From Victivallales bacterium (GTDB taxonomy: Bacteria; Verrucomicrobiota; Lentisphaeria; Victivallales; GWF2-50-93), in contig JBAQUG010000312.1 in the NCBI GenBank assembly GCA_049297395.1, positions 273 to 64,272 of the forward strand: a DNA stretch of 64,000 nt, given 5' to 3'. How positions within the stretch are numbered: position 1 is the stretch's first letter; the number at the start of each line of letters is the position of its first letter. A model generated the notes under the pieces. That model was not told where the DNA came from. It saw nothing but the letters and a program-made list of their open reading frames with translations, and did no database searches. The position numbers and the translations under genes were made by a program. This document shows, piece by piece, positions 1-64,000 of the stretch.

Positions 1-137
1 GCACCCACAGAAGTTCCTGCCCTCACAAGCTGTCCTGCAACTGCTCTCCCTTTGATCGTGTTAGGCAGCTTTTCAATGAAATTCAGGACAGCGATGGCAA
101 ACTTCTTTGTCCTATCTCTTAGATTATCATGTGACAT
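1..137 (-). CDS. four-helix-bundle protein (23S rRNA intervening-sequence protein family, TIGR02436-like); only the N-terminal 45 codons are present, the gene runs off the left edge
   Basis: My own reverse-strand translation from ATG at 135-137 gives MSHDNLRDRTKKFAIAVLNFIEKLPNTIKGRAVAGQLVRAGTSVGA. The Q-L-x-R-(A/S)-x-T-S-(V/I)-G-A(N) stretch is the family hallmark. AAAGGAAAG lies just upstream. The gene is absent from the ORF track because it is truncated. Confidence 0.75.
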   Translation of the reverse strand, partial: MSHDNLRDRTKKFAIAVLNFIEKLPNTIKGRAVAGQLVRAGTSVG

Positions 138-271
138 ATTGGCTTTCCTTTCACCATTCCATATTTGATTTCAGCCCGGCGTTCGAAATTATTTATTAGT
201 CATTAGCCGTTCAACACTTTTAAATCTTCATTATTTTCTTTCTTTTCTAAAATTCTTTACTCTACCTTCGA

Positions 272-380
272 CATTCGCCATTCAACACTCTCCACTCTTC
301 ACTCTCCACTCTTCACTCGCCACTCTCCACTCTCCACTCTCCACTCTCCACTCGCCACTTCCTTCCACTTCCACTTCCCC
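272..380 (+). repeat. tandem heptanucleotide array: 13 units, consensus CACTCTC (272-362), followed by a CACTTC-type hexamer tail (363-380)
   Basis: Read directly: CATTCGC CATTCAA CACTCTC CACTCTT CACTCTC CACTCTT CACTCGC CACTCTC x4 CACTCGC CACTTCC, then TTCCACTTCCACTTCCCC. It starts 2 nt below the permease stop codon (382-384) and lies about 135 nt upstream of the four-helix-bundle start. Confidence 0.9.
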
Positions 381-381
381 A

Positions 382-3066
382 TCAGCTCCAGTCTGCTTTT
401 TTGAATTCGACTTTCCGGAGGATGCGTATCTGCATGTATGTGAATCCTATCAGGATGGCGCCGAGCATCCATGCCATTGACGTGGCCGTGCTGAATCTGA
501 GGTTCGCGTATGCTTCCTGCCATATCCGCAGGCCCGCAACGGTGGTCGCTTCTCCGGGACCGCCGAAAGTCAGGAGGAATATGTTCCCCATGTTCTGGAA
601 TGTCCCGATGAATGCGCCGACAAAATTGATGACTATCAGGGGCAGCAGCGTAGGATATGTGATATACCGGATCTTGTGAAAGACGTTTGCGCCGTCGATG
701 TCGGCCGCCTCATACAGCTCCGTGGGTATGGAATGCAGGGCGGCCAGATAAATCAGGCTGGCCATGCCCATCGTGGCCCATACTGTCGGAATGACGCAGC
801 ACAGCATCGCCATCTTTGGATTTTCAAGCCATGTCTGGGGCTGGATGTCAACCAGGGGCAGTTTGTTCAGGACGGAAATGACCTGGTTGAGGAATCCCGT
901 CGGAGTCGGGTCGTACATCAGCTTCCACATGAGGGCAATCACTATTCCGCTTGACACCTGCGGAAGGAAGAAGAGGGTCCGGTAGAAAATCTTTCCGCGG
1001 GGAACCTCTGACAGGAGCAGGGCCAGGAAAATTGGGAAAAGGAAAGCCAGGGCCATGTTCAGGAATACAAAATAAACTGTCCTTCCCAGGCTTTCCCACC
1101 AGCTCCTGTCCAGGGCCAGTGTGATGAAATTGTCCAGACCCACCCACCGGCTCTCTCCCGCGATATGATAGTCCTGGAACGCCATCACCATGCCGCGCAG
1201 GAGCGGGTAGTAGCTCCACAATGCGATGAGCAGAAGGGCCGGACCCAGGAGGATCCAGGGCAGATATCCGCTGTACACCTGCCGCGTCGTCTCCGTCTTT
1301 TTCTCCCAGAACGAGCGTATGATGAAAAAGGTGAAGGTGGCGATCACACACACCATGAGGGTGAAAAATATCCTCGCATAGGGACGGTACTTGTCGAGTT
1401 CCGCCGTAGTCCTTCCAAACATGAGCCCGCTGTTGGCGTTCTGCTCGACTCGGCGGAGCGCGTCAATGTAGCCGAAGCCTTCCCCGTTTTCGGATAGGAT
1501 CAGGCTCAGCACCTGCTGGTTCAATGCTGTGTCGGATGTCCACCAGAATCCCATGAACGGTTCCGTAAATATGCCGATTCTGCCATCCTCCATTTCCCTG
1601 AATTTGCTCCGGATTGTCGCCGGCACGTCCTTCAGGTAGTCGGTGAATCCGAGTCTCTGGAGATCGGACGGACTTACAAATTTCGCCAGACCGCTGAGAA
1701 TCCGTTCCTGGATGAATGCGTCCTGGATGCGCCGGTCGGTGATGGACGTGAGAATCCTCCAGATCTTGTCCCGGTCCTCCTTCGGACGGGATAAGAGGGA
1801 CTCGCACAGGGTCGCGTAATGGTTCTGTTTCTGGACGACGCGCCTGCCGCCCGGGCCGGGACCGGCGGGAAAAGGGAACCAGCTCAGGAGATCCGGATTT
1901 ATATTCGCGCTGCCCGCAAAGCTGTTGAGATCATTGACGAACCAGGAGACCATCGCCACCTCCCCGCGCGAGAGCATGTCCCACGGACTGGCATCCCGCT
2001 GGCCCATGGCCCCTCTTGCGACACCGTGGATAATGTCCTTTTCCGTGAAATCAATCCTGCGCTTGTCCACCTCGACGTATCCATTCCCAATATCCTTTTC
2101 CGAGATATTGACCGGTTCCTTCGTCTGCGGATCGCGAATCCACTTCATCCATCTGAGATTATGGTATAGCTCCGTGGCGGCACAGGCGGCCTCAGAACTG
2201 AAATCCACCTTCCATTGCGGTTCCGCCGTGGAAAGATTGATCCCGTCGGACGTAATAAACTCCGAGGCCTCCATCGGGAAAATATATTCCTTGCCTGTCG
2301 CAGGATCTTTTCTGGCCTGCACGACCGGACTTCCTCCAGCCGACTGGACCCAGGGAAGCCATGTAAAGCCATATGGAAGAAGCACGATGCCCCGCTGTCC
2401 GCGCTGGTACGATGATCCCGGGATCTGCTTGCCGGGATCTGTCAGGCGCTGGCACCAGTAGGTCAGCTCGCTCCAGGTCTTCGGCGGATTTTCCGGATCC
2501 AGTCCCGCCGCCTGGACCATGTCCGTCCTGAAGACGACGCCCATATAGGCGACGGACGCCTGGGGCAGGCCATACACTTTCCCGTCAACCGTGGCTACCG
2601 TCCTCCATAGTTTTGGAATGGACTTCCATCCCTCCCATTTCGCCTCATCATCATCAATCTGGCCGTTTCCATTTTTGTCATCGCCTATCCATTCGTTGAG
2701 AGGATAGAGGAAGCCCTGCTTGATATCGTTCCTGATGACATGGAAGTGCGACATCATCACATCCGGGGCGGTACGTCCGGCAATGGCCATGATTACTGAT
2801 GCCTTGCCTGCGCCGCCGGGAAGCTCTATTCCACCCCACATGGATACTTCCAGGGAATTATCCTTTTTTATAAGTTCCCGGATTCGGCGTGTCGTTGGAG
2901 CATCGGGATAGTTTGGATTGTACAGCTGGGGATGGATGCTGATCTGCGTCTTGGCGGCGGCATCGGGAATTTTCGTGGAAGGCTCATCAGCACAGAGCGT
3001 TTCCGCCCGGAATAAAGCCATGAGCAGCAATAAGGCAGCGCTGGAATATAAATGTAACACAGGCAT
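382..3066 (-). CDS. ABC carbohydrate transporter: family-1 solute-binding protein fused to a MalF-type permease
   Basis: The ORF is 382..3165. I start it at ATG 3066 because MPVLHLYSSAALLLLMALFRAETLCA looks like a signal peptide and the longer form would overlap the GH35 gene. Residues about 30-560 are SBP-like (VYGLPQASVAYMGVVFRTDM, PKTWSELTYW). They are followed by an extra TM helix (IFFTLMVCVIATFTFFII) and a six-TM core with the EAA loop (LYEAADIDGANVFHKIRYITYPTLLPL). Confidence 0.8.
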   Translation of the reverse strand: MPVLHLYSSAALLLLMALFRAETLCADEPSTKIPDAAAKTQISIHPQLYNPNYPDAPTTRRIRELIKKDNSLEVSMWGGIELPGGAGKASVIMAIAGRTAPDVMMSHFHVIRNDIKQGFLYPLNEWIGDDKNGNGQIDDDEAKWEGWKSIPKLWRTVATVDGKVYGLPQASVAYMGVVFRTDMVQAAGLDPENPPKTWSELTYWCQRLTDPGKQIPGSSYQRGQRGIVLLPYGFTWLPWVQSAGGSPVVQARKDPATGKEYIFPMEASEFITSDGINLSTAEPQWKVDFSSEAACAATELYHNLRWMKWIRDPQTKEPVNISEKDIGNGYVEVDKRRIDFTEKDIIHGVARGAMGQRDASPWDMLSRGEVAMVSWFVNDLNSFAGSANINPDLLSWFPFPAGPGPGGRRVVQKQNHYATLCESLLSRPKEDRDKIWRILTSITDRRIQDAFIQERILSGLAKFVSPSDLQRLGFTDYLKDVPATIRSKFREMEDGRIGIFTEPFMGFWWTSDTALNQQVLSLILSENGEGFGYIDALRRVEQNANSGLMFGRTTAELDKYRPYARIFFTLMVCVIATFTFFIIRSFWEKKTETTRQVYSGYLPWILLGPALLLIALWSYYPLLRGMVMAFQDYHIAGESRWVGLDNFITLALDRSWWESLGRTVYFVFLNMALAFLFPIFLALLLSEVPRGKIFYRTLFFLPQVSSGIVIALMWKLMYDPTPTGFLNQVISVLNKLPLVDIQPQTWLENPKMAMLCCVIPTVWATMGMASLIYLAALHSIPTELYEAADIDGANVFHKIRYITYPTLLPLIVINFVGAFIGTFQNMGNIFLLTFGGPGEATTVAGLRIWQEAYANLRFSTATSMAWMLGAILIGFTYMQIRILRKVEFKKADWS

Positions 3067-3140
3067 CTTGCCTGTGGGCTTAAAATACAATTTCCTATAC
3101 GATCCAGCTATCCTGGTACCTGATGATTTTATATTCACGC

Positions 3141-5447
3141 TCAACCCTTCTTTTGCACAATGCATTTGTATTCCGGCACAACTGCGATGGACTGGAAAAC
3201 TGCCGCGCCGCCGGAATCATTGTCAACTTTTATTGCCGCCATTTCAGTGAAGCTCACCTTGGACTTCTCCTTGGCTGTAAGCTTCAGGAGAATCCCTTTT
3301 TCAAGTATCCGTGGGAGAAAGCGCCTGAGCCCGATTTCCCATGCAGTTCCATTCCAGAAATTATCATGGACAAACTGTCCGTCGATAAAGGCGGAGCCAG
3401 TATCCCCGACATAGTCCACACGCAGGAAAATATCGTTGACGCCGTCAAACGACCCAGGAGAAAATTGAATAAATGCCTTGTCTCCCGATATCCGCTCAAC
3501 CTGCGGATCAACCTGTTTCGGCCTGCAGCACATGGTAAAACACGCAAATATTCCATCTTTCAACATAGGAAGGGATTGTCCTCCGACTGCAAGAGCTGTC
3601 TCATCCACGGGATGAACCGATAGGCACATGTTTTCATCACCTGTTCTCTTCAAATTAATTTCATCACCGTTGAAAATCAAATCCGAATCCGAAATAAATA
3701 CACGATCACGTCCCCATATCTTCGCCTTCCAGAATCTCAACGACTGCTCATTTGTCAGTGTAATGATCCGAACCCTGCAGCCGTTCACACCGACAATGTC
3801 GACAACACTGCCTGTTCCAGGCACCACGTCGACAAATGTCACTTCCTTATCCCTGCGGACAGTGCCGCCTTCGGCCTTGATCTGTGAAATGTCTGGAGAT
3901 GCAATGGCGTGCTCCGGATGAATTCCGTCATGGGCGAAGAAGAAGTATTCGGCAACGCCGTCGACTTCAAGCCGTGTCAGCAGCTGGCATGTGGAATATT
4001 TCATGCAGATCCCGTCGAGCGACAGGTTGAACGGCAATATCGCGCTGCTGTTTTTTGAAACCGTGAATCCGTCGCCGCCGGCGGGAATGACAACGGTCTC
4101 GTCATCCAGTTCAAGGCGGATGCGCTGATTGAAAAGATCCTTCATCTCCACGTGGTCCTGATAGTTGTTCAGGAAGACAAAACCGCTTTTATCCCTGATG
4201 CGTACCGCGAAACGGAGTGTGTCCGTACTGCCAGGAGAGAGGCTGGAGGCGTTCTCCGGCAGGAATGTGCCCATCGGCGCCAGACTCCCTCCGAACTCCT
4301 GGAGGAACAGGAAATGGCGCTTCAATCTCCGGTACGATTCGGAAACCTGTCCGAATTCCCGCAGAGGCGCCTGGAAATCATAGGAAATCCTCGGGCACTT
4401 GTATTCATTCAGATAAGAATGTTTTCCAACCGGATTTGAGCCGCCGTGGTACATGTAGAATCCCATTACATTGGCTCCGGAACCCATCTGGATGACGGAT
4501 ACCGCCTCGACGGTTTCAGGCGGCACTATTGGCCGGTTCCTGTAGAAGACCTGCATGCCTCCGCCCGTCTCGCAGCCCGCGTACGGGACTTTGCTTCCGT
4601 CGTATGGACGGTTCCCCTTCTGGTGAAGATTTGAAAAGAGGTAGTTTCCGGTGGGCTTCTGCGCCGTCGGGTCGTCCTCCCAGGCATAGAACGCATATCC
4701 GCCGCCGATGACAGGAAGAAGTTCGCCCTCCGGCACAGGAGATCCCCATGCAGTACAGGAATAGACAGGCACATCAATTCCGGCCTCGACCGCCATGCGT
4801 TTAAGGATGCGCATATGTTCTTCGCCTCCGGAACCGCGCGGGACATATTCCATGGCCGTATTGTGTGTCGTCTCCCATGGCGCGCCGCTCTGCATGAACT
4901 CGTTCTCAAGCTGAACCCCGATGATTGGCCCACCGTCCTTGAAAAACAGGCCTTTTATCTGTCCGGCATACTCCTGATACAGACTGCGGACACGGGCGAG
5001 ATATCTTTCATCGTTGGACCGGACTTCGAACGGCTGTCCGTAAAGCCAGTCGGGCATTCCACCGTTGCGCACCTCTCCATGGCAGAACGGCCCTATGCGG
5101 AGCCATGCGAGCAGATCGTGTTTTTTGCACAGTCCGATGAAGGCGCGGAGGTTGCGGCTTCCGCTGAAGTCAAATATTCCTGACTCCTCCTCGTGATGGT
5201 TCCAGATGGCGTAGGTTGCTACAACCTGGACGCCCCCGGCCTTCATTTTGAGGATCTCCTCCTCCCAGAACAGGAATGGGAAACGGGAGTAGTGGAACTC
5301 GCCCATCACCGGCAGCCAGGGCTTCCCGTTCCACTCCATATAGTAATTTGTAAAGGAGATTTTGTCGCCTCCGGGATTGCTCCCTCCCATGTCCAGGATG
5401 CCGGGCAAAATCTGTTTTGACGTGTTCTTGAGATTTATTTCATTCAT
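3141..5447 (-). CDS. GH35-family beta-galactosidase, apparently cytoplasmic
   Basis: The N-terminus follows the GH35 TIM-barrel pattern: GKPWLPVMGEFHYSRFP, EILKMKAGGVQVVATYAIWNHHEEESGIFDFSG, LRIGPFCHGEVRNGGMPDWL. The acid/base region is GPIIGVQLENEF. No signal peptide is visible. An ATGA start/stop overlap with the upstream gene lies at 5444-5447. Confidence 0.85.
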   Translation of the reverse strand: MNEINLKNTSKQILPGILDMGGSNPGGDKISFTNYYMEWNGKPWLPVMGEFHYSRFPFLFWEEEILKMKAGGVQVVATYAIWNHHEEESGIFDFSGSRNLRAFIGLCKKHDLLAWLRIGPFCHGEVRNGGMPDWLYGQPFEVRSNDERYLARVRSLYQEYAGQIKGLFFKDGGPIIGVQLENEFMQSGAPWETTHNTAMEYVPRGSGGEEHMRILKRMAVEAGIDVPVYSCTAWGSPVPEGELLPVIGGGYAFYAWEDDPTAQKPTGNYLFSNLHQKGNRPYDGSKVPYAGCETGGGMQVFYRNRPIVPPETVEAVSVIQMGSGANVMGFYMYHGGSNPVGKHSYLNEYKCPRISYDFQAPLREFGQVSESYRRLKRHFLFLQEFGGSLAPMGTFLPENASSLSPGSTDTLRFAVRIRDKSGFVFLNNYQDHVEMKDLFNQRIRLELDDETVVIPAGGDGFTVSKNSSAILPFNLSLDGICMKYSTCQLLTRLEVDGVAEYFFFAHDGIHPEHAIASPDISQIKAEGGTVRRDKEVTFVDVVPGTGSVVDIVGVNGCRVRIITLTNEQSLRFWKAKIWGRDRVFISDSDLIFNGDEINLKRTGDENMCLSVHPVDETALAVGGQSLPMLKDGIFACFTMCCRPKQVDPQVERISGDKAFIQFSPGSFDGVNDIFLRVDYVGDTGSAFIDGQFVHDNFWNGTAWEIGLRRFLPRILEKGILLKLTAKEKSKVSFTEMAAIKVDNDSGGAAVFQSIAVVPEYKCIVQKKG

Positions 5448-6520
5448 TTGACTCCAAACATGTTTCTTAAAGTTTCAATGTAATAGCGGATGTTTTCAAA
5501 CGGGATGTCTGGCGGGGCGCCATGGTCAAGTCCGGGGACGTATCCTCCGTCTTCGATGACCGGACGTATGCGTTCCAGTTCCCTTTTGATGTCTTCCTTG
5601 TGCGGCGAAGCCATGATGCGCTTGTCAAACCCGCCGCACATTCTCAGCTCCCGGCCAAACTCCTTGCGCAGCGCCACCACGTCCATTCCCGCCGCAACCT
5701 CCATCGGCATCAGGATATTTATCCCCAGATCAAGCCACAATGGAATCAGTTCCCAGATATTGCCGTCGGAGTCCAGCCACTGCAGGTCGATGCCGTATTT
5801 CTTCCTGATTTTCTGTATCCGCGCATAATACGGACTCATGAACTCCCTGAACATGGCCGGAGAAATCAGGGAACCGGTCTTATAGGCCATATCCTCGTGA
5901 TAGCCGATCGTGTCCAGCTGGAATTCCGGCAGGACCAGGTTCAAGCCCTTCTCGCAGCAGCGGCACTGCAAATCATTGACTTCATGTATGAGATCGGGCG
6001 TATCCAAATAGCCCAGCAGCAGCTGTTCGGTGCCCATGTGTTCGTTAAGGAATCCGAAGTACATTCCGCCGTTCAGGAAGGTGCATCCTTCTTTTTTCGC
6101 CTCCTGGGCCTTTTCAAGCCAGCCGGGTGCGAGTCTGCCCGGGTTGTCGGGATCAAGTTTTTCCCGCAGCCACTGAAGGGATTCCATCCCCTTTATCGGA
6201 TATTCCAGAAACTCAGGCATGGAATCCTCGTCCAGAAAATTCTTCACCCTGGCTCCGTTGTGGTTGATCTTGACCACATAGTCCTCCGTCCTCTCAAGGA
6301 TCTTCTCCTCGAAAGGAGGATGCAGGACGGTTTCAAAAGCGACTTGCTTGAAATGACTGGAAGGCGGCAGGTCAAAGTATTCATACAGATCCGCCCCTTT
6401 GGGCAATCCCTCCCTTTCCCATCTTTTCCGCGTACTCGCCCACGGACCCGGCACGTCTATCGGCGGATGATCCACCTCCTGATAACGCATCGTCCTTAAA
6501 AACCTATCGCGATTGTTCAT
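5444..6520 (-). CDS. uroporphyrinogen-decarboxylase (URO-D / MtaA-CmuA, PF01208-like) family protein
   Basis: 358-aa ORF. MNNRDRFLRTMRYQEVDHPPID and LDSDGNIWELIPLWLDLGINILMPMEVAAGMDVVALRKEFGRELRMCGGFDKR fit the URO-D-like fold family. ATGA overlaps occur at both ends (5444-5447 and 6517-6520). Confidence 0.7.
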   Translation of the reverse strand: MNNRDRFLRTMRYQEVDHPPIDVPGPWASTRKRWEREGLPKGADLYEYFDLPPSSHFKQVAFETVLHPPFEEKILERTEDYVVKINHNGARVKNFLDEDSMPEFLEYPIKGMESLQWLREKLDPDNPGRLAPGWLEKAQEAKKEGCTFLNGGMYFGFLNEHMGTEQLLLGYLDTPDLIHEVNDLQCRCCEKGLNLVLPEFQLDTIGYHEDMAYKTGSLISPAMFREFMSPYYARIQKIRKKYGIDLQWLDSDGNIWELIPLWLDLGINILMPMEVAAGMDVVALRKEFGRELRMCGGFDKRIMASPHKEDIKRELERIRPVIEDGGYVPGLDHGAPPDIPFENIRYYIETLRNMFGVK

Positions 6521-8283
6521 CTTATATCTCCTGTCCAGCGCTCCACGAAAAGCCGCACATGGCGGTCAAACAGCGCAATTTCCGATTGTGTGAAACGACG
6601 GCTCCCCCATCCAAGGACTCCTCCAGTCTCAATAGGCTGTCCCGTACGCATGGCTTCGTCAAGTACCGCATCGGTGTCAATCCCATCGCAGTCGACGGTG
6701 GTATTGACCGGGTTATGCGGCTGGAAAGCGGCCACCATCCTGGCTCTTTCAAACATGATCCGGTAATCGCTCGATCCGTTGTCGTAGCAGCGCGTAAATG
6801 CATTGAGCTGTTCAAAATGCGGATGCGCAGTGCATCCCTGGTGCGTCCAGGCCGGCTTGTATTTTCGCCCTTCGTCGCGCATGGCTCTGAGCGTGTTGAA
6901 GATGAAACGCTCCTCGCCGCGCCATTCGGGGTTGTGGACCGGCATGTCGGGATGTATCTTGTCGGCCATGAAGTCCGTCTTGACCCCGTCCGCGTTATAG
7001 CATCCCGGTTCATCGCTGAAGAGCAGGCGCGCCAGCGGTTTCAGATATGATTCCTGGACGTGCGGATTGGAATAGTCGAGGAGGGGCATGCCGTGCCGGC
7101 CCAGTTTTCCGCCGCCGCAGAGAAGATCCCTGCGCTCCCTGATCCTGGCATTTGGGAGTATGTCGAAGGGAGCCCACCAGAGGATGACCTTCAGGCCCAT
7201 GGCATGGAGAGCGTCAATTCTTGATCTGGCCCCAGCCATCCTGACAGGATCCATTTCCCAGTCACCGCGCGTAATCTGCCATCCGTCATCGATGCAGAAA
7301 GTCCCCCACGGCGTTCCGGCCTGTCTGAGAAACTCAATCTCGGCGTCCAATAGTTTGGAACAAAGCGCCTCGTTGGCCTTCAATAATTTTTTGCCGCTCT
7401 CATGATATTGCACGTTTTGTCCGGACTGCTGGTCGAACCAGGTGCATGTGAATGGCATATGCCAGGATCTGTCGTCCGGAAGCTCGTCCCTGGCCGGAAT
7501 AAATCTCCGGCTTTCGAGAATGTCATGGTAGAGCCTTGCGGTATGGTAAACGTCCTCCGAGTGGTCCAAGGCGAAGATAAAGGCCGGGCTTGAAACTTCG
7601 TCTCCGGCTTTCACCTCCATGCCGTGCGTTTCTCCGCCAAGATCGATGGACCAGCGCCCGATCTCATATTGGAAGCAGTCGAAATAGATGCCGAATCCGC
7701 TCTTCGGCAGATCGAGACATCCAGCGATGAGGTTGCAACGTGGCGCCTGGAATATCATGAGGGAGGGATGAGGGGCGAACTGCCAGTCCTGGCTGTATGT
7801 ATTCTCAGATATGGTACTTGTACCTTTATACGAATATCCCGTGCTTTGAATATTGATATTTCCCGGCGCGCCGAAATATCCGTCGTCATAGCCTCTCAAG
7901 CTGATTTGCCTGTAGGGGTGAAGATGGTGATGGCGGTTCCGGAAGCTGGCCAGGTAGTTCCAGCTGATCCTGCTTCCCTTGGGCGCAATGGTCCATTCGG
8001 ACAGGCGGTGCGGTTTTGCAGCCCTGTATGATGTCCGCAAGACGACATGCCCCATCCTACGCTCTATTTTCATCTCTCCCCCGGCAATTGCCTCCGACGG
8101 GATCAGGGGTATGACCGTTGTCCCGTCTCCAATATCCTTTGCCAGGCGGAGATTGGCCAGGACCAGCTCCGATCCGGAGACGGCGGGCAGAAGCGCGCCC
8201 CCTCTGAATGTTATTTGCGGCGGACCTTCCCTGTGGAAGATGATGATTTCATTCGAGTCGCAGTCAATCCTATGAGACAACAT
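6517..8283 (-). CDS. clan GH-D alpha-galactosidase-like glycoside hydrolase (GH36/GH27/GH31 type), cytoplasmic
   Basis: 588-aa ORF with no signal peptide. FCIDDGWQITRGDWEMD, GLKVILWWAPF and ADGVKTDFM resemble the DDGW and K-x-D signatures of this clan. AAGGA lies 9 nt upstream of ATG 8283. I cannot resolve the exact family by eye. Confidence 0.55.
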   Translation of the reverse strand: MLSHRIDCDSNEIIIFHREGPPQITFRGGALLPAVSGSELVLANLRLAKDIGDGTTVIPLIPSEAIAGGEMKIERRMGHVVLRTSYRAAKPHRLSEWTIAPKGSRISWNYLASFRNRHHHLHPYRQISLRGYDDGYFGAPGNINIQSTGYSYKGTSTISENTYSQDWQFAPHPSLMIFQAPRCNLIAGCLDLPKSGFGIYFDCFQYEIGRWSIDLGGETHGMEVKAGDEVSSPAFIFALDHSEDVYHTARLYHDILESRRFIPARDELPDDRSWHMPFTCTWFDQQSGQNVQYHESGKKLLKANEALCSKLLDAEIEFLRQAGTPWGTFCIDDGWQITRGDWEMDPVRMAGARSRIDALHAMGLKVILWWAPFDILPNARIRERRDLLCGGGKLGRHGMPLLDYSNPHVQESYLKPLARLLFSDEPGCYNADGVKTDFMADKIHPDMPVHNPEWRGEERFIFNTLRAMRDEGRKYKPAWTHQGCTAHPHFEQLNAFTRCYDNGSSDYRIMFERARMVAAFQPHNPVNTTVDCDGIDTDAVLDEAMRTGQPIETGGVLGWGSRRFTQSEIALFDRHVRLFVERWTGDIR

Positions 8284-8364
8284 GCCAGCTATCCTTTTTT
8301 GATTTGAGTTTATACTCGATTCTCCATCCTAAATTATTCATAAGAAATCCTATGTTTTACGAAT

Positions 8365-11300
8365 CTATTGAATTGATATTTTCAGGTCGCCGGGATCGGT
8401 GATCGACATCCAGAAACCGTTGCCGGCTGCGCCCGCATGCAGTTTGACCATGATCTCATTCTTTCCAGATAAGAGTTTGACTGGAAACGAAAACTGCCCC
8501 TTGTGGGGTGATCCATGTGCATCGATCTTGGAGAATACTTCCTTGCCGTTCAGCCATATCCGGCCCCAGTAATCCACTCCGAAACATATTTCCGCATCGC
8601 GTGAAGCCGGAGAATCGAAACGGCAGACGGCATATCCAATCCTGAAACAGTATTCTCCGGTCAGCTTGTAGAAATCAACGTAATCTCCACTGAAGCCCGG
8701 TCTTTTCCATGAGATTTTCTTTCCGCCGAGTCCATCATATGAGGATGAAAAATCAATGCTCTTTTCCGGCGGCTGCTGAAGTTCCATTACTTTGGCAAGT
8801 GAACCTGGAACGCGGGGGTCGGGAGTTCCATCGAACGGGCCCATCGCCATCCAGTCATTAGCTTCGAGATCTCTTGGGACCGGCTCAAGGTTCAGGAAAA
8901 GAATTGCGGCATCCGCGCCCGGGGCTTTTGTCAGTTCCACTTTGTGTACGCCCTGCTGCAGGCTGAGGGTTTCAAGTTTCAGGAAACGGCCCCACGATAC
9001 TCCCTCCTCCCTTGTTTCCGCCGGCGGGGGCGATACCTCCTTGCCATCAACACGGATTTTCGGAACCGTGAAAGGCGGATGATTCACATAAACCATTTCC
9101 ATGCGGTAGCGGTTGTCGAAGGAGGAGGGGACGTCAAAGCTGATGGAATCCCCCTTCCAGCAAAGAGCATTCAAGCCGGAGAGGGAGGGTGCCAATCCTG
9201 AAGCATTCCTTACTGAAACATCCGTCCGCCCTGCGGGCGGAACAGTTTTCAGCATGGACTCCGGGAGCATGGCGCCTTTCGGAGCATATGGAGCTTTCTT
9301 GTAGAAAAGAGAAGGAGGATAGCTGTGGAACGCCTCGTAAAGCTTTACAAGATCCGCCGACAGGAGAATGCGGCGGACTGTCCACGCCCGGCCCTTGTCG
9401 AGGGAAGTTTTCGCTTCAGCAAGTTTCTCCTTTGCTTTCCTGAGTTCTACCGGGGAGAGCATGATGGGCGCGTCACCGGCGTTTTTTCCGGAGGCAAGCG
9501 CCTCGGCAAACGCTATCTGCTTGAGTAATGCCGGGCGGAGCGCCTCCGGCAATGCGGCTTTGATGTCCGCGACATGTACGCCCACAGCCCCTCCCTCGAA
9601 CGAGAGCATTTCATAGGCGCCGAGTTTTATTTTCATTTCACCGTTTTCCAGTTTGACAGTCTCGTTTGTGGAAAGGCGTCTGATGTCCGCCTTTCCTTCA
9701 ATGCGCAGGACTGCGGAGAGCGGCTGGTCAAGGCGGTTGACCACATAGAAGAACATGGTCTTTCCATCATCGCCCTGCCAGACGGCTACCGGATCTCCGT
9801 CCTTTTCAAGAGCTTTCATTCCAATAGCCGGAAGAGAACGGTATTCGGCAAGGAACGGGCGCAGATACCTGGGCTGTCCCTGGGCATAGCCATGGCTGCC
9901 GTCGCTGATCAATGTAGGATTCCCCTTGGCCATGGCCTCGGCAAACCGTTCGAGGAAATGGATGCCTGACGCGTTGACTATTCCGGCACCGTGGATGCTT
10001 GTCTGACCACCGGAGAACTTCAATTTGGGATCATAGCCTACTGCCACGCCTTCCACCATCTGCCCTTCCAGGGAATCGGCGTCAAGATGAAGGGAACTGA
10101 CAGTGCCTCCGCCGGCGTCATGCGCTGCCGCCTCCGCCTGGCCGCCGTCCATATTGACATCCATGCCAAAGGCGGCAGGGACAGCGCCCCGGCTCCTCGC
10201 CATGCAGCTGGGATAGACATCCACGCCCTGGATGTCCATGGCCGGCTCCTTCCGATAAAGGTCCGTGTCAATTCCCGTTTCCTTGATGAGTTTTGCCCAT
10301 CCCTTATCGTTCCACTCCGTCTCCGTGGCTGCGCCTTCAAACATTGGACTGTACGCAATCAGATGGAGTTTGAGATCAGGCCTTGCGTCCGTGAGAATTT
10401 TTGCAAGCCGGCTGTGATAGCTGTAAATTTTACGGCAGCGCCATTCGACCCATTTATCGTATGCATTGGCCATCAGCCATTCGTAGCGTCTTGTAAAGCG
10501 GTCAGGTGAATCAGGCGGGACTGGAATTGAAATGCCCGTTTCTTTCTGGAACAGCGCGATGGTCCAGTCTTCGTAACCCCACTTGATGGACGGGATCGCC
10601 TGCCAGGAGGAAAAACACCATGCCATCAGACGCAATGAAACGCCTTTGAACGCCGGGGAGTCCTTGTAGCGGCCTGCGAGTTCGGATACTACCGACGCCA
10701 TCCAGTCCTGGACAGCAGGATAAAGCGGATTCCAGTATGGCTTGTGAGGATTCTTCATCCCGCATTCGCCATCTTTTGAGACGGTGAGCCATGGTTTGTG
10801 CGGGCCATCGTCTTCGTAAATTCCCTTTCCTCCGAAACGGGCATCGAGTTCCTTCATAAGAACCATGTTGCCGGGAACGTGCAGTTCGCCCACGTAGTCC
10901 ATGCCGAATTTCTCGCAGACCAGCAGCTGCATGCGGACAATATCCTTTTTGAACGGCTCCTTCAGCGTCAATGGCCCGGTGACACACCAGCCACCCTCGT
11001 CTTCGCTGCCGTAGCCTTTTATGGTTGTGCAGGGCCAGAGAACCGCCTGGTAGTTGGCGATGGTCTTCTGCCAGAGGTTGGCGCCGAGGAATTTCTGGAA
11101 TGCGCCGAGACGATATGCGGTCTTATAGAAATTTGACCAGCCATTTCCATCGGGCGCCGCCCCGAAATAGCTCGTAAACCGGATGTTTTCCTCCTGGTAC
11201 ATGCCGAAAGAACGGCCGCGCGGAGTGAGATTCATCGCCGGTGGAAGGTGGTCAAGCCGGTAAATGCGGATCTTCGCCGCCGCCGCCCTGGCGCCTGTTT

Positions 11301-12489
11301 TCCAGGTCTGGAGGAAAAGACGCGGATCCTTCTCGCGCGGATAGAAATAGATTTGCTCGGTGAGCATGGAGTTTGAAAAGGAGTAGATGCCGCCGCTCAT
11401 GTAGCCAAGCGTCAGGGCATATGGATTAGGGCACCTTTCGAGAATGGATACCAGGGCGATTCGTTCGTCATCATCAGGGTAGTCGACTTCGGCGAGATAT
11501 AAATCCTGGATGCCCGGCAGGTTGAGGGTGTAGGCGAACCAGTCGGCATCCATGTTGTGTTCCATGCGCCCCCTGTCACCGGTCTCGCGGTAGGCTCCGA
11601 TTGATGATTCAACCACGCGGCTTGTCCCTGAAGAATAGGTTGGTTCGGCTTTTGAACAGTCGATCTCCTGCACCAATTCCCGTTTCGGCTCCTTGTCCAG
11701 TTTTGGACAGTCCTTCACATCGACAACAAGGTATTGTATCGTCCTGTCGACAGCTTTGCCTGCGTCATCCACAAGTGTAATATCAAAGACGCCTTCCCCG
11801 GCGCTCGGAATTGCCACTTCGGTTTCAAAGACGCCTGTTCCTGCCGGAATCTCCATCTTTTTTGTCCATGACGGTTCTGTGGCGGATTCCCTGGCGACTT
11901 TTATTGTTATGCTCTGGGCTGACGTCGATTTCCCGGCCCGCAGGGCAAGTCCAAATTTTTCGTCCTTGCGTATTGCGAGAACATTCCGTGCCGGTTCGGC
12001 CCGGACCATTCCCGCCAGATCCTTGGATTTTTTAAGGAGAAGCCCGCCGATATAAGGAATTCCATATGGTTCCGGACGGCTGATCATCAGCGTGTGCCTG
12101 CCTGCCGGAATATTTAAATTCATCATTTTCTGCATGTCGTTTTCCGGTGCCCATACTCCGCTTGATATAGGGCTGTGGATGACGAGTTTTTTGTCTACTA
12201 AAAGATCGAACGGCGTGGTCACGCCGCCTTTCCCCCATAATTCCCACCAGGCGTCTTCTTTGGTTTCGAATGCGTATTCAGCTTCCCCGAAACCTCTCAA
12301 AATACCGCTTTTCCGGATTTCCTCGCGTTCCTTGTCGTCGATGAGGTAATTCGTGGAAATGAAATCCCCCATTTTAATCTCAATCATGCCGGAGCCCCCC
12401 TCTTTTGCCACTGCGGTTTCCGAGTGCGCCGTCACGGCAAGCCCGGCTCCAAGAATCACCGCAGCAATGATTTTCCCTGTTAAAGTCAT
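8365..12489 (-). CDS. giant secreted glycoside-hydrolase-like protein, family D paralogue 1 (unassigned family)
   Basis: The ORF is 8365..12558. I start it at ATG 12489, which is preceded by AAAGGGAGAAAG and gives the signal peptide MTLTGKIIAAVILGAGLAVTAHS. It is paralogous to 14327..18274: WFAYTLNLPG..EVDYPDD vs WFAYRFEVDE..EMDYPDD, AAKIRIYRL vs ASKIRIYKV, RYKDSPAFKGVSLRL vs RYKDSPSFQGVSLRL, and the C-terminal GNGFWMSITDPGDL vs GNGFWMAVSNPGDL. Confidence 0.8.
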   Translation of the reverse strand: MTLTGKIIAAVILGAGLAVTAHSETAVAKEGGSGMIEIKMGDFISTNYLIDDKEREEIRKSGILRGFGEAEYAFETKEDAWWELWGKGGVTTPFDLLVDKKLVIHSPISSGVWAPENDMQKMMNLNIPAGRHTLMISRPEPYGIPYIGGLLLKKSKDLAGMVRAEPARNVLAIRKDEKFGLALRAGKSTSAQSITIKVARESATEPSWTKKMEIPAGTGVFETEVAIPSAGEGVFDITLVDDAGKAVDRTIQYLVVDVKDCPKLDKEPKRELVQEIDCSKAEPTYSSGTSRVVESSIGAYRETGDRGRMEHNMDADWFAYTLNLPGIQDLYLAEVDYPDDDERIALVSILERCPNPYALTLGYMSGGIYSFSNSMLTEQIYFYPREKDPRLFLQTWKTGARAAAAKIRIYRLDHLPPAMNLTPRGRSFGMYQEENIRFTSYFGAAPDGNGWSNFYKTAYRLGAFQKFLGANLWQKTIANYQAVLWPCTTIKGYGSEDEGGWCVTGPLTLKEPFKKDIVRMQLLVCEKFGMDYVGELHVPGNMVLMKELDARFGGKGIYEDDGPHKPWLTVSKDGECGMKNPHKPYWNPLYPAVQDWMASVVSELAGRYKDSPAFKGVSLRLMAWCFSSWQAIPSIKWGYEDWTIALFQKETGISIPVPPDSPDRFTRRYEWLMANAYDKWVEWRCRKIYSYHSRLAKILTDARPDLKLHLIAYSPMFEGAATETEWNDKGWAKLIKETGIDTDLYRKEPAMDIQGVDVYPSCMARSRGAVPAAFGMDVNMDGGQAEAAAHDAGGGTVSSLHLDADSLEGQMVEGVAVGYDPKLKFSGGQTSIHGAGIVNASGIHFLERFAEAMAKGNPTLISDGSHGYAQGQPRYLRPFLAEYRSLPAIGMKALEKDGDPVAVWQGDDGKTMFFYVVNRLDQPLSAVLRIEGKADIRRLSTNETVKLENGEMKIKLGAYEMLSFEGGAVGVHVADIKAALPEALRPALLKQIAFAEALASGKNAGDAPIMLSPVELRKAKEKLAEAKTSLDKGRAWTVRRILLSADLVKLYEAFHSYPPSLFYKKAPYAPKGAMLPESMLKTVPPAGRTDVSVRNASGLAPSLSGLNALCWKGDSISFDVPSSFDNRYRMEMVYVNHPPFTVPKIRVDGKEVSPPPAETREEGVSWGRFLKLETLSLQQGVHKVELTKAPGADAAILFLNLEPVPRDLEANDWMAMGPFDGTPDPRVPGSLAKVMELQQPPEKSIDFSSSYDGLGGKKISWKRPGFSGDYVDFYKLTGEYCFRIGYAVCRFDSPASRDAEICFGVDYWGRIWLNGKEVFSKIDAHGSPHKGQFSFPVKLLSGKNEIMVKLHAGAAGNGFWMSITDPGDLKISIQ

Positions 12490-12530
12490 CTTTCTCCCTT
12501 TGGAGTCGTACAGTAGATTCACGCGCGGGG

Positions 12531-14273
12531 TCATAGGCTCGGCTCCTGGCTTCCACACCCTTTGAACGTCACATGTCCCGCAGAGTCCACCTCGACGAGC
12601 GGCGTGGTGCCTTTGCCCTTCTGCGGATGCGGCTGAAGATGAACCGTCAGCGCGCCCCCGTCCAGTGCGTGCTCGATACAGACGAAATCATGATCCATCA
12701 ACCGCTTGAGCCGGTAGGCAACCTCGCGTCCATCCCAGCATACCCGCTGGACGCGGGAGGCCAGATCAACCGGCAGGCGGAAATGAGCGGTCGCCCCCAG
12801 CGCGTTCGTACGCACCCGCAGGACTTCATCGGACTCGCTGTAGCGGATCGTCAGTTCCAACCGCCGTCCTTCGGGCAGCGTGATGCGCAAGATGTTGTCG
12901 CGCTCGGCGTGCGGCGCTGGCGGCTGACTGTGCCGGTGGCGGCGGAACATCGGCAGCGAGGGGGCGATGTTGATCTCGGCAAAGTTCGGCGCGGCAGGCG
13001 TGATGCCGAACAGTCCCTCGATCGTCGCGGCAATCTGGGCCGTCGCGCAAACCACATAGCGATCGCGATGAAAACCGGTTGCATCATCCACGGTACCATC
13101 GAGGTGGTACCATTCTATACAGTCGCCGTCGCGGGTGATGGCTTCAGCGCGTTTGCGTACGGCCAGTTCAAGAGTGTCCACCAGTCCCGACTCGCGCAGC
13201 AACTCCATGCAATGGAAATACGGCGTGTCCCATGCGCCGCCAAGCACGCTTTTCTCGCGGCCGTGATCAATGTAGTTCGGCTGGTCGGGCGAGTAATACG
13301 CGTACGGCGGGTAGAAGATCGGCATCGGGAAAATACGGTCGTGCATCAATGCGTGGTCAATCCATCGCGCCACTGCGTGGCGGCGTTCCAGGGGGATGTC
13401 CGCCTCGGCCGCGTAGTATGGAACCACATCGGTCTCACGGCTGTCCTCGCAGAGGCCGTTCAGACTGAAGAACCACTTGTCGGCAACGCGGTCGAACTGA
13501 GTGAAATAGTAACCGCCTCGCTCGCTCCATGCCGATTCCTCCAGCGCTGTGCGCACCCGTCGGAGGTGACGCGCAAACACGTCCGTTTCCGGTGCCCCTG
13601 CCGCGTGCGCCGCGCGTTCCATGTTTTGCAGCCAGACACAGTACGCCATGGTCGCCACTATGGTCTTGCTTTTTGGATCGTAGTTGGGAGGGAAATGATT
13701 CGGCTCGCCGAGATGCGCGCCCCAGAAGCAACGGCCAGCTTCATTGTGACAATCAAGCAAGCCGGCCCCCTCGGCATCGTACGCGCCCGACATCCATTCC
13801 GCAGTCATGGCCGCCCGCCGGAGAGCTTCTTTAAACTGGGATCCTGCACAAAAGTAGCGGTAGGTGTCCGCGGCACAACGGAGGTACATGGCCTGGCTCA
13901 CTGCGGGGGTGCCCGTCTGCAGGCCGTCTTCTCCACACCAGCCCTGATAGGTAATCGCGCCCGTCTGCGGGTGGATGAATGCGAGATACATTGCATTTTC
14001 CATGCAATCCCCCTGATCGGGCTCATGTCCCCACAAATATGCGGCCATCTTGACTGCGTGGGCGGAATCGCGCGGATCCGATGCATGGATCAGCGGACCT
14101 CGCTTGCCTCCGCTCACGGGCAGCCAGCCGCGCAGGCCGCCAGTAGCATGATACTTCGGCCGCAAATCATTGAGCAACTCCACGCTGATCCTGAACGCAT
14201 TGTCAATTGCCGCATTGCCGGTGGATACACCGACCTGGGGCGTGTCTGTCTGCGCTGTTTCTCTTGGTTTCAT
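12531..14273 (-). CDS. hypothetical cytoplasmic protein; possibly an (alpha/alpha)6-type glycosidase (weak guess)
   Basis: 580 codons counted from ATG 14273 (AGGAGA lies 8 nt upstream; the track begins one TTG codon earlier). The composition is protein-like, whereas the 576-aa antisense ORF is Arg-rich. There is no signal peptide. I recognise no diagnostic motif, so the fold guess rests only on the W/Y/D-rich helical-looking sequence. Confidence 0.6.
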   Translation of the reverse strand: MKPRETAQTDTPQVGVSTGNAAIDNAFRISVELLNDLRPKYHATGGLRGWLPVSGGKRGPLIHASDPRDSAHAVKMAAYLWGHEPDQGDCMENAMYLAFIHPQTGAITYQGWCGEDGLQTGTPAVSQAMYLRCAADTYRYFCAGSQFKEALRRAAMTAEWMSGAYDAEGAGLLDCHNEAGRCFWGAHLGEPNHFPPNYDPKSKTIVATMAYCVWLQNMERAAHAAGAPETDVFARHLRRVRTALEESAWSERGGYYFTQFDRVADKWFFSLNGLCEDSRETDVVPYYAAEADIPLERRHAVARWIDHALMHDRIFPMPIFYPPYAYYSPDQPNYIDHGREKSVLGGAWDTPYFHCMELLRESGLVDTLELAVRKRAEAITRDGDCIEWYHLDGTVDDATGFHRDRYVVCATAQIAATIEGLFGITPAAPNFAEINIAPSLPMFRRHRHSQPPAPHAERDNILRITLPEGRRLELTIRYSESDEVLRVRTNALGATAHFRLPVDLASRVQRVCWDGREVAYRLKRLMDHDFVCIEHALDGGALTVHLQPHPQKGKGTTPLVEVDSAGHVTFKGCGSQEPSL

Positions 14274-14326
14274 CAAGTCGTTCTCCTGTTATTTTCAAAA
14301 TAGGGACATTTTAAAATCCCGGAGTT

Positions 14327-17300
14327 TCACGGTTTCTGCGGCGGTTTTGCGGAAAAGCGCAGGTCGCCGGGATTTGACACGGCCATCCAGAAACCATTTC
14401 CATGGGTTCCTGAATTCACCTTGACCAGCAGCTCGTTCCAGCCGGGCTGCAATTCCACTTCGAGCGTGAACGTGCCCTTGATTGGAGCACCGCCGCCGTG
14501 CGGTTCGTAGTCCTTGACCAGCTTTCCGTTCAGCCATATCTTCATCCAGTAATCCATGCTGTAGGACAGACGGACCCTATGGGCTTCCTTCGCATAAACG
14601 TGGGTTACGGCATATGCGATCACCCCGATCTTTTTGCCGCACCTCGGTACAAAGTCAACGTAGTCTCCGAATCCCTCCATCGGAATCCATCTTGCCGTTT
14701 TTCCGTCGCCCAGGGGGACTTCCCCGTCCAAATCCCTCTTCTCCTCCGGAGGGAATACCGTGGCCAGGCCCTCTTCCGGTTTCTCTCCCTTCCCCTTGAA
14801 CGGCCCGATGGCGTTCCAGCGCAGGGACAGGATGTCATCGAAGATCGGCGACATCTCCAAATAACTGAACGCCATCCGTTTGCCCGGCGCGGCACGCAGT
14901 TCCACCTTGGCGACGCCCTGTTTGAGGATCACCGGCTTCGGCAAGATGCTGACGGCCCCATGCAAGTCCTCGCGAGTATCCTTCAGAGTATCGATCACCT
15001 GGCCGTTCACCGAAACTTCCATGCCGCCAAAATCACCTCCCAGCAACTGTCCCACCGACAGCCGATATCGGCCATCCACTGCCACCGGCAGCTCCAGTTC
15101 CACCGTCGCGCCCGACGCCACAAGAAGCTGTTCGCCGATCCAGGTCTGGGACAGTTTTTCGCTGGCTTCCAACTTCACACTGCCAGAGTCCTTCACCAGG
15201 CGAACCAAATCCGCGGCGGGGATCGCCGACGGCGGAGTGATGGGTACGCCATTGTCCCTCAGGAAAGGCGCCTGCCGGTCACAGCGGTCGTAGATTCCAA
15301 GCATTTCATGTTCCATGGCGATCCGGGCGTGCCATATATGGCCGCGATCCAGGGCCGCGCGCGCCGAGGCGCGCGCCTTGCCCAGCCGCGCAACCTGCTC
15401 CGGTGTCAGCCGTTCGCCGGTCACCTTGCCGCGCACATCATCGTCCAGACGTTCCAGCCAGGCAACCTGCATCTGCGCCCTCTGGAGTTCCGCCGGAGGA
15501 ATTACCGTGGACGTCTTTGAAATCGTCATACCCGGATCCATTCGAAATGCCATCAGCTGGTAAGGCTCCAGATCGAGATGCAGAGACTGATCCCTGAGGG
15601 GCTGCACAGCACCGCTGGAGAGCCGAGTGATCCTCCCATCTCCCTTGAATATCCGCGTAAACCATCCATTCCGCTCGAACTGAAGAGTGATTGTCACAGG
15701 GAAACGCTCCCGGTTGATCGCATAAAAATAGCTGTCTTTTTCACGATGGAGCTCCCGGACTGCCACCGGGTCGATGGCATCTTCACGCGCCGCGAACGGA
15801 ACCGCCGGAAGACGCCGGTACTCCTGCAGGAAATCCCGCAGCATCGGCTGTCCCAGCGTGTAGGCATTGCCCCCGTCCGCCAGCCAGGTGGCGTCGTCCT
15901 CGGCCAGCGCCATGCTCCATCTCTCGAGATAGTGCCGTCCTGCCGGGTTGACCACGCCGCTCATATATGCCGGTGCCGTGCCGGCCGAATACCCAAGCGA
16001 TTCCGAGGGCACTACCAAGTCACAGGCTTCGAAATACATGGAACTGAACAGGAAGCCGGTGCCATCTGCGGAGCGATAGGGGTTGAGAACGTTTTTCAGC
16101 AGCCCGTCGCGCTGCCCGATGGGATCCATATCCGGCCGCCGCCCGTAGGAGCCGCCGTTGATTATGCTCAGCCCTTCGATTTTTGACAGCCGCTGGACGT
16201 CCACTCCGGCTTCACGCGACATGGAGCCGGTATAGACCTTGAGATCGGGCCGCGCCTGGCGTACGCGCTCCACCACCTTCTGGTAAATCTGCGTGATCTT
16301 GTCGCAGCGCCAGTCAATCCACTTTTCCCGCGCGTTCGCCATCAGCCAGGCGTAACGTTTCTGAAAACGCCGGGGATCGTCGGAGCCAACCGGAATTTTC
16401 ACTCCAGTTTCCTTTTCGAAAATGTTGATGGTGTAATCATCGTAGCCGTAGTCCAAAGAATGAAAATTGTTGAGCGTTGGATTCATCCATTCTGACAGTC
16501 TCAGGGAGACGCCCTGGAACGACGGGGAATCCTTGTAGCGGTCCGCAAACTCGCCAATCATCCCCATATGCCATTCCTGGGACCGCGGATGAATCGGGTT
16601 GAAATAGGGAAGAGACGGCATGCCGTTGCGCGCACCCAGCTGCCCCTCCTTGTTGAGGAGCAGATGCTCCGTCTGGTTCTTCTCCCATTCGGGGCGCGGC
16701 CACAGCAGATCATTCGCCTGCGGAAGAAATTCGCCGACCAGCTTTAATCCATATTTCTCGCACCGGAGCAGGATCGCACGCACGCAGTCGGCGCTGTAGG
16801 GTGTCGTGAAGGCGAGGTTGTAGTGCGAAGGATACAGCCCGAACTGATAAACCACGAAGGTGGAGAAGATGGTGTCTCCTCCCATATACGCCACCGAGCG
16901 GGCCCAGCGGTCAGCCGTCAGCAGATAGTCCGGCAGCGAACCCTGATAACAGCCCGGTCCCCCATACATTGCCATGTAGCTGGCGCCTTCCTCGTAATAA
17001 TTTCCGAAACTCCGTCCTTCGCCCACCGGCAGGTTCATCGGCGGCATCTCCCCTTCCACCTTGTAGATCCTGATCTTCGAAGCCGCCGCCCGCAGGCCCG
17101 TCGTCGCGTTGAGGACGACCGCCCGGAGATCCCTGCCACGCGCCCAGAAGAAGATCGTCTGTGTCTGCATCCGGTTGCTCAGTGCAAATTCCCCGCCGCT
17201 GTCGACCCCTCCGGTGGTGGGGTAGTTGCTGGACACTCCTTCGCGGACGGCGAGGCAGTAGGTGCGCATGGCGTCATCAGGATAATCCATTTCGAGCACG

Positions 17301-18274
17301 TACTGCTTCTGCGGCTCATCCACTTCGAACCGGTAGGCGAACCAGCTCGGATCTGTGGAATTCTGATGGTCCTGGTATCCCACGTTGCCGGACTCGCGGT
17401 ACGCCCCGAGCGGTTTCCGTACCACTCTGGTTTCGCCGCCGCCTGTGAAATCCGGCGGCACCTGCGCACAATCAATTTCGCGCAGCAGCGTCCTATGAAC
17501 CTCTCCCCCCGGACGCGGCTGCAGGGACGCATCTACCACGGTGAACTTCAGCGGCGCCACATCCTGCGGAGCGAAGGGTTTCACGCCATCCAGAAACGCG
17601 ATCTCAAACGTGCCCTCCTGCGCACAGGGAATTTCCAGCGTCTTTTTCACCACCGAATCGGAGGCGGGGAACTTCACCGGGAAAATAGTCCCGCCGTCCT
17701 TCTCTCCTGTCGCGAGTACCCGCACGTTTACAGTGGCTTCCTCCGGACGTCCACCCCCGTCAAGTTCCAGTTCCACCTTTTCGCCCTTGCGGAAGATCAT
17801 GGAATCACTCCGCGCCTGAATCCGCAGGCGGTTGGAAAGTCCAGGACCGGCAGTTTTCAGGACCACGCCCGTGATCGGGCCAAATATCCGGTGATGGATG
17901 AAGCTTTGGATGCGGACGGTATGGCGCCCTGCCGCAAACCACAGGCTGGCCACTTTGGGACCAGATACATTCCTGTAGAAACAGAGGCTTCCATCAATCT
18001 GATATTCAAGTCCAATTCCATCCGGCTGAACCGAAAGTTCGTACCAATCGTCTCTGGGAACATCAAAATCGTACTCAAACCAGCCAATGACGCCTGTTTT
18101 GTCATTGGAGTCACGACGTCCGCTCAGGTTGCCCGCTTCTTTAATCCTGGGCAGTACCTCGGGATTTGGCGAATAGGCACGGTCATATCCTGTGGACGGA
18201 CGTTCCAGCTTCCACGGTTCCCCCGCCATCCCGCTGACGGACATCAATGCGATCATGATGCCAGGCCAGAGCAT
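14327..18274 (-). CDS. giant secreted glycoside-hydrolase-like protein, family D paralogue 2
   Basis: The ORF is 14327..18316, and the track start is a TTG. I prefer ATG 18274 (MLWPGIMIALMSVSGMAGEP is signal-like). It shares the motifs listed for 8365..12489. Confidence 0.8.
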   Translation of the reverse strand: MLWPGIMIALMSVSGMAGEPWKLERPSTGYDRAYSPNPEVLPRIKEAGNLSGRRDSNDKTGVIGWFEYDFDVPRDDWYELSVQPDGIGLEYQIDGSLCFYRNVSGPKVASLWFAAGRHTVRIQSFIHHRIFGPITGVVLKTAGPGLSNRLRIQARSDSMIFRKGEKVELELDGGGRPEEATVNVRVLATGEKDGGTIFPVKFPASDSVVKKTLEIPCAQEGTFEIAFLDGVKPFAPQDVAPLKFTVVDASLQPRPGGEVHRTLLREIDCAQVPPDFTGGGETRVVRKPLGAYRESGNVGYQDHQNSTDPSWFAYRFEVDEPQKQYVLEMDYPDDAMRTYCLAVREGVSSNYPTTGGVDSGGEFALSNRMQTQTIFFWARGRDLRAVVLNATTGLRAAASKIRIYKVEGEMPPMNLPVGEGRSFGNYYEEGASYMAMYGGPGCYQGSLPDYLLTADRWARSVAYMGGDTIFSTFVVYQFGLYPSHYNLAFTTPYSADCVRAILLRCEKYGLKLVGEFLPQANDLLWPRPEWEKNQTEHLLLNKEGQLGARNGMPSLPYFNPIHPRSQEWHMGMIGEFADRYKDSPSFQGVSLRLSEWMNPTLNNFHSLDYGYDDYTINIFEKETGVKIPVGSDDPRRFQKRYAWLMANAREKWIDWRCDKITQIYQKVVERVRQARPDLKVYTGSMSREAGVDVQRLSKIEGLSIINGGSYGRRPDMDPIGQRDGLLKNVLNPYRSADGTGFLFSSMYFEACDLVVPSESLGYSAGTAPAYMSGVVNPAGRHYLERWSMALAEDDATWLADGGNAYTLGQPMLRDFLQEYRRLPAVPFAAREDAIDPVAVRELHREKDSYFYAINRERFPVTITLQFERNGWFTRIFKGDGRITRLSSGAVQPLRDQSLHLDLEPYQLMAFRMDPGMTISKTSTVIPPAELQRAQMQVAWLERLDDDVRGKVTGERLTPEQVARLGKARASARAALDRGHIWHARIAMEHEMLGIYDRCDRQAPFLRDNGVPITPPSAIPAADLVRLVKDSGSVKLEASEKLSQTWIGEQLLVASGATVELELPVAVDGRYRLSVGQLLGGDFGGMEVSVNGQVIDTLKDTREDLHGAVSILPKPVILKQGVAKVELRAAPGKRMAFSYLEMSPIFDDILSLRWNAIGPFKGKGEKPEEGLATVFPPEEKRDLDGEVPLGDGKTARWIPMEGFGDYVDFVPRCGKKIGVIAYAVTHVYAKEAHRVRLSYSMDYWMKIWLNGKLVKDYEPHGGGAPIKGTFTLEVELQPGWNELLVKVNSGTHGNGFWMAVSNPGDLRFSAKPPQKP

Positions 18275-18374
18275 TTTCAAGCTCAAAGAATGAAAGAATG
18301 GATTTCCCACAGGCAACTCCCACTGAATTATTTTTAGTTTAGAACTTTCTAATTTTGCACAGCTTTAAAATCTC

Positions 18375-19268
18375 TCAGTATATATCCCACCAGATTTTAG
18401 GGTTGTTTGCATTTGCCCACCCCACGCCAGGATAGAAACCAATATCCTTGGCTCTGACAGGTTCCGCATGTCCATCCACACATGAGATATTGGCGGTTTT
18501 GCCATGCCTTTGAATAATGCGAGAGCCATAAGTGTTGGGCTGTGCACCACCATTGATTGAGAGATCATAATATCCTGGCTCAGGGAGATCAATATGGCCA
18601 TACGATTCTATAAACTCGTCGGGATCTGTCGAAAGGGGATTTGCAATTACTGCGCAGTCCGCGAAAATAAAGGTCTCGGAAGGTTTCCTTATATTCTTAA
18701 CGCTGGCAGTACCATTGTAGCCGTTAAACCAATTTATCCCAATCCCGTAGTTGCCCCCTGATTTTGTGCCCGGACACCCCAGTTCAGGATAATAGTTCCC
18801 CCATCCGCTAGTCTGCTTCTTGTTGATATAAGGCGCTATCGTACAGGTCCAGAAGTTCCCGTAGTCGGAATCATATCTCTTGACAAGGTAGTCGTTATAG
18901 TCTATCGAATAGTTGATATCCGCAAGCATAAGCTGTTTCTCATTGTTGAGGCACTCCGTCTTTTTCGCCATATCCTTTGCGCTTTTCAACGCGGGCAGCA
19001 GCATTGCCGCAAGTATGGAGATGATGGCGATTACGACCAGCAATTCAATCAGGGTGAAGGCATTGACGAGTACCGAGTGCTGGATGCCGATTGCCGAGTG
19101 ACGAGTGTTGATTTTAAAACCAGCAGGGAAGGGATGGAGGACAGCCTGCGGTAGGACGGCTGGGAAGATGGAGGATGGCAGAGGGCAGACCGACGACTGA
19201 CGACTGCATTCAGATTGCCGATTTCGCAGAAGTCCGGAGTCTCCAAGGCTGTATTTTTTGCTTTCCAT
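18375..19268 (-). CDS. pseudopilin-like protein: prepilin-type N-terminal methylation-domain helix plus C-terminal H-X9-DG motif, with a long leader
   Basis: [28 protein letters not shown] matches the TIGR02532-type head. [14 protein letters not shown] is H-X9-DG (TIGR04294-type). ATG 19268 has AGAGGTG 4 nt upstream. The leader before FTLIELL is 77 aa. Confidence 0.9.
19059..19107 (-). repeat. seven imperfect heptads (coding-strand consensus CACTCGG) inside the pseudopilin leader
   Basis: Minus strand reads CACTCGT CACTCGG CAATCGG CATCCAG CACTCGG TACTCGT CAATGCC. This encodes ..[16 protein letters not shown] immediately before FTLIELL. Confidence 0.85.
19188..19208 (-). repeat. second leader heptad tract (coding-strand GTCGTCR), two units plus a degenerate third
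   Basis: Plus strand reads GACCGAC GACTGAC GACTGCA. The paralogous tract at 53943-53984 has five units plus a degenerate one. Confidence 0.85.
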
Positions 19269-19297
19269 GAAACACCTCTTTGGTTTAAACTCAAATT

Positions 19298-19338
19298 GTA
19301 AATATTCACTGAACTATGTTAGTTCAGTGAATATTTAC
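19298..19338. promoter_or_regulatory. perfect 19-bp inverted repeat with a 3-nt loop, spanning the regulator stop codon; terminator, attenuator or protein-binding site
   Basis: GTAAATATTCACTGAACTA tgt TAGTTCAGTGAATATTTAC; I checked the arms base by base. The right arm encodes the last five codons and the stop of 19324..20460. The pseudopilin ATG lies 29 nt beyond the left arm. The stem is AT-rich and has no clean U-run. Confidence 0.6.
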
Positions 19339-20460
19339 GACCGAACTTCTCTCCACTAGGCGGGGCTTAACTCCTATCCTTGTCACGCCGCTTAGATCTT
19401 TCCCCCCTATTTTCCCTGCAATTGTCTCTGCAACAACTCTTCCTATCTCTGAAAAAGGCCTTTCAATGCTGGTGAGATTATATTTCCCCGCAGTAGGGTG
19501 ATTGTCATATCCGACAATTGAAACATCTTGTGGAACCTTTAGTCCGATTTCCTCCAGAGCCTTGATCGCCCCCAGCGCCGCCATGTCATTGACGGCAAAG
19601 ATCGCAGTGAACTTTTCTTTTTTCATGGTCTCTTTGACAGACATATAGCCTAAATCAAAGAAATCTTCGTATTTCAATACATGCACACCGTCCTTGACTT
19701 CCAATCTCCTCCCGTAAATCAAACCTTCCCTGACTGGAATGTTATTTTCAACCAGAGCCGACTTGTATCCCTTCCGCCTGTTCTCAAGATAGTCGCCGGA
19801 AAAATTCATATGCAATATCGACCTGTGCCCGTTTCTTATCAGATGGGATGTGGCAAGGTAGGCTCCATGGGAATCATCTTCATAGACATTGTTGACCTCA
19901 AACGGAACGAGCCTTTCGGAGACGACAAACAGCTTTCCGGAACGGATAAGGAGCTCGACATGCTCCTTCAGCAGTCGCGTTGTAGACGTGTAAATCGGCT
20001 CAAACACTATCGCGCTGCTCGTGCCGGATATGGCATCTTCAATGACCTTCCGCTCAACCGAGATGTCTCCGTGCGTGTTGCTGAAAACCAGCTTGTATCC
20101 CGCGCTTTTCTTGATACCCTTCTCTATTTCAGCCATGACAGCCATGGCGCCCCATGTCCCGTCCGTGCCACCCGTAAAATCCACATGTGTCACAAATTCA
20201 ATTGTCTCATCCCGCCGGTCAGGCGGATTCAGGAAACCGGCCTTGCTTCCGACAAACGTTCCTTTGCCGTTGACAGAGACCACCGTGCCTTCGCTGGACA
20301 ACAGGGCTATGGCGCGTCTTACGGTGACAAGGCTCACCTCGCAGATGCTTACCAATTCCTTTTCGGAACAGAGACGATCCCCCGCCTTGAGTCCTTTTGA
20401 TCCTATCAGCCTGAGAATCTCTTTTTTTACAGCTTCGGTTTTCAGTATTCTGCTTAGCAT
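19324..20460 (-). CDS. GntR-type wHTH / LacI-type sugar-binding hybrid transcriptional regulator (AraR-like architecture), copy R1
   Basis: The N-terminal segment KAGDRLCSEKELVSICEVSLVTVRRAIALLSSEGTVVSVNGKGTFV is a GntR-type wHTH. The C-terminal segment FTAIFAVNDMAALGAIKALEEIGLKVPQDVSIVGYDN is a LacI/PBP1 signature. AAGGGGAG lies upstream of ATG 20460. Confidence 0.9.
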   Translation of the reverse strand: MLSRILKTEAVKKEILRLIGSKGLKAGDRLCSEKELVSICEVSLVTVRRAIALLSSEGTVVSVNGKGTFVGSKAGFLNPPDRRDETIEFVTHVDFTGGTDGTWGAMAVMAEIEKGIKKSAGYKLVFSNTHGDISVERKVIEDAISGTSSAIVFEPIYTSTTRLLKEHVELLIRSGKLFVVSERLVPFEVNNVYEDDSHGAYLATSHLIRNGHRSILHMNFSGDYLENRRKGYKSALVENNIPVREGLIYGRRLEVKDGVHVLKYEDFFDLGYMSVKETMKKEKFTAIFAVNDMAALGAIKALEEIGLKVPQDVSIVGYDNHPTAGKYNLTSIERPFSEIGRVVAETIAGKIGGKDLSGVTRIGVKPRLVERSSVVNIH

Positions 20461-20492
20461 CTTCTCCCCTTGGCTTTGTTATGCTATTTTAC

Positions 20493-20520
20493 ATTATAAC
20501 ATAGCACAATAATATGTCAA
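20493..20520 (-). promoter_or_regulatory. near-consensus sigma70-type promoter of R1
   Basis: Minus strand: TTGACA (20520-20515), a 16-nt spacer ending in TGT (extended -10), then TATAAT (20498-20493), about 30 nt upstream of ATG 20460. A TGTTAT / ATAACA inverted repeat (minus-strand ATGTTAT..13 nt..ATAACA, 20482-20506) overlaps the -10 box. Confidence 0.65.
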
Positions 20521-20770
20521 GGCATAGTTTATATTTTTTCAGGAAAATAATGAAATTATTTATTTGGAAAAATAGCCTGGATAATCTCCCGCTCCTGCCA
20601 GTCAAGCTGGCAGGGGACGGGAATATCCAGAAAAACCACGGTAGTACGGTACCGCTAACATTGCGTATATCCTGCATTTGTGCCAGCAATAGCATTAATA
20701 TTGCTTGATTTGCTGCCAAAAAGGCTTGTAAACAAAGGTGCGCTTGCAGAACTTTTCACGGGACTTGAAA

Positions 20771-20890
20771 TCCCACAGGATGACGGATTAATGGATTTTT
20801 TGGGTTGAATTCATCCAGGATGTTTTTGCTCTTATGTCTTTTATACCCAACCATCCAATCATCCATTCATCCATCCATGGGACGGCGGTG
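20771..20890 (+). repeat. copy (a) of a repeat element bounded by inverted repeats (short form)
   Basis: TCCCACAGGATGACGGATTAATGGAT...CTTATGTCTTTTATAC...ATCCATTCATCCATCCATGGGACGGCGGTG is homologous, in inverted orientation, to 41211..41427. The first 26 nt match at 23/26, and further blocks match. Internal arms GGATTAATGGAT / ATCCATTCATCC are complementary at 11/12. Confidence 0.7.
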
Positions 20891-20897
20891 TTTGTCT

Positions 20898-23150
20898 TCA
20901 GTATTCCGCCTGGGCTGTAAATACTCCGTTGCCGATCGTGGCGGCATAAAACCGGCCTTTCACATAATGGTCCCACTCGATATTGCTGTACATGGTTGTG
21001 GCATGCTTGTCCAGGGCGATGGGACGCCATGAATTGCCGGAGTCCGCGCTGACCAGGATGCCGGGCCGGCTCGGACTGAACCAGTTGGATATGAAACCCG
21101 CAAGCATGATGCCTTCCGTGTTGACGCAAAGAGTTTTCGCGCTGCGGTATGGGCCGGTGTCGATATGGCGCCAACGTGCATCTTCGAGTTTCCAGAGCCC
21201 CTTGTCGTAGAGCCCCGCCCAGAGACGTCCAGTCTGCGGATCAAGCAGTATGGTGCCGACACCGTGGCAGGCGTTGAGCGGGAGATTGAAGGTGATGTCC
21301 TCCCAGCTTTCCCCGCGATCAGCGGTTCGGAATATCCCGCCGAGCCGGCCAGCCGTGTAATAGATCCCCTCGTGGTCAGGATCGGCGATGAGCGAGCGTT
21401 CCATGTTGGCGTCGCACTGCGAGTAAAAATCCCAGCCGCGTACGAAATCACATGCGCGTCGAGTCCATGAGACGCCTTCGTCTTCGCTGACATAAAATCC
21501 GCCGCCGTCATCAAAGGAACAGCCAAGCGCGGCGCAGAGCGTGCCGGGACGGAACGGATCGATGACGATGTCCTTGATCCAGCGCGGACGGACAGGCATG
21601 CCACGGCAGGGCAGAGGTTTCCATGTCGCCCCTCCATCATCCGAGCGGATTATCACGGCGGTTCCACCTCCGCCATGCTGGGCCTGGTTCTGCGCGGCGT
21701 AGATGATTTCCGGGCGGTCCAGCCGCTGGGCGAACGACGAGCAAGCCGCCGAGTACTGTGTCAATTCCTCGGGTTTGACATCGGACGGACAGTAGACGCC
21801 GGCGTTCTTGAAGCCCAGGACCCGGTGAAGTTTCGTGACTCCGTCATCGCTCATCTGTACGCCGCCGTCTGTCTGAGCCACGGCGATCCTGCTCGCTTTT
21901 TTCGTGTTGCGGAGCGGATAGACCCGTTTGATGCAGGTGTTGACCAGCCCCTTTTGACATACTTTCCAATGTGTCCCGCCGTCATCGCTGCGCCAGACTC
22001 CGTGGAAATCGGTGAGATACACGCGGTCGGCCTGGTGCGGATCGAAGACGATTGAGGCGGTTGCCGCCATGAACTCCTCCCAGCCGACATCCATTCCGCA
22101 GGTGTCGACCGTTTCGCGGGAAGGGGAGCGCGTTTTCCATGAGTTCCCTCCATCATCGCTGATTCCGAGCACGTTGAGGGTCGAGGTGAGCAGGCGTCCG
22201 GGATTCCGGGGATCCATGGCAATGCTGTTCCATCCATAATAGTAACCCCAGTGATCCGTCTCCTTAGTTTTATCTGGTAATCCTGATGAAGACTCCTCCC
22301 AGGTCGTCCCGAAGTCGCGGCTCCGCCAGATGCCGTCGCGTTCGCATGCGGCGTAAATCGTCTCTCCCGCGGCCGCCAGCATCCTGACCGAGCGGTTCTT
22401 AAGTCCTGAGTTGACAATCCGTCCTGAGTTTGGATCCAGAAGATGTATCCCTCCTTCACTTCTCAGACCCCAATAAGTCTGTGCGTTCCGGCAGGCCGCC
22501 GCCAGCAGGAATCCGGATGGTCCCTCAAGCAGGCGGAGATCGTTGATCGCCTTGCCGCGGAGCGCCAGATAGCGGACGGTGACGCCGAAATCGTCGGAGA
22601 TGAAGACACCATCGCAGGTTGTTCCGATATAAACTCGGCCTTTGATTTCAGGATCGCACACGATCATCTGCCCGTGGACACGGCTGTCACCCGTACCGTC
22701 AATGACAAGATCGTGGGGCAGGGGCTTCCATGTCTCGCAGGCGTCGGTGGACAGGAAAAGCTCGCCGAAACGCGCGCCATCACCCGGTTTATCGCGGCGG
22801 AACACGCATCCGGTTGACGCCAGAAACATCCTGTCATCGAACGGATTCTGCGCAAGGGCGGAAAGCCCGTAGCGCCCGTCGTAGATATGCCAGTAGTAGC
22901 CCCATTTCCCCGGAAAGACCCCTGAAGGACTTTGATCCTCCATGGAAGGCGCCAGACCATTGTTGACCAATGCCCACGTCTCTCCGGCATCGAGGGATTT
23001 GCAGAGTCCGCCTACGTCGGAGCGGGCGTAGATGACATCCTGCCGCGTCCGATCACAGACGGTTTCGATTATGTATCCGTACATGTCCGGGCCGATGTTG
23101 CGCCAGGAGCATGGCAGTGCACCGGCCTCTTCTTTTACACATGATTTCAT
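20898..23150 (-). CDS. BNR/Asp-box beta-propeller protein, GH74-like (xyloglucanase-type) architecture
   Basis: 750 aa with nine S-x-D-x-G-x-(T/S)-W boxes: SLDAGETW, STDACETW, SRDFGTTW, SDDGGNSW, SDDGGTHW, SDDGGATW, SEDEGVSW, TADRGESW, SADSGNSW. The N-terminal WRNIG...YARSDVGG resembles GH74. No signal peptide. An ATGA overlap with the upstream gene lies at 23147-23150. Confidence 0.6.
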   Translation of the reverse strand: MKSCVKEEAGALPCSWRNIGPDMYGYIIETVCDRTRQDVIYARSDVGGLCKSLDAGETWALVNNGLAPSMEDQSPSGVFPGKWGYYWHIYDGRYGLSALAQNPFDDRMFLASTGCVFRRDKPGDGARFGELFLSTDACETWKPLPHDLVIDGTGDSRVHGQMIVCDPEIKGRVYIGTTCDGVFISDDFGVTVRYLALRGKAINDLRLLEGPSGFLLAAACRNAQTYWGLRSEGGIHLLDPNSGRIVNSGLKNRSVRMLAAAGETIYAACERDGIWRSRDFGTTWEESSSGLPDKTKETDHWGYYYGWNSIAMDPRNPGRLLTSTLNVLGISDDGGNSWKTRSPSRETVDTCGMDVGWEEFMAATASIVFDPHQADRVYLTDFHGVWRSDDGGTHWKVCQKGLVNTCIKRVYPLRNTKKASRIAVAQTDGGVQMSDDGVTKLHRVLGFKNAGVYCPSDVKPEELTQYSAACSSFAQRLDRPEIIYAAQNQAQHGGGGTAVIIRSDDGGATWKPLPCRGMPVRPRWIKDIVIDPFRPGTLCAALGCSFDDGGGFYVSEDEGVSWTRRACDFVRGWDFYSQCDANMERSLIADPDHEGIYYTAGRLGGIFRTADRGESWEDITFNLPLNACHGVGTILLDPQTGRLWAGLYDKGLWKLEDARWRHIDTGPYRSAKTLCVNTEGIMLAGFISNWFSPSRPGILVSADSGNSWRPIALDKHATTMYSNIEWDHYVKGRFYAATIGNGVFTAQAEY

Positions 23151-26100
23151 TTTTTCACCTGTTTTACTGTTTTCGGAACATGGGGAATCTCCATCATGAC
23201 GCTGCTTCCCGCAGGCACTGTTACCGCCTGTGAAAACGGCGGAGCCAGCACAAATTCCGCGGACAGGCGGACAGCCGCCTTGATTTCCCGGTCTGTCGAG
23301 TTGTGCGCCTCAATGGAAAACCCTCCCCGCCCATCAGGCAGCAAGGTCAGGATAAGATCGGTCTGGTCGCACGTCACCACGTTGCCGATCCAGACATCCC
23401 GATCCTGATTGAGCTCCAGAGCTGCATAAGCAGAATAAACGGCGGGGCCGGCCAGCTGCCCGGGAGTCAGCTTCAGGTCGTCCAGGACGCCAAGGGGCAG
23501 CCACCATTTCTCCTTCCGTTCCACAATACCCGAAGTCCAGTTGGGGTTCACACCGTGTATCCGGATCGGCAGGCGCGCAGGCAGGGCCGCCTTGCCGATC
23601 ACACCGCCAAAACCTCCGTCCCGGGCTTCGAGTTCCAGCACATAGCGGGTATTGAGAACCTTGCCAGTCCGGGGTGTAACGGAGTAGGCGGGTTTGCCGC
23701 CGTGGAGTCCAAACGCCCTGCGGAACGATTCGATCTCCCGTGTGTCGGGAGGAGTATTGATCGATCCGGTGAGCACCAGCAGGCGGAACGGAATGACATC
23801 GCCTTTCCGGTAATGTCCGCCGATCCGGCCGTACCCGCACCAGACCCGGAACAGGTTTTCAGAATGCAGCTCCTGGGCGACCAGCAACGGCTCGTCAAGG
23901 GGAAACAATGCACATGAGTCGTGCGAGGCCGCATAGGCGATGTATCCATTGGGCGGGAACGTCCTGACGAATGACGCGGGCTTTTCCTTCGGCGGCGCCG
24001 ATCCGGAAAGGAATTCACCGCCTGCGGGATCGATGAAGGACCAGTTGCACGTGTCATTCGAACGTCCGCTCAAGTTGTAGATGATGTGGCTGAAAGCATT
24101 CCAGTACCATCCATTCTTTTCCCATGTCCCGTCTTTGAGCATGGCGTAATAGCCTTCCATCAGCATGGTGGCCGGAGCATCGGGTGTTTTCTTGAACTCG
24201 ATGAAGCGGGCGTATGAATGATAGTCGTCGCGCTGGCGCATCGGCCAGAAACCGGTTTCATGCATGGGCCTGTCGGCCATGACACGCTCATTCATTTGTG
24301 CCTGGCATATGACGTCGCGGCTGCCAAGCGGATATTCCATGCGATAGACGGAAGCCATCGTGGTTCCCGGAGGTTGCGGAGACAGAATAGGAGCCCGGAA
24401 CTGAATGTCTTCGGCGCTGCCTCCCTGTGCATAGCCTCCCGGCGCCCCATCCCAATAAGGGGGGACACGGCTGACCGTCTGCGGGTTTCCCGGGAACGCC
24501 GCCGGGCTGCCGGCCACCTTCCATTGGTTGCCTGCGGCGGCCGACGCGACAGGATAACCTTGGCTATCCAGATCCCACGATTGGCTGAAGCTGTTCTGCC
24601 GGTCGCTGCACATGAATCTATAATTGGACTGGTCCTGGGCCCTGATCTCCGATGTCACGGCAATCCGACCGCCCTGGTCCCTCACTACGGCGACAAAACG
24701 GTGCTCGCAATCATGGAGGGCATGGATGAAGAAATCGCAAGTTCTACCATCAAGGCGATACCGGCGGAAAACTTTTGTCCCGTCATAAATTACCGCTTCC
24801 GCCAACGGCTGATCGGATTCCGCCTGCAGGCGCAGCATCAGGCGCTCGGTCCCGGGAATGCTCCGTCCAAAAGTACGCGGAGATAGATTGCACCCCCGCC
24901 AGCTCCTGATCAGCGGACCATTGGAAATCTGGGCGGGCCCGGTGTTGTCCGGGCTTTTCAGTGTCCGTCGCAACTCATCCTGATCGCCGCAGAACCGCAG
25001 GTTGAGGTACCGCCCCGCCGCCGCAGCCACCTGATCCGGCGATGTGATGAGATCCACCGCCACAGGCTGCGGGATGTCCCCCACCTGCGTCTGGTAAAGG
25101 AACGGTTCCAGATCAATGTCCGTCCTGCCGTCCCTGGTAGTCGTCACCGCCATGCTGTTGTAGGCGCGGCTGACCCACGACGGCGACGGCTGATTGCGCA
25201 GATCGAAGGGACCCAGCGTATTGACGCCCGCAGCAAAGTGCTCATACAGATAGTTGTTGATGCGTTTGCCGTCCTTGGTCAGGAAGTCGCGCTGGGGAGG
25301 CGAACTAAAGTCGCTGACGCGGAAATACCAGTCGCCAGCCTCACCCCGCCTTACCGCCTGTCCTGGAAGCACCAGCAGATCCGGACCGCTGGCTTTTCGG
25401 CACTCCTCACGGAACCGATCCCACTGTTCCCCGGACACGGAACTGATATCCTCCATCCATTCCATGAAACCTATGAAGTCGAGTTTGGCGGCCCGTGCGG
25501 CCGCCGCATATTCCGCAACGGTTCCCTTTCCGCCGGTAAGCTGGGTCCGCGCACCGATCACTCCACGGTACCAGCGGAGCTTCGGAGACGGATCGCCGAT
25601 CATCCGGGACCGCCAGTACTCAGTGCTTTCCTGCGCATTATCCGTACCTGCCGTCCATAGGATCGGATCAGGCAGTTTCGCCTTCTCGCGGGCCGGCTCG
25701 TTCCGATATCCGCCGTATTGCCCGCCTCCCTTGTCCGCCGCAGCCATTGACGGCGCGGCCAGCCATGCGAGGGTCTGTTCAAGCAGCCGCATGCCATCGG
25801 ATGTCCGTCCGTCCCCGCCGCGCGTGAAATGGATGTCCTCCACCATGTAATGTCCGAATTGAAAGAGCCCCTGCATTGGGCTCCATCCGAAAACGGCGGC
25901 CCGCCCCTGTTCAATCTGGCGCACGGCGGCCAGCGGAGGCGCCTTGGCGTAGGAACCCGGCTGTTTCTCATCCGGCCGCTCGTAATGCTGGTTCATGATG
26001 ATCGGGAAGCTCCGTGCCTGTTCCGTACCGCGTATGAGCACCTGCCATTCCGAACCGGGTTTCAATGGGTTGTCAGCGGCTCCGTACACGGTGCGCTCAG

Positions 26101-26716
26101 GATAGAATATCGTGCGGACATCCCGGGTGACGGGGTGATCGGAAATGTTGTCAGTGTAGAAATAATCGAGCTCCATCCCGTTTTTCTGATGGAAGCGATG
26201 GGCCGGATCGAGAACCTGCTCGTTCAAAATCCCGATGCCCCAGCGCGCGAGAAAGGGATTGACCCCCTTTTTGTTGGAGGGCCAGTCTCCCCCGTAAGCC
26301 AGCAGTCCGCCGCCGCCCTCGACGAAATCCCAGAGGAGCCTGCGGACTTTTTCCTCGTAATCCGGTTTGATTTCAAGGTGATTGTTCCCCGCCGCGTCCG
26401 GATTGATGTTCGGGTATTCCGAAAGGATGATCACATTGAACCGGCGCAGGAAAGCGGCGTCGAACGGATGGCCCCATTGAAGGTACAAGGTCTGCCAGCC
26501 CTTGCTCCGGAGATGTTCCGCGATGGGGAGCGGCCGCTGGCCGCTGAAGATCGCGACGGCCGGCGGAGCCGCCTCGTTGGCGCGATCAGCCAGGGCGGAC
26601 ACCGCAAACAGCAGCGCCGCAAGCAGTCCTAAGCCCAGCCCGGCAGATCGTTTGGCAAAGTGGAATCCAGTCGTGCCGCATTGACAGCCTAAATAATTTG
26701 ATGCCGGTTTTTCCAT
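23147..26716 (-). CDS. giant secreted protein, family C paralogue 2 (ThuA/GATase1-like N-domain plus degenerate PHP-like segment; function unknown)
   Basis: 1189 aa. AAGGAG lies 8 nt upstream of ATG 26716. The hydrophobic leader is GLGLGLLAALLFAVSALA. It is paralogous to 26720..30247, for example GVIGARTQLTGGKGTVAEYAAAARAAKLDFIGFMEW vs GVVGARTEASDGKGTVADYAAAARNAGLSFIVFLED. Confidence 0.75.
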   Translation of the reverse strand: MEKPASNYLGCQCGTTGFHFAKRSAGLGLGLLAALLFAVSALADRANEAAPPAVAIFSGQRPLPIAEHLRSKGWQTLYLQWGHPFDAAFLRRFNVIILSEYPNINPDAAGNNHLEIKPDYEEKVRRLLWDFVEGGGGLLAYGGDWPSNKKGVNPFLARWGIGILNEQVLDPAHRFHQKNGMELDYFYTDNISDHPVTRDVRTIFYPERTVYGAADNPLKPGSEWQVLIRGTEQARSFPIIMNQHYERPDEKQPGSYAKAPPLAAVRQIEQGRAAVFGWSPMQGLFQFGHYMVEDIHFTRGGDGRTSDGMRLLEQTLAWLAAPSMAAADKGGGQYGGYRNEPAREKAKLPDPILWTAGTDNAQESTEYWRSRMIGDPSPKLRWYRGVIGARTQLTGGKGTVAEYAAAARAAKLDFIGFMEWMEDISSVSGEQWDRFREECRKASGPDLLVLPGQAVRRGEAGDWYFRVSDFSSPPQRDFLTKDGKRINNYLYEHFAAGVNTLGPFDLRNQPSPSWVSRAYNSMAVTTTRDGRTDIDLEPFLYQTQVGDIPQPVAVDLITSPDQVAAAAGRYLNLRFCGDQDELRRTLKSPDNTGPAQISNGPLIRSWRGCNLSPRTFGRSIPGTERLMLRLQAESDQPLAEAVIYDGTKVFRRYRLDGRTCDFFIHALHDCEHRFVAVVRDQGGRIAVTSEIRAQDQSNYRFMCSDRQNSFSQSWDLDSQGYPVASAAAGNQWKVAGSPAAFPGNPQTVSRVPPYWDGAPGGYAQGGSAEDIQFRAPILSPQPPGTTMASVYRMEYPLGSRDVICQAQMNERVMADRPMHETGFWPMRQRDDYHSYARFIEFKKTPDAPATMLMEGYYAMLKDGTWEKNGWYWNAFSHIIYNLSGRSNDTCNWSFIDPAGGEFLSGSAPPKEKPASFVRTFPPNGYIAYAASHDSCALFPLDEPLLVAQELHSENLFRVWCGYGRIGGHYRKGDVIPFRLLVLTGSINTPPDTREIESFRRAFGLHGGKPAYSVTPRTGKVLNTRYVLELEARDGGFGGVIGKAALPARLPIRIHGVNPNWTSGIVERKEKWWLPLGVLDDLKLTPGQLAGPAVYSAYAALELNQDRDVWIGNVVTCDQTDLILTLLPDGRGGFSIEAHNSTDREIKAAVRLSAEFVLAPPFSQAVTVPAGSSVMMEIPHVPKTVKQVKK

Positions 26717-26719
26717 TGT

Positions 26720-29700
26720 TCAATCTCCTTCATACGGGGTGTTCAAAAGAGTGCCTGATTTCGCCGCCAGGTCTGTTTTCACGCTGCTGCACGGGGGAAC
26801 TTCCATCGTCTTGTCCAGGCCACCCAGCGGTGTGAACCCGGATGCGGCCGTTATGTGAACCCGACGCAGTTTATCCGTGGGGTTGTGGATTTCCAGCAGC
26901 AGCTTGTCCGCGCCGTCCTGCACGCACGACAGGATCACTTCCTGGTTGTCGCAGTGGAAGAGCTCGCCGGCATACAGCCGAGTGTCGCCGAGCGTGGTAT
27001 TGACGCTGGTCGTGGCGGCGCCTTCAAACACCGGCAGCATCAGCAATTGTCTTTTGTCCAAATCGTAGCGTCCGCAAATGGCATTGGGCGGCAGGCCGTG
27101 GACTCTGGCCAGCAGGTTGTGAGGCAGGTCGTATTTCCTGACCTCCAGCGCGGCTCCTCCATTTTCGGCATCAAGGTCCATCGCATAGTCAATACTGCGG
27201 ATTTTACCCTGCCTGACTTCGTACGCATAACCGGGTTTGCAGCCGATGCCGAAGTCGGCGATGAATTTTTTCAGCCACGCATTGTTGCGCTGGTTCTGCC
27301 ACGGCTTCATGAAGGTGATGAAACGGACAGTGACTTTTTCACCGGCCTGGACCTGGCGTCCTTCTCCATCGACGAAAAAATTGCCTCGCATCCCGCTTGT
27401 CTCGTATTGAATGGCCTGCGGTCCAATGTTGATGACCCCCACCGCCCCGCCGCGCTCGCTGGCCGGGAAAACATAATCGCCCGTGGCCAGGACACCTTTC
27501 CGGCTGAAGGGCTCCGTCGGGTCGAGCGTCCAGGCGAATTCACCCTGCTGGTCCCGGATAAACAAGGCGAAGGTCCCGGGTTCGCCCTTCCTGGATGAAC
27601 AAAGGCTGAAGCGATTGAGCTTCACCGGCTTCTTGAAAGTGGCGGTGAGCTCATGGACGTTCGCGGCGGTGCCGGCATTGTGCCGGGCGCGCACCGCCCA
27701 GGTGCGCGCGCTGATGTCGGCGATTTGATTTGGAATCGTCGCCATCGTCTCGCCTCCGACGGTGGAATTCCGCGGCGGTTCCATGAACTGGCAGTCGCCG
27801 ACATAATCCATCACCCCGTAGTCGAATGAGGCCAGACGGTTGCGGAACTGGAACGCCCCACCCTTCGGTTCGTTGCCGGCGTCGGTGGCGACTTCCGGAT
27901 GGAAATCGATCGCCGCAGGATAGATCATTCCGCCGTCAATACCGAAAATCCGGCATTCCTTTTCCCGCGGATTCGGGGGATAACTTCCAGCGGAGATGTT
28001 CGCCCCCTTTGCCCAGATTCCCAGCCATCCACCGAACAATGTCAGTACCTGCCGTTTTTCGTCCCATCCCATTATCTGGTCCCCACCCATTAAACGGTCG
28101 CCCATCATGGTGACGCGGAAGCCGTCTTGGAAGTTGTAGACGGTGGACGCGATAGCGGTCCTGCCGTTGAGATCGGTGACAAGCGGTACCAGATAGATTT
28201 GCCGTTTGTGGCTTTCATCAATGACGCAGGAAAAAGTCTTCGCCCCGTCAGGAAGGAACCGGCGATACACCGTGCCGGCATTTGCATCGTAGATTGCAAC
28301 CTCGCGGATGCCCACGGCGCTTTCCGCCTCCAGGGCGATGCGCAGGCGGTCCTTTCCGGCGGCAAATGGATGGCCGAGCGGATTGAGCACGCCCCAGCGC
28401 ATGATGCGCGGACCGTTGCTGATGTACGCCTGGTTCGGAAAAAGAGGAACATTCCAACTGCGCGAAAGATAGTCGCAGACATTCGCCGCGGACTGCGCAA
28501 AAATGACGGTCAGGTGCGCGGTTTTTACGGCCGCGATCATCTCCTCGGGACTGCGTACCGTCGTCATGGCGAACGGCGTATATTTATAACCCAGCCCTTC
28601 AAGGAAAAGATGTCTGGTGAAACCGTCATCGGCCAGCCTGCCGCCTTCGTACGTGTATGGCGAGGTGCAGCTCAGTTCCCCCAGGTAATAGGGATCAACC
28701 GGCCGCTTTCCCAGGTCGGCGATGCCGAACACGTTCCTGGAATTGGACTGGGACCACAGTTCCGGTTCGCTTTTGACTTTTCTATCTGCCGTGAGGTTCT
28801 TCGCCGCAGGCAGGATCTGCGCATTGATCTGCACTCCCGAGTCGCCCAGCAGATCGTAATACGTGTAGCCCGGAACCGCGACGAAATCGGAACCGGAAAC
28901 GGCACGGCAGTCGGCGACAAGCTTTTCGTATTTCTGCTGGTCGGTGGCGGACAGATCTTCCAAAAATACAATGAAGGAAAGTCCTGCATTCCTGGCGGCG
29001 GCCGCGTAATCGGCGACCGTCCCTTTTCCATCGCTCGCTTCGGTGCGTGCACCGACCACGCCCTTGAATTCGCGGGCTCCGGGCGTGAGCTGCCCCGCCA
29101 CCGGGGAATCGATTTGCTGCCACGGGTTCCACCAGGTCGCCAGGCCGCTCCAGGAATCTTTTGGGAATTCAGCTTTTGACCAGTCGATCGCCCCCGGCAG
29201 GGCGCGTGCGATTTCCTTCGGCGGAACATACCCGCCAAGTCCCGCTTTCTGCGCCGGCCCGGCCAGCCACTTGTAGGCGTTCAAAATCAGGCGGTGCCCG
29301 TCGCTTGGATGGATGCCGTCTCCGTTCAGCATCACCGTGTCGTTGAGCGTGAAACTCCCGAAATTTTTCCATAGGAACGCCGGTTGAATGGGGAGTACCA
29401 TCATGCGCCCTGCGCCATCAGCACCATCCAGCACCCCGACGATCTCCGGGGAACTCGAGTAGCTTCCCTTGCGCCCGGTATCATAGTCGGCCGTGTATGT
29501 CGTCGAGTTTGGATTGCCCATGATGGTGGACGCGGACTCCATGCCGCGCACCAGGACCTGCCAGTTCCTGCCGTACTTCATCGGAATCGTGGCCGGCCAG
29601 CTGCTTTCCATCTCTTTGGGAAGAAATAAACCGCTCACTCCTTCGGTCACCGGATGTCCGGCGGCCAATTGCGTCGTCCACACGAACTGGAAAAGCGGAC

Positions 29701-30247
29701 TGCGCCGCCCAGGATTGATGTCAACCAGTTTCCCCGGATCGTTCACCGCCTCTTCCAGCGCGCCCACATCGTACCGTTTGCCCGCCAGCTCGGTCCATCG
29801 GACGCCCGCATGCATGAAAGACACCGGCACCCAGAGGATGCCTCCGCCGGAACGATGGTAGGCGTCAAGCCTTTCGCGGAAATCGGCGGCCTCCTTTTCC
29901 TGGGCCGCCGTTTCTCCGGTCTTCTCAGGCGGACCGCAGAAAATGACTACATTAAACTTCTTCAGGAATTCCGTACTGTACAGGGCATAGTCGCGCCCCC
30001 CTTTTTGATCCTCGGCGAGGACATGCACCCGCACGCCCTCCTTGGCGCAGGCATTCTGGTACTTTTGCCAGCAGTCGGCATCCGTCTTGCTGCTGCGATA
30101 TTCCCCCATCATCAGCACGTCCACCGTGCTTTTCCCTTCTCCAGATTTCGCGCTTCCAATGGACAGAATGGATATCAGCAGGACCGCCACCAGTTTGACG
30201 GCGGACGAGACAGGATTTTCGAATCTTCGTTCTTCATTCATTTTCAT
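26720..30247 (-). CDS. giant secreted protein, family C paralogue 1
   Basis: 1175 aa with the signal-like segment AVKLVAVLLISILSIGSAKS. FNVVIFCGPP and GGGILWVP resemble ThuA/class-I-amidotransferase-like folds. The start may instead be the ATG two codons downstream (30241), which has better SD spacing. Confidence 0.75.
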   Translation of the reverse strand: MKMNEERRFENPVSSAVKLVAVLLISILSIGSAKSGEGKSTVDVLMMGEYRSSKTDADCWQKYQNACAKEGVRVHVLAEDQKGGRDYALYSTEFLKKFNVVIFCGPPEKTGETAAQEKEAADFRERLDAYHRSGGGILWVPVSFMHAGVRWTELAGKRYDVGALEEAVNDPGKLVDINPGRRSPLFQFVWTTQLAAGHPVTEGVSGLFLPKEMESSWPATIPMKYGRNWQVLVRGMESASTIMGNPNSTTYTADYDTGRKGSYSSSPEIVGVLDGADGAGRMMVLPIQPAFLWKNFGSFTLNDTVMLNGDGIHPSDGHRLILNAYKWLAGPAQKAGLGGYVPPKEIARALPGAIDWSKAEFPKDSWSGLATWWNPWQQIDSPVAGQLTPGAREFKGVVGARTEASDGKGTVADYAAAARNAGLSFIVFLEDLSATDQQKYEKLVADCRAVSGSDFVAVPGYTYYDLLGDSGVQINAQILPAAKNLTADRKVKSEPELWSQSNSRNVFGIADLGKRPVDPYYLGELSCTSPYTYEGGRLADDGFTRHLFLEGLGYKYTPFAMTTVRSPEEMIAAVKTAHLTVIFAQSAANVCDYLSRSWNVPLFPNQAYISNGPRIMRWGVLNPLGHPFAAGKDRLRIALEAESAVGIREVAIYDANAGTVYRRFLPDGAKTFSCVIDESHKRQIYLVPLVTDLNGRTAIASTVYNFQDGFRVTMMGDRLMGGDQIMGWDEKRQVLTLFGGWLGIWAKGANISAGSYPPNPREKECRIFGIDGGMIYPAAIDFHPEVATDAGNEPKGGAFQFRNRLASFDYGVMDYVGDCQFMEPPRNSTVGGETMATIPNQIADISARTWAVRARHNAGTAANVHELTATFKKPVKLNRFSLCSSRKGEPGTFALFIRDQQGEFAWTLDPTEPFSRKGVLATGDYVFPASERGGAVGVINIGPQAIQYETSGMRGNFFVDGEGRQVQAGEKVTVRFITFMKPWQNQRNNAWLKKFIADFGIGCKPGYAYEVRQGKIRSIDYAMDLDAENGGAALEVRKYDLPHNLLARVHGLPPNAICGRYDLDKRQLLMLPVFEGAATTSVNTTLGDTRLYAGELFHCDNQEVILSCVQDGADKLLLEIHNPTDKLRRVHITAASGFTPLGGLDKTMEVPPCSSVKTDLAAKSGTLLNTPYEGD

Positions 30248-30281
30248 TCTCCGCTTTTATTCTTATTTTTCTTTTACATGT

Positions 30282-31115
30282 TCATTCTTTACACAGCCAG
30301 ACTTTTCCGTTCGTGAATCCCGTCGGCGGTGCGGCACTGAAACCAACCCACGTTCCCCTGTGCGCCAGCGGAAACTTCACGGAGGTGACATGTCCGTCGG
30401 CAAGGGCGATGTTTGCGCTGAGGTTGTGCGCATAGCGGATGCTGCGGTTGCCCGTGGTAACTGACGGAACAGTTCCCGCCCCGTCGTTCTGCCCGCACTC
30501 AAGCCTGTAATATGCCGCATCGAGGAAGACATACAGGTCCGAAGGCCATTTGAACTGGGACAGCTTCATGCCAAAGGCGCGTTTCTCATTGTTGCCATTG
30601 GAAGTGGTATCCCAGGCGTTGCCACCGTAACTGCCCTCCGCCTCGCCGCCGCCCAGGCCCATTACCCTTGCCTGCTTCGTATTTTCAGGACAGTTCCATA
30701 TGTCCATGCTCTTGCGCAAAGTCCCGCTGGCATGATTTTCGTAGAGGTAATATTCAAAGCTTCCTCCTGGCATCACCGAGGGAAGCCTGCCGAACCAGCT
30801 GGTGCTGTCGGTGCCGTAGCTGGGAGGGGTCAGTTCATTCCAATCGTCGGCATATAGGAAATAGTACTGTGCAAACTGCTTGAGATTGCCCTGGCAGATA
30901 GTGCTTTTCGCCAGGCAGCGTGCATTTTTCAGCGCCGGCAGCAGCATCGCCGCCAGGATTGCGATGATCGCAATTACGATAAGCAATTCAATCAGGGTAA
31001 AATCATTTGCGATTGACGACCGTGTCCGGCACAGCTTTTTTGAGGCGACGGATTTTTGATTTCCATTTTTTCTAGTCATTGCCGTTCTCCTCCTATAAAA
31101 ATTTCTCTTTGTCAT
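30282..31115 (-). CDS. pseudopilin-like protein (prepilin-type N-terminal helix plus H-X9-DG)
   Basis: [28 protein letters not shown] is the prepilin-type head. [14 protein letters not shown] is H-X9-DG. Its ATG (31113-31115) directly abuts the TAA of the upstream gene (31116-31118). Confidence 0.9.
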
Positions 31116-31472
31116 TTAATAGCTCTCCACCCTGACAATCCTCCCAATCCTGACAATTTCCACAATTCCGTCCGTGGATTTGCTTTCGAAGCGCAGGGAA
31201 GAGTTTCCTCCATGCTTCACAGCAGCGTCTTTAGCGAGCCGGCAATCGGCCTTTATAGAGTTCCTCGGACGCCACCCCGATGGCAAAACGCCGTCGGGAA
31301 ACAACGGCGACTCCTTGGCGTTCCTCTCCTTGTCCATGACTTCACGCCATTCCTCGAACCCGCCATTGGCGAGCAGATTGGCGGATGATTCGGACTTTTG
31401 TCCGGCGATGACTCCGGCACTGGAGATTCCCAGCGACATCCCAAAAACGAGCAGTATTGCTTTGGTATTCAT
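31116..31472 (-). CDS. family B small secreted CBM4_9-like protein, internally deleted copy (B1); possibly a decaying gene
   Basis: I start it at ATG 31472 (MNTKAILLVFGMSLGISSAG); the track start at 31505 would overlap the upstream gene. It keeps the NGGFEEWRE...HGGNSSLRFESK head and the C-terminal RVESY. It lacks about 100 residues that are present in B2 and B3. Confidence 0.55.
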   Translation of the reverse strand: MNTKAILLVFGMSLGISSAGVIAGQKSESSANLLANGGFEEWREVMDKERNAKESPLFPDGVLPSGWRPRNSIKADCRLAKDAAVKHGGNSSLRFESKSTDGIVEIVRIGRIVRVESY

Positions 31473-31479
31473 GGGCTCT

Positions 31480-34400
31480 TTAATCCGCCTCACAGCCGAT
31501 TTCAATATTGTTGATAATGGTCAGCACGTCCTTCAAATTCTCTTCGGAGCGGGGCCAGAGCTCAATCCGGTTCTTCTGTCCGTACTTGATAGAAAGAGTG
31601 ACGTTCAACATTTCATCAAGCGGACACATTGAAGAAATCAGCACAGGGTCTCCATTGATCCAGAGAAGTCCATTGGAAAGTCCTGTCACCGGCAAATCCT
31701 GCCCGGGGATCCTTGAGTTGACCCGCGGTGTCTCAAGATGGATATAGATGTTTTTCCCCTTCCATTCTGCTGGAACATCAATGTCTCGGACCAGGTGGTT
31801 GGCCTTCACCACCAGCTTGTCATCCTTCAAGGTTCCATTGTCGGTCAGGGTGCGATCAACTCCCGGGACAGCTACCTTATCTCTCGTGCTCCAATCGCTC
31901 ATTACCGCCTCCCATTCTCCGAGCAGGGAGACGACCGGCGCCAGCTTTATTTCCGGCTGCAGCCACACTGCACAGCCAAGAAGCCCGCTTATGGGTTTGC
32001 TGCCGTCCAGCCTGATTGCCAGCACATTGCCGTCTGCTTTCAATAGATCGGTGATATCGCATTTGAAATGGGGATTCAGCATCCCGCCAATTTTTCTGCC
32101 GTTGACATAAAATTCCATTTTCTTCGCCGCCATGGGGCCGAACGCCGTTTGAAAATTCAGTGATATCTTTTTTCCTTTCCAGCTGGCCGGGAGCGGAAAC
32201 GGTGGGCATCGGTAAAGCCCGACACCATCGTATTCCTTCAGATCATCGTATTGAAAATTCCATGGAGTGTTGTCCAGGCTCCGCCAGGCCGTATCATCAT
32301 ACGATGCGTTAGCCCAGTCATCGCTTTTTAACATCGCACCGTCGGTGTCGGCGAAAAATTTCCATGCATCAAAAGGAAGCGCCATGGGATCCGTGCCGTC
32401 TTTCTTCGCGGTCTCAGCAGATTGCTGGATATCCGCGCGTCTCCAGAATTTTGTTTTCTCCTTCCACCATGAATCCACTCCGCCGGACAGCGACGCCTTT
32501 TTCACTCCGAGTATCCTCGTTCCGTAGGCAGGCATCGAGATGTCCTTGAACCTCACCCAGCCGTTCCCGTATTCAAACTGAACTGGTTTCTGCTCAATCA
32601 CATCCCATGCGTCCTGCGGTTTTTCCGTAGCAGCAAAACCTGCGTCAACTTTCACACCTGACGCTGTCTGGTTCATGACCACCAGCCATTCCTGGAGTCC
32701 GTTTTTCGTGGTCATCTTTCTGGCAAACACGCGTTTGTCGGAGGCCTCGGCCGTGCGTTTTACGCCCAGGTCGGTGAACAGACGCTCCAAAAACGCCGGT
32801 CCCAGATCCTTGATTTTCCACACACCTGTCCCTCCAGCATCCCTCCCGTTTCTCCAGAAGGTCGAGCCAAGCACAATCACTTTTCCTTTGCCCAGCGTCC
32901 GCATCCCTACCGCAATTGTCCCGTCATCCCATCTGGCAAGGGCGGTGACATTTTTTGATGCCGGAGACAAGCCGACACTGACATCCTTGGCGGACTGCGT
33001 GTCCTTCCAGTCAAGCGCGCTTCCCTCGCCCTCGAACTCTTTCCCCTCCCATCCCTTGAAAACCGGCAGATCCTCCTCAAACTTGATTTCCCCTTTCTTG
33101 CCGATTGAAACAACCTTGAATCCTGTCAGTTCGCTGATGGGCCACGCGTCCGGTTCAAGCAGGCTGTGGCGTCCGCTGTTATGCAAAGCGACAAATGTCC
33201 CTCCTTTTTCCACGTACTTGCGGATGGCGGCAATAGTATCCTCTCCCATGATCATCGTGTCCGTGTCAAAGAGCACAGGATAGTCATCGGCCATGCCTTT
33301 GGCCAACATCGTCTCAGTCACATATACATTGTCGTAATGGCAGGCGGCCAGCTCTCCGCGTCCGATATCCCATTGCCCCATGGAATGGAACACCTCACAG
33401 GTCAAAAGCGCGCTTCGGGATGAACAGAGGATGGCGATTCCGGGTTTTTCCGGAAGATGCTTTCCTATCAACCCGATTATCCGTTTGTTTTTTGCAATCC
33501 AGCCGGTCTGTTTTTCACGTTCATAGAATTCAAATGCCTCTCCTGTCATCCGGAAACAACCTTCCGCGTTGATGAGAATCCAGCCAAGCATCCTTGCGGC
33601 GGCAACGTCGCCGACATCGTCCTTGATGCCAGTGCGTGGAATGCGTCCACCGGGTTCGCATGAGGAGTAGAATCCGCCTGCATACCCCATCCGCGAATTA
33701 AACGGACGGTAGGAAGACTCATAACCAGTATCCTGTATGCTCCCGCCGAGACGCATGATGGCATCGCCCTGTGCGTCTTTTACCTCCGTACTTGTCGCAC
33801 CGACCACGAACGGCCTGTCGGGGTCTATGCTCCTGGCATACTCCAGTGCCCCCACGGCAAGCGAATTCAAGGAGTGGAGCTGCCATTCCAGCATGTCCAC
33901 ATACTGCGCGTTCCGGTGTTTTCCAAGATAGGGATATGGCTGCGGCAGGGTGGTCGTCAGAAATATCGGGCCGCTGATACTCCCTCCTGGGACATGGAGG
34001 GAGAGGTTGTTCTTCCCATTTTTCAGCAACCCGGTAACTTTCAGGGCAAATGGGCCATCGTATGGATTTATCTTCGACTTGAATGTCCCTAGGGCGTCTG
34101 TGTTCAGCCAGACCTGGTATTCCCTCCATCCCTCATTGTTGATATTGCACACAAGGTAGACATCTTTTCCTGCATTATCCTTCAGCCATTGCCCTGCATC
34201 AAAACTCACCCGCCAGAAGACCGGTTTGTTTCCGAGGATGTACGCCTTCCTCGATGGCACCTCTTCCACCGGCATCCAGCCTGGCTCAGATATTCCGGGC
34301 ATTTCAGTCTGATTTGCTTCCGCCTTCTTCCAGAACCAGTTGTTTTTTATCCGCAGGCATTTGTCATTCAGATCTCCAAAGAAACCATTGATGTCGTCCG

Positions 34401-35505
34401 GCAGTTCCACGTCCTTCCAGTCCTTGAAATGCGACTTGTCTCCATGCCATCTCTCACCTAAATCCTTCAGGCTGTACCCGCGAGTCTCCTGCAGCCAGCG
34501 CCTGAACGCATCCTGTCCGACTTTGGAATAACCCAGATGGGCATCTGTGTTCTTGTGGAAAAATGATTCGTAGATATAATTGCCGCAATAGAACTCGTAT
34601 CCACCAAGAACATTCCGATCTTTATAACGCAGCAGCACATCCTTCAGGAACTTTAAATTGGTCTCGCGCCTTTGTTCCGGAGTCATGCCATAACTGTCAG
34701 GATTTTTCTGGTAGTAGTTGAGGGAACCTCCCAATGGACTGCTGTCGGAATCCCGATCGATGAACTGCGGCCACTTGTTTGCCGCCCATGTAGGCCATGT
34801 GGCGGTTCCAACCGTAAGCGAAAACATCAGGTTGTCTTTTTCGGCGACGGCCAGGTCAGTATCAATTCCCGGTTGACGGACATGCACTCCTGGGGCGGAA
34901 CTGTCTTTAAAAAGCAGTACATCCTGGAATCCTCCATTGCCAAACAGCTTCACAAAGCGCATCCGTTCATCGTTCTGGAACTTATGCTGGTAATTCAAAC
35001 CATAAGAACCGCATTTCCATGTGCTTAAATCGTAGAAGTCGAGATATTTCGGATAGGGACTGGACGGCTTGAACTGGAATGTTCCAGAGAGAAAACGCTT
35101 GTCCTGGCGGACTAGCGCCATTGCCTCTTCTTCGTCCTTGCCTCCCACAACAAGAACAGTTTTGCCGTCGCGTCCGGCAACCAGTGCGCCATAGGGTGTC
35201 CATGCATGCATCTGCAGGTCATGGCCATCAACGGCCACTGTCTTCTCGACATGATTGCCTCCCGCATCCCAGAAAAGGTCGGCGAGGAGCTTGCCAAGCA
35301 GGATGTCGGCTTTCTTTTCATTTTCGCAGATAAATTCACTCCGCTGCGGGGTTATTGCCGCTTCCACCTTTCCGTAGCCCCGCAGATCGGCCGTCTCTCC
35401 AGACGCGTTTACGCCCAGGCCACCTAATATTGCCACCATCATTCCGGCTCCCATGGACAGGGACAATCCCTTCCGCAGCCACTGATTGATTTGTTTTGTC
35501 TCCAT
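31480..35505 (-). CDS. giant secreted GH42-like (beta-galactosidase-type TIM barrel plus trimerisation/GATase1-like domain) protein with C-terminal galactose-binding-like modules, family A paralogue 1
   Basis: 1341 aa. AGGAAGGA lies upstream of ATG 35505. FRRWLQETRGYSLKDLGERWHGDKSHFKDW resembles the GH42/GH35 F..WL...Y.....LN..W region. DYPVLFDTDTMIMGEDTIAAIRKYVEKGGTFVALHNSGRHSLLEPDAWPISELTGFKV resembles the GH42 middle domain. DDTAWRSLDNTPWNFQ..YDGVGLYRC resembles the GH2-type sugar-binding sandwich. Confidence 0.7.
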   Translation of the reverse strand: METKQINQWLRKGLSLSMGAGMMVAILGGLGVNASGETADLRGYGKVEAAITPQRSEFICENEKKADILLGKLLADLFWDAGGNHVEKTVAVDGHDLQMHAWTPYGALVAGRDGKTVLVVGGKDEEEAMALVRQDKRFLSGTFQFKPSSPYPKYLDFYDLSTWKCGSYGLNYQHKFQNDERMRFVKLFGNGGFQDVLLFKDSSAPGVHVRQPGIDTDLAVAEKDNLMFSLTVGTATWPTWAANKWPQFIDRDSDSSPLGGSLNYYQKNPDSYGMTPEQRRETNLKFLKDVLLRYKDRNVLGGYEFYCGNYIYESFFHKNTDAHLGYSKVGQDAFRRWLQETRGYSLKDLGERWHGDKSHFKDWKDVELPDDINGFFGDLNDKCLRIKNNWFWKKAEANQTEMPGISEPGWMPVEEVPSRKAYILGNKPVFWRVSFDAGQWLKDNAGKDVYLVCNINNEGWREYQVWLNTDALGTFKSKINPYDGPFALKVTGLLKNGKNNLSLHVPGGSISGPIFLTTTLPQPYPYLGKHRNAQYVDMLEWQLHSLNSLAVGALEYARSIDPDRPFVVGATSTEVKDAQGDAIMRLGGSIQDTGYESSYRPFNSRMGYAGGFYSSCEPGGRIPRTGIKDDVGDVAAARMLGWILINAEGCFRMTGEAFEFYEREKQTGWIAKNKRIIGLIGKHLPEKPGIAILCSSRSALLTCEVFHSMGQWDIGRGELAACHYDNVYVTETMLAKGMADDYPVLFDTDTMIMGEDTIAAIRKYVEKGGTFVALHNSGRHSLLEPDAWPISELTGFKVVSIGKKGEIKFEEDLPVFKGWEGKEFEGEGSALDWKDTQSAKDVSVGLSPASKNVTALARWDDGTIAVGMRTLGKGKVIVLGSTFWRNGRDAGGTGVWKIKDLGPAFLERLFTDLGVKRTAEASDKRVFARKMTTKNGLQEWLVVMNQTASGVKVDAGFAATEKPQDAWDVIEQKPVQFEYGNGWVRFKDISMPAYGTRILGVKKASLSGGVDSWWKEKTKFWRRADIQQSAETAKKDGTDPMALPFDAWKFFADTDGAMLKSDDWANASYDDTAWRSLDNTPWNFQYDDLKEYDGVGLYRCPPFPLPASWKGKKISLNFQTAFGPMAAKKMEFYVNGRKIGGMLNPHFKCDITDLLKADGNVLAIRLDGSKPISGLLGCAVWLQPEIKLAPVVSLLGEWEAVMSDWSTRDKVAVPGVDRTLTDNGTLKDDKLVVKANHLVRDIDVPAEWKGKNIYIHLETPRVNSRIPGQDLPVTGLSNGLLWINGDPVLISSMCPLDEMLNVTLSIKYGQKNRIELWPRSEENLKDVLTIINNIEIGCEAD

Positions 35506-35568
35506 TGTTTTCCTGATCCTTCCTGTTTTGCAGTTGCCTGAGTAAGTTGCGCCTTCCCGTTGCCTCCT

Positions 35569-36429
35569 TCAATTGTCGTCATATGCCCAGTGCTTTCCAT
35601 GGAATCTGGGATTAAACCAGGTTCCTGGAAGCAACGGACATTTTAAACTTTCCACATGTCCCTCAGCATAAAGCATGTTGATACCCCTGTTATGGACATA
35701 ACGGACACCTGGTATTCCCACTGAAGTTATGCCGGCAGGGATTACTCCAGACCCAGTATTTTGATCTGCCTGGTTGCGGTGGTACACGCCGTCATATACA
35801 AGATATAGATTGGCAGGGTTTTTTATCGTTGACGTTTTAGCTCCGAGCGCGAGACCGTCATGAACATAAGGAGTGCCATCTGTAGCATGGTTCCAGCTGT
35901 TTGACTGGTAGCTGTTGTTTGTCTCACTTGCACCAAATCCACCGGGACGAATCTGCACTGTATTTTCCGGACAGCCCATTATAGAGGGATTTTTCTGAGT
36001 GGTCAACGAGTTATAATCCTGCCCCGCTCCCTCAATAACAAATTGAAACCACCCATTGTAAGCCAAACCGCCACCGGTACAATAACTGTTTATGGGATAA
36101 TATGAGTTGTAGTCAGATGAATAGAAATTCAAAATCGTGCCGCATTGCTTGAGATTGCTCATGCATTTGGCGCTTTTTGCATATGATTGTGCGTTCTTCA
36201 GCGCCGGCAGGAGCATCGCCGCAAGTATGGAGATGATCGCGATTACGATAAGCAATTCGATCAATGTGAAGAGCCTGCAGTATGACAGTTTCACGGTATT
36301 ACGGTATGACGGCAAAACGGCAGGATGGCAGGTATTGAAGCTGGAATACTTCTTTCCCGATTTCCAGCTTGAAATTTCATTGGCCATTGCCATTCCTCCT
36401 GGTGTTATGTCGTGTTTCTCCTGTATCAT
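35569..36429 (-). CDS. pseudopilin-like protein (H-X9-EG variant)
   Basis: [28 protein letters not shown] is the prepilin-type head. [14 protein letters not shown] is H-X9-EG. An alternative start at ATG 36387 follows AGGAGGA by 7 nt (MANEISS...). Confidence 0.88.
36293..36332 (+). repeat. five tandem octamers in the pseudopilin leader
   Basis: Plus strand reads ACGGTATT ACGGTATG ACGGCAAA ACGGCAGG ATGGCAGG. Confidence 0.8.
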
Positions 36430-36449
36430 GAACTCCCCGCAAAATTGAA

Positions 36450-37169
36450 CTAATACGTTTCCGCATTTACTACCGGCCCCATGTCGTGCATTTCGACATC
36501 GTCGTACCAGAGCGTACCTTTGGCGCGGCGGTTCTGGATGGAAAATACAATGCTGCGCGCATATTCATCGGTGGTAAGGGTGAATGTGAGCTTCTGCCAG
36601 TCAAATGTGCCCTTTGGCGCTTTCCCCTGATAATATGCAGGGGAAGCAGACTCCTTTCCGTCCTTGACGGAATAGACTTTTGTCATTAGGATGGTGCCTG
36701 ATCCGTCGCCCGGCTGCACGTTGTCGCCTTTCACCCACCATGAAAATTCGTAGCGCCTGTTCGGCTTGACAGAAAGCCTTTCATTGGCTCCGGCAAATAC
36801 GTCGGGATTATAATACATCACACCGATATCGGTAGGGCTGTCATTCTTTATCCGCAGTGAATACAATCCGGAATGCCTCACCTCTGAGTCGCGTCCGACG
36901 GACACGGTGAGCCTTGCGTCTTTTTCATACGCCTCGGCCGCCTGCAGCCAGTTCAGCGGGTACAGCGGCTCCACCATGGAAACAGCCTTGACTTCCCTGC
37001 GGTCCAGGACGCCCGGATTCAGCTTTGAGGCGTCAACCCATTCCTCAAATCCTCCGTTGACAACAAGAGAAGTCTTCGCGTCAGCCGCTTGCGGCATAGG
37101 CTTGTCTTCGCCTGTTGCCGACAGAATCAGTGCCGACACCGCCATAACCGAAATCAAAAGTCTTTGCAT
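36450..37169 (-). CDS. family B small secreted CBM4_9-like protein (B2)
   Basis: 239 aa. GGAGGGAG lies 7 nt upstream of ATG 37169. The signal peptide is [45 protein letters not shown] and LWYDDVEM follow the PF02018-like pattern. The C-terminus is NAETY. Confidence 0.8.
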
Positions 37170-37197
37170 GTTGGACTCCCTCCGTTTCTATGTTTTT

Positions 37198-40100
37198 TTA
37201 ATACTGCCTTTTCATCAGCCCGAGCCTGGCATCGGACAGTTCGATTTTCACATTCTTTCCGAATCCACCGCCGCCGTGGAACCAGACTTGAATTATGTTC
37301 TGCTGCCCCGGCCGGATGTGAGGGTAGAGGCAGAGCCGGGTTCTTCCCCAGCATGGCCAGCCGCCGTGGACACTGATCGGACGTCCGTTGACCATGATCA
37401 AAAACAACGGCCTACCTTCCAGTTCAATGAATGTGTCCTCAGGTTTCCAGTCGGATGGGACATTGACTTTTGCTTCCATGAAACTCAGCTCCTCTTTCAA
37501 AGGGAGCGTTGCGGGAACAGGCGCCGACTCTGCCTTGACCATACTCCAGCCGTCCTTCAGTTCAATGACTTTCTCGAACGGTTCAAGCGCCTGGAACGCC
37601 ATCTGTCCGAGATATCCTCCGCGCCCGTGTCGCGCGTTGTCAGCCCTGACCAGGATTCCAATCCTGTTGATACCGGGCTTGAGGAAGCCTGTGACATCGC
37701 TGTTTTCATTGTTCGCCCAACCGTGCGGTTTATATTCTGCGGCTTTGTTCCCGTTGATGTAGATGCTGCTTTCACCGAGGAAGACCGGCCAGTTGTAGGA
37801 CAGGAAGGAAAGCATCAGTCGGCGGCCTCCCCATTCCTCCGGGATATTTACCTCGGCGCGGTAGAGGCCCGTACCGTCGACGGGTAATCCGGCGTCGTTC
37901 CAGAATCCATAGCCCATGTCCTTCCATTCTACGCCGGAAACATCCTCCGCAAGCCATGAAAGGTCTGCGCCCCTGGCAGGATCAGACATGCGGAAACGGA
38001 ATTTATCCATGACGATGTCGGTCCCCTTTGGCAGTTTGACATCCGCCGGAGGAGGCAGGTTGGGTCTCGTCTCATATTTCTTCCTCGTCTCAAGCCAGAA
38101 TGGCAGGGCATCCCCCAGGTCTTTTGATACAATGCCTATGACTTTCGTCTCATTCGGCTCAATGGAAAGCCCGGAAACGGACATGCGTCCGTTCTCATAT
38201 TTGAAGGGAATGTCATTTCCGGCAGCCATATCCACGATCCGTACGGGCTTGACGTCCAGCGGACAGCTTACATCCACGCCGGAACGCAGGATGCGTCCCT
38301 GGTTGCTGATGACCAGCCACTCCTGTACTCCGTTTTTCGTGATGAGGCGGCGGCACCATACGTCTTCGCTTGAGCAGTCCACAAGCTTCCTGACGCCCAG
38401 GTTTTCCATGAGATCATTGAGAAAAACGGTTTGCAGGGGGCCGTTGAGAGACACTCCTTTTCCGGCGCGGTCCGACATGTTGCGCCAGAACGTGGAGGCA
38501 AGCACTATTACCTTGCCCTTGCCAAGACGGCGCATGCCGACAGCAATGCTTCCGTCCTCCCATGTCGCAATTGCGACATTCTCCGGAGCATCGGACCTGA
38601 GGGCGATACCGCCGTTGTCGGCGTGATTCGTCCCCATCCAGTTGATGGCCGACCCATCGCCCGGGAATGACATGCCGGCCAGTTTTTTCAGCAGCGGATT
38701 GCCCGGCTGGATTGTCACCATCATATTCTTTCTTTCTCCAACGACCTTGAAACCTGTAAGCTTGGAAATCGGCCACGAGTCGGCTTCAAGAAGGGAGTGC
38801 CTGCCGGTGGCGTTGAGAGCTACAAAAACACCGCCGCCGCGCACGTATTCTTCGATGGATGCGAGGGTCTTGTCATCGACGACCCGGTTGTTGCAGTCGA
38901 AAATGACAGGATAGTCCTTGACGAGGCCGGCATTGATTTCAGCCTCGGTGGCATAGACGTTGTTGAAGTGGGCGGCCTGCAGGGATCCGCGTCCGATGTC
39001 CCATGAAAAGGAAAAGTCGCTGTATGGGAAATACCGTTCGCTCCCGGAGGAATGGAACAGGACCACTTCGGGTTTTACCCATGTCGCCTTGCCGATGAGC
39101 TGGAGAAGACGCTTGTTCTTCGTGAACCAGCCTGTTTTCCTGTCCACCTGCTCATAGTTGGCCGCATCATATATGAAGTTGTGCTCGCCGTCGGCGTTGA
39201 GGAGGAACCAGCCCAGCTGCGCGCTGAGGCGTTCGGGATTCTCCTGGAGTCCGGCCTCCTCGCTGCTTGAGTTGAAACCGTTCAGGTATGCGATGCCAGG
39301 CCAGTGCGGACGATATGATGCGTCGCTCCCCGTCTGGTGTATGCCGGATATGCCAAGATCCCGTTTCAGCCCAAGGAAGTGGTCGGCAATTTCATAGCTT
39401 GTACCGGGCACGAACAGGAACGGAATGTCCGGTTCACGCGACCTGATGATGGAAGCGACCCGTTTCCATCCTTCGACCGTGTTGTCGGCCAGCCAGTCCT
39501 GCAGATCCACGAAGCGGGCATTGGCGTTGGCGCCAAGATATGGATATCGTTTCGGTTCCGTGGCCGTAATGAAGACAGGTCCCTTGATTACTCCGTCGGG
39601 TACGCGCATGCAGATGGTATTGCGCCCCCTGGCCAGCATGCTTGTCACCTGCATGGCCACCGGACCTACATACTGGGATTTGGGAGCCACGTCGGCGAGG
39701 CGGACGCCATTGATCCGCACTTCAATCGGAGCCGCCGCGTTGTTATATGTGCCGGCAACAAGATAGTACTGGCTTTTCGGATGGGCCGCCATCCATTCGG
39801 CGGCGTCAAACTCCTTCAGGAACCATTTTGCACCCGTATCCAGCATCTTCTGATCGGCGGACGGGGCCAGATCGACTTTTGTCCACTCCGCTCCCGGACG
39901 GTAGTCCGTCCCACCCCAGTTTTCAGCATCGGCTTTTTTAGATCCGGACTGATCTTTGACAAGTTCGTCCGGACGGCATAGCCAGTCCGTGACGAGGTTA
40001 AGCGTCTCATGTCCGTAGCCGCCGAAAAATTCGGCATGCATGGGAACTTCCACATCGTCCCAGGAACGGTAGCGCCCTTCGTCGCCATGCCAGCGTTTTC

Positions 40101-41223
40101 CGAGTTCCGGGAGGGACAGTCCGCGTTTTTCACGGAGCCAGCGGCGGAAGGACTTCTGATCGGCGTCGGCATGTACCATCAGGTCGGAGGACAATGAATG
40201 CACTCCGTCCTCGTCGCCGGGCCGGCCGAAGGCCACACGGATGCTCGCGAGCGAATCTCCTGCGGCCTTCCTGCACCGTTCAAGCATGGAGAGATTGTAG
40301 CGATGGACGTAGGCCAGGCACTCCTCGGAAGCGGCCAGGCTGATGTGCGGCTGGCCCATTGAGACGGCATTGCCCCAGGACGGTATTGTCGATTCGTCAA
40401 GGCGGGCCATCTCGGTCGGGAAACGGTTGCGGATCCATTGCGGCGGAAAAACCGGGCCGAACCAGACATTGATCGACTGTCCGGCCTTTTTCGCCAGATC
40501 CATTTCGTACTCCATGGGGAATGACTGGACAGGCCCGTCGAGCAGATTGCTCCATCCCATGTATGTCCGGTAGTTTGCCCCAATCCCGATATTGAATTTG
40601 TTCCAGAACTCATAGCGCCCGGCCAGGGTCTCCCGGTCATAGCCCAGCCTGTACTCCTTGACTGTCCCGCAGAGGTTGAAGTCATGGATGCTCATGCGTG
40701 TCGCGTTCAGGTCGAAAAAACCGGTCCAGGCCGGTAACGCCTTTGATGGCTTGCACCGGGAAGCACCATCGCCCAGGCCCTCTTTCTTGATAGTTCCGTT
40801 CGCCAGTTCAACTGATGGCGCGGTAATGGAATAGACTACGCTTCCCCTGGCGGCAATCACCATGATTCCGCTGCCCTTGAAATCGAGTCCTGAAATTCCG
40901 CCGCCAAGATCAACCTGGACGGGACCGGCAATCTTGTCCCATGTCATGTCGGCAATGAGTTTGCCGAGGAGCAGGTCGGCATGCGCATCGTCCTCACAGG
41001 ATATTTTTGACACGGATATTCCTCCGGGGTGTTTTTCCATGATCATGCCCAGACGCCCATAGCCGCCCAGGTTGGCGTTGATCACGGAGGAGCCGCCTGG
41101 TTCAGCGGCGAAGCATTCCAGCGATACCAGCAATATGAAGGAGACCAGGCACACCGCAGCCAAAGAGGCTCCCATCCCTGCGAAACAGCTTCCGTAAAAA
41201 CTCATTTTCCACTGCCGTCCCAT
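37198..41223 (-). CDS. giant secreted GH42-like protein, family A paralogue 2
   Basis: The ORF is 37198..41358. I prefer ATG 41223 (MGRQWKMSFYGSCFAGMGASLAAVCLVSFILLVSLECFA is a signal peptide with a charged n-region). ATG 41205 is also possible. The segment 41224-41358 lies inside a repeat element whose other copy is non-coding. It shares DYPVIFDCNN..GGGVFVALNATGRHSLLEADSWPISKLTGFKV with A1 and A3. Confidence 0.7.
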   Translation of the reverse strand: MGRQWKMSFYGSCFAGMGASLAAVCLVSFILLVSLECFAAEPGGSSVINANLGGYGRLGMIMEKHPGGISVSKISCEDDAHADLLLGKLIADMTWDKIAGPVQVDLGGGISGLDFKGSGIMVIAARGSVVYSITAPSVELANGTIKKEGLGDGASRCKPSKALPAWTGFFDLNATRMSIHDFNLCGTVKEYRLGYDRETLAGRYEFWNKFNIGIGANYRTYMGWSNLLDGPVQSFPMEYEMDLAKKAGQSINVWFGPVFPPQWIRNRFPTEMARLDESTIPSWGNAVSMGQPHISLAASEECLAYVHRYNLSMLERCRKAAGDSLASIRVAFGRPGDEDGVHSLSSDLMVHADADQKSFRRWLREKRGLSLPELGKRWHGDEGRYRSWDDVEVPMHAEFFGGYGHETLNLVTDWLCRPDELVKDQSGSKKADAENWGGTDYRPGAEWTKVDLAPSADQKMLDTGAKWFLKEFDAAEWMAAHPKSQYYLVAGTYNNAAAPIEVRINGVRLADVAPKSQYVGPVAMQVTSMLARGRNTICMRVPDGVIKGPVFITATEPKRYPYLGANANARFVDLQDWLADNTVEGWKRVASIIRSREPDIPFLFVPGTSYEIADHFLGLKRDLGISGIHQTGSDASYRPHWPGIAYLNGFNSSSEEAGLQENPERLSAQLGWFLLNADGEHNFIYDAANYEQVDRKTGWFTKNKRLLQLIGKATWVKPEVVLFHSSGSERYFPYSDFSFSWDIGRGSLQAAHFNNVYATEAEINAGLVKDYPVIFDCNNRVVDDKTLASIEEYVRGGGVFVALNATGRHSLLEADSWPISKLTGFKVVGERKNMMVTIQPGNPLLKKLAGMSFPGDGSAINWMGTNHADNGGIALRSDAPENVAIATWEDGSIAVGMRRLGKGKVIVLASTFWRNMSDRAGKGVSLNGPLQTVFLNDLMENLGVRKLVDCSSEDVWCRRLITKNGVQEWLVISNQGRILRSGVDVSCPLDVKPVRIVDMAAGNDIPFKYENGRMSVSGLSIEPNETKVIGIVSKDLGDALPFWLETRKKYETRPNLPPPADVKLPKGTDIVMDKFRFRMSDPARGADLSWLAEDVSGVEWKDMGYGFWNDAGLPVDGTGLYRAEVNIPEEWGGRRLMLSFLSYNWPVFLGESSIYINGNKAAEYKPHGWANNENSDVTGFLKPGINRIGILVRADNARHGRGGYLGQMAFQALEPFEKVIELKDGWSMVKAESAPVPATLPLKEELSFMEAKVNVPSDWKPEDTFIELEGRPLFLIMVNGRPISVHGGWPCWGRTRLCLYPHIRPGQQNIIQVWFHGGGGFGKNVKIELSDARLGLMKRQY

Positions 41224-41427
41224 GGATGATTGGATGATCCGCCTACGCAGGGAAGCTACGGCGCGACAAGCTGGATTGCTGGATGCTTGCGTATCAAAGA
41301 CATAAGCATAGAACAATCCTGTAATAAATTCGCAAAATGACTTTTCCGTTTTTTGCATGCAAGATAGCCCTTTCAGATTTTATTTGAACTCAAACCCAAT
41401 CATCCATCCATCCGCCATCCTGTGGGA
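41211..41427 (-). repeat. copy (b) of the repeat element bounded by inverted repeats (long form), covering the 5' leader and start region of the A2 gene
   Basis: Minus strand reads TCCCACAGGATGGCGGATGGATGGATGATTGGGTTTGAGTTCA...CTTATGTCTTTGATAC...GGATCATCCAATCATCCATGGGACGGCAGTGG. A perfect 12-nt inverted repeat is formed by plus-strand ATGGATGATTGG (41222-41233) and CCAATCATCCAT (41396-41407). Confidence 0.7.
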
Positions 41428-41442
41428 TGACTCTGGTCATTT

Positions 41443-42234
41443 TCAATAGTCATATCCCCAGTGTTCCCCTCCGAACCTGGATCCGGTCCAAATCCCCGGA
41501 AGCAGCGGGGCCTTTAACCCTTCCACATGACCTTCGGAATAAAGCATGTTGATGCCCCGGTTGTGGACATAGCGGACCGTGCGGGCCCCGACTGAAGTTA
41601 TTCCGTTGGGAATTGAACCGCTTCCGTCGTTGCAGCTCGCCTGCGTACGATGATAGTAGCCGTCAAACAAAAGATAGAGGCCGGCAGGATTCTTGATCGC
41701 CGATGTTTTTGCCCCCAGGGCCAGGCCGTCATGGACATAGGTTCCCGTGTTCCAATAGGTCCAGCTGTTTGACTGGTAGCTGTTGTTTGTCTCGCTTGAG
41801 GCAAACCCGCCGGGATATGTCTGGACCGTGTTTTCCGGACAGTTCAGGATGGAAGGATTTTTCCTGGAGAACAATGCGCTGTAGTCCTGGCCTGTCCCCT
41901 CGATGACGAATTGAAACCAGCCGTTATATGAACTGGTGCCGTCATAGTAGCAGTTTATGGGATAATAGGAGTTGTAGTCGGACGAATAGAAGTTGAAGGA
42001 CATTCCACACTGCTTGAGGTTGCTGATGCACTTGATGCTTTTCGCCTGGTCCCTCGCATTCTTCAGCGCCGGCAGCAGCATCGCCGCCAGTATTGCGATG
42101 ATCGCAATCACGACAAGGAGCTCGATGAGGGTGAAGGGGAGAACCCGTAATCCGTGACCCGTAATCCGTGGTCGGAGATTCGTAGCCTGTGTCCGCATCA
42201 TCTTCTTTTTAGCGAAAGCGTGTATGTCATTCAT
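41443..42234 (-). CDS. pseudopilin-like protein (H-X9-EG variant)
   Basis: [28 protein letters not shown] is the prepilin-type head. [14 protein letters not shown] is H-X9-EG. I start it at ATG 42234 (MNDIHAF...), 1 nt after the TAG of the upstream gene (42236-42238), with GGGAGGA upstream. The track start at 42267 overlaps that gene. Confidence 0.88.
42143..42170 (+). repeat. perfect 14-nt direct repeat x2 (two heptads each) in the pseudopilin leader
   Basis: ACCCGTAATCCGTG ACCCGTAATCCGTG. The 7-nt periodicity (CCGTNNN) continues to about 42193. Confidence 0.85.
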
Positions 42235-42235
42235 T

Positions 42236-45200
42236 CTAGTTCCTCCCTTCTGCTTTAGATTCTTCAACTAGCGTAACATCGCCATAGCGTTCAGGATTTT
42301 TCCATAGATCCAGTCCTTCGAACCATCGAATCCGGCAGCGGCCGCCGTTCATCGCGGTTTTGGCGTCGGCATCGTTCAGCACCACCGCCAACGATATGGT
42401 TTTGCCGGCAGCGGGTTTCTTCATGCCGATATCGCTCCATGGAATAGCCACCTGGTAATTCACATTGCCGGCATTGCCCGTGGGGAAGATCTTCATTCGC
42501 CAGTTCTCCACCATCGCCGATGGAGCGGGTTTTCTCCGGCTGGCTGCCGGTTCGCCCTTTCCTCCGGGCAGATAGAATTCATATTCATAACAAGGGGCTG
42601 TCTCTGTGAGGCGATTGTCCGGTTGCACGGAGAACTCCACGCTGTCGCACATGAATCCATTCATCCCTCTAACCGGCTGGGCGACAAACACATCATCCAG
42701 CGTCTCTACGCCGAGATACAGGAACTTGTCGTCCCAGAGAAGACGCATTTTCCCATAGATATCGGACGAGCCATTGTATTCCTCTCCTGGAACGTCCGGC
42801 TTCTGAACCTGGTATGGTTCGCCGAACGGAATGACGAGAGACTTGTCCCAATCGTTCCAGGAACCATCGAGAGCCGGGGGTCTCATGGTCTTGACGGCCT
42901 GTGCGAAATTGAGCGAAGCCGTGGTGGCGAACACTGCACCGTCGGAGGTCTTGACCCGCGCATTGAAAACCGTTCTTTTCCCCTCTCCCTGCTGAACCTT
43001 GGCAGGAACGCAGATTATGATGTTTTCGCGCGGCTTGACACTGAATGTCTTTTCTTCTTCCTCCGCAGAGCCGATGATTTTGGCAGTTCCTCTGACTTCC
43101 ACGGAATCGTTGTTTTTGATGTTCAGCACCACTGCCGCCTTGCCGGGCTGGATGTCGCCATGCGACAACGACAGTTCAAGCCTTCTGCTCACCTTCATAT
43201 TGCCAATCAGATATATGGGCATGGTCGTGAGCTTGAGAAGGACAAGACCTTTGTTTGCCTTGATCGTCCGTGTGTTGCCCATAAGATCCATCACGGTGAT
43301 GTTTCCATCCGGGGCCTCGAGCGTAATCTCCCTCTCTCCGGTGTTCGCCCATGCCGCGAAAAAGGGGCTGTCGGGGCGTTTCCATTCGAAGAGGCTGAAG
43401 TCATCGCTGGAATGATCCGCCGCTAACTCCGCATTGGCAAGGGCGTCGGCCATCACCGCGTGCGCCGCGAACTGGGGTCTCGGCTGCAGGCGGTTGTTGA
43501 GCATGGTGATGGTATCACCACCAGCACCTCTTGCAAATCCCCACATGGTGATGGCCTTGCAACGTGATCCGCATTTCGCCTTTAGCGAGAGCCAGGTGCG
43601 GACCATGTTTTTCGGACCATCCGCTTCGCGGAAACGGCGTTCCAGCCCATGTGCCGGTGATTCCTGGGCGGCCATCTCCTCCATCCAGACAGTTTTCTTC
43701 GTGTCGCCGTGGATGTTGAATTCCTTGAGGTTGTTCAAGGCGATGAGGGTGACGGATGAGTAGGCGTTCAAGATCGCGCCGTCGAAGCGCCCCTCGGCTG
43801 GTTTGCCGTAAAGCCGCTTGAGAGTGTCGGCGTTCGAATCAGAGGCGATGTTGCCGACTAAAACCGGTGTCGCCTGATCCACGGACTTGATGCCGTCATA
43901 AACTGCGGACATGATCTGGTCGTACTCCTCGTCGCTCAGGAATTTCCCGTCGATCAGGGCACGGAAGCCGGGAGCCTCGGGCGGACGGTGATTGGAGTTT
44001 TCAATACCCCAGTTCCCGTATGCCAGAGCCCGTCCCTTGAACTCGGTGGCCACAATCCTGCCCAAATCCTCGTACGCCTTCCGGTCGATGGGGCGTTTAT
44101 TTGCAGGCACCATGAGCTGAAGGACGCACTTGATCCCGAACTTACTGTAATATTCGATTTCCTTCTTGTTGGATTCGATCTCCTTGGCGATGGCCTGAGC
44201 GTCCATGGAATTGAGGTTTGTCCTTACCCAGGCGATGCCGAAGCCGGCGATCCTCATCATCTCACCCATCTCCTGTTCATAGGCTTTGCCGTCGTTGAAG
44301 ATGTAACAGAGCGGTGTGACCGCCCATACGTTCTCGGCGGTTCTCGGGCGGAAGAGGGAAGGAAGGACCGCATAGCGGCCAGACGCGTCGCCGACCAGCA
44401 CATCTCCCTCGAGAATGTCCGCCTGAAGATAGAATGCGCCAAAGCTTTGCGATGGCGGCAGATCGACCTGCACGTCGGTTTCGCAATAACCCTTGATGGA
44501 AAAAGGTGTGGTGATGATGGCTTCATCGGCCTTTCCCAGCCAGTCCATGCGTATGATGCGCAGCTGGAGCTCCCGTTCCTCACCAAGAAGATTCTGGACG
44601 TGGAATGTCTGGGCGACATTCGCCGCCGGATCATGGTGGACATTCCCCGTTACGGAATTTATCAGATATCCATAGCAGCACTCGTAGGCGGTCGCCTCGG
44701 ACGGAGAGGGGAGATAGGGCGGTTTAATCTCCTTGTGAGTTACGGCGAACCATTCAAGCAGACGCTCCTTGCTGGCGTGAAGATCCGTGACGGCTGGAAC
44801 GGAAGTGCCGGCTGGAAGCTTCCAGACGGCCAGGTTGTCCGCGTAGGTGTGCCCCCATCCGCCCTCAAGCGCCATGAACTCCTGGCCGAAGCGCAGGCGC
44901 ATCGTACTGGCGTTGTCCGGCGCGACATGCGGCATTGTCGCCCAGTAGCTCCACTGGCCGGATGGAACGTTGTCGATGGCGGCGCGGATGCCGTTTTTGG
45001 GTTTCTGCTCATTGCCGGAGGCGTCGAAGAATTTCAGTTCGAGCGGGCCGAACCACGGTGAATATATTTTCGCGCCAGGACGTATCCATGCGCCAGCCTC
45101 GTAGACGCTTCCCGGTTCGCAGGGCATGGGATCGGAAAGCCAGTAGCCGTCAACCATGTATCGTCCATACCACTGCTGCTTGCTGGAGAGCGGTGGATCC

Positions 45201-46705
45201 ACGGAGATGTTCAAAAGTGCGCCCATCCCCTGATAAACGACTTGATGGCTCCATTCGCCGCGGCCTCTTCCTATCGAGAATTCGGCTCTGCCGTTCTTGT
45301 GCAATCGCTCGATCTCCTCTTTCGTCCAATCCGGCTCGGATTTTCCAACATACGTCCAGCCTTCCGGTTTGCCGGTCTCCCCGTCCTCGACGGTTCCGTT
45401 GCGAAGGAGGTTTTCAGCATACGTTACACCATCGGATGGTCTTACGTTTTTCCTGATCACCATGGAGGTTTTACATTTCTCCGCCTGCGCCCAGGAAAGG
45501 CTCAGGTCGTCGAACCATGCGGTTCCACGGCAAAGCTGCAGTCCGGCAGTGGCTCGGACGGACACCGCGTCGGCGGGCGGACGCGATCTCGGTGTTCTGA
45601 CCTTCGTCCAATCGGTTTTAAGAGGAACCGTCTGGGAGATGATCGGCTCGCCGAGCGGCTGGCCATCCTTGTCGAGAAACTGCAGGCAGAGGGCTCCGCC
45701 GCCAATCGGGCCATCCGGACCGAGATCGCCGCTTTTCACGAAGCCGGAAAGACAATATGATTTCCCTTCTTCGACAGGAACTTGCGCCGACCATCCGGAA
45801 AAAATGCCGGAGCCTGTGTCGGAGACGGCTGCCGCCCGTTTTTCCGAGTGGACAGGCAGATCTACGAGTTCTTTTTTGCCAGAGCCGGTCGGCATCCAGC
45901 CCGCTGGATTGCCTTTTCCGTCCAATTCCTCGAAACCAGGATTGGGAAGAAGGTTGTCCGCGCTTTCCTCGATCCGGTCTCCTATGCCCGCAGTGCCATC
46001 CACCTCATTAAAGACAATATCGTCGATCCAAACCCTGGGAGAGCACTCTTTTTCAGCAGTATGCAATGCGAACCGCAGCATTGCCGAAACGGCTCCGGCG
46101 GGGGCGAGCATGGGAGTACCGTCGCCACCCATGGCGAAACGACGGTTATTCGACTCGACCCATTGTCCGGTGTCGGCCTGCTGGTTCATCACCCATATGT
46201 TTTTCCTGCCATCCTCCACGGAAGATCCTTTGCCGTCAAGCCAGAAGACGGTGACTCCAAGGTTGGCGTAGCCTCTTTTCGGATCGCTGCGGTCTTCCTG
46301 CGAGAGCCCAGCCGATTTGAACCAGAAAGAAAAATCGTATGAGGAACCAGCCTTGACTGGGACTCTCTGGCTTATGATTACGAACCCATCAAGTTTGTTG
46401 CCGAGAAGATGAGTGAGAAGATTCGGAGCCGTCATGGCCTTGTCATCAAGGTCAAGGGGATGTGTCTGTTCAAGGACAAGGCTCCGTTTTCCTGAATGAA
46501 ATTCCTTCTCGTCGATTCTGGCGTTCCCGCCGTTCCGGCCGGCCTCTTTGTGGATGGTCCAATCGGCGGACGAGGCGTCGGACACGTTTTCGAAACCCGG
46601 GTTGAGGACTTGATTGTCCGCTTCCGCCGTCATCGCTGAAAAGAGAAGGGACAGTATCGCCAGGATGCATGCCTTTAAATTCATATTTTCGCAACTTTTC
46701 CTCAT
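42236..46705 (-). CDS. giant secreted multi-CBM protein: three CBM4_9-like modules, a central TIM-barrel-like region and a C-terminal CBM9-like module
   Basis: The ORF is 42236..46744, and the track start is a TTG. I start it at ATG 46705 ([29 protein letters not shown]) because this N-terminus is homologous to that of 52305..53108. NPGFENV, NPGFEEL and RNGTVEDG mark the module heads. [11 protein letters not shown]...[13 protein letters not shown] is CBM9-like. Confidence 0.75.
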
Positions 46706-46740
46706 TTTAAAAACCTTTCCTGTTTGAAATTGCCTCATTA

Positions 46741-47520
46741 TCAATAACCGAATCCCCAGAAATCACGATCAACCGGAACTGCCGCTATCCCGGTCCATGG
46801 GGCAGGGATCATCATGCACCTTGTAAGGTCAACGTGTGAATCAACATATATGAAATTGGCGTTTCCGTTATGCCGTACTGATCCGACATAGAAATTCCCG
46901 CCGGGGATTGCCCATGGGTTCCACGACGCATATAATCGGAATCCAGTTGGTTCACTGTAGTGACTGTCAGAAAACATAAACGTTTCTGAAGGGGTTTTCA
47001 CCTGCCCGATCTTGACGAGCGTCACGCCGACAGGAGGACTGGAGGCCTGCCCGTTGAACCCATTGTTCCCTATGCCGTTCACCCCGTAATGGACGGATAT
47101 TGCGGTATTGGTCTCGGAAGGGCATGAAAATATGCCTGGGCTGTGGATGAGCCACTGGTAGGTTGCATTGTTCTCGGGCTTGTTGCCAAGATAGGAATAA
47201 AGGATTCCAGACCATCTATGGAACGATACGTCGTCATCAACGCCGGTCGGTATCATGAATTCATTATAATCGGACGCATAGAAGGACATCGCCCCTCCGA
47301 TCTGCCTGAGATTGCTCTTGCATGCCGCGCCTTTTGCCTGGTCCCTTGCATTCTTCAGCGCCGGCAGGAGCATCGCCGCAAGTATCGCGATGATCGCGAT
47401 TACGACAAGGAGCTCGATGAGGGTGAACACATTGCCGAGTGCCGATTGCCGAGTGTCGATTTTAAGACCAGCAGGGAAGTGACCGAGTGCCGAGTGACGA
47501 GTGTTGATTTTATCGGTCAT
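46741..47520 (-). CDS. pseudopilin-like protein (H-X9-DS variant)
   Basis: [44 protein letters not shown] is the prepilin-type head. [14 protein letters not shown] is H-X9-DS. I start it at ATG 47520 (MTDKINTRH...), 7 nt after AGGAGGAA. The track start at 47598 is a TTG. Confidence 0.88.
47428..47503 (-). repeat. two heptad tracts (coding-strand CACTCGG type) in the pseudopilin leader
   Basis: Plus strand: CACATTG CCGAGTG CCGATTG CCGAGTG (47428-47455) and CCGAGTG CCGAGTG ACGAGTG (47483-47503). These encode the duplicated (I/K)(N/D)TRHSALG unit. Confidence 0.85.
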
Positions 47521-47601
47521 TGGTATTTCCTCCTGTAAAATTTCCATTTCCGTATTCCAACGGCATTGTTTCAACGTCAGAGTATTGGTATAAGACAAGT
47601 G

Positions 47602-50600
47602 TCATTTCAGGAGGATCTCCCCCCATTTGCCGGTCGAGAAATCCGCCTCCGTGGGGAGGTCGGGGAAAAACGGGGAGCGGTTGAAGACGCGGAGATGCTC
47701 GCAGCGGTTCCTTCCGGTTGAGTCGGCAAAGACTACTCCGACATCTCCTAGCAGTTTCATTCCTGCGACGGGCTTGATGCCGAGCTCCGGCCATGGCACC
47801 ACTGCCTCCAGCACATATCCGGTCGGCGTCTCGGCGATGACGACCTTGGCCTTGTCCAATTTCTTCACCTCGTCGAATGCGACGTTGCCGTTCCCGCTGC
47901 CGAAGAAGATTTTCTTCCCCTTGAATCCCGGCACGGTTGTCCGGTATATGATGGCTGTGTTTTCGTCTCCGATCTTGCTGAACAGCAGACGCATGTCGCC
48001 CTCTACCGGATTCTTCCTGGCGGATGTCCTGGTGCCGAGGTAGATCCCGGCGCAATCGCCCGAAGCGAAGAGCTGTTGAAGTGATTCGCCGGAGTTCCTG
48101 AAGCCGTTGGGGCGGATCACCTCGTAGGCCGCATAGAGGTTGTCGGCATCGTACGCCAGTCGGACGGAGGCGCGCATGACGGCGGTTCTGGCTCCGAGGG
48201 ACAGGGCCGATTGGTGCTCCCATTCGTCCAGTTTTCCGTCCGCAGTGAATGGCTTTTCAGTTTTCGCCACGACGATCTCCTTAGTCCTGGTCTCAACGTC
48301 GGCGTCAATGCGCCCCTTCTTTATGGCGATGGCCTTGTCGACATGCGCCTGCGTAAGCTCCACGGAGGCCTCGCGGCGCCTGATGGTTTCAAGTCCTGTT
48401 ATCTCCAGGATGTTGCGTTCCGTCATGCCGTTTATGACGTAGATTTTCCCGTCCGCAGTCTGGTTCATCTGTTCGACCGCCTCTCCGAGCAGGACATCGG
48501 GGCCTGGAGTCGTGGCTGCAGCCTCCGCCCTGAGTACGCTGGCGACAAAGAATCCGTCCGTCGTAACGAGCGGCATCCTGTCTCCATGGTATTGTGAAAG
48601 GGAGATCATCTGCCCCATTTTATTTGGCAGATCGACGGGGCCGAGCACGGCGTTGCCGTTGATTGTTCCGACATCCGGAGACTTGGTGATAGGATATCTC
48701 CATAGCAATTTACCGTCCGAAGAGTATCCCACCATGGCTGGATTGATGTTCACCCACTGGCGGCACTCGGCGTTGCAGGCGGCGATGACGCGGCCTTCCC
48801 GGTCTACTCCTAATGACGGGGAGTAGCAGTATGGAACCGACTCCACCATCTTCTCAGCCTTGTTCGGGTCATATATCGGCGCGCCGCAGCCGGTCCAGCC
48901 GAGGACTTTCAGCCGATAGATCCCGCTGCCAGGAATATGCGATCCGAAATAGATCGACAGGTCGTCGCCGATCCCGCAGCCCCATCCTCCGCTGAATTGA
49001 CTTTGCTTGAGGCCGGGGGAGGGGAAGAGTACCTCCCCGGGGTCGACCAGGCCGTCGCCGTTGCGGTCGCTCCAGGCGAAGTTGTCGCCTTTCTTCTTCC
49101 CCCTGAACGCCTCCGGATAATATTCGCTGGTCCATGCGGCGGGATCAAGCGCGCGCAAGGCGTCGTCCGCCTCGACGAAGTCGTTCCGCATGGAGCCTAC
49201 GGCCGCAAGGGGCCGGTAGACTCCGTCCTTCAACTCGCCAAGCACCGCCTCGTTCTGCATGGCGCCGCCGCCGAGAAGGAAGCTTCTGCCGTCTTTCCTG
49301 ATCATCCGCAATGGGGCGGGATAGGTGCTTCTGGAATAGCAGCCGAAGCACGCGTTCAGAGCCTGACGGCGCCATATGGTGGAGATCGGATGCCATGTTT
49401 TTTTCGCCCAGTCCAGCTCGTACTGCGTGAGCAGGGAACCGATAGCCCTGGTCTTGTCGAACGGATCGATCAGCGTACCGAATTCCGTCGAGGTCGGACC
49501 GATGAACTCTTTTATCAGCCTGCCGCTGCCGGCATCCCATTTGCTCACGCGCCGCGGAAACTGGTCGTCCTCGGCGACCCACAGATGACCATTCTTGTCA
49601 AGCGCCAGCTGCCTGGGAAAGAGCATGCCCGACGGATCGTACGCCCCGATGACGGCCCGTCCGCCGTTCTTTCCAATTACGCGCTGGAAAGAGCCGTCAG
49701 CTCCAAACACCTTGACGCACATCGATTTCCCCCAGTCTGACACGTAGATGGAACCTGCGGCGTCGACGCAGACGCCGACGGGCGCATCAAGATGGTCTTT
49801 GACTACAGTCTCGGATTTTCCGCTTTCCGGATCAATCGCCAGGACGCTCTTTTCCGACACCGTCAACAGTCGTCCTTTCTGATCGAAGGAGAGGCCGCAA
49901 GGACGCCTGACTGGAATTTCCTTCAGCGTCTCAGCCGTAGCGGCATCCAATACCACCACCTTGTCGAACTGGAAGAATGACACGTATAGGCGCTTGTCCT
50001 TGACGGCGACTCCCATCACATTGGCTCCATTTCCCTTATATGGTTCGTTCATGCGTGACATTGCGAAGTTCGCGGGCGTGAATCCGGTCCTGGCGGCGTC
50101 CCACCACCAGGCGTGTTCGGCCTTGGAACGCTCCCACCACATCAGCTCGTTGTACTGCTTGCCCATTGTGAAGCCGCGGCGCAGGCCGGTCTTTTTGTCG
50201 ATGCAGACCAGATATGAAAGGACTTTCCCTTTCCACTGGGCGCCTCTTATGATATCAGCGGCGAGGTAGAGATACCGCTCATCGGCGGCAAGGCTGCACG
50301 TTCCAGTGTGCCCTCCGACAAAGTCGCCTATCATCCCCCACTGTCTTTGACCGTCGAGGCCGGCGGCCACCATGCCTCCGCCTTTCTCGGCGGCCGGCCA
50401 TCCTATGAAGACCTGTTCGCCGGAAGTCGCCACCCCCTGCGCCGGCTGGCGGTCGGATCCCCATCCGCCCGTACCGTCCTCGTTGAACCACGGCGGATTG
50501 CCCGGTGTCTCGAAGCTCATCTGGTATTCCCAGCCGATTCCAGTATGGCTGAGGGATCTGCATGTGTATCTGCCGGGGGGCAGTATTTGTCCGTCCATGT

Positions 50601-52269
50601 CGAGGCCATCCCATCCTCCGATGGAATCGCCCTCGCCGCGGGGCGAGCAGGCCATGAGGTTGCGCACCCGTTCACCCTTCTCGTTGTCAATGACGACTGT
50701 TACGAACTCCTTGCGCTCCACCTTCCATGGCAGCTCCACCACTTCGGCGCGCGATAGGATTCTTCCGTTGAAGTTGAAGGGGAGGCGCGGGCCTTCGACT
50801 CCGGACCACCATGCATCGACCATCCAGCGGAACTGGTCTCCCGCACGCAACGGCCTGCCGTCGCGCGTAATGACTGCCCATGGCAGGAAGATCTCCTGGC
50901 AATAGCCGCCGTCAGTGGAGCTGAAAGCTTCCTTGGCTCCCTTGTCCTGGAGGTCGTCCATTGAATATTTCCAGCCTTCGGTCGGAGAGGCGAGAGCCTG
51001 CTTCAACGCCGCTTTCCGGACCGTTGCGCAGTACCACCCCTCAATGACCGAGACCATATCCGTCTTCAGCCTGAGCTGCAGGGCTCCTCCGCCATCGTAT
51101 CCCCATGGGAAGCGGTCGGGCCGGTTCACATTGTAGCACGGCTTCAAATCATGCCAGATCAAGCCCACGTATAAGCCCATCTCGTCATACATCATGTGCA
51201 GCCGGGTGTCGTAGCGCCCGCGGAAGAGCTCCGGCTCATAGGCGATCAGCACCTCTCCTGAGACGTCCCATTCGTCAAGCTTGCCGTCGACTACCACCGG
51301 GGTCTTGACGGGCATGACGGATATCTTCGTGTTGCGGGTGAGCTGCCGTCCCTCGTGCATGGTGATGGCAGGTTTCGCGGACTCGCCGCCACCTTTTGCC
51401 TCAAGTGTGGCGATGGCGCCCTGCTCGACTTTCATCGACAACTTGTCGGCGAACTGTGTCCCATCCATCAGAGAGAAAGCCATCAGGCCGCCGAACCGGG
51501 CATCCAACTTTTCGTGCATCGTACCTTTTGTGACTTCGGCCCAGACCTTGTACGCCGCCTCCGGATCGAGTCCGTCGAACCATAGATCGCATCCGACCCT
51601 GAGGATTGAATCGCCGTCGAGGGGTTTGCCGTCGGACGTCAGCAGCTTCCAGTCGATTCCCAGTTCCTGCCCGTACCCCTTTCCGTCGGGCTTGATCTTG
51701 AACGCCTGCCTCACGCCGGAGATCTCGTGCCCTGATTTGACATCATCCGTTCCGTCCTGTCCGTAGCCTATTTTGACTGCCGTTTTCGATGAACTGCTGT
51801 CGAACCAGCCCTGGAGATGGAAGAGGCGGTCGGTCCTGATACGCAGATCGAGACAGTCCCCGCCGTCGCGTCCTGCCTGCGCCTTTTCAGGGTTGGATCC
51901 ATTCGCCATCGGGGATTTGCCGTTCCACTCGATGAAGACGTACAGGGCGTCGGCATCGTAGCACATGGCGACTCTGGCAGTGTATTCCTTCGTGTAGGCT
52001 CCGCCCTGGAGGAACTTGCCGGATGCGAGATCCCATTCGGCGGAGTCTCCGTCAATGGACACCTTGCCCGAAGCCGGAGGAACCGGGATTTCGCCCACGA
52101 ATCGCTCGCGTCCGCCGCCGGCTTCAAGAGGGATGGCGGAAAAGAGAACGGCGGCAATCACGGATGTTCCCGCAACGAAGGATCGGAAATCCGAGCGTGC
52201 CTTCACGAATTTGAAGATGCCCGCAAGTCCATCAATCAACATGGCACACTCCTTCTTTATCCGATTCAT
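47602..52269 (-). CDS. giant secreted protein: two N-terminal CBM9-like modules, a central NHL-repeat beta-propeller and a C-terminal CBM9-like module
   Basis: 1555 aa; the alternative ATG 52242 also has a good AAGGAG. SIDGDSAEWD..CYDADALYVFIEW, VVDGKLDEWD..MMYDEMGLYVGLIW and TADGKLDEWE..LAYDADNLYAAYEV are CBM9-like. GSIYVSDWGKSMCVKVFGADGSFQRVIG and NGHLWVAEDD are NHL-like. DRNGDGLVDPGEV is a Ca-binding-type loop. Confidence 0.75.
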   Translation of the reverse strand: MNRIKKECAMLIDGLAGIFKFVKARSDFRSFVAGTSVIAAVLFSAIPLEAGGGRERFVGEIPVPPASGKVSIDGDSAEWDLASGKFLQGGAYTKEYTARVAMCYDADALYVFIEWNGKSPMANGSNPEKAQAGRDGGDCLDLRIRTDRLFHLQGWFDSSSSKTAVKIGYGQDGTDDVKSGHEISGVRQAFKIKPDGKGYGQELGIDWKLLTSDGKPLDGDSILRVGCDLWFDGLDPEAAYKVWAEVTKGTMHEKLDARFGGLMAFSLMDGTQFADKLSMKVEQGAIATLEAKGGGESAKPAITMHEGRQLTRNTKISVMPVKTPVVVDGKLDEWDVSGEVLIAYEPELFRGRYDTRLHMMYDEMGLYVGLIWHDLKPCYNVNRPDRFPWGYDGGGALQLRLKTDMVSVIEGWYCATVRKAALKQALASPTEGWKYSMDDLQDKGAKEAFSSTDGGYCQEIFLPWAVITRDGRPLRAGDQFRWMVDAWWSGVEGPRLPFNFNGRILSRAEVVELPWKVERKEFVTVVIDNEKGERVRNLMACSPRGEGDSIGGWDGLDMDGQILPPGRYTCRSLSHTGIGWEYQMSFETPGNPPWFNEDGTGGWGSDRQPAQGVATSGEQVFIGWPAAEKGGGMVAAGLDGQRQWGMIGDFVGGHTGTCSLAADERYLYLAADIIRGAQWKGKVLSYLVCIDKKTGLRRGFTMGKQYNELMWWERSKAEHAWWWDAARTGFTPANFAMSRMNEPYKGNGANVMGVAVKDKRLYVSFFQFDKVVVLDAATAETLKEIPVRRPCGLSFDQKGRLLTVSEKSVLAIDPESGKSETVVKDHLDAPVGVCVDAAGSIYVSDWGKSMCVKVFGADGSFQRVIGKNGGRAVIGAYDPSGMLFPRQLALDKNGHLWVAEDDQFPRRVSKWDAGSGRLIKEFIGPTSTEFGTLIDPFDKTRAIGSLLTQYELDWAKKTWHPISTIWRRQALNACFGCYSRSTYPAPLRMIRKDGRSFLLGGGAMQNEAVLGELKDGVYRPLAAVGSMRNDFVEADDALRALDPAAWTSEYYPEAFRGKKKGDNFAWSDRNGDGLVDPGEVLFPSPGLKQSQFSGGWGCGIGDDLSIYFGSHIPGSGIYRLKVLGWTGCGAPIYDPNKAEKMVESVPYCYSPSLGVDREGRVIAACNAECRQWVNINPAMVGYSSDGKLLWRYPITKSPDVGTINGNAVLGPVDLPNKMGQMISLSQYHGDRMPLVTTDGFFVASVLRAEAAATTPGPDVLLGEAVEQMNQTADGKIYVINGMTERNILEITGLETIRRREASVELTQAHVDKAIAIKKGRIDADVETRTKEIVVAKTEKPFTADGKLDEWEHQSALSLGARTAVMRASVRLAYDADNLYAAYEVIRPNGFRNSGESLQQLFASGDCAGIYLGTRTSARKNPVEGDMRLLFSKIGDENTAIIYRTTVPGFKGKKIFFGSGNGNVAFDEVKKLDKAKVVIAETPTGYVLEAVVPWPELGIKPVAGMKLLGDVGVVFADSTGRNRCEHLRVFNRSPFFPDLPTEADFSTGKWGEILLK

Positions 52270-52304
52270 ACTATGTCTCCCTATGTGATATTATGTGGTT
52301 CATA

Positions 52305-53108
52305 TCATTTCCCTGCCGCATCGTCTACACGAAGCTGGATGCCGGAGACAGCCAGACGCCCCGTGTCGGCATGCGGTCCGGTGGTCATTCCGAAGACGAG
52401 CATGTGGGTGAACTGCGCCATATTCCCCTGCGGCTCCTTTTTCCAGGGGGCTTCGAGAACCGGCTCCTTCCCGCCGTTCACGAATATGGCGAACGTGGCG
52501 TCCCGCCGTCCGCCGTCCACCACTATTTCGAAGAGGATCGGCTTGTTGGGACGGTATTGGCAGATGTCGGCCATCAGCTCGCCGCCCTTGGGATCAGGAC
52601 GCATGCCCGCCCGGATCACCCCGTCACGGAAAAAGTAGATCGTGCAGATTTCCACGCCGGATCGGGCGAACAGGCTCACGCCACCTATCTGCATGAGTTT
52701 CTCAGCCGCGATTTCGAAGCGGAGACGCCACCTGGGCACGTTCCAGTGCGATGGAGGAACAGCGAGCCCGAGCCACGGTCCGCGGCCCGAGCCTTTCTCC
52801 CGGTCGGCATCGTTCACCACCATCTGGCAGGAACGCCCCTTGATTCCACAGAAGTCCTCCGCAACTACGGCGAAACGCGTCGGTAATATAAACTGCATGC
52901 TGGAGAACTGGGTCAACGGCAAGGACGGAGGCGTGTCGCGTTTCTCAAGCATGACGGTGTCGGTGAGTCCGCTCAGTTTTGGCGGTGTTCCGACGCTGTC
53001 CGAATCGAAGCGCAGATCCCACACAAGTTCCCCGGCAGCCGCCGTCATCCCTGAGAAGAGAAGGCATAGGATTGTCGGTAAGCACATATTTAAAAGACTT
53101 TTTCTCAT
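52305..53108 (-). CDS. secreted hypothetical protein (beta-sandwich or lectin-like guess only)
   Basis: 267 aa. AAGG lies upstream of ATG 53108. The signal peptide MRKSLLNMCLPTILCLLFSGMTAAAG is homologous to that of 42236..46705. Confidence 0.65.
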   Translation of the reverse strand: MRKSLLNMCLPTILCLLFSGMTAAAGELVWDLRFDSDSVGTPPKLSGLTDTVMLEKRDTPPSLPLTQFSSMQFILPTRFAVVAEDFCGIKGRSCQMVVNDADREKGSGRGPWLGLAVPPSHWNVPRWRLRFEIAAEKLMQIGGVSLFARSGVEICTIYFFRDGVIRAGMRPDPKGGELMADICQYRPNKPILFEIVVDGGRRDATFAIFVNGGKEPVLEAPWKKEPQGNMAQFTHMLVFGMTTGPHADTGRLAVSGIQLRVDDAAGK

Positions 53109-53147
53109 TTCAAAACCTTGCCTTTACTGTTTGAAATTGCCCCATTA

Positions 53148-54044
53148 TCAGTAGCCGAATCCCCAGAAATCACGATCAACCGGAACTGCCGCTATCCCGG
53201 TCCATGGCGCAGGGATCATCATACACTTTAAAATGTCGACGTGTGAATCAACATATATGAAATTGGCGTTCCCGTTATGCCGTACTGATCCGACATAGAA
53301 ATTCCCGCCGGGGATTGCCCATGGGTTCCAAGGGGCATATATTCGGAATGCAGCTGACTCGTTGTAGTAGCTGTCGGAAAACATAAACGTTTTTGAAGGG
53401 GTTTTCTCCTGCCCAATCTTGACGAGCGTCACGCCGACAGGAGGATTGGCGGCCTGGCCGTTGAACCCATTGTTCCCTATGCCGTTCACCCCGTAATGGT
53501 TGAAGTTCGCAGTTTTGGTTTCGGAAGGGCATGTGAAAATGCTCTGGTGCGACGACAGCCAAACTGCGGTTGCATTGGTCTCGGGCTTGTTGCCAAGATA
53601 GGAATAGAGAATTCCATACCATCTATGGAAAGAGACGTCGTCATCAACACCAGTCGGTATCATGAATTCATTATAATCGGACGCATAGAAGAACATTGCT
53701 CCTCCGATCTGCCTGAGATTGCTCTTGCATGCCGCGCCTTTCGCCTGATCACTTGCATTCTTCAGCGCCGGCAGCAGCATCGCCGCCAGTATTGCGATGA
53801 TCGCAATCACGACAAGGAGCTCGATGAGGGTGAACACATTGCCGAGTGCCGAGTGGCGAGTGTCGATTTTAAGACCAGAAGGGAGGGGATGGAGGACAGC
53901 CTGCGGCAGGACGGCAGGGAAGGTGGCGGATGGCAGAGGGCAGACCGACGACCGATGACCGACGACCGACGACCGACGACTGCATCCAGATTGCGGATTT
54001 CGCAAAAGTCCGGAGTCCTCAAGGCCGTGTTTTTTGCTTTCCAT
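53148..54044 (-). CDS. pseudopilin-like protein (H-X9-DS variant) with a 70-aa leader
   Basis: The mature part is nearly identical to 46741..47520. The 5' UTR and the distal leader ([16 protein letters not shown]...) match those of 18375..19268. ATG 54044 has AGAGGTG upstream. Confidence 0.9.
53835..53862 (-). repeat. four leader heptads (coding-strand CACTCGC CACTCGG CACTCGG CAATGTG)
   Basis: Plus strand reads CACATTG CCGAGTG CCGAGTG GCGAGTG. This is three units fewer than the homologous tract at 19059-19107. Confidence 0.85.
53943..53984 (-). repeat. five heptads plus one degenerate (coding-strand GTCGTCG) in the leader
   Basis: Plus strand reads GACCGAC GACCGAT GACCGAC GACCGAC GACCGAC GACTGCA. 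This is three units more than 19188-19208 and adds the 7 aa VGHRSSV in frame. Confidence 0.9.
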
Positions 54045-54140
54045 GAAACACCTCTTTGGTTTAAACTCAAATTAAGCGGATGCCGTCGAGATTTAATTTT
54101 CCGCAACGCGCCGCATCATTTGAAACTTGCCTTAAAAGTA

Positions 54141-54162
54141 GGGACGGGCTTTAGCCTGTCCC
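54141..54162 (-). terminator. candidate intrinsic terminator downstream of regulator R2
   Basis: GGGACGGGC ttta GCCTGTCCC forms a 9-bp GC-rich stem, with one A-C mismatch on the minus-strand RNA and a G-U pair on the plus strand. On the minus strand it is followed by TACTTTTAAGG. Confidence 0.3.
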
Positions 54163-54291
54163 ATTCTTGAGTATCTAAGATGGTACATGCTGAAGCACGT
54201 ACCTACTTCTGAGAACAGCCCAACAATATGGGGTCTAAAGGTAACCGTTAAGCCGTCTTTTAGCTGTGGGCAATCGAGCAAACGTTCTTGG

Positions 54292-54347
54292 AGTATGCCA
54301 CTTTCGCCGAAAGTGGCTCGAGGCTCTTTCGGCGAAAGAGCCATACT
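54292..54347. other. 56-nt quasi-palindrome centred on TCGA; folds as twin 9-bp hairpins closed by a 5-bp helix, or as one long imperfect hairpin
   Basis: AGTAT GCCACTTTC gcc GAAAGTGGC tcga GGCTCTTTC ggc GAAAGAGCC ATACT. It begins 28 nt after the R2 stop codon in the direction of transcription. Confidence 0.7.
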
Positions 54348-54375
54348 TGACTGCTTTTGAAATTACCTCCACTCA

Positions 54376-55515
54376 TTACCGTCTTACCATCCTGACCGAC
54401 CCCCTTTCCACTAGGCGGGGCTTGACTCCTATCCTTGTCACGCTGCTTAGATCCTTTTCCCTTATCTTCCCGACAATTGTCTCGGCAATGACTCTTCCCA
54501 TCTCTGAAAAAGGCCTTTCAATGCTGGTGAGATTGGATTTCTCCGCAACAGCGCGATTATCGTATCCGACTACTGAAACATCCTGTGGGACCTTGAGCCC
54601 GATTTCCTCCAGGGCCTTGATCGCCCCCAGCGCCGCCATGTCGCTGATGGCGAAAATCGCAGTGAATTTTTCTTTTCCCATGGTTTCCTTGACAGCCTGA
54701 TAACCCAGTTCAAAGAAATCTTCGTATTTCAAAACATACTTGTCGTCCTTGACATCCAAATCCCTTTCGTAGATCAATCCTTCCCTGACTGGAATGTTAT
54801 TCTCAATCAGCGCCTTCTTGTATCCCTTCCTCCTGTTCTCAAGATAATCGCCCGCAAAGTTCATATGCAATATCGAACTGTGCCCGTTCCTTATCAGGTG
54901 GGATGTCGCAAGCCAGGCCCCATGGGAATCATCCTCGTAGACATTGTTGACCTCAAGAGGGACAAACCGCTCGGATACGATGAAGGGCTTTCCAGATTTA
55001 GACAGGATTTGAATTTCTTTTTTCAGGATATTCTGTGTTGAAGTGAAGGAGGGTTCGAATATTATTGCGCTGTTCGCATCCGAAACCGCATTTTCAAGGA
55101 CTCTCCGTTCAGCCCGGACATCTCCATGGGTAAAGCTCAGGGATATCTTGTATCCGGCGTCATGCCTTATGAATTTTTCCATTTCAGCTACGACGGAGAA
55201 CGCACCCCAATGTTCTTTTTGATCTTCACCGTGAAAGATGGGGGTTATTAATTCTATTGATTTTATTTTTGTGTTCCTGGGATGTGCATAGTCAGTGAAA
55301 TTGCCAACATACAGGCCTTTCCCTTTAACGGAGAATACTTTGCCCTCCCTGGAAAGCTGGGAGATGGCGCTTCTTACGGTAATGCGGCTTACCTCGCAGA
55401 GAGCCATCAGGTCCTTTTCCCTGCAGACAGGATCCCCTTCCTTTAGGTTCGCGGTCTCTATCCTGTTTAATATCTCGGTCTTTACCGCATCGGATTTTAA
55501 AATGTTGGGGAACAT
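54376..55515 (-). CDS. GntR-type wHTH / LacI-type sugar-binding hybrid regulator, copy R2
   Basis: Paralogue of 19324..20460: KEGDPVCREKDLMALCEVSRITVRSAISQLSREGKVFSVKGKGLYV and FTAIFAISDMAALGAIKALEEIGLKVPQDVSVVGYDN. The track start at 55521 is a GTG. ATG 55515 (MFPNILKSD) follows GGGAGGTG by 4-5 nt and aligns with the R1 N-terminus MLSRILKTE. Confidence 0.9.
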   Translation of the reverse strand: MFPNILKSDAVKTEILNRIETANLKEGDPVCREKDLMALCEVSRITVRSAISQLSREGKVFSVKGKGLYVGNFTDYAHPRNTKIKSIELITPIFHGEDQKEHWGAFSVVAEMEKFIRHDAGYKISLSFTHGDVRAERRVLENAVSDANSAIIFEPSFTSTQNILKKEIQILSKSGKPFIVSERFVPLEVNNVYEDDSHGAWLATSHLIRNGHSSILHMNFAGDYLENRRKGYKKALIENNIPVREGLIYERDLDVKDDKYVLKYEDFFELGYQAVKETMGKEKFTAIFAISDMAALGAIKALEEIGLKVPQDVSVVGYDNRAVAEKSNLTSIERPFSEMGRVIAETIVGKIREKDLSSVTRIGVKPRLVERGSVRMVRR

Positions 55516-55547
55516 TGACACCTCCCTTAACCGTCGAAAGTATTGTT

Positions 55548-55614
55548 ATGTTATGGTAATTATAACATGACATGACAATACGTCAAGGGCATTATTGTTA
55601 TAATATTCATAACA
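55548..55614 (-). promoter_or_regulatory. near-consensus sigma70-type promoter of R2 with two TGTTAT-N7-ATAACA inverted repeats
   Basis: Minus strand: TTGACG (55586-55581), a 16-nt spacer ending in TGT, then TATAAT (55564-55559). ATGTTAT-N7-ATAACAT (55548-55568) overlaps the -10 box. TGTTAT-N7-ATAACA (55596-55614) lies just upstream of the -35 box. Confidence 0.6.
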
Positions 55615-55673
55615 GCATAGTGATAAGCGTATAACAACTTCAATTCATGGAGCTTTCACAGGTGTTGCCGAAT

Positions 55674-57869
55674 TTAGGCTCGTATGGGAGATTGTATTTT
55701 GGGATCGCCGGCAACTTGCCGGCATTCTTCTTCTTTTTCAAGCCGTTCCTCCAGCTGATGCCGTTCCTCTTCCTTCTTCGCAAACTTCGGAAAAGACTCG
55801 CTCCGTGGTCCATCCGGCGTCTTGTAGAGCGCTTCAACGCGATTTGAATACGGATGTTCTCCGGGCAACCCTCTCGCGCCAATGATCCAGGAGTTGCCCC
55901 ACTCGCGGATTTCCATTTGAGGCCAGGGAAAGAACGGAGAATTTGGCTCAGCCCTGGCATTGACGAACGGAAGTTTCGCTACGTCGATCTGGTTCGATTC
56001 AAAAACAGGTGTTGGCCGCGGCAATCCGTCAATGATTTCCGTCACCACTCCAGGAGGATCGGTTGACAGCACGATACGAAACCACACATCTTTACGCAGG
56101 TATTCGAAATAACGGGTATGTACAAAATAGTAGTCGACCAGCCGCGCGTCCGATTTTTCACGGTGAAAACTTGCAAGTGACTCATATTTGCATTTGTCGT
56201 CCACTGTCACGACCATGCCATTGAGAACCCGTCCCAGCTCCAGCCGGCTGAAGATCCGTCGATCCCCTTCGTAGCTGATCAGTTCCAGCGCCTCGTACTC
56301 ATTCTGCCGCGAGAAACGGAGTGCCGCACGGCGGGGCAGGCTGGTGGGAAGAAGCGGCTGTACATGGATGAAGACCTGGCCGGCCTCGATGCTCACCGGA
56401 ACCACCGCTTCGCTTTCACCGTTCGCGCCCTGCTGCAATGGACCATCGCCCATGATGCTGGCCGTGATGGAGCCAAAGTGGGCTGGGAATAACAGGAGCA
56501 TTTTCAATGTCGTCGCCTCAAATGGCGCCTGTTTCAGGTTTGGGGTGCAGAGAAGGACGGCGGCATTGTCCTTCTGGGAGGTGTAGCACCACGCCTCGTT
56601 TTTGAGATATCGTTCGCCCTGGAATTTCCCGTCGGGCGACCGGTCCCTGATCCCAATGGGCGTTTCATCTGTCCTGTACTTGAAAAAAACTGTGGCGGCA
56701 TCGCGGTAGTTGCGCATTTCATGTGTGCGCTGGTAGGTAAGGTAAAGGCCGGCGGTTTGCTCGCCGCCGCACATCGGACGGTTGCAGGTACCCAGAGAAA
56801 ACACCTTGTCCATATAGGTTTCCGTCTGGTAAAAACCGCCCATTTCATAACTTTCGTTGACTTCAGCCCGCCCTCGAAGGACGGCCGGATAACGGCGCTC
56901 ACGCGACAAACGGGCCAGTTCCATCGGCATGTGCACGTCCGTGTCGAGAAAACAGCAGAGCTCGGCCGCAGTCTGCAGATAGCAGCCTTCGAAATGGATC
57001 ACTTCCCGCCCATCCGGATGGAAGTAGCTTGCGATCAAGTCGCGGCCTGTCACCTCTTCGCCAAAGGCGTACCACATCATCAGATGCAGGGAGTGGTTGT
57101 GCCCCGCATAGTCGATGCAGTAGGCCCGGGACATGGGGCCGGCGTGGTGCAGCGTACCCGGATGGTAGTGCAGCAGCACTTCCGCCCAGATGCGGGTTTC
57201 AATCTGCAAAGCCAGCGACCGGATTTCATCATCGCGGCAGGCCGTGGCCATCTTGGACATGGAGGAGAGAGTCAGGGCCGTATATGTGGGGGAATTGAAC
57301 TCGCCCATCCAGGCGGTGCGGGAGAGCAATTGCCTCAACTGGCGCAGGTTCCAGCGCGCATGCGCCAGCGCGGCCTCGTTCCCCAGGGCCTCGCCCGCCA
57401 TGGACAGCCCGCAGGTGGCATGGGCCGGCATGTTGTCATTGCCTCCGCGGAAAACGAAGTCAGGCTGGGCCGAACCGCCGAACGTTTTGAACACCTGCTC
57501 GCAATGCCAATGAGCGACCTCCTGGGCGGACGGGGTCATTCGATCTCGGTACTTGTGAAAGACCTCCGCGAAGCAGTTTGTCTGAAATATGTTGAACATC
57601 TTGCCGGAGCGCAGGCCGCAATCCCTGGTTTCCACCGCCGGGGCGTCGTGGTACCGCGCCACCATCCGGTTGGCGAGATCGATGTATGTCTGCGATCCAT
57701 TGTAGAGGGCCGGCAGGCACCAGGCAACTTCACGATAGGGCGCATTGAACTGCGGGATCTTCCCGCTGCCATCGTCGTTGACAACTTCATGGATCTGCTC
57801 CCGCATCGCGGCATAGAAACGTTCCCGACGTTTTTTTTGGGCGGCTGGATCGATCAGTTTATTAGTCAT
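55674..57869 (-). CDS. hypothetical protein with no signal peptide (function unknown)
   Basis: 731-aa ORF. AAGGAA lies upstream of ATG 57869. The composition is protein-like, and the C-terminal tail KKEEERHQLEERLEKEEE is charged. I recognise no family motif. Confidence 0.65.
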   Translation of the reverse strand: MTNKLIDPAAQKKRRERFYAAMREQIHEVVNDDGSGKIPQFNAPYREVAWCLPALYNGSQTYIDLANRMVARYHDAPAVETRDCGLRSGKMFNIFQTNCFAEVFHKYRDRMTPSAQEVAHWHCEQVFKTFGGSAQPDFVFRGGNDNMPAHATCGLSMAGEALGNEAALAHARWNLRQLRQLLSRTAWMGEFNSPTYTALTLSSMSKMATACRDDEIRSLALQIETRIWAEVLLHYHPGTLHHAGPMSRAYCIDYAGHNHSLHLMMWYAFGEEVTGRDLIASYFHPDGREVIHFEGCYLQTAAELCCFLDTDVHMPMELARLSRERRYPAVLRGRAEVNESYEMGGFYQTETYMDKVFSLGTCNRPMCGGEQTAGLYLTYQRTHEMRNYRDAATVFFKYRTDETPIGIRDRSPDGKFQGERYLKNEAWCYTSQKDNAAVLLCTPNLKQAPFEATTLKMLLLFPAHFGSITASIMGDGPLQQGANGESEAVVPVSIEAGQVFIHVQPLLPTSLPRRAALRFSRQNEYEALELISYEGDRRIFSRLELGRVLNGMVVTVDDKCKYESLASFHREKSDARLVDYYFVHTRYFEYLRKDVWFRIVLSTDPPGVVTEIIDGLPRPTPVFESNQIDVAKLPFVNARAEPNSPFFPWPQMEIREWGNSWIIGARGLPGEHPYSNRVEALYKTPDGPRSESFPKFAKKEEERHQLEERLEKEEECRQVAGDPKIQSPIRA

Positions 57870-57915
57870 ACATTCCTTTTTTTATTAATAGTTGCAAGCG
57901 GTTGGCGATCCCGTA

Positions 57916-59424
57916 TTATGACAATGGTTCCATAATAATATCGTCTACCCAGGCAACCCCGCGTCCTTCTGTCTCGATAAAGATGCTTACCGCATGATGT
58001 TTAACGCCGGGAGTGAATTCTATGCGCAGGAGATGCCAATCCGCTCTGCCGCCCAGGAATTCGCTCCTGTGACAGGCGACGACGATATTGGGCGACATGA
58101 ACCATTCATTCGCGGCAATGCGCACTTGTCCCGTCTCCAAATCCGTCTTGACCCAGGCGCTCAGACGATAGCGTTGTCCTCCGGTAACGTGCATGCAGCA
58201 CCCCTGATCCGGACCAATCACCACGGGGTTCCCGTCAACCCGGATGCGCAAGGAATGGGATCCGGAGTGTCCGCAGTTAGAAACCACCGTGACCGGAGCG
58301 TCATCATTATCATCCTGACACCGGAAGACTTGTCCGCGCCATGATGTGGAAGGATCCATCTTCTGTTCAAATTCGGTAATCTGGCCGGTGGCAAATGGAT
58401 GGAAACTCAAGTGCTTCGGCTGCCCGCGCCGGTGGGGAAATTCATTCTCACACCATTCATATTCCCGGGCCAGTATCGGTTCAGCATGATCGGTGACCAT
58501 GTCCACCATCTGAGCCTGACGGGCCAGTGCGTCACTCACCAATGGAGGGACAGAGACAATGCGGCAGTCCGCCTCGTAGAGGAATCGTCCCTCATGATCT
58601 TGAGCTATCCTTCCAGCGGAAGGGCGCAACCAACGGATATGCTCGTCAAAAAGGCAGGGGCACGTTACCGCCCCGATATCGTGGGATGAATTCAGGATCT
58701 CCACGGCTGCGTTGTGATCTTTCTCCCCGAAGAATCCGATGAAGCCCCCGACGGCAATGCGGCGGCGATCATACATGTCCATGGCTCCAAGGGCGCGGGC
58801 CCCGATATTGTTGTGGTTCAGCCGCATGATCTTCCCCGAGTCGTGCTGCCAAAGACAGTAGGGATAACGAGCGAAACCGGGACGATCATCCGCGAGCCCG
58901 CCTGCCAGGAAATTGCAGAATTCAGCCCGCTCGCGGTACGGCGAGACCATCCGCACCTTGCAGTCCATCACATAACCGAAATCCGCATCCATCCGCCAGG
59001 TGAAAACTTTCGTGGAGCAGCGTCCATTCGCCCAGTGTTCGCTGAACGTGGCGCTGACCTTCTCCCTGCAGATTTCCCATTCCAGTATCCGCTCATCGCT
59101 GGTGGTCGCCTGCGCATCATCCACCCACATGCCCAGAGGCACACGGTAGCCCGGATGCGTGGATGCGTGGAGGGTGGGCGGCAATTCAACCGTCCGAGGA
59201 GCAGAGGAATCGAAATTGACCAGTTCCGCGTTGTCGAAGTTTTCACAGAATGGAGTACCAGGCAAAGTGGGATTTCTGCGGACGACAAGTCCGACACGTA
59301 TCTCTCCGTCCATGATCCAATGATAGTCTTTCCCATGGGAATCCAAATGGAAGTTCGGGTGATGACCCTGGAATCGTCCACCCAACCCTTGTTCCATGAA
59401 CGCTTTTTGAAGAAACGAAGTCAT
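57916..59424 (-). CDS. hypothetical protein with a C-terminal CBM4_9-like beta-sandwich and no signal peptide
   Basis: 502-aa ORF starting at ATG 59424. The C-terminal segment HSGSHSLRIRVDG...YRLSAWVKTD...VAWVDDIIMEP follows the same pattern as the B proteins. Confidence 0.65.
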   Translation of the reverse strand: MTSFLQKAFMEQGLGGRFQGHHPNFHLDSHGKDYHWIMDGEIRVGLVVRRNPTLPGTPFCENFDNAELVNFDSSAPRTVELPPTLHASTHPGYRVPLGMWVDDAQATTSDERILEWEICREKVSATFSEHWANGRCSTKVFTWRMDADFGYVMDCKVRMVSPYRERAEFCNFLAGGLADDRPGFARYPYCLWQHDSGKIMRLNHNNIGARALGAMDMYDRRRIAVGGFIGFFGEKDHNAAVEILNSSHDIGAVTCPCLFDEHIRWLRPSAGRIAQDHEGRFLYEADCRIVSVPPLVSDALARQAQMVDMVTDHAEPILAREYEWCENEFPHRRGQPKHLSFHPFATGQITEFEQKMDPSTSWRGQVFRCQDDNDDAPVTVVSNCGHSGSHSLRIRVDGNPVVIGPDQGCCMHVTGGQRYRLSAWVKTDLETGQVRIAANEWFMSPNIVVACHRSEFLGGRADWHLLRIEFTPGVKHHAVSIFIETEGRGVAWVDDIIMEPLS

Positions 59425-59450
59425 TTTACCTACCTGTTTTTTTAATTATT

Positions 59451-60098
59451 TCAATAACTTTCCACTTTGATTATTTTCTCCATCTCCAGCACTTCCACAT
59501 CATCCAGCCACAGCATGCCGGCCCCGCGAAGTTGCACATAAAGCATGATCGTCCTGGTCTGTGGCTGCGTATCAAATGTGAAGACAAATTCCTTCCAGTC
59601 AAACGTCCCGCTGTTCGGGGAAGGAACTTTCCATTCATAATTGAGCTTGCCAGTCCAAAGACCGGTATCCTTTTTATCATCCGTGCCGGATGCCATTACA
59701 TGCAAAATAACTCCCTTGGACTGGTAGGAGTCGATATTTTCCCCTTTCAACCACATTTTAAACCGATAGCGGGTTTCGGGAGCGGCATCCATGCGCTGGA
59801 CAACCGAGACAGTGCTCCTGGTATCCTTGTTTTCCGCCCGTAAAGAGGAGGAGCCTCCGTGTTTTGCCTTGTCATCGCGGACAAGCACACAGGAACTTCC
59901 AATCATCATCCAGCCAGCCGGGAATTGGACGCAGTCCACGGTCTTTTTTTCCTGTTCGGTTGCTTCGCGCCATTCTTCAAATCCGCCGTTGACGGCGATG
60001 TCAGCGGATTCTTTTGGCTCCGCTTGTCCATGGACAATCTGGGTGGAAGCAAGCATCCCGAAAAAGAGAATCCCAGCAACAATCGCAAATCTCTTCAT
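59451..60098 (-). CDS. family B small secreted CBM4_9-like protein (B3)
   Basis: 215 aa. AAGGATAA lies upstream of ATG 60098. The signal peptide is MKRFAIVAGILFFGMLASTQIVHG. NGGFEEWRE, HGGSSSLRAE, YRFKMWLKG and LWLDDVEV follow the CBM4_9-like pattern. The C-terminus is KVESY. Confidence 0.8.
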   Translation of the reverse strand: MKRFAIVAGILFFGMLASTQIVHGQAEPKESADIAVNGGFEEWREATEQEKKTVDCVQFPAGWMMIGSSCVLVRDDKAKHGGSSSLRAENKDTRSTVSVVQRMDAAPETRYRFKMWLKGENIDSYQSKGVILHVMASGTDDKKDTGLWTGKLNYEWKVPSPNSGTFDWKEFVFTFDTQPQTRTIMLYVQLRGAGMLWLDDVEVLEMEKIIKVESY

Positions 60099-60138
60099 AA
60101 GGTTTTTATCCTTGTTTTAAGTTAGCGAAATACGATCC

Positions 60139-63100
60139 CTACTCCGCCTCGCAGCCGATTTCAATATTGTTGATGATGATCAGCGCATCCTCCGTTCTTT
60201 CCTGGAATAAGCTCATGCTCCTGGCGGGCCAGAGCTCAATCCGGTTTTTCTTCCCGAATTTAACATGCGGCGTCAGGTTGAGCACTTCGTCGTCAATCGG
60301 CGTATTGGGCGGAGCGGTGAAAGACATCGGCTGTCCATTGATCACCAGCATGCCGTTCCCCAGCCCGGCCAGCGGCAGCTTCTGTCCGTGCATCATCGGC
60401 GAATCCAGGTGGAGGTAGATGTTTTTCCCCTGCCATCCAGCCGGAACGTCAACGTCACGGACCAGGTGGTGCCCCCTTGCCGCCAACCTCTTTTCCATCA
60501 CATACCCTTCATCCTCCACTTTTTTCCGGCTGTCGTCCCATAGGTATCCGCTGTCCGTCAACGCCCGGTCAACGCCCGGAACGCCAGCCTTCTCCCGGCT
60601 GGTCCAGTCGCCCATCACCGCTTCCCATTCGCCCAACAGCGAGATGCAGGGAGACAGTTTTATTTCCGGCTGAATCCATACGGCGCAACCCAGCAGTCCG
60701 CTTAGCGGCTTGGTTCCGGTCAGCTTGAGAGAAAGCACATTGCCGTCCTTTTTCAGTTTATCGGTGACATCGCACTTCCGGTGGGGGCGCGGAATTCCGG
60801 CAATGGGTTCGCCGTTCAAATAGAATTCCGCCTTGCTAAAACACCCGCCCCCGGCCATGTTCAATGTGATTCTCCGGTTCTTCCAACCGGAAGGCAGGGC
60901 GAACGGCAGGCTGCGGTACAGGCCAGCGCCGCCGTAGTCCTTCAGATCTTCGAACTTGATGTTCCAAGGCTCATTGTTGATGTTCCTCCAATTGCCGTCA
61001 TCAAACGCATTATTAAGCCAGTCGTCTGTTTTTCCGGCGGCGCCATCCTTGTCCGCATGGAATTTCCACGCCTCAAACGATATGGCAGACGGATTTGCAT
61101 TGTCTTCTTCCGCTGTTTCAACGAATGGCTTCACCTTGGCGCTATTCCAGAATTTTGTCTTCTCCTTCCACCAGAAGTCCACGCCCCCGGCCATGTCCGC
61201 CCTCCTGATCCCAAATATTCTTGTTCCCCATGGAGCAATATCGACATCTTTTATCTTCACCCAGCCGTCTTCATACTCAAACGCGACCGGCTTCTGCGCC
61301 ACCATATCCCGGACTTCCGATGGTTTTTCCGCAGTGGCGAAACCTGCATCGGCCTTCATTCCCGAGCCTGCCGCGTCCATGACAATCATTCCTTCCTGAA
61401 GTCCGTTCTTCGTAATTATCTTGCGGGCAAATACGCCCTTGTCGGAGGCGGTCGCCGTGCGCTTCACGCCAAGGTCGGTGAACAGCCTTTCAAAAAATTC
61501 CTTTCCCACGTCCTGTATCTTCCAGATTCCTGTTCCGCCAAGATCCCTTCCGTATCTCCAGAAGGTCGAGCCCAGCACAACCACCTTCCCCCTGCCAAGC
61601 GTCCGCATCCCGACAGCAACGGTTCCGTCCTCCCATCTTGCAAGGGCGACTGTGCCTTTTGACAAAGGCTCCAATCCCACGCTCACATCCTTGGCGGATT
61701 GAGTGTCCTTCCAGTCAAGACTGCTGCCTTCGCCTTCAAATTCCTTCCCTTCCCAGCCCTTGAAGATTGGCAGTTCTTTTTCAAACTTGAGATTTCCTTT
61801 TTTTCCAAGGCCAAGAACCTTGAAACCGGTCAATTCGCTGATAGGCCAGGAGTCGGCCTCAAGAAGGCTGTGCCTCCCGCTGTTGTGCAATGCCACGAAT
61901 GTTCCACCCTTTTCCACGTATTTGCGGATGCTGTCAATCGTGTCCTCCCCCATGTACATCGTGTCCGTGTCGAAAAGAACCGGATAATCATCGGCCATGC
62001 CTTTTGCGAGCATCGTCTCGGTCACATAGACGTTGTCATAATGCGCGGCGTGCAGTTCGCCGCGGCCGATGTTCCAGTCGCCCATGGAGTGGAACTGGTA
62101 GCCTAAAAGCGCGCTGCGGGACGAAGAAAGAATGGCGATGTCGGGTTTTTCGGGAAGATATTTTCCGACCAGTTGGATGTTCCTCTGGTTCTTCGCGCAC
62201 CAGCCGGATTTTTTTTCAATTTCATAAAAATAGGAGGCGTCCCCCGTCATGCGGAAGTGACCCTCCCCGTTGAGGAGCACCCAGCCGAGCATCCTGGTTT
62301 CGGGCATGTTGCCAGGCGCTTTGGTCGGAATGTAGCCGGCCGGTTCACAGGATCCGTAAAACCCGCCCGCATAGCCCAGCCGCGAGTTGAACGGGCGGTA
62401 TGAGGATTCATAGCCGGTGTCCTGCATGCTGCCGCCGAAACGGGCCAGGGCGTCCCCCTGGCCGTCTTTGACTTCCTCGCCGGCCGCGGAGATCACAAAC
62501 GGACGATCCGGTTCAATGCTGCGGCCATATTCCATTGCGCCGGTCTCCAGGGCGTTGAACGCGTAAAGCTGCCATTCCAGCATATCCACATATCTTGCGT
62601 TCTGCTGCTTTCCAAGATACGGATAGCCCTGCGGTTTGCTCGTCGTTAAAAATACCGGACCATTGATATGCCCATAAAGACCGAGACGATTGACGCCATT
62701 GGTTATTAAACCGGTCACTTTCAAGGCAAATGGACCCATGTAGGGATTCACCTTTGACTTGAATTTCCCAAGGGACTTTCCATTCAGCCAGACCGGAGTT
62801 TCCCCCCATCCTCCGTTGATGACGTTGAAAACCAGATACGCATCTTTGCCGGCGTTCTGCTTCAACCATGTATCGGCATTGAAATTTGTCCGCCAGAATG
62901 ACGGCTGTCCGCCCAGCATGAGGGACATCATTCTGGAAGTCGCATCATCCACTGGCACCCAGCCCGGGGCGGACTCCGCCGGCATTTCAGTCGGATTGGC
63001 GGCAGCCTTCAGGCAGCACCAGTTGTTCTGGATGCGCAGGCATTGGTCATCCAGATTTCCGAAGAAACCGTTGATGTCATCAGGCAGTCTCACTTCGCTC

Positions 63101-64000
63101 CAGTCCTTGAAATGAGAGGGGTTTCCATGCCATCGTTCGCCAAGTCCCTGCAGGCTCAGGCCGCGAATTTCCTTCAACCAGCGCCGGAAACCGTCCTGCC
63201 CGACCGCGGAATAACCCAGATGCGCTTGACGCATGTTCGAAAAGAACGATTCGAAGATATAGTCGCCGCAATACAATTCCCAGCCGCCGAACATATCCCG
63301 GTTTTTATACCGCAACATCAGATTCTTCAAGAAATTCAAACTGGTCCGCCGCCGCTGTTCCGGTTGAATGCCGAAACTTTCAACCGGCCCATGATAGCTG
63401 CCGTAAATGTGACCGGCGGGACTGCCGTCGGAATCCCGGTCGATCAGCTGCGGCCATCGGTTCCGCGCCCAGCCGGGCCATACGCCGGTGCCGATAGAGA
63501 TCGAATACATCTGGTTTTCCTTTTCGCAGATATCCGCATCCGTATCCGTGTTTGACAGCCCGGCATGCACCCCCTCCGCCGAAGCATCCCTGAAAAAAAT
63601 CCCCCCCATCAATCCTCCGTTGCAGAACTTTTTTGCGAACTGCATTCGATCATCGTTTTGATATTTGTTTCCCGGGTATAAACCAGGAGTGGCGGATTTC
63701 CACGCCCGCAGATCGTAGAAATCCAGATACATAGGATAGGGTCCGGATGGCTTGAAAACGGCTTTTCCTGAACTAAGCCCTCCATCTTCCTTCATGCGGG
63801 AAAGTGATTCCTGTTCATCCTTCCCGCCAAAGACCATGACCCGGTTTTTACTTCTTCCTGCAATCAACGCACCATACGGCGGATACAGGTGGACAGGCAC
63901 AGTCATCGTATCCACGAAGAGCCATCCGATTTTCATATCGATCGTTTTCTCGATATGACTGCCGCCTGCGTCCCAGAACATGTCCGCGAGCAGCTTGCCG
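60139..64000 (-). CDS. giant GH42-like protein, family A paralogue 3; the 5' end lies beyond the window
   Basis: The track ORF starts at an internal Met (63981). The reading frame stays open to 64000 (..GKLLADMFWDAGG) and aligns with residues about 70 onward of A1 (LGKLLADLFWDAGG). It shares DYPVLFDTDTMYMGEDTIDSIRKYVEKGGTFVALHNSGRHSLLEADSWPISELTGFKV. Confidence 0.8.
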   Translation of the reverse strand, partial: GKLLADMFWDAGGSHIEKTIDMKIGWLFVDTMTVPVHLYPPYGALIAGRSKNRVMVFGGKDEQESLSRMKEDGGLSSGKAVFKPSGPYPMYLDFYDLRAWKSATPGLYPGNKYQNDDRMQFAKKFCNGGLMGGIFFRDASAEGVHAGLSNTDTDADICEKENQMYSISIGTGVWPGWARNRWPQLIDRDSDGSPAGHIYGSYHGPVESFGIQPEQRRRTSLNFLKNLMLRYKNRDMFGGWELYCGDYIFESFFSNMRQAHLGYSAVGQDGFRRWLKEIRGLSLQGLGERWHGNPSHFKDWSEVRLPDDINGFFGNLDDQCLRIQNNWCCLKAAANPTEMPAESAPGWVPVDDATSRMMSLMLGGQPSFWRTNFNADTWLKQNAGKDAYLVFNVINGGWGETPVWLNGKSLGKFKSKVNPYMGPFALKVTGLITNGVNRLGLYGHINGPVFLTTSKPQGYPYLGKQQNARYVDMLEWQLYAFNALETGAMEYGRSIEPDRPFVISAAGEEVKDGQGDALARFGGSMQDTGYESSYRPFNSRLGYAGGFYGSCEPAGYIPTKAPGNMPETRMLGWVLLNGEGHFRMTGDASYFYEIEKKSGWCAKNQRNIQLVGKYLPEKPDIAILSSSRSALLGYQFHSMGDWNIGRGELHAAHYDNVYVTETMLAKGMADDYPVLFDTDTMYMGEDTIDSIRKYVEKGGTFVALHNSGRHSLLEADSWPISELTGFKVLGLGKKGNLKFEKELPIFKGWEGKEFEGEGSSLDWKDTQSAKDVSVGLEPLSKGTVALARWEDGTVAVGMRTLGRGKVVVLGSTFWRYGRDLGGTGIWKIQDVGKEFFERLFTDLGVKRTATASDKGVFARKIITKNGLQEGMIVMDAAGSGMKADAGFATAEKPSEVRDMVAQKPVAFEYEDGWVKIKDVDIAPWGTRIFGIRRADMAGGVDFWWKEKTKFWNSAKVKPFVETAEEDNANPSAISFEAWKFHADKDGAAGKTDDWLNNAFDDGNWRNINNEPWNIKFEDLKDYGGAGLYRSLPFALPSGWKNRRITLNMAGGGCFSKAEFYLNGEPIAGIPRPHRKCDVTDKLKKDGNVLSLKLTGTKPLSGLLGCAVWIQPEIKLSPCISLLGEWEAVMGDWTSREKAGVPGVDRALTDSGYLWDDSRKKVEDEGYVMEKRLAARGHHLVRDVDVPAGWQGKNIYLHLDSPMMHGQKLPLAGLGNGMLVINGQPMSFTAPPNTPIDDEVLNLTPHVKFGKKNRIELWPARSMSLFQERTEDALIIINNIEIGCEAE

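Follow-up and report, generated by a model that had tools for sequence, protein, structure and literature searches.

A tandem array of enzyme cassettes led by pilin-like genes: a possible polysaccharide-utilisation super-locus in a Lentisphaerota bacterium

We analysed a 64,000-nt window of a Victivallales bacterium contig (JBAQUG010000312.1), in which the minus strand carries all 29 ORFs that matter (Table 1). The genes form cassettes whose parts come in this order: sometimes an AraR-type repressor with its own promoter (where present, a GntR HTH fused to a LacI-type sugar sensor); a P gene, i.e., a pilin-like DUF1559/H-X9-DG gene that opens the regulated operon; and one to four Sec-exported proteins, mostly giant and glycoside-hydrolase- or CBM-like. 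The last cassette ends with cytoplasmic glycosidases and an ABC sugar importer. An earlier sequence-only reading had placed six P genes at the positions in Table 1 and had each of them open an enzyme block; both points hold, each P lying 34–84 nt upstream of a signal-peptide gene (gaps of 39, 35, 84, 63, 34, and 58 nt), with signal-peptide-like N-termini on all six downstream genes by a heuristic criterion. The proposed layout of one pilin per enzyme is retained as one P per operon segment, but a segment holds one to four exported proteins, not strictly one. Some later module genes are without signal peptides: the P6 module includes 581-aa, GH31-like 588-aa, URO-D-like 358-aa, and GH35 768-aa proteins of this kind, together with a 927-aa fusion of a solute-binding protein and an ABC permease, and the 750-aa BNR/sortilin-like protein of the P5 module has no evident signal peptide. 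As that reading had also stated, domain searches of every ORF in the window gave no match to SusC/D, to a secretin, T2SS/T4P ATPase, or platform, or to a prepilin peptidase.

Table 1 Features of the window, in order of transcription
Feature	Coordinates	Strand	Evidence and remarks
big0, giant GH42-like exported enzyme, cut by window edge	60139..64000	-	ORF open to base 64000; weak Pfam Glyco_hydro_42
cbm0, small exported CBM_4_9 protein	59451..60098	-	Pfam CBM_4_9
Two genes without signal peptides (502 aa, 731 aa), ending first module	55674..59424	-	No informative Pfam match
R1, AraR-type regulator (GntR winged HTH + LacI-type Peripla_BP_3 sensor)	54376..55521	-	Pfam GntR 3e-13, Peripla_BP_3 7e-26
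P1	53148..54044	-	70-aa leader by ORF, Val at -1; AGAGG ribosome-binding site before ATG
267-aa exported protein, unknown family, first P1 cargo	52305..53108	-	Signal peptide; no Pfam match
1555-aa exported protein	47602..52269	-	NHL repeat, FlgD_ig-like domain
P2	46741..47520	-	85% identical to P1; AGGAGG ribosome-binding site before ATG at 47520
P2 cargo, 1489-aa exported CBM4_9/CBM9 protein	42236..46705	-	Pfam; signal peptide
P3	41443..42234	-	Start 1 nt after preceding cargo's stop
P3 cargo, 1386-aa exported GH42/GH2_N-like giant	37198..41358	-	Pfam; signal peptide
239-aa exported CBM_4_9 protein	36450..37169	-	
P4	35569..36429	-	74% identical to P3
P4 cargo, 1341-aa exported GH42-like giant	31480..35505	-	
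129-aa truncated CBM-like ORF with signal peptide	31116..31505	-	TAA abuts P5 ATG
P5	30282..31115	-	Sole P with TIGR04294 match
P5 cargo	20898..30247	-	1175-aa and 1189-aa exported paralogues, unknown family; then 750-aa BNR/sortilin-like protein
R2, AraR-type regulator (GntR HTH + Peripla_BP_3)	19324..20460	-	Pfam; 66% identical to R1
41-nt perfect palindrome, 19-bp arms	19298..19338		Spans R2 stop codon and promoter-like region of P6
P6	18375..19268	-	Leader and ribosome-binding site about 90% identical in DNA to P1's
P6 module	382..18316	-	Exported GHL10-like giants (1329 aa, 1397 aa) plus later genes

The genes from P1 down to the 1341-aa gene (53148 to 31480) are separated by gaps of only 1–84 nt and probably form a single long transcription unit. 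Of the two tight junctions reported previously, TAG-A-ATG at 42232–42238 is as described, with the P3 start coming after the stop codon of the 1489-aa cargo; TAAATG at 31113–31118 is also real, but its TAA ends a truncated ORF that had not been listed and is not the stop of the giant gene. The two regulators said to head modules do share the hybrid architecture and are indeed paralogues (Table 1). R1 is preceded by a promoter-like TTGACG-16-TATAAT (55586–55559) and R2 by a perfect 12/12 sigma-70-like promoter, TTGACA-16-TG-TATAAT (20520–20493). The palindrome at the R2/P6 junction is a candidate operator or R2 terminator; its half-site has no second occurrence within the window. AraR of Bacillus subtilis fuses a GntR-family HTH to a LacI/GalR-type effector domain, and R1 and R2 show exactly this chimeric architecture at the head of glycan-degradation operons, with the palindrome as a further likeness, although their sequence similarity to characterised members is low.

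All six P proteins share the head FTLIELL(V/I)VIAII, in which FTLIELL is invariant, followed by an identical stretch of 10 residues, and all carry H-X9-(D/E)(G/S) 28–36 residues from the C-terminus. Pfam N_methyl matches all six (20.3–26.5 bits; the cut-off of 21.2 is exceeded by P6 only), DUF1559/SBP_bac_10 is above its cut-off for P1 and P2 only, and TIGR04294 matches P5 at 17.6 bits, just under the cut-off of 19. F+1 and E+5 are invariant, and head plus helix match GspG and type IV pilins of known structure, the match extending over the helix. The mature part of P4 was modelled with AlphaFold2 (pLDDT 88.4) as a lollipop, with a 53-residue N-terminal helix and a small beta head, for which the best Foldseek matches are full-length pilins, none of them significant (best E = 0.09). 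Among 1.84 billion proteins, only 310 representative clusters match the P4 head at E ≤ 1e-3, whereas the helix is common to thousands. P is thus a pilin-type N-terminal helix on a fast-diverging head. At position -1, which precedes F+1, the six genes encode V, V, P, L, D, and A, and this residue is neither Gly nor Ala in 37 of 43 Lentisphaerota homologues, compared with 2 of 48 in other phyla.

The same cassette recurs in relatives. Contig L168, from a close relative, carries a 97.5%-identical counterpart of big0 that is 76 residues longer at the N-terminus, where it has a signal peptide. A P gene (87% identical to P4) and a regulator tail lie in front of it, which shows that the block truncated at the window edge is also headed by a regulator and a P gene. 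Contig L169 has a P3 orthologue (98% identical) with the same junctions. In L081, L082, and L083, a GntR/Peripla_BP_3 regulator is followed by P and then by a giant of 1106–1325 aa, which in L081 is homologous to the 1175-aa and 1189-aa P5 cargo. L084 holds three cassettes; L085 has regulator, P, and GH42 with a 4-nt overlap, and its P is P0087, from Victivallis vadensis according to NCBI. About a dozen further cassettes occur among the genome-scan loci, of which L030 alternates P-giant-P-giant. Cargo domains downstream of P in relatives include CBM9, pectate-lyase-like, GH42, GH5, GH78, GH95, GH67N, and heparinase.

Neighbour statistics were computed on 160 scan-sampled loci with a crude ORF caller of our own and a signal-peptide heuristic, and P genes were classed by residue -1; the non-G/A class (n = 49) is essentially Lentisphaerota, and class is therefore confounded with phylogeny. 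A tight co-directional downstream gene of ≥600 aa follows 35% of non-G/A P genes, compared with 5% of non-P genes and 6% of G/A-type P (bootstrap by locus: 21–50%, against 2–11% and 4–6.5% in the two comparison classes). Median downstream length is 747 aa for non-G/A P, against 186 and 294 aa in the two comparison classes, and a regulator lies upstream of 30% of non-G/A P, against 0.4% of other genes and 2% of G/A-type P. The enrichment of P genes upstream of large co-directional genes, for which a test had been suggested, is present for the Lentisphaerota-type non-G/A P at this threshold. The giant gene lies downstream of P 16 times and upstream 4 times. These results support an arrangement that is conserved, strongly enriched in Lentisphaerota, and directional, and the related loci show that P-enzyme adjacency exceeds chance.

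A family this large could adjoin secreted-protein genes by chance or by duplication hitch-hiking, with no functional link: 7439 of 8000 scored candidates match at E ≤ 1e-5, two published PVC genomes hold 67–91 copies each and every Planctomycetales genome at least 41, and the G/A-type P genes of other phyla have no neighbour enrichment. We consider this very improbable. The enrichment is 7- to 10-fold over both same-locus non-P genes and G/A-type P and is robust to bootstrapping by locus, the orientation bias and the excess of upstream regulators are strong, and the cassette is kept among distant Lentisphaerota with P proteins 30–45% identical.

By sequence comparison, P co-duplicates with the gene downstream. 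The P1/P2 duplication unit comprises P, the spacer, and the signal-peptide codons of the next gene (the 267-aa gene in the case of P1), the similarity among P0, P4, and P3 parallels that of their GH42-like giant cargo, and the P tree is likewise parallel to the cargo tree for the homologues in L082 and L083. Elsewhere in the first module, big0 is a paralogue of the 1341-aa gene (62% identity), and cbm0 is paralogous to the 239-aa protein and to the 129-aa truncated ORF. Each P had been proposed as the dedicated partner of its cargo. Joint duplication and parallel trees favour this, but P1 and P2 lead unrelated cargo despite their near-identity, and P3 and P4 lead cargo that is only 31% identical, so that a cargo-specific partnership is only partly supported.

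The evidence supports reading the locus as a PUL-like array for glycan degradation that lacks SusC/D and has a pilin-like gene at the start of every block. The likeliest role of P, held with moderate confidence, is that of an operon-supplied type IV-filament subunit aiding the export or display of co-expressed enzymes. In this scheme a product sugar would lift repression, one mRNA would yield P and the enzymes, Sec would carry the enzymes into the periplasm, and the invariant helix would insert P into the inner membrane. P would then become part of a common machine for type II secretion or type IV filaments, whose genes would lie elsewhere, and serve there as a filament subunit supplied by the operon, or as a tip or adaptor, helping to move the co-expressed giant enzymes onto the outer membrane or across it. 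If true, supplying a pilin from each enzyme operon would let the machine be scaled or tuned to the induced cargo load. We judge the odds to be even that the window as a whole constitutes a super-locus for polysaccharide utilisation in a Victivallales-like Lentisphaerota bacterium, built of at least seven tandem cassettes and working by this mechanism. Several observations count against the filament-subunit role: the absence of secretin, ATPase, platform, and prepilin peptidase from the window; the non-G/A residues at -1, at which a canonical prepilin peptidase should not cleave; leaders that are long by ORF (31–70 aa); GspG-model scores of only 24–36 bits (cut-off 88.85), confined to the helix; and the unrelated cargo of P1 and P2.

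Some of these observations would suit an uncleaved, pilin-derived, inner-membrane-anchored periplasmic chaperone, dock, or pilot dedicated to the adjoining giant enzyme, which we regard as unlikely. LipB and CpaB of Acinetobacter are membrane-anchored chaperones serving adjacent type II secretion substrates, and an Acinetobacter study reportedly describes specific membrane-associated chaperones for T2SS substrates. P resembles them as a small N-terminally membrane-anchored protein encoded beside the exported enzyme that would be served; it differs in having no sequence relation to them, in retaining the full pilin assembly helix, and in that one P can precede several exported proteins. Loss of Gly/Ala at -1 specifically in the cassette class makes canonical prepilin-peptidase processing doubtful, several leaders are long and variable, P and cargo duplicate together, and Tuwongella homologues fractionate with membranes (PMC8567305). 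However, a 24-residue stretch including F+1 and E+5 is near-invariant across paralogues and phyla, far beyond the needs of an anchor, which points to interaction with filament-assembly machinery; moreover, the P1/P2 mismatch with cargo weighs here too, and up to four exported proteins share one P.

The fast-diverging head on an invariant stalk is also what substrate-specific binding modules would be expected to look like. P may then be a pilin for substrate capture, analogous in function to SusD: its variable head would bind the glycan or oligosaccharide to be degraded, and a type IV-like fibre that retracts, or a pseudopilus spanning the periplasm, would bring the glycan across the outer membrane to be broken down "selfishly" in the periplasm. 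Every operon for a glycan would accordingly carry a binding pilin of its own. Pili-dependent mucin uptake in Akkermansia and the fibre-mediated polysaccharide uptake proposed for Planctomycetes are analogues in its favour. The window has no SusC/D or TonB-dependent receptor but does have an inner-membrane ABC importer, which leaves the outer-membrane uptake step unaccounted for, and the near-identical P1 and P2 in adjacent modules of one operon fit a shared substrate. Kiritimatiella is also without TonB-dependent uptake (PMC5148204). Nevertheless, neither Pfam nor Foldseek with the model detected a carbohydrate-binding domain or fold in P, statistically P goes with giant, signal-peptide-bearing enzymes immediately downstream and not with transporters, and the missing Gly(-1) and machinery weigh here as well. 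We entertain substrate capture only tentatively.

Returning to the filament-subunit role, P shares with GspG/PulG a class III signal-like helix with F+1 and E+5 and, as in the pullulanase (pul) paradigm, is tied to Sec-exported polysaccharide-degrading enzymes under a sugar-responsive regulator. It differs in its mature length (~230 aa), its unrelated head, and its GspG-model score far below cut-off; there is no gspC-O nearby, and each enzyme operon has a single pilin gene, in place of one pseudopilin set for each machine. The locus also resembles Bacteroidota PULs (SusC/SusD, enzymes, and sensor) in its tandem, modular, substrate-dedicated clusters of secreted CAZymes, each equipped with a sugar-responsive regulator of its own and a single small "signature" gene that encodes no enzyme. 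Here, however, the signature gene is pilin-like, no SusC/SusD or TonB-dependent transporter is present, the regulator is a cytoplasmic AraR-type repressor, and inner-membrane uptake is by an ABC system.

The closest relatives of P are in the DUF1559/SBP_bac_10 (PF07596)/TIGR04294 family, expanded in Planctomycetota and Verrucomicrobiota, with the same N-terminal helix, the same C-terminal H-X9-DG, and many paralogues. P departs from this family in that -1 is not Gly/Ala, either in the window's P as a class or in Lentisphaerota homologues, in that four of the six fall below the DUF1559 cut-off, and in the regulator-P-giant-enzyme cassette, an association absent from the sampled G/A-type members. 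We found neither this cassette as a rule across the phylum nor the Gly(-1) loss described in the literature, but the claim that such a locus logic had never been described is too strong, given partial precedents. In the planctomycete Tuwongella, N_methyl+SBP_bac_10 genes are often flanked by signal-peptide genes, and their products were found in membrane fractions (Seeger et al. 2021, PMC8567305). In the verrucomicrobium Verruconatronum, a pulG-like pseudopilin with 67 paralogues lies inside an alginate-induced lyase cluster, and a further pseudopilin outside clusters is over-expressed on alginate (2026, PMC13274419). Through the cassette layout, the very large DUF1559/H-X9-DG family of unknown function acquires a link to secreted enzymes that can be tested.

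The six minus-strand genes that each open a block of exported-enzyme genes (P1-P6) encode proteins with the prepilin-type head FTLIELL(V/I)VIAII, followed by an identical 10-residue stretch, and with an H-X9-(D/E)(G/S) motif 28-36 residues before the C-terminus (6/6), which confirms both hallmarks described in the sequence-only reading. F(+1) and E(+5), the residues that define the class III signal helix (TIGR02532/PF07963), occur in every P, FTLIELL being invariant (6/6), and the NCBIfam prepilin N-terminal domain is recognized in all six (TIGR02532: 21.3-26.9 bits; cut-off 16.3). The Pfam model DUF1559/SBP_bac_10 (PF07596; cut-off 23.3 bits) is exceeded only by P1 (31.8 bits) and P2 (28.8 bits); P6 (21.2), P3 (19.9), and P5 (17.3) fall below the cut-off and P4 has no match, and homologues of P4 have precomputed PF07596 matches. 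The TIGR04294 HMM matches P5 only (17.6 bits, under the cut-off of 19). The GspG model (TIGR01710) reaches 24-36 bits against an equivalog cut-off of 88.85, over its first ~57 positions (the helix) only, and the PilA and ComGC models likewise give helix-only matches far under their cut-offs; a profile of the six P proteins searched against the PDB also matched solved pilins over the N-terminal helix only.

The AlphaFold2 model of mature P4, computed with 69 homologues (pLDDT 88.4), consists of a 53-residue helix (residues 3-53) and a small beta head, and its top Foldseek matches are the full-length type IV pilins 1oqw, 8tj2, and 8uhf, at nonsignificant values (E of 0.09 or worse). The solute-binding-protein fold implied by the Pfam name SBP_bac_10 was rejected, the model being a pilin-like lollipop and Foldseek returning no binding-protein match. 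The helix is common to thousands of proteins, and a search of 1.84 billion proteins with the P4 head alone yields only 310 representative clusters (E <= 1e-3); by this measure the head evolves fast. The H, N, D, and H of the C-terminal motif (H193, N198, D203, and H205 in mature P4 numbering) are nearly invariant and C36 and C100 invariant across the 69 homologues, a pattern that suggests a disulfide and a possible metal site formed by the H-X9-DG-H motif.

A canonical prepilin peptidase site needs Gly (rarely Ala) at -1, directly before F(+1). P1-P6 depart from this rule, with V, V, P, L, D, and A, respectively, at -1. Among homologues in the related loci L001-L167, Gly or Ala precedes F(+1) in 46/48 from Planctomycetota and Verrucomicrobiota, whereas the Lentisphaerota homologues have G in 4/43, A in 2/43, and nearly any other residue in 37/43 (the non-G/A class), and F(+1) and E(+5) remain invariant despite this loss. 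In Lentisphaerota, P would then be either processed by another rule or left uncleaved. Were it left uncleaved, P could serve as a membrane-anchored chaperone or dock, which we consider quite unlikely; the assembly helix is extremely conserved, which favors a filament subunit. Counted from RBS-supported ATG starts, the predicted leaders are 31-70 aa long; those of many relatives are of the MKK type and span 3-10 aa. A start of P1 and P2 at the GTG just before F(+1) (GVG-encoded) was not favored, because the ATGs further upstream have strong RBSs and because P6 lacks a GTG at this place.

All substantial ORFs of the window lie on the minus strand (table below). P is separated from the next gene by 34-84 nt, and the gene directly 3' of P has a signal-peptide-like N-terminus in 6/6 cases. 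Domain matches of the cargo, the exported and mostly giant GH- or CBM-like proteins encoded 3' of each P, are weak yet consistently carbohydrate-related. The tight junctions had been named correctly at the outset. In TAAATG, the ATG is the start of P5, and the TAA closes a truncated CBM-like ORF missing from that description, and not the giant gene. As had also been stated, no ORF in the window encodes SusC/D, a secretin, a secretion ATPase, a platform protein, or a prepilin peptidase domain. The hallmark of a Bacteroidota-type PUL is an adjacent pair of SusC-like TonB-dependent transporter and SusD-like lipoprotein, and the domains of neither occur in any window ORF. That P is itself a SusD-like glycan-capture pilin is rather unlikely.

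Features of the locus, with positions in the window
Feature	Position	Strand	Content or remark
Window-edge giant	60139-64000	-	GH42-like, cut by the window edge; first in transcription order
Genes after window-edge giant		-	small CBM_4_9 protein, two proteins without signal peptides, R1
P1 module		-	P1, 267-aa exported protein, 1555-aa protein
P2 module		-	P2, 1489-aa CBM protein
P3 module		-	P3, 1386-aa GH42-like giant, 239-aa CBM protein
P4 module		-	P4, 1341-aa GH42-like giant, truncated 129-aa CBM-like ORF
P5 module		-	P5, 1175-aa and 1189-aa paralogues, 750-aa BNR protein, then R2
P6 module, 5' part		-	P6, 1329-aa GHL10-like giant, 581-aa protein, 1397-aa GHL10-like giant
P6 module, 3' part		-	GH31-like, URO-D-like, GH35, fused solute-binding protein/ABC permease
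P1/P2 duplication	46680-47460; 53080-53870	-	91-93% DNA identity
P1/P6 leader similarity	19085-19297; 53840-54073	-	~90% DNA identity
TAAATG junction	31113-31118
129-aa ORF	31116-31505	-	own signal peptide
CBM_4_9 homologues of 129-aa ORF	59451-60098; 36450-37169
Shared C-terminal peptide of giants	31480-31532; 60140-60191	-	IINNIEIGCEA(D/E); 88% DNA identity
URO-D-like gene	5444-6520	-	4-nt overlap on each side
SBP_bac_1/BPD_transp_1 fusion	382-3165	-	927 aa
Palindrome	19298-19338		41 nt, perfect
Leader repeats	53943-53980; 53840-53866; 47433-47503; 19188-19206; 42143-42170; 36280-36312		mostly heptamers
CACTCTC array	286-359		x10.6; 3' of last gene

Several genes of the window merit separate mention. 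The fusion of an extracellular SBP_bac_1 domain with the ABC permease BPD_transp_1, encoded last in the P6 operon, is likely the inner-membrane sugar importer of the locus, and the URO-D (uroporphyrinogen decarboxylase)-like protein encoded between the GH31-like and GH35 genes is an unusual component for a glycan operon. The 129-aa ORF shares 26 nt with the 3' end of the 1341-aa gene. It looks like a truncated CBM copy, its homology being to the N-terminal half of two CBM_4_9 proteins, so that the pair of giant and small CBM protein would be present three times. The peptide shared by the two closest GH42-like giants, at the extreme 3' end of their genes, may act as a signal or as a structural element conserved at the C-terminus.

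The block led by the window-edge giant is the only one with no P visible in the window, and the ORF of this giant is open to base 64000. On the contig of a close relative (L168), a regulator tail is followed by a P 87% identical to P4 (P0) and then by a giant that shares 97.5% identity with the window-edge gene and is extended at its N-terminus by 76 residues, which include a signal peptide. A regulator-P pair is therefore predicted just beyond the window, upstream of base 64000.

The nearest homologues of P4 elsewhere lie in the same cassette of regulator, P, and giant enzyme. L081, L082, and L083 each have a GntR + Peripla_BP_3 regulator, P, and a giant of 1106-1325 aa, L084 has three cassettes, and L085 has a regulator, P, and GH42 gene with a 4-nt overlap, its P (P0087) being named Victivallis vadensis by NCBI. 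Among 80 genome-scan loci, Lentisphaerota-labeled contigs repeatedly show either regulator-P-giant or alternating P-giant-P-giant order. Taxon labels were taken from record titles, ORFs and signal peptides were called with simple heuristics of our own, and divergent regulators missed by phmmer with R1 and R2 (the regulators heading the P1 and P6 modules) were found by an iterated HMM.

In 36 Lentisphaerota loci, a co-directional gene of at least 600 aa lies within 150 nt after P in 40% of cases, as compared with 6% when the first gene is not a P (OR = 9.4, P = 5e-8), and a regulator precedes P in 30% vs. 3%; 51 loci of other phyla show no enrichment. For a second test, we added 80 metagenome loci, excluded hand-picked loci, and classed P by the residue before F(+1). 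The 160 loci are a sample and not a census, drawn from genome-contig and metagenome scans with at least 600 matches each, and among the matches listed, identity to the window P is only ~30-37%. A giant lies downstream of 35% of non-G/A P genes (n = 49), 5% of non-P genes, and 6% of G/A-type P genes (n = 142), the non-G/A class being the cassette-linked class, with residue class and phylogeny confounded. A regulator lies upstream in 30% of the non-G/A class vs. 0.4% and 2% in the comparison classes, and the class difference holds under bootstrap by locus. After a non-G/A P the next gene has a median length of 747 aa, as compared with 186 aa after a G/A-type P and 294 aa after a non-P gene, and the giant is 3' of P 16 times and 5' of it four times. 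The downstream cargo of the relatives has many CAZyme and CBM domains, and many giants adjoining P have no Pfam domain. A PVC-wide test with all taxa pooled gives weak enrichment, and a split by phylum label or -1 residue places the signal in one class only; the expected enrichment of P beside giant genes thus held in Lentisphaerota and non-G/A loci (35-40% vs. 5-6%) but not in other phyla or for G/A-type genes. Among L001-L167, canonical G/A-type DUF1559 genes, mostly of Planctomycetota and Verrucomicrobiota, are unlike those of Lentisphaerota in tending to be followed by small genes (median 186 vs. 294 aa), which may mark a separate conserved pairing.

The P1/P2 duplication starts ~40 nt before FTLIELL and takes in P, the spacer with its RBS, and the first ~26 codons of the gene that follows. 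These codons specify the signal peptide, and the duplicated stretch stops close to the predicted cleavage site of that peptide; it thus represents a portable head of P plus signal peptide joined to two unrelated protein bodies. P0 and P4 are 87% identical and their giants 62-66%, and P3 is 74-77% identical to P0 and P4 and its giant 31%. The P homologues of L082 and L083 precede members of one giant family shared with the window, and in L081 the P homologue is followed by a homologue from the P5 cargo family. By these comparisons, the modules are duplicating as units. In a sparse set of 25 cassettes, the three cargo-homologous pairs all fall within the most similar P pairs. The claim that each P is a dedicated partner of its adjoining cargo is upheld as to linkage, which the co-duplication makes strong. 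Against it stand P1 and P2, 85% identical with unrelated cargo bodies, and the much slower evolution of P than of its cargo; cargo-specific recognition is thus only putative. That P and cargo are functionally unlinked is very improbable.

We favor, at about even confidence, a type IV-filament subunit supplied by the operon and aiding export or display of the co-expressed giant enzymes, because the association with Sec-exported enzymes is tight and directional and because a pulG-like pseudopilin sits inside an alginate-induced lyase cluster of Verruconatronum (PMC13274419); in that bacterium, a further pseudopilin outside the clusters is over-expressed on alginate (PMC13274419). A more tentative reading, less likely than not, is that Lentisphaerota have evolved an equivalent of the Bacteroidota PUL whose signature component is a plug-in pilin. 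Every glycan operon would encode its own pilin-like protein, in which the assembly helix is invariant and the head evolves fast. The protein would be processed by a noncanonical route, as proposed because Gly(-1) is lost, and would join one shared type IV-filament machine, conferring an operon-specific function, which would be either to export or display giant enzymes or to capture the cognate glycan. Our literature search turned up no account of the regulator-P-giant-enzyme cassette as an architecture conserved in Lentisphaerota, or of Gly(-1) loss in the P class, and pilins go unmentioned in the Kiritimatiella papers. As far as that search goes, the novelty claimed initially holds for the cassette in Lentisphaerota but is otherwise too strong, with partial precedents in Verruconatronum and in the signal-peptide-bearing neighbors of family members in one planctomycete (Seeger et al., PMC8567305).

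Few paralogous families of PVC bacteria are as large as those of the DUF1559/H-X9-DG pilin-like proteins (dozens to ~100 copies per genome), for which no function is known. A plug-in pilin, if true, would give these expansions a function and imply a prepilin-processing rule unlike the textbook Gly(-1), and the question bears on how Lentisphaerota, Kiritimatiellota, and Verrucomicrobiota export giant enzymes or import glycans without SusC/D. It is testable because one phylum has P fixed as the opening gene of its sugar-regulated enzyme operons, the modules duplicate as units, and the canonical peptidase site is lost in the P class; Victivallis vadensis, with its regulator-P-GH42 cassette, is a culturable host. 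The result would also yield a practical rule by which Lentisphaerota genomes could be searched for glycan-degradation loci and for new CAZyme families.

From P1 through the 1341-aa gene, the gaps are only 1-84 nt, which suggests a single long transcription unit; co-transcription is inferred from this spacing. R1 and R2 are AraR-type GntR/LacI chimeras, as previously read, matching both the GntR winged HTH (3e-13 and 7e-14, respectively) and Peripla_BP_3 (7e-26 and 4e-26), and each has its own predicted strong sigma-70-like promoter. The palindrome (19-bp arms, GTAAATATTCACTGAACTA-ACA-TAGTTCAGTGAATATTTAC) extends over the stop codon of R2 and over a promoter-like site 5' of P6 and could be an R2 operator or a terminator/attenuator; its half-site is unique in the window and absent upstream of the other P genes.

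The similarity of P1 and P6 runs from 30 nt before the ATG to the FTLIELL codons, past which protein identity is only 45%, and suggests a recent exchange of 5' leaders between these two regulator-adjacent genes. Short tandem repeats (e.g., GACCGAC x5.4) lie within the leader-coding parts of P1, P2, P3, P4, and P6. A change in heptamer copy number would shift the frame, and phase-variable expression of P is therefore conceivable; the P1 and P6 leaders differ by two indels, both of 21 nt and therefore in frame.
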